The position numbers and the translations under genes are program-made. Below, piece after piece: positions 1-64,000 of a stretch of DNA of 64,000 nucleotides. The DNA comes from Octopus sinensis (Eukaryota): assembly GCF_006345805.1 (NCBI RefSeq), contig NW_021836291.1:124001-188000 (forward strand). The letters are read 5' to 3'. The notes beneath the pieces were generated by a model. The model was not told the origin of the DNA. It worked only from the letters and a program-made list of their open reading frames with translations, and searched no databases. Position 1 is the stretch's first letter. Each line of letters starts with the position of its first letter.

Positions 1-53
1 TCTGATCATTAGCAGTTTTAAACCTAAACTACCTTAGTCTATTCATTAATTAT

Positions 54-200
54 TTGTCATATTTAAAAAAATCAAGTATTCGGTCGACGGATATCAAGGA
101 CAAAACACGATTCAAGAGAGTCATCTTGGAACGTCTGTCGATCGCTGTGATCCGGGGAATGACTTTACTATTCGCAAGGCTGGCCGAACGTCTCGTGAGG
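54..200 (+). mobile_element. 3' tail of RLE-type (CRE-like) non-LTR retrotransposon, decayed
   Basis: Translates ILERLSIAVIRGM, matching the (L)QRxSIAxxRGN C-terminus of the copies at 9160-9789, 28455 and 54303. Confidence 0.55.
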
Positions 201-345
201 GCTAACTATTTTATATATAATTCTCTCGATTTTTATTTTCGATTAGATAGAAGATTCATATTCAGAAAATATATTGGTCTATTCTTTTCTTTATTTAAAA
301 ATTTTTGAACATCCATACCTTTACAATAAAAACTATCACATAAGG

Positions 346-900
346 CAGGGGTGACCAACCTTTTTGACCGGCGAGCCACTTTTCATATTGCGATTTTTTA
401 GCGATCGACTTATATATTTTAATAACAAAATTTTTATTTTTATAATTAAAAGTTAATGGGATTTTTGGCATTGTAATTCTCTTGCGATTATTCCGAATTC
501 TGGCTCATATGAGCTTAGTGCTATTCTTATGCAATCCGCAAGATGGTTATCGGTTAAACGGGTCCTGTATTGAGATTTGATCATTTTCATGCATGAAAAT
601 GATGTTTCTCATAAATATGTGCTTTAAAAGCATGAAAGAATTCTCTGATACGAATCAATCAATATTGGATATTTTTCTGGAGAAATAAATCTCCACATGT
701 CGACATTAAAATATGATTTTAAGGTGAGATCATTTTTTTAGATTTATAATTTCTATTTTAATATGTCTTGGTTCAACGTCAAAAATCTTTTTAAATTCTT
801 GATGTCTTTCTCCATGAGCGGGAAAACTAAGAAACTGCATAATATTGTAATTTTCTTGAAATCGCTAAATCGGTGTTTAAACTCATTCATTATATTTTCT
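346..900 (-). mobile_element. hAT (Buster/SPIN-like) 3' end: TIR plus decayed transposase C-terminus
   Basis: CAGGGGTGACCAACC TIR at 346; minus strand reads TYL*ETSFSCMKMIKSQYRTRLTDNHL...QKSH*. Confidence 0.75.
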
Positions 901-959
901 AGTACCATTGCAAATTCATCAAGAAAAAAAGTTTATCGTACACCTTTTGATGTTGATCC

Positions 960-1400
960 ACGTTTAGTAGGTGGTTTTATTGATATGATCAATAATTCGA
1001 TTAATAAAGATTTGTATGATAATCTTCCTTTGTCAAGATTTTGGTGCGAAATGTGTTATTTTTATCCTTCCGTAAGCACAAATGCATTAAATTTGTTGCT
1101 TATTTTTCCGACAACCTATTTATGCGAACATTGCTTTGTGAATATTGAAGATGACATCAGAGTATGTTTGTCAATAATTGGGCATAAAAAGATCACTTTA
1201 TTTAATTCAACATTATCTAACAACCCATTTGACGAACTGCTAGATTTTATAGTGACCTATTTTCTCCAACTCGCTATGGTTATAGGGGATATACGTGCTT
1301 CTCCTCTCATTTTCTTTAGAGGTGACTGGAATGCAAAAGTGGGAACACGTCATAAGGATGAAAATTTTATCGGAGCTTCTATCAGAGGAACAAAATATAG
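960..1400 (+). mobile_element. hAT dimerisation-domain remnant abutting a LINE AP-endonuclease remnant
   Basis: LSRFW..YPSVSTNALNLLLIFPTTYLCE (hAT), followed by GDWNAKVG (APE motif). Confidence 0.6.
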
Positions 1401-3055
1401 ATTTAAAAAGAAGTTTTTCGGATAAATTTTAAGCAATAAATTTTTATAAAAACATAAATTACACAGAATCATATAATATTTGACTCTTTCAGTTTAAAAA
1501 TTTCGGTCTTTGGCCAAAATTTTATGAAGAACTGAAAACGAGCGCTCCACTGAACATGCAGTGGCCTGACACCGGAGTAGTTGAAACTTTTCCGAAGGCA
1601 AAAAAATTGCGTAAATCTGTGTTTTTGAACAAATCATTATTTATGGCATTTAACACAAATATCGCATAAATTACAGTATAATGGTCCACTCGGACAATTG
1701 AAAATTCAGTGGGAAATTCTTGGCGACTGATTTTTTCGACTTAACATCACAACAATGTAAAAATAGTTAGCGTTGCTTAAAATTTGATATTTATATTTTT
1801 TTAATTTTTAGCCAAGAATTAAAAATGACACAAAAATGGACAAAGTTGACCTAAAATGAAAAATTGACAAGGGTGATCTAAAAAATAAAAAAATAAGTTT
1901 TTTTTTAAAATAAAAATTGTATTTTTAATATTTATATGAAACCTAATAATAAACCTGAATTCGCAAGCATTAGCTTTACAAAAATACTGTGGGAAATAGT
2001 ATTTCGGATCTATCCACTGATTTTCATTATCAACTTAAATCGAAAGTCACTTTATTCTTTACCTTCTCTATTGCTATTGACGAAAGCATTGATATTATAC
2101 AAATAGTTTTGCCGGAATATCTAAAGTTAACAACTTTAGCTGCATAGATTTTATCAATTTTTGGAAGTACATATCTATGTACAACTTTCTTTTTAATGAA
2201 AATAAACAAAACAATATTTCGATCAAGGCTCACCCACACTCATAAAGTAAAATTATAAGATTGTCGGTAACTTAGAATTTCACGCCAGATATTGATGCTG
2301 TTATGATAAAAAAAAGATGTCAAGTTTCTGGAACATTTTAATTATAAATATTAATAAATGTGTTGTTAAATGTATTCAAATAATAAAAAATTCAAAATAT
2401 TATAAAAATCATAGTATGAAACAAATATCTTGTTAAATCAAAAAATTAAAAATTAACAGTCTGGCTTGAGGAATTCAAAATTTTGTTTAATTTGACCCAC
2501 ACAAAATAATGAGTTTGACTTTTTATCAATCTTCACTAAACGGAGAATTTTTGTCAAGATAGTAATATGTTTATGATATATATGTAGCCTGGCGGATTGC
2601 CAAACTGTTTCACTAAACTAATTACAGAAATTAGTATAGTGGGAATAACTCCATTAAACTAATCCCATATAGAGATATTGTGTAGACTAAGATTTTATTT
2701 ATTAAAATATACTATGAGAAAATCTTCCTGTGAATCTGTCGTTCAGCGCCGCTTGCTTTGTTGCATCGTGGAGTAATTGAATCGTCACACTTTGCGTTAT
2801 TAATACTCCGGGGTAACTGTTAGCCATTTTACAGGACAAGCCACTTTTGTGAGGAGTTCTGGTAGTGTTTATAGAATCTGAATGTTATTCCATCCCACAT
2901 GGCCTCAATATATCTACTCTAACATTAATATACATAAAATTTTATCTTTCATAATTATTTAATGAAATTTAATTTTTGAATTGAAAATATTTTAATTTAC
3001 TTAATATTAGTTATTAAAAATTAATAAATATAATATTCACGTGCTTATAGCATAA

Positions 3056-3452
3056 ATGGTTTGCTGTTACATATAGTTAATTATCTTAAATATTAGCATA
3101 ATTAAATATTTGTAGACCAAAGGGACACACAGTTTCGGTAAAAGACACGTAAAGTCACATTCCTTGTGTCGAAGATGTGGCAATCGAGCATTCCACAACC
3201 AGAAGAAGCGTTGTGCCAGCTGTGCCTATCCCAGCCCTAAACTACGAGGATGTACTATTTCTATGTTATCTCAGATAATTGGTGCCTCAAGGCCAAGAAA
3301 CGACGTGCTCCAGGGACAGGGAGAATGAAACATCTCCGAAATGTTCAGAGGAGATTTCGGTTTGTTGTTTGTGCGGTTTTTATTGAAGGAATGGATTCAG
3401 AGAGGGCACTAAACCTCAGGCCAAGGGTAGTCTCTCCACAGTAAATTCATAA
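3056..3452 (+). CDS. RPL37: 60S ribosomal protein L37 (eL37), 3 introns
   Basis: Removing introns 3059-3115, 3252-3274 and 3360-3388 gives [40 protein letters not shown]...[12 protein letters not shown]. Confidence 0.97.
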
Positions 3453-3639
3453 TTCGTTCGTTTTCCTTATTTATGGCTATTTCCTATCTTTACTTGTATA
3501 AATAATACAGTCAAACCTCTTTTGCTTGCCACAGTTTTTTAAAAAATTGAAATTTTTTAGGATATTTATATTAATCGCCAAATTCTAAATCTCGAATATT
3601 TTTACGCATTTTCGCGATGTCGTGGATTATGAAAAAGAT

Positions 3640-4900
3640 TCTTGAATACCATTTGGAGGCTAGAGTGCGCCGAAGTTGGTCTCTATGGAAAGAATTTAGA
3701 TTCAAATTGTCCGTATCAGAAAGCCCTTATGTTCCGGCATTATAAAGGAGGATAGATTTCACAAGTGAATTGAATAAGCGTATCCCTGTTTGTGTACTGA
3801 GACCTCTGCCCTTTAGCCAATTTTCCTTTAGGCTGCGTAGTGCGCTGTTTGCATGTGTTTTACGGATTATCACGTCTTATTCGTCTTCCATTAGAGATCC
3901 AAGTATTTTAACTATTCTTTAGTGTTTATCTAGCTTAGACTTTTGTCTGACAAATTCAGTAAATTCTGTTTTCTCCACATTGAGGAACCACTCACCAAGT
4001 TTATTTGGCGTCACCTTCAATAGGCATTTTAGAGCCTTCCAGTCAGTGGAAATAACATCCACATCATCAGCGTATGCCACCACATTGATTTTTTCCTTTA
4101 TAGTATGGTTTTGGTTTTCTCAATGCAGCTTCCAGATATATGAAAAACAGCATAGGAGATAAAGGATCCCCTGATGTTGTTTCAAATGGTTGAGAGTACT
4201 TTTCTCGTACTCTAACCGATAGATAGGTTTCTAATAAGAGTGCCTTTATCATCAGAGTAGAGGATTAGTCAAGGAATTCTGTAAAGACATTCTGACGATT
4301 GATCGATCAAAAGCTCATCGATTCCGAGAATGTTGTTACATTTTTGAACCTTTGAATTGTCGAACATCGCCATCTATGACTCCAAACAATTTCAGAAGTC
4401 GATCTTCCTGCACGAAAATTTGCATGTAAAAGCGGATATAAATAGTTCCGCTTTATTCTTTGTAGAGTAATAATTTCCAGTACATTTCATATGCTGTTCG
4501 CTTCTTTAGTTTTCCTTTAGCTTTGTAAGGTTTTTGGACAGGGATCAATATCTCTGGTCTCAGGGGCAAATGGTCGTTTTTTGAACATTTCGTTGACACG
4601 ATCAGCGATGAGTACATGTAGGTTTTCACTTCCATATTTAAGTAATTCTGGTTCTAGCCCATTTGGTGTTTGACTTTTATTGTTTTTGAGCATAGCATAT
4701 GCTCTTTGAATTTTTTCAGGAGTTATTTCCAACTCCAATTTTCTGGGTTGGCCAGTAAATGCTGCAATTGTAATACTTTCTGATTTAAACAATTTCTTGA
4801 ATGGATGGCAATTAATTCTGCAGCTTCTGCAGTATCTCGACAGTATTTTTCATTATTTAAAAAATTTTTTCCGTTACAACCTGTGCAACTGTACTAGACT
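3640..4900 (-). mobile_element. Decayed RTE-type LINE (RT fragments)
   Basis: NGLEPELLKYG, GDPLSPMLFFIYLE and YADD fragments with stops and frameshifts. Confidence 0.75.
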
Positions 4901-5806
4901 GACATTTAATAAAAAAAGACGCTTAATAGTTTACATCAATGATAAAAAACATGTAGAAATGGAACGTGTGGCCGCTTTTTTCAATTCCAAGTAAAAAATT
5001 TCACTGAGATCAACCAATGATCTCAGGATTAAAAAACAAATATAATTGATACTGATTCTTTTTTCATGCAATAAACGTCTATTCAATCTAACATATTCAT
5101 CTATACATACATAGGTCATGACATTGTTGGAATTGATCTTGTCGATTCACATAAGAAGCTAAATTTAAAATGAGGGCCTTCTGTTTACGTATTTTGGATG
5201 GAAAAATGTTCTTCAACGAACATTTGCGAATTGTTGTAAGCATGCCGCATTAATTAAATGTAAAAATCAAACGCAAAAACAGATATAAGGATTGAGAATT
5301 ACGATAAAATAATCATGGAACTTAAAATTGTAGATCCGATAGAAAAATATAAATTTATAGTTTACTTTTATGGATGATTATCTTCATTAATTTTTATAAA
5401 CAGTTAAAGAATTTCCTATCTTGTTTAAAAAGAATTTTTCAGGTCTAACATTAAGGTCCGTCTTCTATTTAGCTGTTCTGGCAATGTCCCTGAAGTCATT
5501 TCTCATGTTTCTGAATTTTTAATCAAAAAAAAGTAAAAAATATTTGCAAGGAAAAGAGAATTTGGTAGCAGATAGTCCTTTATATAGATTAGTTTTATAA
5601 AATTTTCGAATCTAATAAAAAAATCAAGATAAGTTCACCTAGTTTGAATAAAATGGAGGTGGAGCATTCATTTTGTGTTTCTTTTACTTTTGTAATGTCC
5701 ATGTATTGCTCTTTGATGTAAAAAATTGAATTAATTAATAATGTTTTTGTTGAAGTGAATATATTTTAAATTTTATTAATAAATTATAATTGATAACCAC
5801 AGTTTT

Positions 5807-6564
5807 ATGTTGCGATCCAAAACAACAAAATTCATTATAATGGGACCGCCGGGATCTGGGAAGGGGACAATCTCAGAAAGAATCCTTAAAGACTTTAAAA
5901 TGAACTATCTAGCCACCGGAAATATGCTCAGAAATGAAATGTCACAAAAAACAGGTAAATTCCCACAAAAATGATCCAAACCCAAGATCTCGGCCTGGAG
6001 GCAAAAAAATACATCGACTTTGGAAAACTCGTGCCTGACCAAATAATCACAGGAGTCGTACTCAACAAATTGGCGGGAATGAAAAATGAAAATTGGCTTT
6101 TAGACGGTCAGTTTTTGTACATAAAAACAGGATTTCCCCGAACTATTCAGCAGGCAAATGCCATTTTAGAAAACGAGGAAATTAATGCAGTTTTAAACTT
6201 GGATATTCCCTTCCAAGTCATTGTGGACAGAATTCGAGGCCGGTGGACTCACGTAGCCAGTGGGAGGGTTTACCACACTGAATTCAACCCTCCCAAAGTC
6301 CCCGGAAAGGACGACGAGAGTGGAGACGAACTGATTCAGCGGGAGGACGACAAGGAGGCGACTGTGCGTGCCAGACTGGACTATTATAACACTATGACTA
6401 AACCACTGCTTGAATATTTCAAGTTTATTTATTTATATTTAATTTTTAGAGGGAAAAATCTGCTGGTGGAGTTTAGAGGGAAATATTCGAATGAGATTTG
6501 GCCGCACGTGCATGCATATATTGCCCAGAACACGTCACCACTCTCATTCACTACTTATAACTAA
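5807..6564 (+). CDS. AK3: Adenylate kinase, mitochondrial AK3/AK4 type, 3 introns
   Basis: GPPGSGKGT P-loop, LLDG|FPRT, GRWTHVASGRVYH, QREDD; introns of 32, 24 and 27 nt. Confidence 0.9.
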
Positions 6565-7015
6565 TTTTGTGTTTCTTTTTCAATAAAAATAATAAAATAG
6601 AGAAATCCAAATAAGTCCATAGTTAATTAGATATTATGTAATGTACTAAGTAAAGTGAATGGCTTTACTTAGAGTGATAATATTACGCCAGTTTTGAACA
6701 CGCTATAAAAATAGACATGCCTTCGATAGGCGTACACAAAGATAGACACGTGATATAGTTTAAACTTTTATTTTATTAGATATTTTTTATTACAAATAAT
6801 ATTAAATTTTTAACAATAAAGTTAATCATTAAAATAGTATCAAGAATTTAAACATTTAAAATATTTAAGATACAAAAGTTTTGTTGAGTACCGTGGTAGT
6901 GATTAAATTAGAAATAAAATTTATATTTATTTTAAAGATACTCATAAATAAATTATTTAATAAAAAAATTTTTTATAATAATAAAAATATTTAAAAACGT
7001 TACTTATTTCTGTTC

Positions 7016-8029
7016 ATGTGTGCACTCTTGGGATACATTTCACGCCCAATAACTGAGAAGGATTGCCTCGATAGCACAATTTCTAAATTAGGTGGAAAAC
7101 CAGTGAATTCCTCATCACTGAGCCTCATAAATTGCAAGACTTGTGTGCATCCTCTCTCTTTGATATCACAACTGTACTGTCCTCTTTCAATCTCTGCCGA
7201 CGATCGGACAATATATATATTTTGCTGTTCAAATCGACAGTGTACTGCCAGTGACAACCAAAAATTCAGGGTTGTTCGTACTCACTGTACTCCTAATAAA
7301 CAACCGGGTCTTCAAAAAATGGAAAACTCTCAAAAAGAGCAGATTTCTTGGTTCGATCAGACAGAAGATGATTGGGTTGTTGATAAACTTGAGAAATGTA
7401 CACTTAACGTGAATGAAGGTTATTTTAATTTAAAAATATTTTTTTAAGTTAATCTAATTTATTTTTAATAATAAATTATTTAGAAGTTAAAAATGTAAAA
7501 CATGATTTTCAAATTAAACAAGTTTCTACAAATTGTTCAAAATCTTATTTTCTGGACATCCGTTCTGACAAAAAACACGACTTTCCAACAAAACCGTTTT
7601 TTATGAACCCGAGATCAAGGCCCTACACCGAAAACACCACTTTGGACGAACAGTATGAACCCACAGCACCGAATCACGGAAACCCATATTTTTATCGCTT
7701 CGAAAAATATCTCCGAAATAGACCGGGAGTCTGCATTCGGTACTAAAACGATTTTATTTATTTTTTAAGATATGAGTGGCAGGGAAAGCCGATTTGGGCT
7801 ACGGGGGACCGGAGTTTGGTTAAGAAATGTGAGTATTGTGGGGAAGAACGAGTTTTTGAATTGCAACTATTTTCGACTGTGATTTCACTTGTTGGTAATT
7901 TTTGTGATTTATTGATCGGATTTTTATATTCCCGAGTTTTTGACGGTGGCTGTTTACAGTTGTGGTAAAAGTTGTTGGGGTGGAGATGGTCACAGGGAGG
8001 AATATATTTATTCGCAACATGAAATTTAA
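7016..8029 (+). CDS. PDCD2L: PDCD2-like (uS5 chaperone family) protein
   Basis: SKLGGKP, QLYCPL..RTIYIFCC, C-terminal RYEWQGKPIW..CEYCGEERVFELQL..TVAVYSCGKSCW. Confidence 0.8.
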
Positions 8030-8430
8030 TGAATTTTATTGAATTTTTAATGTTTTTTTACTATTTTCGAAGTCATAAAATTAAGTTTCAGACATTAAAA
8101 ATCGAATTGGGCTATTAGTTAGTTAGTTATGTTACCCCGGCTTCACTAACACGTAGGAAATGGGCTATTCAATTTTTCCTGCTTTTATTCATTAAAAAAC
8201 AAATAAATTCATACTTTAAGATTCTTTAGATTTTCTAAAAGAATATTTATTTTGTATTTAGAATAAAAAAAAATTTTAAGCTAATGAAAGTCGTTGTTTT
8301 TTTCCAAATTTCGATTGTTTATTTTCTAACCAGTTGATTAAAAAACGTTTGACTCGGTAGATCACTATTTCCTTTTTTATTTTTAAGCTTTTTTTGAAAC
8401 AAAAAACTTGATAATCAAAGAATCTGTTAT

Positions 8431-8845
8431 TTAGTATTTAATTAGTAGCAGAGGATAAGATGGAATGGCAATTCCCACGCAAGATGGCTTTTGATATGCG
8501 TTGGAAAAGCCATGTCCGTTCCCGATGATCATTTCTCCTTCTCTTTGCCAAATCCCCCAGTTTAATAAGGAATTTTTTAGTTCTGGGACCGAGGACTCCC
8601 GTTGACTGATTTTTAGCGTTTTGTCCAGGTTAGCTGCGGAGCCCGGCTCTGCGGCTGACGTAAAGATGTTTCCGGCAAAGAAGGTATCCGTGCAAGTTGC
8701 GTCCCAGATGAGCGACTTGCCATTTTCGAAGGGGAAAGTCGTTAGGCCGTCAGGACGTTTACCATCCTTCCGAAACAGGCCGACCGGTTCCAACTGTGTT
8801 GGGAATCCGGCAGTTTCGAGGGTCCGCTGTACAAAGTTGTTCATG
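8431..8845 (-). mobile_element. 5'-truncated RLE-type (CRE-like) non-LTR element
   Basis: LEPVGLFRKDGKRPDGLTTFPFENGKSLIWDATCTDT, a PD-(D/E)XK endonuclease region. Confidence 0.8.
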
Positions 8846-9159
8846 AATTCAGTCAAATTTTAATAAATAAAACCATTATTAATATTATTTTGTAGGTTAT
8901 CAATGAATGTAGAGACGGTTATTATGATTATTTCAGTTCCAGATAGTTTCAGAGGCGACGTGAAGAATTGGGGTGTTATGTTACTTTTTAAAAATGAATC
9001 TATCTAAATATTGTTTCTTTTTTGGCTGTCGTTTTCGTTGAACTGGGAAGATTTTATCTTCAAATTCATTCTAAAATGGTAAAATTACAAATTTGATTTT
9101 TTGTCATTTTTTTGTAATTTATAGACTCAATTTTTTTTTTTTTAAATAACGAGTACAAA

Positions 9160-9789
9160 AGCAGTTCATTCGGTACGCTTATGGACGACGATTGTGTGAG
9201 AATCGGTGTTGCACAACGCTTGGGTCTTGACGTCTGTCAGGAACACAGATGCCGGTGTGGAGGAATAGTCGATTCCAAAGGACTACACCTTTGTCTTGCA
9301 AGAGGAGTGCAGGTCGCGCTCCCCGCCATGCCGCACTCAACGACATAATACGACGGGCCCTCGAGAGCGCAGGATTTCCAGCACACCTGGAACCCGTCGG
9401 GCTGGACCGGGGAGATGGCAGAAGGCCCGATGGGATAACTCTTTTCCCGTACTCCCAGGGAAAATCACTCGCATGGGATGCGACGTGCGTAGACACGTTC
9501 TCCCAGTCCACGATTCTTCGGAATATTCATTCGCCCGTTGGCTGCTAATGCAGCAGAAAAGGCGAAGATATCTAAGTATTTGGAGATCGGAAAACTTTTC
9601 CGTTTTGTCCCAATCTCGATAGAGACGTCTGGTGTAGTGGGATCCAAAACCGCGGAATTTCTCAAGGAAATTGGGGCGATGCTGGCTAAACGAAGGAGGG
9701 ACAGTCGCGAGGGATATTGGCTTCGCCAACGTATCGGAATTGCAGTTCTTCGTGGCAACACGCACGCGATACTGGCTGCCGGAGCGTGA
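9160..9789 (+). mobile_element. 5'-truncated RLE-type (CRE-like) non-LTR element
   Basis: HRCRCG..H.LSC zinc knuckle, [31 protein letters not shown]; frameshifted. Confidence 0.85.
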
Positions 9790-10115
9790 CGATTTATAAT
9801 ACTTTTCAGTGACATTTTGTACTTTAGACTCAATTAAAAGCAAAATATTTAATTATTTTCTTATTATTTTTGGAATTAGGGGTTTGATGAGAGTATAGGT
9901 ATTTTTTTGAAATGTGATTTGGCCGGAATATTAATAAAATGTATTTGGGTTGCATTCTATCAAGATTTCATACCATAAATAGACAGAAAAAATTGCCGCA
10001 AAATTTTTTTGATTCCATCTTTCCAAAAACACCTAAAACTAATTTATTGTAATGAAAGTTAAATTAATTATTGAAATTATTTTAAATAAATTTTATTCAA
10101 TCATCACACCACTTT

Positions 10116-12564
10116 ATGCATAAATTAAAACATTTCGGCTTAGGTGAATTATTAACTATGTTGGGAGAATATAAATCAGTAAACTTTCAAGAAAATTTAA
10201 ACCTCTAGAGGTCATGTTCAAACGAATTCGCGAAAAGGACATTACCGATGATGAGATTTGATTATTTATATAAGAAAAACAACAAAGAAATGTCATCCCG
10301 CTCTGTTGAGGAAATTTCTGTCCTTTTTCCTGACGGGTCTAAGCACAAGGCGCAGTCCTGGAAGTCGACTCCTGAAGATTTAATCTGCTTTTCCAAGTGA
10401 TGCTCACATCCAATATTCCCAGATCAAATAACGAATTTGTGGCTGCTCGAGTCGACGGAAATCTTTGGGATCTGACCCGACCTCTCGAAAAGTCGTGTTC
10501 CTTAGATTTTGTCTCATGTTCCGAACCCGAAGGCCTTAATGTCTACTGGAACTCCGCAGGAATGATCCTCGGCTGTGCCATCGACAAGACTTTTCAAGAT
10601 GCAGTCTTTTGCGGAGTAGGTTTAGGAAGCCAAAAATTACACGTAGATATATATCTTCACAAGTATAAAATACAAATATTAATATTTAGAGATAAATTTA
10701 CTCATAAAAAAGCCTCTTCGTTGTTGTCTATTTCTGAGGACATTATTCAGAAGGGACTCCCAATTAACAGACTTGTCTGCTCTGTTGAGGAAGCGAAAAG
10801 CATTTTTAAAGTAAATTAATTTTTTTTATATTTTAGGACAACAAATTCTTACTCGGGCAACTTTTAGCCAAAAAAGACGAAGAAATTATCTCCGTTTATC
10901 GGTTTTATATTAAAAGCGGACTTTCAGTTGTGGTGGGGTTATTGGGATGAGTGAGATACCACACGTGCCTTTTACTTCCATGATTAAACACATCTCAGTT
11001 CTGCAGGTAAGGGAGGTGGTGATATTCTCAGACTTTATCCGTCGACTGGAAAGGACACAAAGACCTTCAACGTGTTTATGCTATTGCATTTCCCACCGTC
11101 GAAATGATTAAACAACAAAAACGGATTAATCAGGATCTTTCCAGGGATCACCGAACGATTGGATCAGTTTTCTCTTCTAATCAATTTGCAGGAACAAGGA
11201 TTATTTTTCTTCCACAATACAAGTCCTGGAAGTTGTTTTTTCTCCCCGAAAGGCTCAATCGTCTACTCAAGACTCGAAGAGTTCATAAAAGTAATATTTA
11301 TAAACTATACTTAGAATTTGTGGTGGGATCACGGATATGAGTTGGTACAGACCCCAACTATATTCAAAAATGATATTTGGGTCACTTCTGGACATTGGGA
11401 GCACTACCAGGTCACTTTTCACGAATATTTCAGGAGAATATGTTTAAGATTCTAATGGATCACCAAACATATGTATTGAAGCCCATGAATTGTCCCGGGC
11501 ACTGGTAATTGTGTTTGCACTTATTGGAGTATGATTTATAAAACCCAGCCACGGTCTTATCGAGAGTTGCCGATCAGATTGGCCGAGTTTGGAGTTGTCC
11601 ATAGAAATGAGTACTCGGGGGCACTCACAGGACTCACTCGAGTTCGAAGATTCCAGCAAGACGATGCTCATATATTTTGTCGGGTAGATCAGGTGAGGAT
11701 AATTCTCTATAAATAAGATTGGCACTGAGATTCGAGACAGTCTCAAATTCGCAGAATCGGTTTATTCCAAATTGGGTTTTTCTGTGAAATATGTTCTTTC
11801 GACTCGACCGACTAATTTTATGGGCTGTCAAGAAACGTGGACTATCGCCGAGAAAGTTGTGTTTATTTTTATTTTCTAGCAATTAAGCGATGCCTTGGTG
11901 GATTTTGGATGTTCATTCTCCACAAGTCCTGGCGAGGGGGCATTTTACGGGCCAAAAATCGACATGATAATTTGTGATGTGCTTGAGAGACCTCACCAAT
12001 GTGGGACAATACAGTTGGACTTTCATTTGCCTCAAAGGTTTGATCTCTTCTATGTCAAGTCGGTCAATTTTTGATATTCGCGTAGTAGCAATCAGGAAAA
12101 GGAGACGCCTGTAATGATCCATCGAGCTATTTTGGGTTCATTTGAGCGGATTATTGCAATTCTATGTGAAACCTATGGCGGGAAATGGTTGATTGTGTTG
12201 TTATGTCAGATTAGGCCATTTTGGTTATCTCCGTTTCAATGCATGGTGATTTCCGTGAAGGAGTCCTCTATGGAGTATGCACGTGAGATATTCAAACGTC
12301 TACGGAGCGAGGGATATGCATGTGATATTGATGTTAATCCAGAAACGACTCTTAATAAAAAAATCGCCGTATCTAGACAAAAATATAACTTTTTGGCAAG
12401 TTGGAATTATTTGGTCTATTCCAGTTGTCGGTGATTCAGAAAAGTTGGATGAAACGGTTGATCTCAGAATTCGCGACTTTGAAGCTGAGTCGCTAAAAAG
12501 AATCAAACTATCCGTCGAAGGGTTGCTGTCAAATTTCTCGAATCTAAAAAACTTGTATAAATAG
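10116..12564 (+). CDS. TARS: Threonyl-tRNA synthetase (possibly mitochondrial form), ~15 tiny introns
   Basis: TGS domain ([14 protein letters not shown]), [48 protein letters not shown]; start codon is approximate. Confidence 0.92.
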
Positions 12565-12799
12565 ACTAATTTGTTTTTTTTGAATCAATTAAATGGCTTG
12601 ATATGTATTTTTTGTCAATTCTTATGTCCTGGGAGGGTCTTTAGATTTAAGAAAAATCGTCAGCAATTCATTTTAATATAATACCTCCAAAAAACGGAAA
12701 TGCTGAAAATGACTAAAAAATTCTCTTGTATATTGAATATATAAATCATCATTTGTTCGCTTTTTGTACAAATGAATGTTTTCAAATAGACATAATAGA

Positions 12800-13200
12800 T
12801 CTGAAAAGATTTCAACATTAAACGGGAATTTCAAATGGATTTTAACGGTCATTGACATTTATAATGGCTGGTTTTTTTAATTTTTATAAATTTTGATATG
12901 CACGACTACTCTATAATAAGTCGGGTAAAGAAGTGTGTCAAAACTTAAGATCTTTGTTTCGCTTAAATGAGCCATGTAAATTTTTTTCAATCAGACAATG
13001 GGTTTAAATTCAAAAATCAAAAAATAACACAACTATGCATTGATTTAACATCAAACAAATTACTGAAGGCCCAATAATTTTCGGGCTTAAGGAACTGTCG
13101 AAAGATTTAATCAAATGATAATCATAAAGTTGTCAAAAATGATGGACAACAGTGAAAGTAAGTTAATAAGTTAGAAAATGCTTTCATTTTTAAACAAAAG
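12800..13200 (+). mobile_element. Decayed rve integrase (Ginger/LTR-like)
   Basis: KWILTVID, QSDNG.KF and GTVERFNQ fragments. Confidence 0.5.
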
Positions 13201-13280
13201 TCCTTTCAAAAGATACCGAGTAATAAAGGGAATAAATTCAACAATTTATAGTTACACATATATCACATTATGTCTTAGAT

Positions 13281-14160
13281 CAGGGGTGCGCAAGCTTTTG
13301 GGGTTTGCGGCCGCATAGCATTTTTTTCCTTCTCTTCCACGGCCGCACATTTTCTGCATTATTTTTTCGATATTAATATAGTAATTTTTTTTAATTATTA
13401 AAAGTGACCGCATAAGTTGCCCATTGTCATCGAGACCAAATGAGTTCCTGGACAGGAAATGCTCTTGTTCATCAGGGACATCATATTATTAAATTAAATA
13501 ATTATTTCACGGACAAAAGATAAGAAAGAAGGAAAATTAATTAAAAGAAATGTATTATACAAGTTATTCTAATGACGGCCAGGATCTTTGGTATTTTTTG
13601 CGAGCTTATTGAAATCCACTGGTAGGGTAGATATCATTATGTGCAAACATGACTCTAAGTTTGCATCCGTTATCCGAGATCTATATTGACTTTTTAAATA
13701 TTTCATTTTGGAAAATGTAGACTCACATAAATATGTGCTTCCGAATAAAACGAGAATATTTCTTGCCATTTCACGTAAATTTGGATAATCTGTCGCTGAT
13801 TTCCATACATTCAACAAATCTTCGCTTTCATTAAATTTATTTATCAAAATTAAATCATTTTTTAATTTCAATAATTCAATTTGAAATTCCAATGGCGCAT
13901 TCTCAATCGAAACAGTATGTGGTGCTGCAGTTAATTGAAGTTTGAGTTCAATTTTTTTAAATTCGTTAAATCGCTCTTCAAATTGTTTCAAAATATAATC
14001 GAATATAGTATTAAATGTATTTGGTGTAAGATCGTCATAATTAATTATTTTGTAATCAATGAGATTTTTGACTTTTTGAAAATGAAATAATTCATTTTTT
14101 TCTATGTGAATATTCCTCTTAGACATGTCATGTCCAATTTGAATTCCAAACAACATTGTT
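13281..14160 (-). mobile_element. hAT (Buster-like) 3' half
   Basis: CAGGGGTGCGCAAGC TIR at 13281; ORF 13569-14156 has LFGSTYLCESTFSKMKYLKSQYRSRITD. Confidence 0.85.
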
Positions 14161-14449
14161 TTACTATTTCAAATATATTTTGACCCCGTACATTTCCAGG
14201 TAGTGACTTCATGGATAGAAAATCCTCATGTATTTCAAAATCGAAGGATAGAGTACGAATAAATATGATCAGCTGAGCAGAATCACATATATCATTCGAC
14301 TCATCAATGGCAAGTGAAAATAACGTGTCCTATGTCCTAAGTTGATATTAAATTTTCTTTTTTCTTCATTCAAAGAACGTCGTCTTGACGAAAATTTTAT
14401 TAACGAAAACGATTTTTTTGAAATGACCAAATGCACGTAGAAATAACGT

Positions 14450-15656
14450 AAAAAACAATCGAAAAACATAGTTTTCAAAGAAAGCTCGAAGTTTTTATCT
14501 ATAAAAAATGTAAAAACATTACACAATCTCAATTGAGTAAAATATTAAAAATGTCAATAGGGACTATAAACAAAAACATAAGCAATGAATCCTATTTTGA
14601 AAATAAGAATTCTAACAAAATTTCCTCGAAGCTTTCCTTGATTTATATGCTGCATTATGAATGGATTCAGAGTAAAAGATCATTCGGGGATACTATTACA
14701 AATGAAATGCTACAACAAATGGCAATAAAAATTGCAAAAAATTTCATTTCCAAATTTTAAAGCTTTAAGTACATGAATCAATTCTTTTAAAAATAAATTT
14801 GGAATAAAATCTCGTACTATATTGGGAGATCAGCAATTAGTCAATTCTGTATTTTTATATGAAAGCCATGCTGACTTTTTATCTAAAATGTCATCTTATG
14901 ATCTCAAAGATGTGTTTAATTGTGACGAAACCGCATTGTTTTTTAAATGCACGCCGCGTAAGATGTTGACACTACAATCCGAAGTAAATCGGGAAAGGTT
15001 TTCATTCCAGCAAATACCACCTCGAAAATACAACCCCTTGACCAAGGAATCAGCACATCTTAAAAAACCTCCTTATGAGGAATATTACGTTAACTGAAAG
15101 AGAATACAACTAACTTTCATGAAAAAATCAGAAATTTCAAACTAGTTGATGGAATACTATTGATAATTGAAGCGTGGGATAAAATTACAAGAACAACAGT
15201 AACGAATTTCTTTGAAAAAGCATTTAACAATTGGGAAAAGCAGGACACTCCGGATGGCTCTACTATTAAGGAAGACTCTCCGGTTTCAGATGATAATGAA
15301 AATTGTAGATATAAAATTTGCAACAACAATGATGAAGAATTTTCGGAAAAAATTGAGTCCTGTAAAAATAAGGATCAAATAATAAAAATGCTAAGGATAT
15401 CTAGAAAATTGGCTTCTGTGATGAAATGTTTGGAATTGAGACTATGAAAAATTTTATTCTACAAAATTCACCTTCAAATATACCAATTATGAGTAAATTA
15501 CAAAATGTAATGCAAGATATAAAAAAAGAAAAAAAACTTTTAATAACTGATTTTACGTGTAAAAATAAATAAATTCAAAATTTAAAATAGTTTTCGTTAA
15601 AAAATCCACTGTAATTTTTGGCTAAATAATTTGTTTCCAAATGATAGGAGATTCGA
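14450..15656 (+). mobile_element. Decayed Tigger/pogo transposon; its 3' end is interrupted by a hAT
   Basis: CENP-B HTH-like remnant, DVFNCDETALFF, IEAWDKIT; ATTCGA.TTA-type terminal motifs continue after 18271. Confidence 0.7.
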
Positions 15657-15772
15657 CTTAGAAACAGGGTTGTTAGATTTAAATCATTTGATTTTAATCA
15701 ACAATAAAAATCAATGATTTAAATCATTAAAAAAAATCAAAAAAATCAAAAAAATCATTTAAATTTTTTTAA

Positions 15773-17927
15773 ATGTCTGGAAGAAAGCGTGATTCTTTGT
15801 GGGCTTATTTTGATAAACGTATTATTCCTGGAAAGACCGGAAGCCGTGCCAGATGTCGTAATTGTGGGAAGGACATACAAGGTCTTGTATCTCGGATGAG
15901 GCAGCATCATTTATTATGTCGAAGTAATATTGATATCCCTGAAAATATGCCGGTACTTTTGTCGAAGTGGTCGCAGTTTTTTTAGGCTTTTAAAAAATCT
16001 AATAATTTTTGAGGTGGAATATATTATATTTTATTTAAGTCGCTCTATCAATAATTTAAAATATTATTAAATTTTTTACTAATTTATTTTCTAATTTTTT
16101 TAATATTATGGCGAGCATGTACCTAATATTGATATAAACTGGCACTATAGGTCACATGGAAAATTCTGTTGTGGACTTATGCAACATCAAATTCCGACAG
16201 CTCCCAATAAGTAAGGAGGATGCAGTGCATTTTCTGCAAAATGTGGATATCCTTTCAAAATCACGGAGTGCACACCCAGACAGTAGAACGAATGTGGGGA
16301 AGTGCAAAATGCAAGAATAAAGCTCAAAGAGGAGCTGTAAGACATCATCTGGGATCTTATTTCGCAGGTTTTTTTAGTTAGTTATTTTTTCAGAATTTAT
16401 GTGGCGAAAACAAATACAGAACTATAAGGAATGTTTTGCACAGATTGTAAAAGACATAAATTCCTTCTACAGTCCTGGAAGACCTGAAAGCGAATTTCCT
16501 CCAAGGATGAAGGACCATTCATTAATCAATTTCGTAACTACGACGACTTCATCTAAGAAAGATTTGATGGATCTGCAACTCGCTAGATACATATTTTCTA
16601 CAAACACTCCGTTTGCTGCTGTAGAACATCCCGAATTTGTCAAATTCGTCCAAATGCTTCTTCCTGGGTATCGTTTACCCTCTCGTCATCAAATTGGTGG
16701 TACATTACTTGATCATGTGTACGACCAAATACATGAAGACTGTCGACAAAGACTCCAGGACAAAACAGTGTCTATGATGTTGGACGGGTGGAGCAACATT
16801 CATAATGAACCCGTTATTTGTGTCTCGGTTGTGACATCAGATGGGGAAAATTATCTCATTGACACTGTGGACACTTCTGGATATAGCCACACTGCGGAAT
16901 ATCTTCAATCTGTTGCTTTAGCCTCCGCACATTGGCTGAACAACGTTTTGGATGTAAAATCGGCAGTCTTGTAACGGATAATGCTGCCAACATGACTAAA
17001 ATGAGACGGATAATGATGGAAGATGGCAATGAAATAATTACTTATGGTTGCTCGGCACATTATCTCAACCTTCTTGTGAAGGATGTCGAGGTAGCGGACG
17101 TTAAAGGAACTATTGTAACAATCAATAAATATTTCCGAAACGTCCATCTTCCAGCTGCATGGTACAAATCTAATGGAGGAAAAAAACTCGTTCTTCCGAT
17201 TGATGTACGGTGGAACACTTTATCAGACTGTTTTCAATCTTATCTGGATAATTGGTCTATTATTTTGAGAACTTGTGAGGAACACAGAACGGATATTGAT
17301 ACAGAGATTTTTTCCAAGGTCCAAAATATTTCCCTAAAACGACGCGTTGAAGAATATCTGATGCTTATTAAACCAATTGCTGTCGCTTTAGATAAAATTC
17401 AGAATGATTCTACCACGATTAGTCATGCTGTAGAAATTTGGAAAGAACTTGAACAGACATATATTGACAATGGATGTACGAATATTTTAGGAAAAGTGAG
17501 AATTCGAGCAAAACAAGCATTAACACCTTTCCACTTACTTGCGAATTTGATCGACCCGACATGTAGTGGGAAATCTCTTTCAAATGTTGAGATTGACATT
17601 GCATTGAGTTATTGTGCTCAAAATTATGAATATGCACTTCCGACTCTGATTAATTTCAGAGCAAAAGCTGATCCATTTAAACAATACATGTTTGCTCCGA
17701 ATTTATTGAGTAAAGTATCACCTATAGCTTGGTGGGAGTCGAATTCATACCAGTTACCTTCACAAGTAATTTCACTATGCAAAAAAATTCTTGGAGCAGT
17801 TGCTTCGACAGGTGGAATAGAAAGAATCTTTTCAACATTCGGATTTCTACATTCAAATGTACGCAATAGGCTGGGGATCGAAAAAGCAGCCAAACTTGTT
17901 TCCATTTACAAGCTTTTAAATAAATAA
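15773..17927 (+). pseudogene. hAT transposase (BED finger, DDE, dimerisation domain), interrupted and frameshifted
   Basis: BED W..F..CRNC..HHLLC; LDGWS, VTDNA, CSAH, RWNT, IERIFS; ~510-bp insert and 1-nt shift near 16930. Confidence 0.85.
15952..16464 (+). mobile_element. Internally deleted Merlin/ISXO2-like element nested in the hAT
   Basis: GVHTQTVERMWGSAK...RHHLGSY, a Merlin C-terminal motif; imperfect TIR GGTACTTTTGTC / GACATAAATTCC; no TSD found. Confidence 0.6.
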
Positions 17928-18515
17928 AAACGATTTCCATTGTTTTTGTTTTTTATTTTAGTTCGCTTTGAAATATTTTTTTATTTATTAACCCGAAGAC
18001 CACAAAGAAAGAAAGCGTAATGCAAACTAGTTAAGTGATCCCGGTGGACATAAGGAACTACGATAGATCGTTCTGCGTGGCCGTTTTTCAGTGTTTATGT
18101 ACAAAGAGAGAGGTTCTCTGATAAGCCAGGTGGAAAGGGTCGTTTTGAAATAAAGATCATTTAATTCAAAAAAATCTGATTTAAATCAAAAAAATCGTGA
18201 TTAAATCAAAAAAATCAGATTTTTTTGATTTTTTGAAAAAAATCATGATTTTTAACAACCCTGCTTAGAAATCAACCTAATTAGTGCAAATTCGAGTTAT
18301 TAGAAAGCTATGAACAAGAGAATGAAAAATTCATAATCGTAAGTATACTTTTAGCGTGGGAGATAAAGTACGAATTAAAAATATTAATAAATAAGTTCGG
18401 GCTAAAAAACTTTGGAACAATTTCTTCATTGGAAATAGATAAGTTTGAATCTCCGTATTATTCCACTGCCAAAATAATTAATATTTTATCGAATAACCGC
18501 TTCAAATATGTTAAT

Positions 18516-19040
18516 TTAATAGATAAAAGAAGTTTCCAAGCTTTTTTTACACGCCTCCCTTTGAAAAAATGTACAATCTCCCTTTATATTCCATAATATA
18601 AATACAATTATTAATTTATCAAAAAAAATTTTTTTAAACAAAAAGTTAGTGAGATAATTTTTTTCCATCTTTGCGCAAAGTTTTTGAAATCTTGGTTTCA
18701 TTGAAGAGAGTGCTACTTTTAGCTCATTAGTCACTACTAAACGAGTTCGATGTTTATATTTCTTTGCAGCTAGTAGAGAAAATCCAGTTTCGCATAAATA
18801 TGAGGTAGCAATCCTGTAAGAAACTTTGTACGATGTACGATGCTAGTAAAGCATTTTAAGAGACGGAAACAAGTTTTTTTAACGATTTCGTTTGGTTATC
18901 AGGCTCTTCTAATGGACAATATTTTCTTGTCTTTGGAGTGGTATTAATTATATTCCAATCATTTTGACTATTTGAACCATCGTCAATATCTTTACTATTC
19001 GTGAATTTTATTTTGGAACCACTCAAGAATTTATTCATGT
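18516..19040 (-). mobile_element. hAT (Buster-like) deletion remnant
   Basis: ATSYLCETGFS...KYKHRTRL..ELKVALSSMKPRFQKLC. Confidence 0.65.
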
Positions 19041-19057
19041 GTTAAAATTATATAAAT

Positions 19058-19750
19058 CAGCAGTTCTTAACCGCGGCCCGCCACAATTTTGTTGCGGCCC
19101 GATTAAAATTATAAAAATATATTAAATATTTTTTGTTTTTATATTAAATATTTTGTACATTAATGTTTAAATAATATTGTTTGTGATGTCTGATAAACGT
19201 GTTAAACACAGTTTGAATACTTCTCTGCAGGGTAAGGGCAAACTATGTCATGAATTGTACGGAATGGTTTCTGGATTTATCGAAAAACTACACCTTTGGA
19301 ATATACAAATTGAAAGTAGAGTTACCATTCATTTCCCAATACTTTCAAATCACAGGGAAGATGGATCCCATGAAAAATATATCTGCGTTATTAGTGACTT
19401 AATCGATGAATTCGAAACACGTTTTAATGATTTTAAAAAAGCTCTACATCAGTCTTCGGATCAACGTATACATGTGAAGCTCTTTTCAGCAAACTTACGC
19501 AAATAAAAACAAAGTATCGAAATCGATTTACTGATGGACACCTAAATCAACTTTTACGCACATTGTGTTCGACTTTTACTCCCTGTTTCGACAAAATAAT
19601 AGATGCCAAACAGAATCAAGTCTCGCATTGATTTTTATTACTTAATAAAGCCTTTTTTTCATTAATAACATAAAATATTTTTTGTGCGGCCCGCAAAGAT
19701 ATTCTTAATTATCAATTTGGCCCATGAGCTAAAAAGGTTGAGAACCTCTG
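19058..19750 (+). mobile_element. Non-autonomous hAT (693 bp) with 8-bp TSD
   Basis: TSD ATATAAAT on both sides; TIRs CAGCAGTTCTTAACC / GGTTGAGAACCTCTG; internal LNTSLQGK..EFETRFNDF fragment. Confidence 0.85.
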
Positions 19751-20725
19751 ATATAAATTAAATAAATTTTTGAAAAAATACAATTTTTGAATTAATAACT
19801 CTTAATTAACGATTTTTATATAGACACGAATATTCGCCTCACTATCTGGAAACCTCTGAACTAGACTAAAAAAATAGTTACCTAAATTTTATTCTTTGTG
19901 GTTTTAATAAAATGAAATTAATCAAAGTTAATCATACTTCAAGGTTAATGTAACAGGCTGCCCATAGGCATTGCAAGACTCATGTGACAGATTTGATTAA
20001 GCTAAAATTAAGTTTTTTCTAGGCAAAATTTGACTGGTTTTTCATGCGTATTTTTTGCTTATGTCATAAATTATTTGCCACTCCTGTTACTTTGTTGTTC
20101 GCTCAAAAGCCCAAATCATTTTTATCCTTTTTTACAAGCATCATTCGAAATCTTGAAATACTAAGGCAAGTAAAATCAATAATTTGTTAATTATCATAAT
20201 TTTTGGTATAAAGATCTTCTGTTCGACTATTTATTCCATATTGCCTACATAAATCAGCAATTTATAACTTTTGTGGAGAATTTTATTTTGATCATTTAGT
20301 GTAGACAATATTGTCTCAAAAAATAACTCACAATCAACATAAATCAATTATTGAATAGAACGGGGCAAATTAAGACTTATTTATAATAACAAATTAATTG
20401 TCACAAATGTGAAATTATCTTTAAAACAATGTCTATAAAACATGACCGCCATATTTTTCTCACGTATTCTAATATGTTTCCTTTCAGACTAGTGCTATAA
20501 AAATGCCACAATTATGTGGTTAATATTCACAAACCATTTTTTTTAATTTTAATAATTTATTTTTATAAAAGAGATCAGTTCATTAAATACATTTTTTAAA
20601 CAACGTTTAGAGCGCATGCTATATTTTAATTAATAAAATTTATATGTTATATTAAATATTACTTTAAGTTATTTACTAAAAATATAAAATGTGCAAATTA
20701 TTTTAGTTTGGAATTAGCTGTCGGG

Positions 20726-21838
20726 ATGGCAGGAAATGGGGAAAACGTAAAATATTGTACTATTTTGTAGCAAATGGTGAACATGCGAGAAAAAATGCAG
20801 GCTACAGTGCTGGACTTACAGAAATATCTTTGTCAACAGCTTGAAAGAATTGAGGACAAAAAACAGTTCAACGTTGAAAATTGGACAAAAAATGTAATTG
20901 CAATCAAAAAACAGCAGAGCGGAGATGGGAATACAGGGGAAGGAAGAACTTGCTCACTAGAGGACGGGCGAGTGATTGAACGATGTGGAGTCTGTGTGTC
21001 AACAATGGCAGGGAAGTTATCTCCCCAATCAGTGGCTTCTATGAAATCACGGTAGAAGAATAGTCGATTAAGAATAGTGGCCACTCCGATGTTAGCGAGG
21101 ACGACAGTCGGTTTTTTGTGACAGGAATCAGTGTGATAGTCCATCCTGTTTAATTTGTTGTTATTCATATCAAGCAAAACCCACATGTCTGTACTATCCA
21201 TTTCAACTATCGTTACTTTGAGGTGATGGGGAAGGATGGGAACTGGATTTGGTGGTTTGGAGGAGGGACTGACTTTACTCCTTACTACGTCGACCGGAAA
21301 CAGTTCTCCACTTTTCACAGTGTCCTCAAAACAGCATGTGATCAACTCGACCCGGCTTTATTCCCTGTGTTCAAGATGCAGTGCGACGAGTATTTTTATT
21401 CAAAAATCCGAGGTTAGTTCATGTTGTACTACTCTCAGGCGAATGTCGGGGAGTCGGGGGCATCTTTTTTGACGACTTGAACGAATATCCTCCGCTGGAC
21501 TTGCATGCCTTTGCTAATAGGTGTGCAAGGGCCACGTCTGATACTTATGCTGCTCACATGAGAGACAAGACTGAGACCGCCTTTTCCCAACAAGAACGGG
21601 ATTGGCAGCTGCTTAGACGAGGAAGATATGTTGAATTCAATCTCTTGTATGACCGAGGAACTAAGTTTGGAATATTGTCTCCAAATGCTCGAATTGATAG
21701 TATCTTTTTGTCACTCCCTCGTGTTGCGGTAGGTTCAATGGTTACTTTTAGATGTGGGAGTACAATCACCCAATTGAAGAAGGTTCCCCCGAAGAAGAAA
21801 TGCTTAATTTGCTCAAAAATCCTCGTGACTGGATTTGA
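20726..21838 (+). CDS. CPOX: Oxygen-dependent coproporphyrinogen III oxidase, copy 1 (6 introns)
   Basis: GISVIVHP|QNPH..HFNYRYF, WWFGGGTDFTP, CRGVGGIFFDD, RRGRYVEFNLLYDRGTKFG. Confidence 0.95.
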
Positions 21839-22894
21839 TTCATATATACTAGCTTAATTATCTAAAAATATATTCCTTGTTTTACAGAAAGCTCTTAATG
21901 TTTAAAAACCATTTAATTGATTGGTTTTTATGGTTATTTAGAAAATGGGTTTAATGGAATGAAACCTGTACGCATGCTTGAACTAATTTTTTTGACTTTC
22001 GCCTTGAAACCACGCTGGATAGTTATTTTTATTTACTTATTGATGCTCGATTAGTCTTTTATTCGTTTAATAATTACTAAATATTTTTTTGTTCTCAATG
22101 TCTTATTAAGAAAAATCATACTTATAATTGAGGAAACTGAATGGAAAAATTAGATTTATTCAATAACATCAAATATTTTCTAAAAATTGAAACAAAATTT
22201 TATTATTACAGTCTGAAAGATTCAGTCAAAATTTAGATGAAGACCTCAATTAATACAAATATATATTTTGAGCCAAGTCAAGATACATCGGCGACTATTT
22301 ATCTCGGTAAAAAACAATTGAGGTTCTTATCAATTATCGACTAATTTTTCAAAACGTTCAAATAAATTTCAAATAAGATTTACCAATTATTAGAAAATAA
22401 ATTCTATATTTAAAAAACACTTTGAATTTTGTGGAAATATTACCATTTTGTTTAAAAAAAAATTTTTAAGTGATACGATGTAATTTTATTCACAATATAA
22501 AATATACTTTTTGATGAGGCATTTCATTATTAAATAGACACGTGCATACGCATGGAAGCATAAACAAAGCATATTATACTGTGGGGTAGAAAAGTCATGG
22601 CATCAATTAAGAAATTTTGATTTGATATTCTACGTATTACCTATAAGTTATAAAGTATTTTTTACTTTTAATTATTTTTTACAATATTAGAAAGTTTCAG
22701 GATTTAGCAAATAGTCTTAAATCTCTAAAATGTTAATAATTTGTTAAGAAATAACTATTCTTAATTTTTCTTAAATGTGTTTTTACTCTTTATGACTATA
22801 GTTTTTTTCCTGCTGAAAATGTGATGATTTTATCGAGTTTAGAGTGTTGTTAAAAATTATCATAGCTCTATCTTACGATAGTGATTGGTTGATT

Positions 22895-23200
22895 ATGTTA
22901 GACCCTTTGTGGAAGTGGAGAAGAGGAGGAAGTATGACCTCCTTGCAAACGAGCTAGGACTGATGCACCAGTGCAAAGTCCATGTCATCCCGTGTGATGA
23001 CATGGGATGGACTGGTCACTTAATACCACAAGCGGTACTTAAGACAGCTGGGTGTAGATAAGTCTCTACAGGCTTATATACAGTTAACTGTTCTTAAGAG
23101 GACTTCGGAGAGTGTCTCGTTTGATGCTCGCCGATCCAGCCCTTTCCTGACGTTTAGTCAGCGAGAGGCGCTGGACTGTAGCTTCTCGAAGGTCTAAAGT
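22895..23200 (+). mobile_element. 3' tail of a second RLE-type retroelement family
   Basis: VEKRRKYDLLANELG...MTWDGLVT...AYIQLTVLKRT; similar copy at 28120-28325. Confidence 0.7.
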
Positions 23201-23965
23201 GCTAGAGAAGAGGAAGAAGAAGAGGAGGAGGTGCGTGGAGTGTCATCCTCTGCTCACTTCGAAAGCTCTGCACTTAGTTAGAAAAATTACATAGTTAATT
23301 AGTTTCTTTTTATTGACGATAGTGATTATCTGATTTGTCATTCCTTCCGCAATAAGAATTTCAACATGAACTACTCTTTTTGTGATTAGAACGCCAAGCT
23401 AACATTACTAGAACACAACCATGAGAGTGTAAGATGTTTAAACGACTATAACAAATTCAATTTTTGTGGTTTCAAGATAAGACTAAAAAGTTAATTATTC
23501 GCATATTCTAGATGAGATAACATATTTCGGATGAGATAGTTTCCTTAAAAGTTACAAATAAATCTAATTATTAAATAAATTTGACATTTTGATTTGATTT
23601 TTCTTAAAATTTCTCAGAATCAAAAAAATAGTTTATATATTTAGCAGAAATTGACAACTGGATTTATGAGTGAAACGTATATCACGATCGGCAGATCTCA
23701 GTTTGATTTTTGACTAGACCACCTAACATTGAGCTTTCTGTCTAACAATCGACTATTTCAAAGATCAAGGGATACAAACAAAATATCAAACTTTGCACCA
23801 AAATGGATTCCCGTAGTTCTCCAAAATGTTTTTAATCAACTGAGCTTTGATTGGCCTGCCGTTTGTATAATTACTTCTTCTTAACTAAATGTACTTAAAA
23901 AGCATTTTTTTAATAAATCTTGATTTTTGTCAGTTGAAAGAAAAGAAAATATTATTGTAAAGTGT

Positions 23966-24925
23966 CTATTCAATGTTAGACTGCAAGTCTGGGAGTTGAT
24001 CAGTATCTAAGGACTGAGATAATACAGAACCAACCTGTATATATTAATTCGATGATATCGTCTAAAACTGACTTCTCTTCGAGGCTGTTCTGTGCACTTA
24101 GGCAATATCGCTCAATCGCAGCTAATTTCTGATAATAAAAATCTCGTTCGTTTTCAACCATGGACCCAATCCTGATTAGTTGATTTAACTCAAATATAAA
24201 ACTTAAATTACTTTTTCACTGATTTCCGATACTTTGTCAGATTCTGCAGCACTGGCACCCAAATCTAGTTTTGCCGGGATGTTAGTAGTTGAAAACTGTG
24301 TCATCGACCGACGAAATACTTTTCTTTTTCCTTGAAATGTGAATTATTTGCCAAATCACCAGATGATTCGAGTGGACGATTATTTCTGTGTGCAAGTGCA
24401 TCGTACTCTGTAGATGCTCTCGTCAAATTTAAATCATATAAATTTTTGAACCACTGAGCTAAATTGAGGTGATCTTGGAAGCACCCCTCTGATAGACGAC
24501 GAGAATCTATTTGCTAGAGATATTAATTAAGAGGAACTTTGTCAATATTTAAAACCCGAAATGAGTTTTTTAGAATGTTGTAATTAGCAATATATTCAAA
24601 ATCTTTTGATGAATTAAACTTGACTTTTTTGAGATTTATGTCGTCTAAAAACAAAATTGCGCTATTTTTTTGTAAATGGGTATTTAATAGGTGGAATTAA
24701 TGATACTTGGGAATATTCGGTGCAGCAACTGGCAGTAGGCAGCTCCTAATTATAAATATTTGTAAATGCCTGTATAAAGATCTTCAACGCACTCGTATGA
24801 AGACTTGAGAACCGAATTAACCCAATTTATCAAATTCTTTCGACTAAGATTGGCACATTGAGCTGAATTGTTTCTTGGTAAAATTTTTGGATTCTTGAAT
24901 TGTGAAATAAATTTAATTCTACCAT
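23966..24925 (-). CDS. MAPRE1: EB1/RP microtubule end-binding protein
   Basis: CH domain LSRKNLINWVN..EDLYT|GAAYCQL..KVKF..AQWFK; EBH motif ENERDFYYQKL.AIE. Confidence 0.85.
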
Positions 24926-25206
24926 TAATCAAAAATGAATAACATAAAATTGAGATAACAATTAAGTTTAATTTTGCAGACTTACCGACAAATAATTTAA
25001 ACCAAATATTCTTTAATTTATAATAAAAATAATTAATAATGTTTTAAATCTAAAAATAGGTAAATTTTTTAGAAATATACTTATTCTTACGGTGATAATA
25101 AATTATAGTTATTTTTGGAACTTTTGTTTTCAGACGCTAATTTATATTTGGAAATTTAATAAAACATATATTTAAAAAATATTAAAAAGTATACTGACGT
25201 GTATCC

Positions 25207-25814
25207 ATGCAATCCATTAAAAATGCATGCGGGTCTGTCAATTTCAAAAATTATGTGGACATCACCGATGGAATGAAAATTGAAGGAAATCCAGCTCAGT
25301 CAACTGTAACCTCATTTGTGTTATCACATAGTGGAGTAAAATGGATAGAACTATTTGGTCAGTCTGTCTCATATTTGCTGGGGCTGTGTTCTTGTTATTT
25401 GTATTATTTAATAAATAAAAATTTTAGTCTTTTATGGTTTTCCCTTTCTTTCTACTTAATCCTGGTCGTTTTGCACTTAGTTTTACTGTTGGATCACTGC
25501 TCTTTGTTTCTGGTCTTCTGGCAATGACTGGCAGGCCTCTGGGCTATTTAATTGAATCAGTCACTTCAAAGAGAGCGCCTGTTTTTGTTGTCTATTTCGT
25601 ATCCCTTCTGAGCACTCTCTACTCGGTGCTAATGATTAAAAGTTATGTTTTAAGTATAATCATGATTTGTTTTCAAGTTTGTACACTTTTCTGGTTATTT
25701 TTGTTTGATTAATTCGTTAGTTTTGTTTTATGTTTATTACCTTATGGGTTATCATCATTTGAGTGGATTTTTCCAAAGTTTTTTATTAAAAATATCATTG
25801 GTCTTATAAAGTAA
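25207..25814 (+). CDS. SFT2: SFT2/Got1-family vesicle transport membrane protein
   Basis: LNPGRFALSFTVGSLLF, LSTLYSVL.IKSY, LLPYG after splicing; four TM segments. Confidence 0.8.
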
Positions 25815-28119
25815 AATTTAACGGCTTTTACACTTAATTACTAAAAAATAAATTTGTATTTTAAACTCGCGACATATTTACTAGTTTTTTTAAAGATTAT
25901 TGGAATGCATAAAATGATTTTTTAACAAATTACATGTACACTAAATATCACAAGCCGTGTTTAAAGAATTCCAGAAAGCATAATTATACAAAATTAAGTT
26001 AAGATACTTGATGGTAACCGGCTCAGTCCTCTCGTGGCATTTAGCCAGCGAGAGAATTTGAACACTTGCCTGTCAATAATAACAATTGGGAAAAATTAAT
26101 TATCGATTTTTCAAACTAACAGAAAATATTCTAATCAGCGATATAAAAATACCCTACTTAATCTCAAAGAAATAAAACTCAATTTGAAAAGGCATCACAT
26201 TGCTAATTTTAAATTTTCAAGTCCAATTTAGACTAGTGATTAGATTAAATAAAATTATTAGAAATATTCTCTAGGCTCTCTTAGCTCAACCTCCCAAATT
26301 TGTTTTAACGATACACACTTGAAAAATTTCAAGGTTTTTTTGAGAATGGTACAAAAACAAGAATACTATTCTTCAATCTCATAATTCTATAAATTCGTGA
26401 TTGATAAATTGATTTTCAACAACTGGATTTAATATTTCTAGAATATTCATTATTTGACGATAATTATCGTTTTGGCCGTCTTTTTTGCTATATTAACTTT
26501 TGAAATGAATCAATTTTAAATGACCAAAACAGTTTTTGATACTAACTTGGAATATAAACCTAGCAATGGTTGTCTAAACATATTCATGATTATTTGTCTG
26601 CTTCGTGCTGAATCCGGTTGGATTTCCAACAATCCCATTTTTAAACTTTTATCTGCATTGGAAGAATTAAAAACAAATGGTGTTGTGAATAATTCCTGCT
26701 CAAAAGACGAGAAATTGTGTAATATTTACTGAAATTCCTTCAACAACAAATCCAGGTTCTTTTATACTTGAAAAAATTCATTAAATCCATAGTCAAACAG
26801 AATTTTTGTAGTTTTACAAAAATATCTTTACTTTCAGTAGTATCGTGCACTGGTACCAGTTCGCGAAATTCTTCATAAATATTAAAATCTCAGTCAAAAC
26901 CACGAAAAAAGATTGCTAATTGGACAATTCCAATATTCCAAAATGTAAGTCCCAGTGCTATTGAAAGGAGAAAGAATGCCAAATTTTTTTTTCTTGTTTT
27001 TTCTTTCCAGTAAAAGCAGATAGCAAGATTTTCTTTTCTATTTTATCCCCCTGAAGTTCATATCCCAATTATGATAATTGTTGTTTTCATATTTTTGCCA
27101 CAAGCGACAATGATGATTTGATTTTTACAAGAACTTTGTCATTTGATTCTTTTTCATACCAATTTACTTTCAATATTTTACGCCAGCACCATCATTCTAA
27201 TGAATCTACTCTACTGCTCTCTGCTTTGGACAATGTTCACGATTCACAACCATAGAAAAAGATTAGGAACACAATCGGTTGATAAGTCTCCTGAAACAGA
27301 CATCCTTGCTACTCCAGATCCGATTTAGTAACAAAGAAAAAGAATGTGCTGAAAGCAATATGTTTCTGCGTAGTCTGATAACTAGAAATGGTGGTTGTAT
27401 CTCGAAAATCAATAGACGGAATTTAATTAAAAAAATTGTTTGTTCCCAGACGGTCACCCAGCCAAGCAATACCAGAAAATCCTGCTGAAATGTAAAAAAT
27501 ACGGCTCTATGTGCTGAAGCTAGCCTATAAGCTAGACCCACAAGGCCCGCAAATACGGCAGGCCATCGAAAAATCTATTCGAACTTTCTAGAGAAAATCT
27601 CAAGTAAGCGACATATTGCTTGTTCGGAATCAATAGCAGTCTAATTTGCCTCCAGACAGAATAAAACGGACGCCTCTCGGAAGAGTTCGATTGCCCTCTT
27701 TCTGTCCTAATTTGCTGTTCCCTTCCTCTTTTGACTTTTAATAAAAATTTTTCGTTCGTACAATGACTAAACTTCCCATCATCACTGCCCTTGCTCTAGC
27801 AAATGTTCAGAAGTTAAAAAGACACGAATTAGAAATTTCAATAGTGTTTGCCCCTAATTTAAAACTTTGATTTAAGTTTTGAACAAGCTTTGATTTTTTT
27901 AATTAAATACTAGAGACACAAAATAGATCGAAATCTACCTCAATCAAGTCTTCTCGTATACTAAAGTTGGTCGGTCTTCTTAAGATTTTTTTTAAACACA
28001 GCCGAATATTGAAATATGTGTATTTAATAAAGTAAAAATTTGCAATTATGTATGTCTGGATTATTTTTTATCAGTTTTATAATCTATTTTTACGATCCAT
28101 CGGCAGGGGAATTGTCCAT

Positions 28120-28325
28120 TATTTACGACGCTCAAGTGAAAATAATTCCACTGGTTTTGACCTGGGACGGGCTCGTTTTCAAGTTTTTCAAGAAATGCAT
28201 TGAAAAGTTGGCCATCAAAAACGCAACTCAGTCTTATATACAGTCAGTTGTATTAAAGAAAACATTGTAGAGTATGATTGTGGAGCACAGGCATGGGATC
28301 AGAATCACAGATGAAGAGATAAATT
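28120..28325 (+). mobile_element. RLE-type retroelement 3' tail (same family as 22895)
   Basis: VKIIPLVLTWDGLV...SYIQSVVLKKTL. Confidence 0.65.
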
Positions 28326-28454
28326 AATGGATACACGAGACAATGGATACACGTAAAGGAAAGGTTGCTCATATCGACATTGTTGCCCATGCCATATAAT
28401 ATTAACTTAATTGTTGACTTAGTTCAAATAGTACCAATTATTGAATAATTTTTT

Positions 28455-28630
28455 TGAAGACATCGGGCGTCGCCGGGCCTCTAACCTCGGCCTTTATCAG
28501 CGACATCGGGAGGAAATTGGCCCATAGGACAAAAGAGCCACGCGAGATTTCGTGGCTATTGCAGAGGATATCCATAGCCATTCTCCGGTACTTTCTGCAG
28601 GAGGGGGCGTGCTTTAGCCCCTCTGAGATT
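28455..28630 (+). mobile_element. CRE-like RLE retroelement 3' tail
   Basis: TSGVAGP..DIGRKL..EPREISWLLQRISIAILR. Confidence 0.7.
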
Positions 28631-28808
28631 CCTTTTTGTTTATTCCTATCTTAATCTGCTCCTATTAATTTAATTAATCTCTTATTTTCAGAAATAAAGA
28701 AAACTTAAATACATGAATCTAACAAGTATAGATAATGTATATTTTAATTGATAAAAAGATATATTATATTACAGAATATTTTAATAAAACATTGAACCAG
28801 ATATTGGG

Positions 28809-29920
28809 ATGGCAGGGAATAAAGAGAACGTTAAATATTGTGCTTTTTTGTAGCAAGTCCTCAACATGCGGGAACAAATGCAGACTACAGTCGTGGAGTT
28901 ACAAAAATATTTTTGCCAACAGATTGAAGAAATTGAAGACAAAAAACAGTTTAACATTGAAAACTGGACAAAAAATGTAATTGAAATCAAACAAACAGCA
29001 GTGCGGGGACGGGAATACAGGAGAAGGACGAACTTGCTCACTAGAGGACGGGCGAGTGATTGAACGATGTGGAGTCTGTGTGTCAACAATAATGGGAAAG
29101 TTTTCTCCTGAAGCAATGATTTCCATTAAATTAAGGTAAAGAGCAGTTGATTAAAGATAGTAGACACTCAAATGTTAGCGAGGACGACAGTCGGTTTTTT
29201 GTGACAGGAATCAGTGTGATAGTCCATCCTGTTTAATTATTGTTATTCATATCAAGCAAAACCCACACGTCTGCTCTCTCCATTTCAACTATCGTTACTT
29301 TGAGGTTATGGGGAAGGATGGGAACTGGATTTGGTGGTTTGGAGGAGGGACTGACTTTACTCCTTATTACGTCGACCGGAAACAGTTCTCCACTTTTCAT
29401 AGTGTCCTCAAAACAGCCTGTGACCAACTTGACCCTGCTTTATTCCCTGTGTTTAAGATGCAGTGCGATAAATACTTCTACCTTAAAAAAAGAGGTTAGT
29501 TCAAGTTTTACTACTCTCGGACGAGTGTTGCGGAGTCGGGGGCATCTTCTTTGACGATTTGAATGATTATCCTCCACTTGACTTGCATGCCTTTGCTAAT
29601 AGGTGTGCAAGGGTCACGTCTGATACTTATGTTGCTTACATGAAAGACAAGACCAAGACCGCCTTTTCCCAAAAAGAACGGGATTGGCAGCTGCTTAGAC
29701 GAGGAAGATATGTTGAATTCAATCTCTTGTATGACCGAGGAACCAAGTTTGGAATATTTTCTCCCATTGTTCGAATTGATAGTATCTTTCTGTCACTCCC
29801 TCGTGTTGCGGTAGGTTCAATTGTTATTTTTAGATGTGGGAGTACAATCACCCAATCGAAGAAGGTTCCCCCGAAGAAGAAATGCTTAATTTGCTCAAAA
29901 ATCCTTGTGACTGGATTTAA
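28809..29920 (+). CDS. CPOX: CPOX copy 2 (diverged, possibly pseudogene)
   Basis: Colinear with copy 1 including introns and 3' flank; intron 29495-29520 ends GG not AG; RGVGG changed to CGVGG. Confidence 0.75.
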
Positions 29921-31303
29921 TTCATATATACTAGCTTAATTATCTAAAAATATATTCCTTGTTTTACAGAAAGCTTTTAATTTTTAAAAAACCATTTAAT
30001 TGATTGGTTTTTTATGGTTATTTAGAAATTTACTTTTAAACCACAGTAAATAGTTGTTTTATATTTTTTGTTTATGCTTGATTAGTCTTTTGTTTATCGA
30101 ATACCAAATTTAATAACTTTGTCAACAGCTGTGCTATTAATGTAATAAGATGTAACATAGGGATTATGTCAAAAAGCATATCGAAGTAGTAAGATGCATT
30201 TATTTTTATGTGTGTTGGGAATTTGAACTCACAAACACAAAGAAACTTAAAAACACTCGGTCAATTTGAATTAGAAAGTTGAAATCAGAGTCGACACAAT
30301 TATAAAAACAAACATAGTTTTGTAACAAAATAAAGCCGATTTGTTTCTGTTTAAAAAATAAAAAATAAAATTTTTTTATTTGAAGTTGGGATAACATTTC
30401 AAAATTGAAAGTAATGGAATTTGGAAAAATGAGAAAAACGGTTTTTTATCAAAGGGCTAAAATCAATTCATTATGAAAAAGTAAAAATAGTACCCATTGT
30501 ACTAGAATAGGTATGTAAATTTTCACAATATGCACGATCTCTTAACATCAATGAGAGGAAGCATTCATACATGCAATCACTCACTATAAAAAAAACTTCA
30601 AAGAACGTGATTGATTCTTACATAAACAAAGTTGAACTGTATTGACTTCAAGATTCTGATAAAACATTCTTAACGAATTCCCAGCTACAATTAATAAAAT
30701 AGACAATCAAATGTCATATATCGAGTCCAAAACTAAAAGTCAAACATTTTTTTCCGATGGTAAAGGGTAAGTATCTTCTTCAATCTAAAAATTTTTGTAA
30801 TTAGAATAGGGTTTTCCAAAGAGTTAGAACCGTCACCTATAAAAGAAATCTGAAGCGTTCTTTAAATTAACATACAGGTATCACGATATATTATGTAAAA
30901 GGATTCTCACTGGTATGTTTATAATGGCTCTGTAATTCAAGAAGATAGCCGAGACTTGGCTAGTTTATGAGCTGATTAAAAGACTTGTTTTGCTCTGAAT
31001 AATTTTTTTTAATATCTTGGATTTGTGATTTCTATCACTAAATTTGTTAAGGATACTTACATTAGATGTAAGATGTTTCAGTTTTTAAACTAAGCTAAAT
31101 ATAAAGAATTTTGATTTTTTAAATAACGTAAGACATCTAACCAGGGTATCACATATCTTAAGAAATAAGTACCATTTAAAAAATAAATGTCATCATGCCG
31201 TTTTTACAAAATAAATGCCATTTACGGTTGGTCTATTTATAAGAATAAAGTAAAGTAATTATTTATTAGTCATCAAAAAAACATTACGATATCCTTCGAA
31301 AAA

Positions 31304-33622
31304 CTAAATTTTAATGTAAATCTTTGTGAGAGTGCTTTTTTTGGAGGGTTTTTGGAATATACTACATCGGTCCTTGTTAAAATATGCATAGTTCCATTTC
31401 ATTTTATTATTGCACCAAGAATGAAAGAGACAACTCACCAAAACGGTGCCTTTCTTGCGACAAAGTGGGTAGCAAGGATCATCTCCAGCCATGGTTTTTT
31501 GAGCAATGACAATTTTGTATGACTTTTTTAATAAAAGTCCGCACACAACTCTGGCCTGGAATGTATTTAGATATGAAAAGTCACCGAATTGTCTTTTTCT
31601 GAATAAACAGCGCACTGCGAGCTAGTTATAATAGACCCATAGCAGCCATAAACACTATCACACCCACATCCAATGACTGTATAGTTTTCTGGACAAACTG
31701 CTTTTGAGAACTTCCCGAAATTTCCTGTGATTCCGACAATGTTTTTGAAATATTTTGAAATTATAGATTTTTTCTGTATTGCTAATTTTCCCATTTTTGG
31801 TTCACTGTCAAAATAATGTAAATTTGAAAACTTTTCAGATGAGGTTTCAAAGTAGTTATTTGGAAAAAGTGAAAAAGTTTTTTCGCTATTTTCAAGAGCA
31901 TTTCCAGATTTTATGCACAAAGCACTTGCCTTGAGACATAAAATACTCAAATTTAAACTTGAATTATGATATTTTTAGCGGTTGGATGTACACAACATTC
32001 ATTATTTTTAACCGATGCCACAGAATGCTTAGATTTTATGGCAGAACATCCGGAAATGTCATATTTTTGTGGACATTCCGCACAAACGCTAATTTTCTTA
32101 TCAGAACTTTCAGATAATAAAATTTTACTGTGGACTTGTTTTACCAAATTCTCTAAAAATGAATAAAAATAACAAACTTTTACAGACTGCAACAATTAAG
32201 GGAGAGTCTGTAAAAATATAACAAAAATTGTTTTTTATCTCAAAGTTTTCAAAACGGGCTCTAAAAATAAATTTTAAGAGTACTTATTTTGTAGCATGCA
32301 ATTAATTAGAATTTCGTCTTTATTGCAAGAAGTGGAATGCAATTTGAGTCCTTTGAACTGTATTGGACGATATGTTATAAGGGAGTGTGGATCAGGCAGA
32401 CAGAATACAACGGACTGGGATTTAAAACTAAAATAAACTTTTCTATTGGGATGATTGGAAAGACATCCATTATTTATGTAGTGAGCTGACTCGTCTTGGG
32501 AATAGCAATGGGTGAGTTTGGTTCCTTTGTAGCAGGCTGAGGGGATCGACGAATCGGAAAATATTCGCTCAGATTTTGGGACTGAGAATATAAGAAAACA
32601 CAACCTATTGAAACTGTTTTGATAACACATCCTTCACACAGAATCCTTAATTTACAGTACTGGTCCATGTTATGAACAATGGTAGAGAAATCCAGGCCGG
32701 AACTAAATACTCACTTTAAATATTGCCCTGGTTTTATCAGACAGGCAGTAACGTATTTGGAATACAAGTTCCCCATTTTCTGCGTTTCAATCACAGTTTT
32801 AAGTTCCTTGTTTTTTACACAGCGAATTTCAGCCTGAATGTGCATTCCAAATCAGCTTACCTTCACGTCTTTGTCATTGTTTTTGTACCCCACGATGCAC
32901 TGCCCGTCAATAATATCAGTCGATGCACATTTTGCAAAAATAATACATTCGCATGATTTTATGGTATACCCACATGGACATGCACCAATGGAGGTCACTG
33001 AGCCGTCTTGGGAAGTGACTGTGACTCCATTCACTATTTTGTCGATTATTTCTATAATAGAAAAATGCAATCAAACCCAGACAGGTTATTTCCGCAGTGA
33101 GAGGAATGTCGTTGTGTGGGTTTATGGCTTCAAATGTACACGAGTTGTCTTTTACGAATTTTCGATACTCTTCATAAGCGACAAATCTGGAGATTGAAAA
33201 CTAGATTGACTACTAACGGATGATGCATTCGACAGTCACTCAACACGGTGTTTGTAGGACATGTTATTTCCCCTTTCTCAAATATGATCCGAGTGTAAAC
33301 AATTGCTCTATATATGGTCATAGGGACACAGGTTCCTTTAGTCTATTGACGGGCTGACAAAATACGGGAACCCGAAAGTGACTTCCGTCTCGGGCACCTC
33401 TCGAATGACACATATTTCCTTGCACAAATGTTCCATCGGAGTAGCCGCTGTACTGACAAACAGCTACGACTGTATCGGGAGGGCATTCCACTGTTGAGAG
33501 AACGTTATTTTCCCAGTTTACATTTCCGACCAAATTTATTTCACCAATGACTAGTTTATACCATTTTTAGTAGTACATTGTGAGGTAGCCCTGATTAAAA
33601 CACTTATCAAAAAAATAATCAT
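31304..33622 (-). CDS. Secreted Cys-rich repeat protein (~9 modules, resistin/PCSK9-CRD-like)
   Basis: Signal-like MIIFLISVLIRATSQ; repeated CPxxxxVxxC..C..C modules joined into one ORF by ~11 tiny introns; 3' end uncertain. Confidence 0.7.
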
Positions 33623-34044
33623 TTTTTGACGATTTATTTAACTCTTTTATATATTTACAAAACTACAGATGTTTATTCACTTCACTAAATAACCTCCATT
33701 CTTAAAAATTTAACTGGTTTTAAGACTCATCAAAGTCTGAACATATCCAAATTAGAAAAAAACCGACCTGAAATTGTCTTCTAATGTAGTCTGCCTCTCA
33801 TATTTTGCTAATTACGTCCATATGGCAATTCGATTTAATCAGGTGTTGAATAACTAATTAATTCAAATTTCCTGGACTTTATGTCCCTGGAATATTGAAA
33901 AACAAATTCCTAAACACATATTATTTTGACCAATTTAAAAAACTTTGATGACCTGTGAGGACAAGTGCCACTTATTTAACACAATTTAAGAAAGCCACGT
34001 CATGATTACAGAAATAAATAAATTCTTGTATAACAAATCAGATA

Positions 34045-36055
34045 TTACAGATAATCAATGTAAGCCTGCATTTCACTCTTTTTGACTCCCTAACCTCAAA
34101 AACTCAATTAGACCTTCATTTCGAGAATTCGCTCCAACTCGGCAACGGAGGGATCATCGATATGCTGACGATACGAGTTTACAAATTCTGGCGGATCAGC
34201 CTCCCCTGCGCTAATAATGATTTTAAGAATGAGTTCAGAACGACTCATTTTCTCGGTCACATAATTCATATAACTGACTATAACAAACCGACCAACCTAC
34301 TGGGAGGAGAACGCATGTGTAAGGCCCCCACAACTGGCATATGAAGGAGCGACACTTTTATGTTGTATGTATCCAACAAAAACTACTCAATATGTAGAAT
34401 AAATACCTGTTCTGCAGCTAGAGGGTCCACTTGTCTCAACTTGAATAAAGTTTGAGTGAATTCCTTAGCAAACGACCTTAAAGTGACCAAATATAACCCA
34501 CGTGACAAAATTATGGCAAAAATGAATGAAATATCTCATAGTATGGGCCAAATTAGAACGAACGTGAGGAATCCAACTGGAAATTGTCTGTTCAATTTGT
34601 GTGACATATTCAATCGAGTGAGGACCCATCATTTTGAGGGGACCACGACACAAAAAAGTCAAATCGTCCACCAAGAGTGCAATCCCCCTCTTCAAAATGC
34701 TAAAAATAACCCAAAAAGTTAATTCCTATCAAAAGACGCTTCAACTTGCAATCTATTCGCGGAATCCACACAAAATCCAGCAGTAGATATAACTATACAG
34801 ACTGTGGATATATCCCCAGCTGTTAGAGGATGTTCTACGGAAGGAAAAGCTTGTTGGAGATGACTTGCATATCGGTTGATGTACTTTTTGTAAATAGAAT
34901 GTTCAGGAATATTCCCCAAAGTGACAAAAAGTTGAGGAGCACTGGCCAAGACCTGTGTTTCCCCCACAAGAGATTTGTCTTCAATAAATGTCTCCATCAT
35001 CTCTTCCATGGTCTTATCAAGACTGGCCACGTATGCATCCATATGGGGGGTGATGGACAAAGTTATGATCCCTTTGAAGACATCCCCTCGTCCTCCGTTC
35101 AGTCTCTTTTCCAAAAGATCTTCCAATTTATAAAACTTTCCAAATTCAGCGAAATCCGTTTTTCCTTCAGCCAATGACTGTTCTAAGGACTTTCTGGTGA
35201 TTTGGCACAGTCTGAGAGCGATTTTGAACGAGACATGCCAGTGAAGGGGGAAAACCCCCTCAAAATCTCTCTCAAAATATGCCAAAGTCCGTTTTATGAG
35301 AGTAATGTTAGTTTTAATGTCCTCTGACATTTGTCCCTCGTATAAATCCCCAAAATATTCACAAATCGAGTCCAATAAACGTCCAATACGCTCTTCTCCC
35401 ATCGCAATCAAAGTATTGGAAGCCTCTGCCAAAAGTGGAAGACTTTCAGTGCCTTCAACAGTCTTAAAAAACAGCCGAATAATTCCCTCAGTCATTCCAT
35501 CCTGTGTTTTCTCCAATTGACCAATTAAATGTGCAATTTCGGGGACCTCTGATAAAATCCTCAGTTTGTGGACTACTACATTGAGAGCTGTCAGCATATC
35601 AGTAGCATGGGAGTATTCGGCTGTCTCAGAGAACTGTCTGTTGTTTATTAAGAAGGATTACTGGAGTGATTGTATCCCTTTCATTAGCATGTGGACTTTG
35701 TTGAGGGTTCCGATCGTTTCTGATAGATTTGTCTTGGCTATGTCGAGTTGTCTCATGTCTCCTGTTATTCTGCTTACTGTTTCTTCTGATTGAGTTGCTT
35801 TATCTTTGATTTCGTCTATTTTGGTTAAAAGTTCTTGCACGTTGTGAGTCAATCCTGCCCACCCACGTGTGGTTTCTGTGGATATTACTGAAAATATTTC
35901 TTTGTCGATGGCTTCAATTCTGCTATGGACAGAGGAGAGGACCGTCTCCAAGTTGCTTAGGGACTCCTCGGTGGGGAATAATTCATTTATATACGATATG
36001 ACATCAAAATCTTGTGCTTCTAGGGGTCCGTTTCCTCACATAAAAATGGATTCAT
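34045..36055 (-). CDS. VPS53: GARP/EARP subunit Vps53
   Basis: DPL..DFDVISYINELFPTEESLSN, AT.SEETV..IT.D.RQLDIAKTNL, FP.HW.V, AEQ|FLLD; needs +1 nt near 36025. Confidence 0.9.
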
Positions 36056-36199
36056 TTTACCACAACGATAATAATTTTAAGTAGGAATAAATAATTTTAT
36101 TTAAAAAATTGCTATGTAATATTTTTTTAATTCTAAGTATTAAACAAACAAATTTAGTTTATAATTTTTAATAAAACTGGGAGACTTGACTGAGTCAAC

Positions 36200-37530
36200 A
36201 AAAATCGCAAAAATTATTGTATGGCAACTAAGAAGAGAAAGGAGTTTTGTAGTCACAGAGATCAAAAATGAAAAAAGGAATTTATGTCAGAAATACATGA
36301 AAGTGTCAGTGAAATTGAGAGGATGGGATACGGAACGAAAATGTTCCGTGCTGTCCGCCTTTTGCAGAGAGGAGTGTAACCTAAGAATATTTGTATTCAC
36401 AACAGTCAAGGAAGGATGTATTTTTAATAAATAAAAACTGGGATTATTGTTGAATACTTTTCAAGCCTTTTAAACAAGAATGATACCTCGACCTTTGAAT
36501 TGTTTGACAAATCACCAAGAAGTCTGAAATATACAAAGGAAACTGACTTGGCAATTAAAAAATTAAACAACAACAGGGCACCTGGACCTGACAAAATACA
36601 TGGAGAAATGATCAAGTATGCACCAAGCGAATTGACAGCCATCATTACGAACATTTTCAATATTGGGGCACATTCACCTTTGAAACTTGGGGATGGAATG
36701 TTAATTCCTTTACATAAACCAGGAAAGAGCAAGGGTCTCCGCTAAAAATCTAAACCAGTGATACTACTACTAACGACACTGAGAAAAATTCTATCTCTGA
36801 TAACTCTTAATATCTTCTGATGTTTACGATTTTCTGTCGCCAGGAGAGAGTGGATTCAGAAGGAGTCGCTCGAATGCAGACGCTGTCTGGTCTCATAGAT
36901 GGATATGTGTCAACGATACAAAAATGACTTTAAAATTCTGGGAGTGGACATGTCCAGTTGCGTTTGACACTGTCAATAGGAATCATTGTTGAACGTTATT
37001 GGGAGTTTTCTTGATGAAGGTAGCACTAGGGCCGTCCAAATTAACTGTACGGGTTGGAAACGAGTTATCAAATCCTTTCGGGACAACAATTGGAACACCT
37101 CAGGGGGGACTCTCTATCTCCGGTTCTATTCATAGTATACCTGAAAGCAGCACATGAGAGATCTCAGAACAAAGTGCGAAGGCCGATGGAAATATATACT
37201 CCATATATACATAGATTGTGTCAGAAAATGATCAGGAATTGCATCGTGTACCATAGAGGCAGTAGTTACATAAAATGGACACGTTTCACAGCAAAAACAA
37301 CTACGCAATCTACTGCGCGCCGAGAATTGAAAAAAAAACTCCTAACAGAAAATTATACGCTATTACACAATCAATAGAGGCTTTTTGTTTAAACACGATA
37401 ATGGATGATTACTTTAACAATAACAAACAAAACACCGTTCAGAGGAAGGCCCAGGGTAACTCTCCCTGTTGCACTAAACAAGGATCTCAACGGAATTGGT
37501 AGAAAACTTGATTTGCTGACGACTTGAAGA
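36200..37530 (+). mobile_element. Decayed RTE-type LINE
   Basis: LNNNRAPGPDKIHGEMIKY, LIPLHKPGK, GDSLSPVLFIVYL, RGRPRVTLP. Confidence 0.8.
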
Positions 37531-37727
37531 CCTACGGTATTCTCAGAGCAGACCCCCCTGGTGACAAGATTTTTCTGAACGTGCGGCACAAACGGGACCT
37601 TAGTTAATTTAACATTTTTTTGGTTCTGTGTACGTGCTATTAATAATAATATTTTTTTAATTATAATTTATTTAATAATTTTTATTTTATTTTTATATAA
37701 TAAATTATTAATTCAAACGTTCACGTG

Positions 37728-39781
37728 ATGGTTTTATTTGATCTTCCTAATATCTATTCTAAGATTATTAGAATCCAAACCGAACACGGAACCAAACGAA
37801 TAATACTGAATTCTCAAGAAACCTACACAAACCTCTACTCTAAAGTGCTTCAATCTCCATTTCTAACTCAACAGGTAAGAAAAGAACTAAAAATCAACGG
37901 AGAAAACTGGCATCTCTATTTAGACCGACAAAAAACATCATTTCTGCCTGTTTCATCACAAGAAAACGTGTCTTCTCTAACGTAACTGTCCTCCTAACTG
38001 TTAGGAATGGCCAACTTCTTTTCCTTCTGCCACTTTCCGGGGTTCGTTTGACCCCAATTCCCGAACCAGAGAACTCAGAAGACCCCGTGGATGTCATTCT
38101 CTCCAAAACCGACGCTCGAATTTACAAAAACTCAAAATATTGTCTCCATTCGACTGGTCGTTGTATAAATTGTAACTACGTGGAGCCATTTGACACGGAA
38201 TATCTGTCAAATCTGTCCCCGCCAGTCAAATTCCTCTCATTCCACGCCTTTTTGCGGAAATTGACTTGCCAGTATGTCTAAAGTGTCATTAAACAGGGCG
38301 AATAAGGGCTCGGTGTGTCTGCCTGTCACGAAATGTAAGATTGACCAGTCCTGTCCCCTCCACAAGCCATATCCGGCCGGGATCTGTTCTCGGTGTCAGC
38401 CTGGGGCCATCACGTTGAATCGAGCAGGTTTGTTTTTATTTGAAATGTGTGTTTTGAAGGAGTATAGACATGTGGAGTTTGTTTCTTTCGAAAATGATAC
38501 AATGGTTCAGAGGTTTCTCCATTTTTGGAGGAAAACTGGAAATCAGAGGGCTGGAATTCTGTTTGGGAGGTATGAAGTGATGGAACAAGTTCCTTTGGGG
38601 ATTAAAGCAGTCGTAGTGGCCATTTATGAGCCTCCTCAAGTGATTGTTGTATTTTTGGAGGGTTTAGGTGTCCAGTCGTGATGGAATTGAGTTGTTGGAG
38701 GATTCTCGGGAAGAGAATATTCGGTGGATATCCGCCCAGTTGGGATTGGTCGTTGTTGGGTGGATTTTTACGGATTTGGTGTCAGCAGATTCGAGTGCTG
38801 GGACTGTAAAGCACTTTCGGGGGACTGATGTTGTTTGGTGTGTTTATATTGCTAGAAATCGTATTATTTGAGCTCACAGGAATGTATAACTGCGGCCTAT
38901 CATCAGAACAAGTATCCGAATCCATGTAAATTGGCCGACGGGGGTTATTATGGGTCAAAATTTGTGACAGTCGTGGCCACTGGTTGTTCTAATAGAAATA
39001 CTTGCAGGTGGTCAAGACATGCAAATCCATCTCGAGGCATACCAGGCTTCTGTGCAGTGTATGGCCTTGGTGAAGGAAGGACTGCTTGTGCCCACTATCG
39101 GGTGTTCTGGGATGTCATATGTGAAGGAATCAACCGACAATCAGTATGTCCCTGACGTATTTTATGTGGTCGGTTACTTGGGGTGGTAATGTCTAGAAAA
39201 CTGACTGTTATGGCAATAATGTAAAACAACTGGCCAGACCAGTACCCAACGAGTTCCTCATTACTGAGTTGGGAGTGGGAACTCCCAAGACCAATGTCTA
39301 TTCACTCCCTCTTGATGTTTCTAAAACATTTTATGCGATTGAAAACAGAGCTGACCATTTTGAAGCACAAGTTTTATTCTTTTTAGCTATTTTTTAGAAT
39401 TTGTTGAGTTTTGCGAAGTATTGGCAGCAGTTTGGGGACGATTCGTTTTTGGAGTGCATAGGAGACTTTCACGTGCTTGTTTTTCTCACTAGTTCTGAGT
39501 TTTCCTCACTTGATGTGGAATTATGCCGTTTTGATATTTAGACTTGTATTGGGGATTTGTTGGTGGCTGTGAGGGACGGGAATCGTGATTTGTTGTCGAG
39601 GATCCGTCACGGAATAGAAATGAGGTCGTTGATAGAGCTTGTGGGAGTTGCTATTGACTCTGGTTGGTGTTGAGGAGTCATTTCAGTGCATTCTGGTGAG
39701 GAGATTGCTTGTTCGAGATGTACGTTTATTAATGCAGGGGGATCATCTCGTTGTGAAATATGTGAATTTCCGCTCAATTGA
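37728..39781 (+). CDS. NPLOC4: Nuclear protein localization protein 4 (p97 cofactor), ~13 introns
   Basis: M|IIRIQ..GTKRI, HKPYPAGICSRCQP, AIYEPPQ, VGWIFTDL, GSKFVTVVATG, C-terminal NZF CSRCTFIN..CEIC. Confidence 0.95.
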
Positions 39782-39889
39782 TTCTATTTATTTACTTTCA
39801 TCTTTTAATTAGTTATTGATTTATTTATTTTGATGCGCCATTTAACGCGAGTGCAGTGGGTCAAATTAGTCTTAGTCTTGTTTATTTGC

Positions 39890-40320
39890 TATAAAATTGT
39901 GTTTTTTATAACAACTGTATATATTTAAGTTAATTGTAATTCCGTGATATTTTTTGGATTATGTGACCATACTTTGACTTTTGATTATTTCCAAAGATTT
40001 TCAATCGGATTTAGATCTGTGGACTGACTTGGCCATTCAAGGGTAATAACTAAATGTTCTTCTAGCCATTTCTTGAATTTTTTTGCACTATGTTTCGGAT
40101 TATTGTCCGGTTGAAATTTCTAATTCCCCACAATACCACATTTCTTAACTGACGAAAAAATATTTTTTTAATATCACAGTATATAGAGCCATTCAATATT
40201 CCGTTTATTACATGAAGTTTCCCGGGACCCCGAGAAGAAAAACACCCCACAGCATAATACTGCCACCGCCATGTTTAACTGTTGTCTCGTATTTTTGGGT
40301 GATATTCATCTTTTGATTTA
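39890..40320 (-). mobile_element. Tc1/mariner transposase remnant
   Basis: [39 protein letters not shown]. Confidence 0.85.
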
Positions 40321-40492
40321 CCTCACACGTAGCTTGTATAATTTTTCCCAAAAATTAACGACGTCCTCTCAATTAAAGAATTAATGACTGCTAATTAGAA
40401 AAATACTGACTATTGTTTAAAAAAATTACCCCTCCCAAAAAAATTTCTCCCCAAAAATTTCTATCTTTGTCGCATCTGACCAAATAATATTA

Positions 40493-42177
40493 CAGTTTTC
40501 CCTCTATTGCTCGCCATTTTTGAGACCAAGCCAAAATTGGATAGTAAAAAATAATCAATATCTGATCTTCTATCAAAAAAATTGTCTATAATTTTTAACT
40601 ACCTATTTGAATGATTCTAAACTTATAAATAAATGTCTAAAAGATTTATTAAAAAACCAAAATTTATTGCATTTTCATTAAACTTTCAAGCATATTCACA
40701 TTTAAATGATCATCATGTGAAAAATATTTTTTAAGGTCCGAAACACTTTTTATCGCGTCTAGATGTGTAATACATTTGTTTCTTTCACAATCTTCAATAA
40801 TTGAACTGTCTAAATTGTCATTTTCATCGTTATTGTTTTGTAGAAATTCATGAAGTTCGTCATTTTCAGAGTGCGTAAAGTCTATAAACTCCTCTTCTTT
40901 TATGGGATCTGAGATCATTAATTTATCTATAATTTGTTCGAAATTTTTTATTTTATGCTCTCCTTTAATAGGCTCTTCAATGCTTTTTTCCCATTTGACG
41001 TGCTAAAAACATTTTGATATTGTATCCACCGACACATTTTTTCAGGCAAAATAAGGAAATAAGACTCTATCTTTCAGCGTTATTTTTTTATACCATTCAA
41101 TATTTGCTTACCGTTATTTATTTTTTCGATTATATGTTTAAATTTAAATTTGTTGAAATGCGAGTGGAATGATCTAATCATTAGATTCTAATGATTCCTT
41201 GATCCATCGGTTGAATCACAGTAGTTGTGTTTTTTGGCAAATATAAAACTCCTATCATACCTAATTCAAATTTTATTTTATGAAAAGGACAATGGTCTAC
41301 TACCAAAAGTATCTTTCTTTGTTTTCGTTTGAAAGTTTTATTCCAATTATACAATCACTAAATATTTCCACGTTCATCCAAATCTTTGAAGAATTTGTGG
41401 TATTTTAAATACTCATCAACGTTCAAGTTTTTGAAACACTTTGTTCTCTTAAACTTTCCGATCATCAATGGGTTATTTTATCAGATCCAGTCATATTTGC
41501 GCAAGGCATTAATGAAAATCTGAAAATTGGCTAAGAAATGTTATACCTATCTTTAAGTAATTTTTGTCTTGGTCGGTGTTTCTTGCAGACACTTTTTGAT
41601 GGATTGGTCCGGTAAAATACGCCTGTTTCGTCGGCATTATAAACATTTTCGGAACCATATTCATTTATTTTCGAAGAGATAATTTTTTTAGTCTTCGATT
41701 TTGTCTTTGAACTTATTTCAGTATTTCCTAATTCACAAGGAAAAATTCTTAGTTTTATATTGTGCCTTTTTTGAACTTTTCGAGTTATTCTTTACTGGAT
41801 TTAAATTTGGCGAGACCGTTTAACGCATTAAATTTAGCTGCTTTAGATAAATTATCTCATCATTGAGACAAACTCCAACAGATTCCATGTAATCTATCCA
41901 GGTAATGATCTCAGAATTAATTGACAAATTTCTGAGTTTCGAAAAACGAGAACTTTTTCCGTAAATTGGATTAATTCCAAGAATCTTCTGTTTGTTTAAT
42001 TTAAGATCGTAAAATATATGAAAAGTTATTTTTTAAATAATAAATTGTAATTTTTTTAATACTAAAATGTGGCGAATAAGAGAATTTAGCGAACAATGGA
42101 ATTTCCTTAGTAAAAAGGCATTTTTCCCAAAAATGTGGCGACTTATAGAGAAATGGCGAGCAATAGAGAGTAAACTG
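40493..42177 (-). mobile_element. Tigger/pogo transposon, decayed, with both TIRs
   Basis: TA-flanked 27-bp TIRs CAGTTTTCCCTCTATTGCTCGCCATTT (2 mismatches); NADETG, LVVDHCPFH, PKNTTTVIQPMDQGII. Confidence 0.9.
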
Positions 42178-43033
42178 TATTTGAAAAGTTGTCATTTTGA
42201 GGTAAATTTTTTTAGCATATTTTAACCGTGGACGTGTTTTCTAGTAAGCAGCAGAACTTTACGTGGACGACATTTATGGAACTCTTTTATTCTTAAAGCA
42301 TTTGTACCAGTCTGTAAGCATACAAACGATCCTACTTTGCCCAAGTAAGTAGAGAGTTGTTAACGAGACAATTTCTGATTATTAAGTACTTTTCGTCTAT
42401 CTATGGAAATTAATCGAGATGATTTTTTTTCAGTTGTTTTAATCTTGGCGTATTTTTGGTATTTTTTAATAATTTCCATTTATTAAAAATGTTCCATACT
42501 GTACTTTTCGGAATATAAACATTTATGAGAAAACATTTTCTGAAACTTTTCGGATTGATTTTCCTTCATTATATTCAATAAGTATTTATGTCTTCTGAAT
42601 GTTCCTTTCGCATGTGCAAAATATTGATCGCAAATGATGTCAAGAATCGTTTAAATATACTAGTGATTCGAAATTAGTATAATTTAATGATCGATATGAA
42701 AATGAATCCAATTATTTTATCAAAAAATAAATAACCAACTGTTCAAAGACTAATTGGCACTTGATATTCCAGCTCTTGATGAAAAATTTTTCTATCTATT
42801 AAACTAATTTTTTAATGAAAACCAACCAATAATTACAAGTTAATTAATTAAAAGCTTCAAGTGCGGGAAGCCGACGCGATCGAGAAAGAATTAGAGCGTA
42901 CTATCGCAAGGGATATTTTTTAATGATTTATGATGTATATACATGTGCTGTGATCCCTCATCACATTTTGGTCACAATAAAGATTGGCTGATCCGTCAAC
43001 TGACTAAGAAAAAAAAAAAGTAACATACTACAA

Positions 43034-43144
43034 TTGAAAAACAACAACTATTCAGTTATTATGGGCTCGATGGATTGAAAGTATAGTCGAAAGTTGTACT
43101 CCGAAAGGCCTTTTTTGAAAAACAACAACTATTCAGTTATTATG
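43034..43144. repeat. 30-nt perfect direct repeat, 2 copies, 51-nt spacer
   Basis: TTGAAAAACAACAACTATTCAGTTATTATG at 43034-43063 and 43115-43144. Confidence 0.85.
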
Positions 43145-43447
43145 CACCACGCACGGTTGCAAATGTAACTACAGAGCTGTATTACAATAAACAAGCACAG
43201 TTCTACAAATTTGAATTATACATCACGTGGAAAAGGAAGGCTAAAGAAGACTGATTTTGATAACTAAGTCAAATAATTAAATCTAACTGATTCATTATTC
43301 CCATTATGGAATGTGCAAAAATATTGAAACACATATGTAGACAGTCACATGGACAAAGGCAAATATATTTACATGATAAGATTGAACTGCCTATTTATTT
43401 ACAATACTCTTATACCACTAGAAAATAACAAGAACAAATAATTTAAA

Positions 43448-45910
43448 TCACTTGGTTGGGAATAACTTGTTTGCTTCCTCCACGAAATTATTAGCAATAA
43501 GAATATCCCGAATTTTCCCTACACAGGCATCCCCCTCGTTGGTCTCCTTGGAGTAATAAACAGACCATACAATCCACTTGTAGAGAACTAACTCAGTCAC
43601 CTTCACTTTAGACATGCCCCCCTTCTTTAACATATCCGACAAATATTTGGCCACATCCTCCACGAATTTGAGTATTTCGATCAGTTTGGCTGCCTTGGGT
43701 GCCAACATGACTGCCGCCTTCTCCACCGTCGAACTCCGAATATAGGCGTCGTACTCCATCGACTGTTCTACACATTCCACTACTCCACCAACTCTGCTGA
43801 GGCACCTCACACTCCTCACTGATCACTGGGAGTTCCACAGCCTTCACTGCCGAAGGCTCATCGTTGGTGCTCATCTCCTTCATGTTCCTCACTATCGGCA
43901 ATATCTCCGTCTTAAACACATTCTATCATAAAATACGTGACAATACCTCCTCAGGAGATCCTCGCTGGCTTCCCGCTAATGAAAAAAAATTTCTAAGAAT
44001 GTCGACGTTGGACTTTGCTTTGGGCATTGTCTCACATGCATGCGTCTGCTGGTCCGCCATCAATCTGAACAGACACCACAATGTGGGAGTCTCCGTCGGA
44101 TTCCTGCCAGAACTGATATTCCGGCCTACCCGTCGTTCAGACTCTCCAATTCAGCTCGAATCAACTCAATGTTGTCTTGGCAGTACTTTTTGGCGTCGAC
44201 TATTACCTTTCTTTGACTTTACTACTCAAATCACACTTTTCCAGTTTTACGGAAGTGAACATATCCAACGGAAAACGGAGAGTATTTCCCGACTCAATAT
44301 TCTCACCATTTTTCTCCAATTTCTCCAAAACACTTCCAAAACTCTCAACTTGCGACATCCAATCACATTTTCTGCCACATTCAACTCACAATCAAACCTT
44401 TTTGACTCCGGGGGATCCTCATTTACAGTAAAATCAGGACATTTGTTATTCTTCCACGTATTCCACGACCTTTCATGTGACATTATGACCTTATAAACTA
44501 ACAAACAAATCATACATTCACAGCATTCGCAAAATCCTGGCCGTCCTGACCAGTTTGTCTGATCAAGGAGTAACATCGATCACAAGAACTTTCAATCCAC
44601 TCAGAATGTGGCTGTGGGGCAAAATTCTTCCTTCAAAAATAAACATAAAAATACGTTCCAGGACTCTTCTTGCGACACAGACGCAAATATTGGAAGAATA
44701 TTATAAATTGGACTAAAATATGTCTTCGGAAAATCACATCCGATATTTGTAGGGACATTAGCTGACATAGAAAAGGACTTTTACGTTTTCGGAAGTGAGG
44801 TATTTGACCACTTCCGACGTGAGGGTGTAGTGGACTGACTCCTCAAATAATTCGTTGGTGTCCTTCACGGCCTCGAAGGCGTCCAAAACATCGTCGGCAA
44901 TCTACGGTGATCCAATAGTCCCAACTCTGCGGAATCTATTCCATTCTTCCACATTCAAATCATTAATCAGACAGGATGAGGAAAAATATTTTTGAAGCGT
45001 CCAAAAATTCTGACAAAACTGAGAATTTATAAATTGGAGTCCCCTTTAGAGTAAAAAAACAAGGAAGAAAACACATTTTGGCATAATCCAACATTTCCCC
45101 ATCCTCCATTGACCCCACCTCATCATACAATCCATCATTCTACCATTTTTCACCCCAAAACTAACAAACCTGTAGAAGATTGACATCATTGACCACTGTA
45201 GAGATAGAAGTCTGTGGAATGTTGTAGAAATGACCCATCAAATTCACTCCTGACAGGTTAAGGACAGAGAACAACCAGATCTGTCACAAAGTGGCAAAAG
45301 TCTGGCCAAAAAAATTTGAATTCGAGCACAAAGTTCAGCATGGCAAACACGTGAAAGTCGACGGAGAAAATCTGGTGGTAAAAACACGGAAATACCGTTA
45401 CAAATAGGCTGGAGGGATTTTTGTGTGCTTAAAAACATTGGCTAATATATTTGGAATAAAAATGACTCACCGATTTCCAAATTTGGATATTTTTCTCAAG
45501 AAATGTGAAAATAACTTCACATCGGTCGATTGTGTGGCATTCGAGGACATCTCCGGAGAGTTTTAAAGGCAGAGCCGTCGAGCTGAGACCTCGTTCTGCC
45601 ACAACTAGACTTTTGTCCAGAATTTCGGTCAGTTTTGAGTCTTGGACGGAATTCTCTGACTATTCTGAGTAGTTTATTGTTTTTTTACCATGAGAGTTCC
45701 GAGAATGTTTATAAATGCTGTGTCCAGTACTACTTTTGTGTCCTTTACTCTTAAAATTAGTGATTTGAAAATACGATTGGTGGGGAATGTATGATGAGAG
45801 CACGAATTGTGAGGATAGTTGTTCTATTGAACAATTTGTAATAAAATTCTAATATTTTTATTATAAATAAAATTTACTTCTAGTTGTTTCAGAACATTGT
45901 GGATATCCAT
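43448..45910 (-). CDS. THOC1: THO complex subunit 1 (Hpr1)
   Basis: DVLECHTIDRCEVIFTFLEKN, CN|DFLRRLSR..LCARIQIFLARLLPLCDRS|GVNL, FW..QKYFS, ERSWNTWKNNKCPDF. Confidence 0.88.
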
Positions 45911-46039
45911 TAGACACACAACGAACCAAATGATTTAAACATGGCAATTTATTTAAATTATTATAAAATCTTATCACCTGAATTTATATTTAAAAAATGA
46001 ATTTTAATAAAATAACAACTGAAAAACGAAAACACATAA

Positions 46040-46708
46040 TTATTTAGACTTGACTGCCGCAAGCAATTTTGACTTGCTGGCACCTCGGAGACGTCCAGTC
46101 CTCCTCGCAGCAATAAGTCCAACTTTCCGTCCAGGAGGAGCATTACGACTAGTCGTGGAGGCCTTCCCAATATGCTGATGATTCCCACCACCAAACGGAT
46201 GTTCCGTAGGCTACAAATAACCACCATTTTCTCACATTCATAGCCACTCCTCTCACACGGGGCCAACACTTGCGTTTTTTCTTGTACTTCCAGCAAGCCC
46301 TCCCTGCCTTCAACAAAGGCTTTTCCAAACGTCCCCCGCCGGTCACAACTCCCACCACAGCTCGGTTTGTTGACGGAAATGTCTTTTTATGCCTGACGGT
46401 AATTTTATTCGAGTAGTCCGGGCCTCGACGTTGTGGGAAATGACTGTGCTGTACCCTCCCGATGCACGAGACAATTTTCCTCGATCTCCACACTTTTCCT
46501 CCAATGAACTAATAATAGTCCCCTCAGACATGGATCTTACTGGGAGGACATTCCCGATTGACAGAGAGGCTAAGTGGGGTCAGCCCAACTAGTCAACCCT
46601 TCACTCCGCAGTAAATGTGCTGGCCTGTGTAGAGGCCTTCTACTGCTGAGAAATGGTGAGATAGTCGACGGTATTTTTTTAGGTCTCTGAATTCGACTTT
46701 GGCAACAT
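46040..46708 (-). CDS. RPL8: 60S ribosomal protein L8 (uL2) lacking its N-terminal ~57 aa; 2 frameshifts (possible pseudogene)
   Basis: [41 protein letters not shown]|[28 protein letters not shown]; two introns retained. Confidence 0.85.
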
Positions 46709-46834
46709 GTTTTTGAATTTTTTAATAAAATTTTGATTCATGATCGAAAATTACAAATTTGTTAATTAATCAATAAAACATGTTATTTTCTGCAAGTTAT
46801 TATATCGTTCTGAAATATCTTTAAAAACGAGAAA

Positions 46835-47280
46835 ATGGAATCGCAGCGTATTTTTCCTGTAAATTTAGAACTCATCGGGCCAACATATCTCAATACCGAA
46901 GATGAGAAATTTATCACCTTAACAGGCCATATATGTTTATTCGCCAATTTATATCTTCCATTCTACCACAAAGAGCACGAAGAGTTAATTTCCCAAGTAA
47001 GCAACAATTTAATCCCAGTGCATCAATGAGCCTCAGGAAGCAGGAGATGTGACCATAAGCAATGGAGAATTGGAGTCCTCAGTCGAATTCCGTAGAAATG
47101 GGTATATTTCATTAAAATTGCACAATGATTTGACAAGGATTGAGGTTAGACATGATAACAATGTCAGCTTGCGGATATACTCTGTACAAATGACTTTCGC
47201 CTGATTTGTTCCAGTGTTTTAAGTGAATCCATAATTGTCGAAAAATGGAATAAAATTCTCAAACCAAGATCGCCTGAATA
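46835..47280 (+). CDS. Hypothetical intron-containing orphan gene
   Basis: AAAATG start, GT-AG intron-sized segments that extend the ORF; 3' structure uncertain; no family recognised. Confidence 0.35.
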
Positions 47281-47999
47281 AAACTGATTAATTCAAACAT
47301 TCTAACCTTACATTTTTATAATATCCATTACAACAAATACTGTCTCACAAAATTTTATAAGCCAAATTGAAAGCCTACGAGGAAATTAATTCTATTTTTT
47401 GATTTAAAGAAAATTAATGTCAAAAAGAAAGTTAATGGAAAAGAGAAAAATTATTGACTTCTCAGCGCTCAGGAGGCACTTAATGCCTACCCAAAAAGAA
47501 CTTCTAGAACTCTGACCCTGGGACATCGTCGTCTCAGTCCGTTCATTGTGGGCAGGATCGAGCCTTTCAGAAGGATCTCCCTCGCATGAATCGGGGGATC
47601 ACGGGGGATTATAATTAACTGGCTTACCCTGGTCCTTTGGTCAATAAAAAAGTGTTAAAAAAAGATCGAGTGTTTCGCACCATCAAGACTCATAGGCTTT
47701 AGAATAGAACGAAAGTTTGCTGAATTATTCTGGCAGAATGCTTGGAAAATCTACCCGGATTTAGTTTGCATGATAAAATAATGTCTCTCATCCGCCAAAA
47801 AAGATTTTAAAAAAATTCAAAAAACAAACAAAAAACATGATTTTTTAATTTTCAAATTCCCAAAAACACTTTTTGTATGACTTTATAAAAATAATAAAGA
47901 GAATCAGTAATTAAATCTAAATTTTAGAGGACACTACTAATCACGACCGAGTCCTATTCCCTCAACAGAAATTAAAAACAATTATTAAATGGACAAAAA

Positions 48000-49961
48000 T
48001 TATCTACGATATCGGTCCTTTCGCAGATTAAACCAGAGCTGAAATATATCATTCTGAAACTGACAACGATATCCATATTTCCACGACAATTCCCAGTCCT
48101 TATCCACAATCTTAAAGGCAATGTCCTACAAATAAGCCCACACGCCACCTCATAGGGAGGCCCCCCGGAAAACCTGAGAATATAAAAGTCACCGTCATCA
48201 CACGTTTTCTAAACTACACCAAACAACCCACCAATGAGAATGAGGGAGTCCTGTTCTTGTCAATCAAATCAGGATAGTATATCTACACACTAAAACAACA
48301 CAAATACATTAAATTTATATCCCTGAACTGTCTTGGGCGGGGGGTTCTCAGGGTCGTAGTGTGTCTGGTTGTACCGATTCCATTCAAACCCCATCAGCAT
48401 TCTGTTGAAAAAACGTGGTTTCCTCGGTCTGTATTTGTCCATCCACACCACATCCTGCTTCCCCAAGTCCACCTGAGTATCCAACACACATTCCTCGCTG
48501 TTCATTCCCTCTCGGGCTATCAAATCGAATTCCTGCTCTCTGTCCAGCTAGGAAATGCCTCTCATTTCAAAACCGTCATTTGTGCTATTTTCTGAACTTG
48601 AAGACGGGCTCCTGACAGTTTAATGGCATCCTCGTCCTCGTCCACCATGTTCAGAGGGTTCTCTTGGTCGAATCCAATCAGAATTGGGGAATACGACCCA
48701 TTTTCATACTCCTGTCTTGCAGTGGCCAAATGATCAGACTCTGCCTCACTCTCCTCTGACTCGACGACTTTATCCTCAATATCATATTCGGGGTCATTCT
48801 CTGTCATTTCCTTGTGCTTCTCGTCCAACGATGCCGCGGCAATGGCAACCTTCAGTCTCTTGGACAAAATCTCCCAAAAACCAATATCGACACCCTCTCC
48901 TCCCTTCAACTTGTCATTTACAAGTCTGTCAATATTTCTAAGCTCATCTGCCCCCTTTCCGTCGATTACTGTCCTCACTCTCTGTATTATGTCCTCTCCC
49001 ACTGCCCCCTCCATTCTATACCGACTCTCCTCTAAGGGTTACCCTCTCACTACAACCATCAGTCAGTCGTTTCTGATTGTCAGTTTGTCTATCTTTTATT
49101 AATACGATCATATCTTCCCAGAAATCAGCATTACTGCCCTTTTCGAGTGTCTTAACCACCCCAATGTCATATAACAGATCATCCAGACTCTCAATAGGGA
49201 GATTCTAGCCCTCAATAAACCTCTCTACAGAAATATAGTTATATGGATGTTCCAGTTTGACTGCTGACTTGACTCCACTGGCACACACAATGTAATTCCA
49301 CAACAAGTCAATGGGCATTGCCCGACCATTCTCCAGTCTTATTTTCATTCTGAGAGTTGCCTGTTGGAGTTGGAACTGGACATGGCTATGACTATAAATA
49401 CTTGTTCGTCACTGTTCTCCCACTCTGCGTGGTAGGCGGAATCCTTTTCTCTTTGAATCATCTCCTATTTCTTATTATTATGGACCATTCTTACCCAGGT
49501 GGTTGTCCGCTCTGTGTATTGTCGGTTTCGGAGTGCACGGGCCATTTTTAGTTCTTCTAGTTCTTTCTAGAATGTTCTAGAAGGATTTGTAGTACAGCCA
49601 TTAGTGCCATTTTCTCGGATTGTTCTTTTTCGAGTTGTTTGCGAGATAAGTGCAGTTTTCCTTCTTTTTCGAGTTTTTTGTGCCATATAAAATGGTGTCC
49701 TAGTTTATTGGGAATGTTAGACTTGTAAATTAGAATAGATAGTCCTACGTTGTTGATTAGGTGGTGTTTCCGTTCTTTAAATTCTTTTTTTGCTAAACGA
49801 CGGGCTTGTTTCTGTTGAGGGGTCTCGTTTGCTTTTATTTTGTTTTTGTGTTTTCTATGTTTTTAATTTATATGTTTTTAAAACCTCCAAGCTTTTTTGA
49901 GCATTTTTTTTGTTACATCTATATCATGTGAATATTCATCCGATCCAACTGATGACACCAT
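48000..49961 (-). CDS. CACTIN: Splicing factor cactin
   Basis: ETPQQKQARRLAKKE, W.DKYRPRKPRFFNR..GFEWNRYNQTHYD..NPPPKTVQGYKFN, C-terminal RYRR*. Confidence 0.95.
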
Positions 49962-50054
49962 AACGAATATAATTATAATTTATGTCTAATTTGAAAATTT
50001 TACTAATTAAAATCATTTAAATATTAAATTATATTATAATTGCTTTCATTTTAA

Positions 50055-51363
50055 ATGCATGTGGTATTCTTTATTGTCATCATTTTTTATAGGAAGAAAA
50101 TGATACTACTGAAGAGGGAGAACTATACTACGAAGAAGGTATGTCCGATAAAATTAAATAAAGGACTGAGGAAGGTCCGGCCATACTATTACACCCACAA
50201 AACAATTGCCAAGTTCAGGTGGATAGCTCAAAATATAACCGAGCTCTACAAAACAGAGTTTCAATACACTCATTCACAAATTGTATTTTTAATTTGCTTG
50301 AAAAGAACAGGAAAAAATGATTTCTTTAGGACTTTTACGTGTGAATGGCCAAATAGTAAATCCAGATTATATAATCAAAAAAGGAGACTATATAACAAAC
50401 AAAATCCATCGGTTTTTATTTTTTGGAAATATCAAAGACACGAACCCCCAACAGTTGCTCAAAAAGTTGAGATTGTGGAAGAAAATAAAGATTTTGTGGT
50501 CTGTAATAAGCCGGGATCAATCCCTATACATCCATGCGGGTTGTATCATTCAAATTCACTTATGCATATTTTGGAAGTAGAAAATGGATTTTTGGGCTTA
50601 AAAAGTACAAAAAATATTTATAATTTCCCAATGATATCCACAGGATTGATCGAGTTACTTCTGGGCTTGTTGTTTTGGCTAAAAATCCACAAACGACCAA
50701 AAAATTAAATAAAATATTTCAAAAAAGACAAATCCGCAAGGAATATTTGTGCATGGTTCGCGGAAAGTTTCCAGAGTTTATTTTTCCGTTTATTTTTCAT
50801 AGCGGTTTAATTAAGTGTGCTGAGAATATTTTCTGTTTTAGTCCTGCCACTGGACTTTGCTGTGTGGACAGGACTTTGGGCAAAGCGGCTTGCACTGTTT
50901 TTGAGTTTTTGTGGTACCACAAAGAGCATTCGATCGTGAAATGTGATTATGTCATTGTAGAACATTTAGGCACACCCAAAACTGGGAGGTCCCACCAAAT
51001 ACGAGTTCATTTACAATTTTTGGGGTTTCCAATTGTTAATGACTGGATTTATGGGAATGTTGCTGTTTTTGGAGAGAATTTGGGGGTTTCTGGTGTTTTT
51101 GACAAGGAAATTGTTGTAGAGGGTGATTTACAGTCTAGGTGGTCGAGAACTTTAAAAGAATGCAAAAATCGCTGGCAACTTTTGGTTCTGGGGGTCTTCT
51201 GTCAGTTTGTACGGAATGTTCTAGTCCATTGATGAACGAATTGTCCCCTTCGATATATTTGCATGCCTGGAAATACACTGTTTTGAATGTTGTGCTTAAT
51301 TTTGTGTAGTTTTTGGGGAATGAGTATATCTCTCCTATTCCTGATTGGGCTTCCAATATCTAA
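50055..51363 (+). CDS. RPUSD2: RluA-family pseudouridine synthase
   Basis: LRKVRPYY, HR|HEPP, NKPGSIPIHPCG, HRIDRVTSG, TGRSHQIRVHLQFLGFPIVND, IYLHAWKY. Confidence 0.9.
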
Positions 51364-53257
51364 TTATTTTTGTATTTGTACTTAAAATGTTCGAATTTAA
51401 TTTTTGGTTTTTCTGAGAATTCAAAGAATAAGTTATCTACGACTTAAAAAATATTCAACCCTAATAAAACCTGTCATTTATTTGAAATTGATAAATAAGA
51501 AAATTGGCATTGATATATGTTTGTGTTTAACAATTTACTACACTCAGTTCGTTTTACATTTCATAATTTATTAAAAGTAAGCAATCGGAGTAGGGTTATC
51601 TTGTTCTGAGCATCGCTGTTGACTGTAGAATAACTCATGAAACCGAAAAAGTTTAAATAATTAACAGATAACTAGTATGAGTCATACTATTAAATAATTT
51701 GACCAAAAATTTCTTGAAAATGGTTATAATATTTGAAGTGTTCAATTTTTATGCGGAAAAGTTCAATAATCTTACTAAAAATTATTTGTTTAAGTTCGTC
51801 TAAAGTTGTTTTTCTTCTACTACATTTGAACAACTTGTCTCGACAGTCGAAGAATACCCACGTGGATGTCGATTTCATTAGTAGTCTAAATCAGTTCAGA
51901 GACGGGCAAAGATCATACTATTTGGATAGTCATACTATTAAATGTTGGTACACCATATACATTGAAGTTAGCTTTCAGAAGGAGTGTTGACACACTATTG
52001 ATTGAGTCAGTGAAAAATTCGGTGAATTGCTTCAATAATTTAATTGAAAAGCAGAAGAGAAGCTTTTTTACTTTAAGTACAATCATTAGGGTACGCTTAA
52101 AACTGCAAAGAGGCAAACTGGCAGAACAAAACCAATGTCTAATCATCTAGTAATCTTTTTGTTTGTTTTAAATTTTAGTCTACGATAGATTTTCGCTGTT
52201 TTCTCCACCTCACAAGGCAATGATCCTAAGCTGGGGTTTGATTTTCATTCTTGTTGACATACCTCATCAAATCTAAGCTGAGAATATGAATTGAACACAT
52301 AAATTAGATTTGTAGAAATAATCTTGTTACATATTTTTCGTTATTTTTTGATTTTATCAACCAAGTTGAAATAGCTCAGCCTGCTTATAGATCTGTGGTC
52401 CTTTTGGGTCTACGCATTCCTTGCCAGATATGCCCTCCAGGAAACTCACCACGGCTGCAAAATCGATGGAAAGTCTCAAAATTTTACTTTTCTAGGATCG
52501 AGGTTAAGTATGGTCAAACTATGAAAGAACCAACTACTTCTGGTTGGAAAGGAGACTATCCAAATGTATGGACTGACCAAAGTGGACCAACAACTGCAGC
52601 TCAGTCTACAATGCACTATTCTACTCACAAAACTGTTGGAATAATTAATATTTGGTAAAGAAAAAATTGACCGTCTGTTGCCTAACGTCTGACAGGAGGG
52701 AGGTGTAACTTGATTATTCAGAGGGGGGTTAAGGACAGCACACATTTTTAATAATAATAGTCCTTATAAAATTAGGCCAGAATTGGAAATTAAGAAACAG
52801 ATATTTCCTATTTTGTATTTATAAAAACAAAAAAAAGACGAAAATTATAACGATTATAAACCAACAAAATTCATTATTTTCTTTTGCGGAGATTTAAATA
52901 CGTTTTACAATAATCATTTAAAAATTCAAATTGAAGACATCGAATATGTTTAGGTTAACTCATTTTGTCATAACTGGCATTCGAGCATAAAATTGATGGA
53001 TCATCAGGATCATATTAAAAATAAAAAGGCTAATTTTATAACTGTTTGGCAAAATATTTGTATTATTTCTATCTAATCTATTTTTATCAATTCACAAAAA
53101 AAAGGTCACGGAGCTTCAGCGGATAGAATAGAAAAATCGGACAGCGTATATTCTCAATTTTAATAAATCATAATTCAATTACGTATATAATTTCCAATTT
53201 TTGTTGTTTTAAAGAATAAATCAATTTATTAGTAAATAAGATAATCTCATTAGTATG

Positions 53258-53739
53258 TCAAGTTGTTTCCTCGTTTTTTTCGATTGTCAACACATCCGGT
53301 TTAACGCTTTCCTCTGTTTTTACGACTACAACTTTGTCCTCATTTTTCTATTTTTATATATTTGAAACAACCTGATTTTTCTGTCTTCTCTGAAGACATT
53401 GGACAATAGTTTCATTAGCTGTATGCAAGCCACTTTCCAATTTTTCGACTGCTTTAGCACTTCTGCTTGTTCTTGTACTTACATGATTTCCAGGAATGCT
53501 TTTAGGAAGATCCCACGTGCCAATATACGTACTCCACGAAAATTTGGAATCTCTTTTATTGTCTTTGAGATGTCCTCGATTATCAGCTATGATTTCAGTA
53601 AATCCGTCGAACGTTTTTAGATTCTAAAAAAACATATTTGGAAAACGACTTTTCTTGAATTAACAGGAATTTCCCAATTTCCAAGTCTCTTTGGTCGGTA
53701 TGCATCTTCATATTGCGAAGCATTAAAAATAATCGACAT
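53258..53739 (-). CDS. CFAP126: Flattop / CFAP126 ciliary protein (2 introns; not in the ORF track)
   Basis: Spliced MSIIFNASQYEDAYRPKRLGNWEIP..GFTEIIADNRGHL..WSTYIGTWDLP, matching the Flattop pattern ANQYE..L.NW..G.TQIIANDRGHL..GTW.MP. Confidence 0.85.
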
Positions 53740-54302
53740 CCAACGTTTCTATGGATATTGTAGTAATAAATATATTGACAATATATTTTCTTTTTTATTG
53801 TCAAATCAAGTCGAGAAATGATTGTGAATGAATTTATTAATTCAATTGCATATTTCAGTTGCTAGAAAAATTTATTTTAAAAATTACGGGGTTTTTAAAA
53901 CGGGTTTACGGACTTGTTTAATTTCTATTATAATTCTAGTCTACGAAAGTATTTTGCTGTCGAACTGAACTTTAGGGAGAGTATTGGTCAATTATTCCTT
54001 AAATAAATCACATTTTATTGACTCGAATTTGTCTTAAAATGAATAAGTCTAATTTATATCAAAAATACAACAGAAACAAAATTCATTTACGAAAAAAAGA
54101 GCCATGTTTGCAAAATTCAGTTTTTAATGTCTTAAAAATCCGAATTAGTTAATTATTTAAGCATTAAGAACAGAGTTGAGATTCAAAATCTATAACTAAG
54201 CAAGAAATTCGAAAATTTAACATTTTTATCTAAATGAAATACTCTTTAATAATTTTTTTTCTAAATAGAAGTTAATTAATCAGATGGGTTATGTTTATGG
54301 TA

Positions 54303-54420
54303 GATATGTAGCCTGGCGGATTGCCAAACTGTTTCCCCGGATGATGGCAATCGAGAACCGTTGCATTAGCCAGTTTGCCTCCCGAGGATCATGGGTGCGC
54401 ATTGAGATTTTGGCGCTGCT
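54303..54420 (-). mobile_element. CRE-like RLE retroelement 3' tail
   Basis: HDPREANWLMQRFSIAIIRGN; ~32 nt identical to 2580-2611. Confidence 0.7.
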
Positions 54421-54757
54421 TTAATAATTGTAATTAAATTTTTATCGCTAGAAAAATAAAATATAAAGAATAAACATAATTGGTCTGAATGTAAAAAAAC
54501 TCCCATCAAATTCGCCAATTTGATTATATATCTTTGGCCAATAAAATGTTTATTGTTCTTGTATTTATTAATTTTTGAACAAAACCGATAAACTCTGATT
54601 TTGTAAAAAAATAATACAAAATACTGCCCATCAATTAATTTATTAACTTTCTTGTTTCTGTTGAAAAAAAAACAAAAAAAATACTGCCCTATTTGGATCC
54701 CTAAAATAATAAGTCTTGAAATAATGATGACAAAATATGAACATATAAAGTAATAGA

Positions 54758-55290
54758 TTAATTTTCAAAAATTAATTTCTGACAGAATTTGACTTCGGTT
54801 ATTATAGAGTCCAATTTAGCAATATCAAGTTTAATATCCCTTTCGATAGTCTCAATTGCCTTAATGTTGCTGTCAAGTTGATCATCCGTTTGATCTGGAG
54901 AAGGCATCTGCAAAAATCCGTCAATTTCGATCATTTCTGTTTTGTCACAGATTGCCGAGGACAGGGTAAAATCGTCGGTTCCCCGATATTTCCAAAACGA
55001 ATAAATTTTCCACAAAAACGACATAAATACAGAACACTGACAAAGCCGACTGAAAATTTCGCGTACTAAAAAATTAGAAATTAGAATAAACAGTACATAT
55101 ATTAAACTGTCGTATTTTTAATGTATATACACACATATATACACATATAATCAATAAAAACTGGTGCGCTTACGCAAGCTAACAGATTTTTGTAAAATAA
55201 TTCAAAAAACTTACAAAATCGAAATAACAATATTTCAAGTAACCACATCGAAAAGATTAGATTTCCAAATATTTTATTGAGTAATCCCAT
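54758..55290 (-). CDS. Hypothetical protein (hydrophobic N-part, coiled C-part)
   Basis: Open frames and one intron-like GT..AG stretch; structure not resolved. Confidence 0.25.
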
Positions 55291-55726
55291 TGGAATATTA
55301 CAAATATTCGTTGCACGATTTTATATAGTCGAATTAGTCGAGATATTGTTCATTGAAATAAAACAATCAATTAACAATTCAATCATATTATCGAATATGT
55401 CTCAAATTTGGGTTAATTCATGAAAATTAATTTTAAATCTCTCCAGACAAATTTAAAAAAAATTTTCAAATTTCTTAAATGTCTGATTTATGACTATCCT
55501 GACTGGAAATTTTATAAATTATTTTAATTTTTGACGGATTTTAAATATTAGATTAAAAATGATGGCTTGGCCGAACAAGCAAACATTAATATATCGACTG
55601 ATATACTGAAATAAATTTTCCATTTAACTTTTAGTGTGAATTAAATAAATTCTATATAATTCATATCTATTTTATAAAATATCAATTTGTAATAAAATTA
55701 ATACGTATCACCATTAGGTTGTTTTA

Positions 55727-57435
55727 ATGTGCTTTTTTACCTTCGCACTATTCCTAATCTCGATACGGTCAGAAAACAACCAAAATGTATATTTCACTTC
55801 TAATTTCCAATTTAGCAAGTTTTTCCTCCTCCAAGATACCACTTTATCGAATCATTTGAAACATTCGACAGTGATAAATGGATTCCCTCAACGTCTTCAA
55901 AAACAGGATCTCCAGACATGAGATACACAGGCACATATTCCCTTAATATTCCCATCAGGTAAATTTTCCCTTCAAGAATCCGGACTGCTTATGGAGGTAA
56001 GAATCCCCTGATCTATTCTAGACTCCTTTAAGTCACCACGGATTGTCCTCTCGCCTGGAAACCCCTTTCGATTTCTCTACAACGGATGCCCTTTACTTTC
56101 AATTTGAATCTCACTGTCAAGTCAAACCAGACTGTGGTGGGTCATATATCAAACTTATATCCTCAAATGATCCTCTTGTACTTTTATAAAGTCATTTCTA
56201 GGACCAAATGGACGATTCGACCTCATTTTCCATAATGTTTGGGCCTGATACGTGTGGAGGAGTCTCCAAGGTGTCGGCTCTAGTTTTACTGTAGTTACAC
56301 TTTATAATCAATTTCCCAAACCCTATTTCTGGAGAAATGGAGGAGAAAGTATGTAAGGAAATCAGTTCATTCACCATCGATGAGCGGAGACATCTTTATA
56401 GACTAGAACTTCTCTCCAGTGGGGCTTTTAGCATCTCCGTTGATAACAAGGTTGTTTATAATGGCAGTCTTCTTACTGACATGAGGTAGTGGTCTCCTTT
56501 ATTTGAAGGCCTTCCATCAACCCGGATGAATTTATTCCCGACCCGACAGCAAGGAAACCACATGATTGGGATGAGAGAGAAGAGTTGGTGGTTGAGGTGA
56601 TTTTGTAGGGTGGTTGATGAGACTGTGGTGAAGCCTGATGATTGGTTTTGTGGGGTAAATGTATTCCAGGGATGAGGGAGGTGAGAGGATGATTCCTGAT
56701 ATGGATGCTGTCAAACCATCGGATTGGAACGATTCTGAGCCTTTGATGGTCCCTGACTATTCCGTGGATATACCTGAGGATTGGGACACTGATTTGGACG
56801 GTGACTGGGAGCCTCCGCTTATGGAAAACCCGAAATGTGTGCAGAAGAAATGCGGAGAGTGGAATAGACCATACAAGCCAAATCCCAACTACAAAGGACC
56901 TTGGAAACCTACATATAAAAAGAATCCGAATTACATGGTACTGGCATGTGACATTTCAGGGAGTGTGGGCCCCTCCAAATGTGAGTAATCCTGACTACTT
57001 TTATGAGGCATATCCATATCGCAAGTTATCCCCGATTGTATTGATGTGTTTGACATGTAGACTGCTGTGGCATTCGAGTTGTGGACTGTGGAGGCCAATG
57101 TTTTATTCGACAATATAATTCTTACAAGTGATTTGAATTCTCTGTTAAATTGGACTGCTCAGACTTTTGTTGTCCCATCGAAGCCTGTTTCGGTTGTTTT
57201 TGGTGTTAATTGGTAGGTTTATTTGCAGGCAGGGGTGAAGTATTTGTCTGATAAGTGGGCTCTCATTGGCTGTGTTCTCTGTGGATTGGTTGTCTTCTGG
57301 TTGTTTCTGAGGTGGATTCGTCCGTCCAGTACTCCAGTCGAGTCGAGTGAAGCAGAAGTGGTGGTGGAGGATGAAGTAGTCGAGCAGTCGGAGGTTGAAT
57401 CTGAGGAAGGATTACGTGAACGGAACACGAATTAA
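55727..57435 (+). CDS. CANX: Calnexin
   Basis: Signal peptide, DCGGSYIKL, IMFGPDTCG, P-domain repeats KP.DWD / GEW.RP..NP.YKGPW, FELWT, TM segment and acidic tail. Confidence 0.93.
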
Positions 57436-57829
57436 TTGGTCTTATTCTTGTCTGTCATTCCGGTCTATTGGGTTTTTATTTGTTCTTGATTGGCTTGCAC
57501 TTGACTGACTTTTTAAACAGGTGAGACTAGGAGAGATAGGAATGTGATTGTCTGATTTATGTAAGAAAATTGTGAATAAGCATTTATAATTCATTGACTT
57601 TTAAAAAGAGTTCTTGTTCTTGTAAGCTTTGCTGAGTCCTCTCCAGTTTAAAGATCCAAGAGAAAAAGGAGAGACCGGTAAAGAACACGAATAAGACATA
57701 AGTGCGATCATACTTGGTCGTAAAAAAGTTCTTAGTTCGGTTCTTATGAAATTATTCGAAAAATAAGAACTAGATTATACTAATTTAGTTTACAACTCTG
57801 TAGTACAAGTAAAGAGTTGACTTTATTAT

Positions 57830-59620
57830 TATTATTTGCAACATACGTAGAATCATATTAGTTATAATTTTACTCGTGCAGCATTAGAAACAATCCTTTG
57901 AACCAGCCTCCTCCAACCTCCTCTGTCGTGAGCGAGTTTCCTCAGCTCGTCCAGATCCTCACCACTCCTTAGCCTTTTCTTCACACATTTCAGGTCTCCG
58001 TCAAGTGTTTCCGGCAGCGTAACACGTGGACGTCCACGGAAGCTCGATCCCTCTTTCAGGAAGTAGCCCTCCATTGCTATGTTAGCTGGGGCAAGCATGT
58101 CCATTCGTAGAATATGGCCAAATAACCTCCACCGCATATTGACGATTTCCACACTCAGAGGGCCAGTTCTGCATCTATTGTATAGCGATTCCTGGTTGAT
58201 TCTTATAGGCCAGTTCAATCCCAGTAGGGATCTAAGTTGCCTGCGGTGAAAAGAATCGAGTCCACGTTGTTCAGTACTAGACATTCCCCAGGTCGCCGAA
58301 TTATATGTCAGGATTGGTTTGACAAAGGCTTCATACATCCTCAGACGAAGTGACGTACAGAGTCGTCGTTTGCCGATCCACTCTTTCTTTATCTTGTTCA
58401 TCGTGGCCCAAGCGAGAGCCTTTCTTCTGACAATATCATGGCGTCCCCAAGTAGAGAACCGAGTTTGTTCGTTTTGCGCCAGGCTTCACTTGAGCTGCTC
58501 TCCATCCTCATGATTTCAACGATGCCGGTTTTTCCAACGTTCATTTTAAGGAACCATCTGTTCAGCTCAGCAGGTGCCACTTCAAGGAGTCGAAGTAAGG
58601 CCGATTTGTCGTCTGACACGAAGTCGACGTCATCTGCATATACAATTTCGACGATATTGCCAGCATAGAATTTTCGAAGGTCTCGTAGTGCCGTCTCCAG
58701 ATAGATCACGAATAGCAACGGCGAGAGGGCGTCTCCCTGAGGGATACCGACGTTGCACGTGAATTCACGGGAAAACGCCGTGCCGACCCGCACCTTGAGC
58801 TTTGTGTTCGATAGTAGTACTCTTATCATATTGACAGAGTCAGGGTCCAGGAATTGTTCCAGTATTTTGAGGAGTAGACCACGGCGTACCGTGTCAAAGG
58901 CCCTAGACAGGTCTATTCCCAGGACTGTTGTTGCACTTTTGTATCTCTGGGTGATAGCGCAGTACCACTTGTGGGCCCAGACAGCATCGGCGGTGGATCT
59001 TCCTGTCCTAAATCCACTATGACTCGGGGATAGATAGTTGTGTCCACTTGTTCTCTTATTCGGTTCAGTGTAACAATCCCAAAAGTTCCGTAAGGTGTTA
59101 GCAAGATTATAGGGCGTAGATTTTCGACAGGCCCAGCCTGCTTGTTAGGCTTTTGGATCGGTATTAATAATCCGGAATCAAGACCGAGGAATTCCTTTTT
59201 CATAAACATACCATTGAGTAGCTCCGCCAGTTTGTCTGTTAGTTCAGGCGGTCCGTATTTAAACAGTCTGAATTTATTCCATCCGGTCCAGAGGAGCGGC
59301 CATTTTTAAGTTTGGCTATTGCAGTTGATACTTCACCGGTGGTAATAGGTAGGCTGAGATGAGTGGTGTATCCGCTGGTGTAATCGGATATTTCTCCGTG
59401 AGCGGTTAATATACTCTCGAAATACGAGGCTATATATTCAGCCTGCTCTTTGGGATTTGTGATGAATCTTCCATTGCTGTCATGGATTTTGAGTTTGTTA
59501 GTTTGTTTTTTCCTGTTGAGTAGGCGGATTGCCGTGAACATTTTTGAAGAGTCCTTTAGCTGTTCAATTCCTGCAGCTATTAAGTCGAGTTTGTTAGTGA
59601 AGTTTGTCTTGTTCAACAAA
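57830..59620 (-). mobile_element. RTE-type LINE, 5'-truncated and frameshifted
   Basis: LKNGRSSGPDGI, NLRPIILL, GIPQGDALSPLLF, YADD, RWRLFGHILR, RGRPR; short (TAA)n-like tail. Confidence 0.9.
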
Positions 59621-60098
59621 GAGTTGACTTTGCATAAAAAATGTTAGTTTTTATAGTTACATTAAGTTTTTTACAATGCAATTTCAGCTAGCTTTTACTT
59701 AGTTTATCCAAAAATGATAACACAGCCTTTTGGGTCAGCATATCTCTCTGCTGCCAATCAGATTGCATTTAACTGAACAAATAATTAAACTTGGAATGAA
59801 AAATACATTTCACGTGTTGTGGTTAAGCAATATAAATAAGCCACGACTCATAAAGGAATTTAACAATTGCACTAACAAATTTAAAAGTTCAAATATTTAT
59901 TCCATGACGTGCACTATAAGATCCCCAAGGGAAACAATCAGTAGAACTTTATTAATATTTATAACACATATTTAAAAGAATTTATCACCTAATTGTTAAA
60001 AAATATTATAAACTATAAAATAAATATTTAAAATTTATAAATAATAATTTGTTATTTAGTAAGAATAATCAAAAATAAATATATAGTGAGTGTTGTCA

Positions 60099-61100
60099 AT
60101 GTCGAGGGGTAGCCGTGCCAAAGAATACTACTGCGAGGGAAACTATCACCTTCAAAAAATACTTTCTTCAGTGGCTAAACTAGAAAGTCAAGCACCTGAA
60201 TCCGATCTGGGTACGGATATTGAGAACAGTGTAAAACAGTCCAAAAAATATTTCAAAAAACTGTTTTCTCTTATCAATGAAACTAACAACGTGGATGGCT
60301 GTGTATCAGAAATGGTTGGTTCTCTATTTGTATATTTTTTTATTTGTGCCTTAAAACTGAGTTTAGGTTAACTCCCTCGACTCAGTTTTGACCGAATTGA
60401 GTTCCAAAAGTATATTTTTCTTCATTTATAACCAGCCTATCAATTTTCCCAACATCTCGACAATTCCCGTGCTGAATTGATGGACCTGTCCATTGATCGT
60501 TCTTCCAAATCGTGTGAGACACTCTCAGATAAAGGCAGTGAGATGGCCTCCATCTTAACAAAGAGGGACAGTCCTTCGGTCGAAGTATCGGAAACTGTTT
60601 CCGCATGTCAATCGTCGACTAATACTCTCACAAAAAAGAATAAAAAGTTTAAAAGTCAGTCTAATGATAGGAAGTGGTGGGGAGTTCGAATAAAGGAGGA
60701 ATCTCCCACCCCAGTTTGTTCAAACGGCAGATCACGGAGGACTAGTTCTTTCGCGGAAAGTAGAGAATATTCCGTGGAGGTGAATAATGAAGAATTGGCA
60801 AATAGCAGTCCGACTTGTCCTCAATGCAAACAGCTGTATGTTCTGAGTGTAGGACTGATAGATACGACAATTCTAAAAGGAGGCCTCGTTTGCTTCCCTG
60901 TAGACACAACATATGTGAGTCCTGTGTTTTCAAACAATTAAACGTAACATTTTGGACAGTTTCGTGTAAAATCTGCGTCAAATCTCCGCCTGTTGAACTT
61001 CCCTTGTCCAATAGACTTAAAGTTGATTAAATGAGTTAATTTGTAGTCAATTCCGATCAACAGTTCGCTGATAGCTCTGGCACAGCAGAAATCCTCCTAG
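60099..61100 (+). CDS. Orphan protein with C-terminal RING-HC finger
   Basis: Splicing a 26-nt intron gives CPQC..YD..RRPRLLPCRHNICESC..CKIC, followed by IP.N..LI. Confidence 0.7.
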
Positions 61101-61867
61101 TTTAGGTTGTTCTATTTACAATATTTTGCTAATAAATTCTTTTATTTCAGTTTTTTGATTTATAAATTTTGACCAGTTGTGGTTATTAAGGTGATTAGTT
61201 TAACGATTTTGAAAATGCACTTAAAAGTAAAATCTGGGCTTTATTTGTCCTTAAGAGTTAACTCAAAGTAATTAAAAACAGATGTGAATAATTTAGTAGG
61301 ATTTATTTTGCATATTGATTTTCTCCAACAGATTTAATTTAATATACAGTTTTACTCTAATCAATCATGTTGGATAACTTATTGGTATCACGGAGATCAA
61401 TATATTCATAATCGATCATTTCATGTAGTCGATAATTCTCACTGCTAACAATTTTATTCTCTAGTTTGAGAAATCATGTAAAAACTTGTAATCAATTTTA
61501 GAATACAATAAGGTAACAGCTAACTAACTGTGCAAGATAAACTTACCACAAATAATTTCAGAAAAATGTTAATTTCTCTTAAAAATGACAATCTCTTATC
61601 GCATTTTAACGTATTTTCCAAATCGTAATTTAGCCTGTCATATGTCCAAAAGGAAAAGCTTAACAGAATAAGATAAATATGATACACTTAGTGTACGAAA
61701 AGAGTAGTCCCAATAGAATACCCCAAATATGACATATTAGTTAACGACAATACAGTTCCCAAATCAACAAATGTACGCAAATAATAATAAAGATGACTTC
61801 AATTTTATTAAATAAGAACAAAACCAAATATAAAGTCTACAAATAAAGAAAAACCATCCAAATTCGA

Positions 61868-64000
61868 CTATTTATCGACAATCTGATCTTTCAATCTGTC
61901 AACAAGCGACATCAAAAGAAGAGACGCCTTTGATTCCTTTGACTTGAACACCAACACTCCATTAGTAACATAGGCCTACAAATCACACCACACTCCCACA
62001 TCAAGCATAAACGTGACAATCATATTTCCAATCACCCCTTCCACCACAGACAAACTCAACTCGTATTCCTCGGCCAAATATTGCATTGCAATGTTGGAAT
62101 ACACTCCACAGTACGTCAACAAGTACATCCTCAAACACTCACATTTCACCCTCTCCCTCAGAACGTCCTCAAATGACGGCCTGTCTGTCAATAGTGATAA
62201 AATCTGAACAATCACAACCCCACTATACCTTATCGGTGGCAGTGGACTGTGCCAGTGTGCCATAACACTTCCGCCAGTTCCCATCCTTCAGCAAATGAAC
62301 TGCCTCGATCACATGTTCCCACAAATCCTCAGGTGGTCCCCGAATTGGCGTTTTCTCTACCAAATTAAGTACATTCTCAAAATGACGAAAATTAGGATCA
62401 CGTCGTCTCTTTCCGCCTATAAACTAACACCTTACTCACCAACCATACAAACGGGAAGGCATGTGGACTAACAGGGCAGAGACAAGGTAGGAATACTCAA
62501 GAAGACGTACATTCACGTGCATATGGGAAGGCACACGGATCACAGCCCTCTCCGAACCCACTTCCTGTAGGTTGGAAATATCATGCCCAAGCAAATAAGT
62601 AATCTGAGGATGCCCTCCCAGTTCAGCCAATGCTTGATAGGACTCCTCAAACTTCCCAAGCCGAAATGAACATATTCCAAACTGAGCCAAACTCCGGTTG
62701 TACAAAACTTGAGTATTCGGGTCCATGTTTTTCTGACATGCCAACTCAGTCACCCGACCAAAGTAAAACAACTCGGATGCTTCATTCCACCGTGAATGAA
62801 GACTGTGGTGGTAGATTAGATACAACACGGCTCTCAACGAAAGAACTGAGGACGAATCCTCTTCTTTAAACACTTCACAACAATACTCCTTTATTGTAGC
62901 ACTCAAATCATTCTAAAATGCCACAAAACGTGGAATACGCTTATTTCTGGACTGACTAGCCAACTGTATTTGTAGTGCAATAACTCTAAGAGAAGAATAC
63001 AAATCTCTGCAGAATAAGCCCGACCTTTAATGTAGTTAAATGTCCTCTGACATATTTTAATCACTTCCAACTCTTCATTAAGTCTGGAATCACACAAGGA
63101 CACAACCTCTCTACAAATTCGGGGGTCAAATCATCCACAGCCAACAATCTCTTTCTGTACTCCGAACACAAATGATCGACCATTGCCATCATATTGCAGT
63201 TCACAACCAAAGGACCTTCAAACAAACTCTCAGACTCCTCGTAGGCCTTCAAATCAATCTCCGAATGACTCTCCACATAGTCAAACAACACATGGAAATA
63301 TTTTACAAAACTACCGACTATAAAAATAGACATACCGTGACCAAATATGCCCTTTGATGGGGACCGTGGAGTGGTCATTGCACAAATACACGGACAAATC
63401 CAAAATAGACACAATTATCTTCACTTCCAACCCAACAGAAAATGCACGTGATTGTACAACGTCCAATAATTGTTCCAAGTCTTCAAATGTGCGTTTATGG
63501 ACTGTCCTCTGCTTATATTTCACGGAAACTATTTCCGTGAGTTTACCGAGACACAGTGGTTCCGTGATTTCGTCCTCCGCGTTAAAAAGTTGGTGTTTGG
63601 ACTCCTTTTTGACCTCCTCAACAACTTTCTCACGTTCTTTCGAGGTCTCCTCAACTTCCAAGTCCTCGTCATAAAATAAATTGTCTTTATTCCTTCAAAA
63701 AAGAACAAAAAACTTGAATTGGGGTCAGTTTCCGGGATTTCACGGAATTTGTCAATTTGGTCGCGGAAGTCCGTGAATTGTGGCTTCATAATTCCTCGAA
63801 GGGCGGGAAGAACCTTCCGATTTTTTGTGGTAAGTTCAGTTTTTGAGGTCCATTGCTTCAAAATGACCAAAAACAACACCTTGTCAAGATATTCCTCAAA
63901 TCTGCTCAAAAAACGAATAAAATATCGCGGAATTCCATTTTTAAAATATTTTACCGCCTTAATATAACTATCGATCAGTTTTTTGGACTCTAATGAGTCA
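61868..64000 (-). CDS. EIF3C: Translation initiation factor eIF3 subunit C (5' end outside window)
   Basis: LELLHYK, QVLYNR..AQFG..SFR.G, PSHMHVN.RLLE..YLVSALL, GPPE, PCI domain LRMYLLTY..VY. Confidence 0.9.

What the first reader, a model, noticed from the sequence alone, without database searches (positions are those of the whole stretch)
34045..57435. Every gene carries a strand-composition polarity: A/C-rich 5' half, G/T-rich 3' half
Seen in sequence: sense strands start A/C-rich and end G/T-rich, and introns follow the trend. NPL4 intron 2 is gtgcttcaatctccatttctaactcaacag; its last intron is gttggtgttgaggagtcatttcag. Calnexin runs from gtatatttcacttctaatttccaatttag to gttgtttttggtgttaattggtag. 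RPUSD2, cactin, VPS53, THOC1, PDCD2L and ThrRS look the same. The pattern is its own reverse complement, so on the + strand each gene runs C/A to G/T whatever its orientation, and the skew resets at each AT-rich spacer. Inference: this resembles replichore skew at single-gene scale. Possible causes are replication origins at every spacer or gene centre, gene-sized amplified or circular DNA (somatic DNA amplification and circles have been reported in dicyemids), or convergent transcription-coupled mutation. Judged by eye, not computed.
Basis: partly seen in the sequence, partly recalled or inferred. Interest (0 to 1): 0.72.

Follow-up and report, generated by a model that had tools for sequence, protein, structure and literature searches.

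The report
Gene-end strand skews in tiny parasite
In this tiny-intron animal, likely a dicyemid parasite sequenced along with its mollusc host, most genes are A/C-rich over their first ~500 bases and G/T-rich over their last few hundred, even in introns and silent codon sites, which likely records transcription-linked mutation, as already described for fungi, rather than gene-sized replication units or circles.

Summary
In 294 gene models from 1.86 Mb of seven contigs, sense-strand intron GC skew runs from -0.10 to +0.33 and 4-fold-site keto skew from -0.13 to +0.11. 220 of 294 genes rise 5' to 3'; 126 are individually significant and 10 are significantly reversed. The shape is two fixed end zones (about 500 nt at the 5' end, 250-550 nt at the 3' end) around a plateau, not a central step. 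It stops at the transcription unit: no mirror lobe in flanks, no effect of neighbour orientation, flat DNA contig depth, no circle joints listed. Origins at spacers or gene centres and gene-sized circles are therefore not supported. Best reading (0.6): transcription-phase-specific germ-line mutation, with C and A lost from whichever strand is exposed. The closest known case is the opposite 5'/3' GC skew of fungal genes (PMC3315797). Here T/A moves in parallel, promoters are unskewed, and the organism is an animal. The scan noted this before on other contigs of this genome. A minority class of GC-rich genes has a strong purine-to-pyrimidine step instead.

The parts
34045..36055 (-). VPS53, 7 modelled introns; neutral-site keto skew -0.22 (5' half) to +0.28 (3' half)
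   Evidence: Pfam Vps53_N; model; skew; p<0.002
37728..39760 (+). NPL4; introns go from C/A-rich (37845-37874, 37982-38004) to G/T-rich (38640 onward)
   Evidence: Pfam zf-NPL4/NPL4; spliced contigs of X1; intron list
43448..45910 (-). THOC1, 18 modelled introns; intron keto skew about -0.7..0 at the 5' end to +0.6 later
   Evidence: Pfam efThoc1
46040..46531 (-). RPL8/uL2-like gene (short model, 5' end uncertain); follows the pattern
   Evidence: Pfam Ribosomal_L2_C; p 0.002
48000..49904 (-). Cactin; strongest amplitude in the window (0.93); first three introns K -0.33 to -0.44, last three +0.67 to +0.89
   Evidence: Pfam Cactin_mid
50055..51363 (+). RPUSD2-like pseudouridine synthase, split into two models; whole span rises K -0.10, +0.10, +0.21
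   Evidence: Pfam PseudoU_synth_2
53258..53739 (-). Short 2-intron gene that does NOT follow the pattern (exception inside the finding)
   Evidence: p 0.96; spliced in X1 and X5
55727..57435 (+). Calnexin, 11 introns confirmed by spliced contigs; neutral GC skew -0.31 to +0.47
   Evidence: Pfam Calreticulin
40100..43300 (.). Repeat-derived spacer without the A/C-to-G/T gene pattern; spacers as a class show no mirror lobe
   Evidence: high repeat depth; class test
5840..6564 (+). Adenylate kinase, outside the stated coordinates; strong pattern
10248..12564 (+). Threonyl-tRNA synthetase-like gene, outside the stated coordinates; follows moderately
   Evidence: p 0.014
61868..64000 (-). eIF3c (runs past the window end); strong pattern
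20726..21838 (+). Coproporphyrinogen oxidase copy 1: exception, G-rich start (leans to the reversed-GC class)
28809..29920 (+). Coproporphyrinogen oxidase copy 2: same exception

Best explanation
The skew is likely the footprint of germ-line mutation whose strand bias changes with the phase of transcription: C and A are likely lost from whichever strand is left exposed. SHOWN: the skew is confined to the transcription unit. It has an A/C zone of about 500 nt after the ATG, a plateau (near zero at 4-fold sites, G/T-leaning in introns), and a stronger G/T zone over the last 250-550 nt that fades 100-200 nt past the stop. It is strongest at introns and silent sites, independent of flanking bases, shared between the introns and exons of one gene, and larger in core housekeeping genes. 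INFERRED: in the body and the termination zone the non-template (sense) strand is exposed or left unrepaired, the usual transcription-associated bias, which gives G>C and T>A. INFERRED, weaker: in the first ~500 nt the bias reverses because the template strand is the exposed or less-repaired one, through antisense transcripts/R-loops or an initiation-phase repair regime. The amino-acid shift (Q, K, N, I, E, T at the N-terminus; V, W, C, M, A, F at the C-terminus) is likely a by-product.
For: Gradient at neutral sites on both strands; intron keto skew rises in all 7 contigs. End-zone model is best in gene-level cross-validation, also in the 64 genes >=1.8 kb (216 vs 165 vs 100). Upstream flank skew is about 0 out to 3 kb and downstream skew fades within about 100-200 nt. 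No dependence on divergent, tandem or convergent neighbours or on spacer length. Intron skew follows distance, not intron rank. All 5' and 3' base contexts shift alike; no CpG or TpC signature. Amplitude is over-dispersed among genes (SD 0.28 vs 0.16 expected); intron and 4-fold amplitudes correlate (rho 0.43); 5', middle and 3' effects covary. Core genes 0.34 (n=34, window genes removed) vs 0.19-0.22, p 0.015. Retroelement models 0.02 (n=3). Precedent: three-regime skew in fungi (PMC3315797); exposed strands lose C and A at human break sites (PMC7615360 passages); end-specific skews from substitution bias in vertebrates (PMC2927911 passages).
Against: No mutation rates were measured; everything rests on composition. 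Expression was not measured. The housekeeping contrast may partly reflect better gene models, and core vs other Pfam-matched genes is not significant (p 0.13). A sign reversal at the 5' end is not what non-template exposure predicts and needs an added assumption. The two end zones are nearly equal and opposite (-0.49 and +0.45 logits), which a symmetric gene-edge process explains more simply. The 3' G>C excess at 4-fold sites vanishes >60 nt from splice junctions (-0.01 vs +0.12/+0.13), which hints at a splicing or RNA component. The 21 repeat-covered models show a weak TA rise (0.00 to +0.15). 13 of 294 genes have a reversed GC slope.
Confidence: 0.6

Rival explanations
1. Selection on nascent RNA or transcription kinetics: an A/C-rich start (low structure, few R-loops, a slow-to-fast ramp) and a G/U-rich end that aids pausing, splicing of tiny introns and 3'-end formation.
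For: Strictly transcript-bound. 3' G excess at 4-fold sites only near splice junctions. Proposed as the adaptive alternative in PMC3315797.
Against: Hundreds of weakly constrained sites shift in a context-free way. 5' and 3' zones of one gene pair no better than zones of different genes (120 genes, p 0.79). The CTP-ramp idea does not predict the parallel A/T shift.
Confidence: 0.17
2. Breaks, nicks or replication starts at both gene edges expose about 500 nt of single strand (template strand at the promoter end, sense strand at the terminator end).
For: The direction matches loss of C and A on 3'-overhang strands (PMC7615360 passages). Fixed length scale and near mirror amplitudes.
Against: No mirror lobe outside genes. 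Unique flanks of the 98 highest-amplitude genes are at about 0 upstream. Repeat copies 100-800 nt from gene edges show keto asymmetry +0.005 to +0.036 (each +-0.02) on both sides, the wrong sign on the right-hand side. No clear boost from close neighbours. It survives only if processing is one-sided or flanks turn over very fast.
Confidence: 0.12
3. Gene-sized amplified, linear or circular DNA units with replichore-like skew, or origins at gene centres.
For: Chromatin elimination, circles and selective amplification are reported for dicyemids (PMC6543705 passages). The skew is confined to genes.
Against: The central step is the worst position model. DNA contigs of X2 bridge genes and spacers at depth 43-56, including 5.4 kb across several gene models, with no joints in L012. 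The 5' zone starts at the ATG, not upstream of the promoter. Somatic copies are not inherited. The circles described are mostly about 700 bp and non-coding or mitochondrial (PMC6543705).
Confidence: 0.04
4. Annotation or amino-acid artefact.
For: The gene models come from my own self-trained finder; some are split, merged or miss an intron.
Against: Spliced contigs match the modelled introns. The effect is larger at introns and third positions than at first and second positions. Mis-called ends would give zero, not negative, skew.
Confidence: 0.02

Closest known systems
[quoted passage not shown]
   Same: C-rich 5' ramp, plateau, G-rich 3' ramp; present at 4-fold sites; shifts terminal amino-acid use; runs into the 3' UTR; in many but not all genes.
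   Different: In fungi AT skew is flat and GC skew is strongest in the promoter/5' UTR. Here T/A rises in parallel with G/C (keto skew), the upstream flank is unskewed, introns carry the largest signal, and the organism is an animal.
C>G skew at transcription starts of plants and fungi (Fujimori et al. 2005, PMC555766; abstract only)
   Same: C-rich sense strand at the 5' end, stronger in highly expressed genes.
   Different: A peak around the TSS. Here a ~500-nt zone inside the gene, with A>T at silent sites and a 3' counterpart.
Transcription-associated substitution bias in vertebrates and Drosophila (PMC2927911, PMC5786239; passages)
   Same: Transcript-bound skews at neutral sites; vertebrate GC skew also differs in sign between the two gene ends.
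   Different: Vertebrate polarity is the reverse (G-rich 5', C-rich or zero 3') and about 0.1 or less. Drosophila intron skews are 1-8%, and no position dependence appeared in the passages read. Here intron GC skew spans about -0.3 to +0.45.
Mirror asymmetry around replication origins/CpG islands and meiotic break hotspots (PMC2817419 abstract; PMC7615360 passages)
   Same: Reverse-complement-symmetric; C and A lost from the exposed strand gives the same keto direction.
   Different: Those are two-sided around a site and reach into intergenic DNA. Here there is no lobe outside the gene.

Membership tests
Fungal-type opposite 5'/3' gene skew | Coding strand C-rich at 5' end, G-rich at 3' end | tested here: met
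   intron GC skew -0.10 to +0.33; 4-fold -0.22 to +0.03/+0.07
Fungal-type opposite 5'/3' gene skew | Three regimes: 5' ramp, plateau, 3' ramp | tested here: met
Fungal-type opposite 5'/3' gene skew | Seen at 4-fold sites and in terminal amino-acid use | tested here: met
Fungal-type opposite 5'/3' gene skew | Extends into the 3' UTR | tested here: met
   positive for 100-200 nt past the stop
Fungal-type opposite 5'/3' gene skew | Strongest negative skew in the promoter/5' UTR | tested here: not met
   upstream GC skew between -0.06 and +0.05 (down to -0.13 in close divergent pairs) vs -0.2 to -0.3 inside
Fungal-type opposite 5'/3' gene skew | AT skew flat along the gene | tested here: not met
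   TA skew -0.08 to +0.17 at 4-fold sites, +0.05 to +0.37 in introns
Fungal-type opposite 5'/3' gene skew | Correlation with expression | tested here: inconclusive
   housekeeping proxy only, p 0.015 overall and 0.13 vs other Pfam-matched genes; contig depth cannot rank genes
Replication-origin (replichore/N-domain/CGI) skew | Mirror-image lobes on both sides of the origin, including intergenic DNA | tested here: not met
Replication-origin (replichore/N-domain/CGI) skew | Step at a gene-centre origin, or gradient scaling with unit length | tested here: not met
   step dLL 260, linear 337, end zones 385
Replication-origin (replichore/N-domain/CGI) skew | Mapped origins or fork polarity | not testable with these tools
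   needs OK-seq or SNS-seq
Break-hotspot single-strand mutagenesis | Exposed strand loses C and A | tested here: inconclusive
   direction of composition fits; no mutation spectrum available
Break-hotspot single-strand mutagenesis | Two-sided asymmetry around the break | tested here: not met
   (main class); the minority purine-to-pyrimidine class is two-sided inside genes
Gene-sized amplified or circular DNA | Coverage steps or circle junctions at gene edges | tested here: not met
   contigs only, rare molecules invisible, 29 of 44 joints not shown

The most novel reading that the evidence does not exclude
This animal exposes about 500 nt of single-stranded DNA inward from both edges of every germ-line-active gene (one-sided nicks or breaks, or gene-sized amplicon ends feeding back into the germ line). 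That would leave mirror-image scars only inside transcription units, while a second, GC-rich gene class carries intragenic break hotspots with a purine-to-pyrimidine step.
Probability: 0.12. Interest if true: 0.8.

Novelty: new variant of a known kind. Interest (0 to 1): 0.42.

Why it matters
It shows an animal genome with a large, fungal-like, position-dependent strand bias inside genes, carried by both G/C and T/A. Tiny introns every ~200 nt give neutral reporters along the whole gene, which fungi mostly lack. That makes the open mutation-versus-selection question of PMC3315797 directly testable with population data. The bias shifts amino-acid use between protein ends (5'/3' ratios 0.84 to 1.24), which may matter for placing these long-branch animals in trees. 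It does not reveal gene-sized replicons. The large host assembly also holds megabases of the parasite's genome as extra contigs.

Tried and rejected
Central-step and length-scaled models fit worse. Mirror lobes in unique flanks and in repeat-copy substitutions: none. Neighbour orientation and spacer length: no clear effect; close divergent pairs are slightly more negative at the 5' end, about 1.5 SD. CpG or TpC context: none. Intron rank: no effect beyond distance. Cognate 5'/3' RNA pairing: none. Nucleosome-scale periodicity from the ATG: none visible by eye in 20-nt bins. Substitution spectrum from laid contigs: tables show only 40 rows and are unpolarised, so not used. No RNA holder was listed, although X1, X3, X4 and X5 contigs are spliced. 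The homolog search with the VPS53 exon found nothing. The beta-tubulin search gave animal hits but no dicyemid name. UVSSA was found only on a host chromosome while XPA also hit a small contig: too insensitive to claim loss of transcription-coupled repair. Touchon 2004 and Aerts 2004 are not held and are known here only through other papers' citations. The hotspot purine-skew search returned 0 papers. No supplements were read; the supplement of PMC3315797 (skew by codon position) could bear on the comparison.
Full report
What the DNA is. The window is G000:C12762:124001-188000 in a 2.72-Gb assembly of 13,516 contigs. Molluscan haemocyanin lies on chromosome-scale contigs, so the main organism is a mollusc. 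C12762 (483 kb) is unlike a large animal genome: 36.6% GC, gene-dense, median intron 26 nt, 6.5 introns per gene, mean coding length 1143 nt. Published Dicyema figures are 36.7% GC, 6.2 introns per gene and 1155 nt (PMC6736024, passages), with a median intron of 27 nt (PMC6543705, passages). Among animals only dicyemids and myxobolids are reported with such introns (PMC13644364, passages). A beta-tubulin exon from a sister contig is 95% identical to animal tubulins, and intermediate-filament and cilia (CFAP96) domains occur. One DNA run of the same sample holds these contigs and another does not. A co-sequenced dicyemid is therefore likely; this is an inference, not a named match.

Data. A LINE-like element at window 58-59 kb has many 98-100% identical copies on other contigs (41 matches listed). 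I used them to choose six sister contigs and fetched 1.794 Mb, 1.86 Mb with the window. A self-trained gene finder gave 508 models. I kept 294 with at least 2 short introns, at least 100 codons, under 20% repeat cover and no long intron; 214 were dropped before counting. Of the 226 kept models of 700 nt or more, one exon each was scanned with Pfam; 3 proved to be retroelement ORFs and were left in the counts. Spliced contigs fit the models: calnexin shows 272 gap letters, the sum of its 11 modelled introns.

Observation. On the sense strand, from first to last tenth of the gene, intron GC skew goes from -0.10 to +0.33 and TA skew from +0.05 to +0.37. At 4-fold sites GC skew goes from -0.22 to +0.03 (peak +0.07) and TA from -0.08 to +0.17. 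First and second codon positions move only about 0.1 in keto skew. Both strands agree. Intron keto skew rises in all seven contigs; 4-fold skew is weak on C12463. 220 of 294 genes have a more G/T-rich 3' half (p 1.5e-20). By permutation, 126 of 294 are significant and 10 are reversed. Six of nine models in the finding's coordinates are significant at p <= 0.002, and one gene (53258-53739) is a clear exception. The window is above average (0.53 vs 0.22). Amino acids follow: Q, K, N, I, E, T are enriched near N-termini and V, W, C, M, A, F near C-termini.

Shape. Long genes have a plateau. Fixed end zones (sigmoid edge near 460-620 nt from the ATG; 3' decay 250-470 nt in introns, longer at 4-fold sites) beat a linear gradient and a central step. 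This holds in gene-level cross-validation: 385, 337 and 260 log-likelihood units, and 216, 165 and 100 in the 64 genes of 1.8 kb or more. The end-zone model wins over the linear one in only 164 of 294 single genes. The zones are nearly equal and opposite (-0.49 and +0.45). Intron skew tracks distance, not intron rank, and every flanking-base context shifts alike.

Boundaries. Upstream of the ATG, skew is about zero out to 3 kb. Downstream of the stop it fades within 100-200 nt, also in strictly unique flanks of the 98 strongest genes. Divergent, tandem, convergent, close and isolated genes look alike. Repeat copies 100-800 nt from gene edges, compared pairwise with copies far from genes, show keto asymmetry of +0.005 to +0.036 (each +-0.02) on both sides. 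An origin or break at the edge predicts opposite signs, at most about 0.1 by my estimate. DNA contigs bridge genes and spacers at depth 43-56, and L012 shows no joints. One search showed only 15 of 44 joints, mostly in repeats, and contigs hide rare molecules.

Gene-to-gene variation. Amplitude varies more than sampling allows (SD 0.28 vs 0.16) and is shared by the introns and 4-fold sites of a gene (rho 0.43). The 5', middle and 3' effects covary. Genes without a paralogue in the sample score 0.26 (n=186) and gene-family members 0.09-0.13 (n=40). Core housekeeping genes, which I classed from Pfam names, score 0.34 (n=34 without window genes) against 0.19 (no Pfam hit, n=148) and 0.22 (other Pfam, n=31); p is 0.015 overall but 0.13 against the other-Pfam class. 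Model quality may contribute. The 5' and 3' zones of one gene do not pair better than those of different genes (first 120 models of 900 nt or more, p 0.79).

Mechanism. G>C together with T>A is what loss of C and A from an exposed strand gives (PMC7615360, passages, for resected DNA; PMC2927911, passages, for A>G and C>T on the non-template strand of mammals). The body and 3' zone thus fit ordinary non-template exposure, stronger where the polymerase terminates (inferred). The 5' zone needs the reverse bias. Antisense R-loops or an initiation-phase repair regime are candidates; yeast has a distinct TSS-proximal repair mode (PMC11266705, passages), and UVSSA was seen only on a host chromosome, a weak hint. 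I put phase-specific transcription-linked mutation at 0.6, RNA-level selection at 0.17, one-sided gene-edge breaks or origins at 0.12, and gene-sized amplicons or central origins at 0.04. Results against the favoured reading: the near symmetry of the two zones, the loss of the 3' G excess far from splice junctions, and a weak TA rise in 21 repeat-covered models.

A second class. Prompted by earlier notes of this scan, I found 13 of 294 genes with a reversed GC slope, about six of them strong and mostly GC-rich. An inositol-phosphate synthase gene on C12463 (97.3-99.0 kb) goes from GC skew +0.8 to -0.7 in one internal step, with A-rich to T-rich alongside. That is a purine-to-pyrimidine step, two-sided around a site inside the gene, and looks more like a break hotspot (inference). 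The window's CPOX pair leans this way.

Known or new. McLean and Tirosh 2011 (PMC3315797; parts 1-3 of 4 read, the whole main text) describe the same C-rich start, plateau and G-rich end in fungi. Two of their features fail here: AT skew is not flat, and the promoter is not the most skewed part. I therefore file this as a variant that works like theirs, not as a member. Vertebrates have end-specific skews of opposite polarity and smaller size. Searches for a dicyemid or other animal report of this polarity found none ('skew' occurs 0 times in PMC6736024 and PMC6543705), but the library lacks most subscription papers, including Touchon 2004 and Aerts 2004. The scan's own notes reached the same reading on other contigs of this genome; that is not independent support.

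Verdict: real, seen on all seven contigs sampled and strong; not every gene; not replichores or circles; a new variant of a known kind; interest 0.42.

Noticed in passing
G000:C12463:97343-98991 (L144), C7755:320519-321654 (L053), C9300:223700-225057 (L133), C12463:~150.7-153.5 kb (L150): Minority class of GC-rich genes with a strong internal purine-to-pyrimidine step (GC skew up to +0.9 then -0.8), introns included, confined to the gene; resembles a break/recombination hotspot scar.
   Followed up: partly
window 20726-21838 and 28809-29920: Two copies of coproporphyrinogen III oxidase 8 kb apart; both start G/A-rich and lack the usual C-rich start.
   Followed up: partly
window 57862-59541 (-): Young LINE-like retroelement with dozens of 98-100% identical copies on other small contigs; over all bases it also drifts from A/C-rich towards neutral along its sense strand (K -0.17, -0.04, +0.01).
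   Followed up: partly
G000 contigs C12762, C7755, C2502, C12462, C9300, C12463, C8460 and about 30 others listed: Megabases of a second animal's genome sit in the host assembly as separate contigs; the seven fetched from are 0.37-0.85 Mb long.
   Followed up: partly
G000:C14 (UVSSA), C12 and C9497 (XPA): UVSSA domains hit only a host chromosome while XPA also hits a small contig: weak hint that the parasite lacks UVSSA.
   Followed up: partly
window 46040-46720 (-): The RPL8/uL2-like gene is short, and laid contigs differ at about 8% of sites, suggesting a diverged or truncated paralogue of another expressed copy.
   Followed up: no
window 31304-33622 (-): Cys-rich gene with 13 tiny introns and a hydrophobic N-terminus, no Pfam hit in the exon scanned, no skew gradient.
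   Followed up: no
window 55931-55958 and 46449-46424: Modelled GC-AG tiny introns (calnexin intron 2, supported by the total gap count of the spliced contig; RPL8-like one unconfirmed).
   Followed up: no
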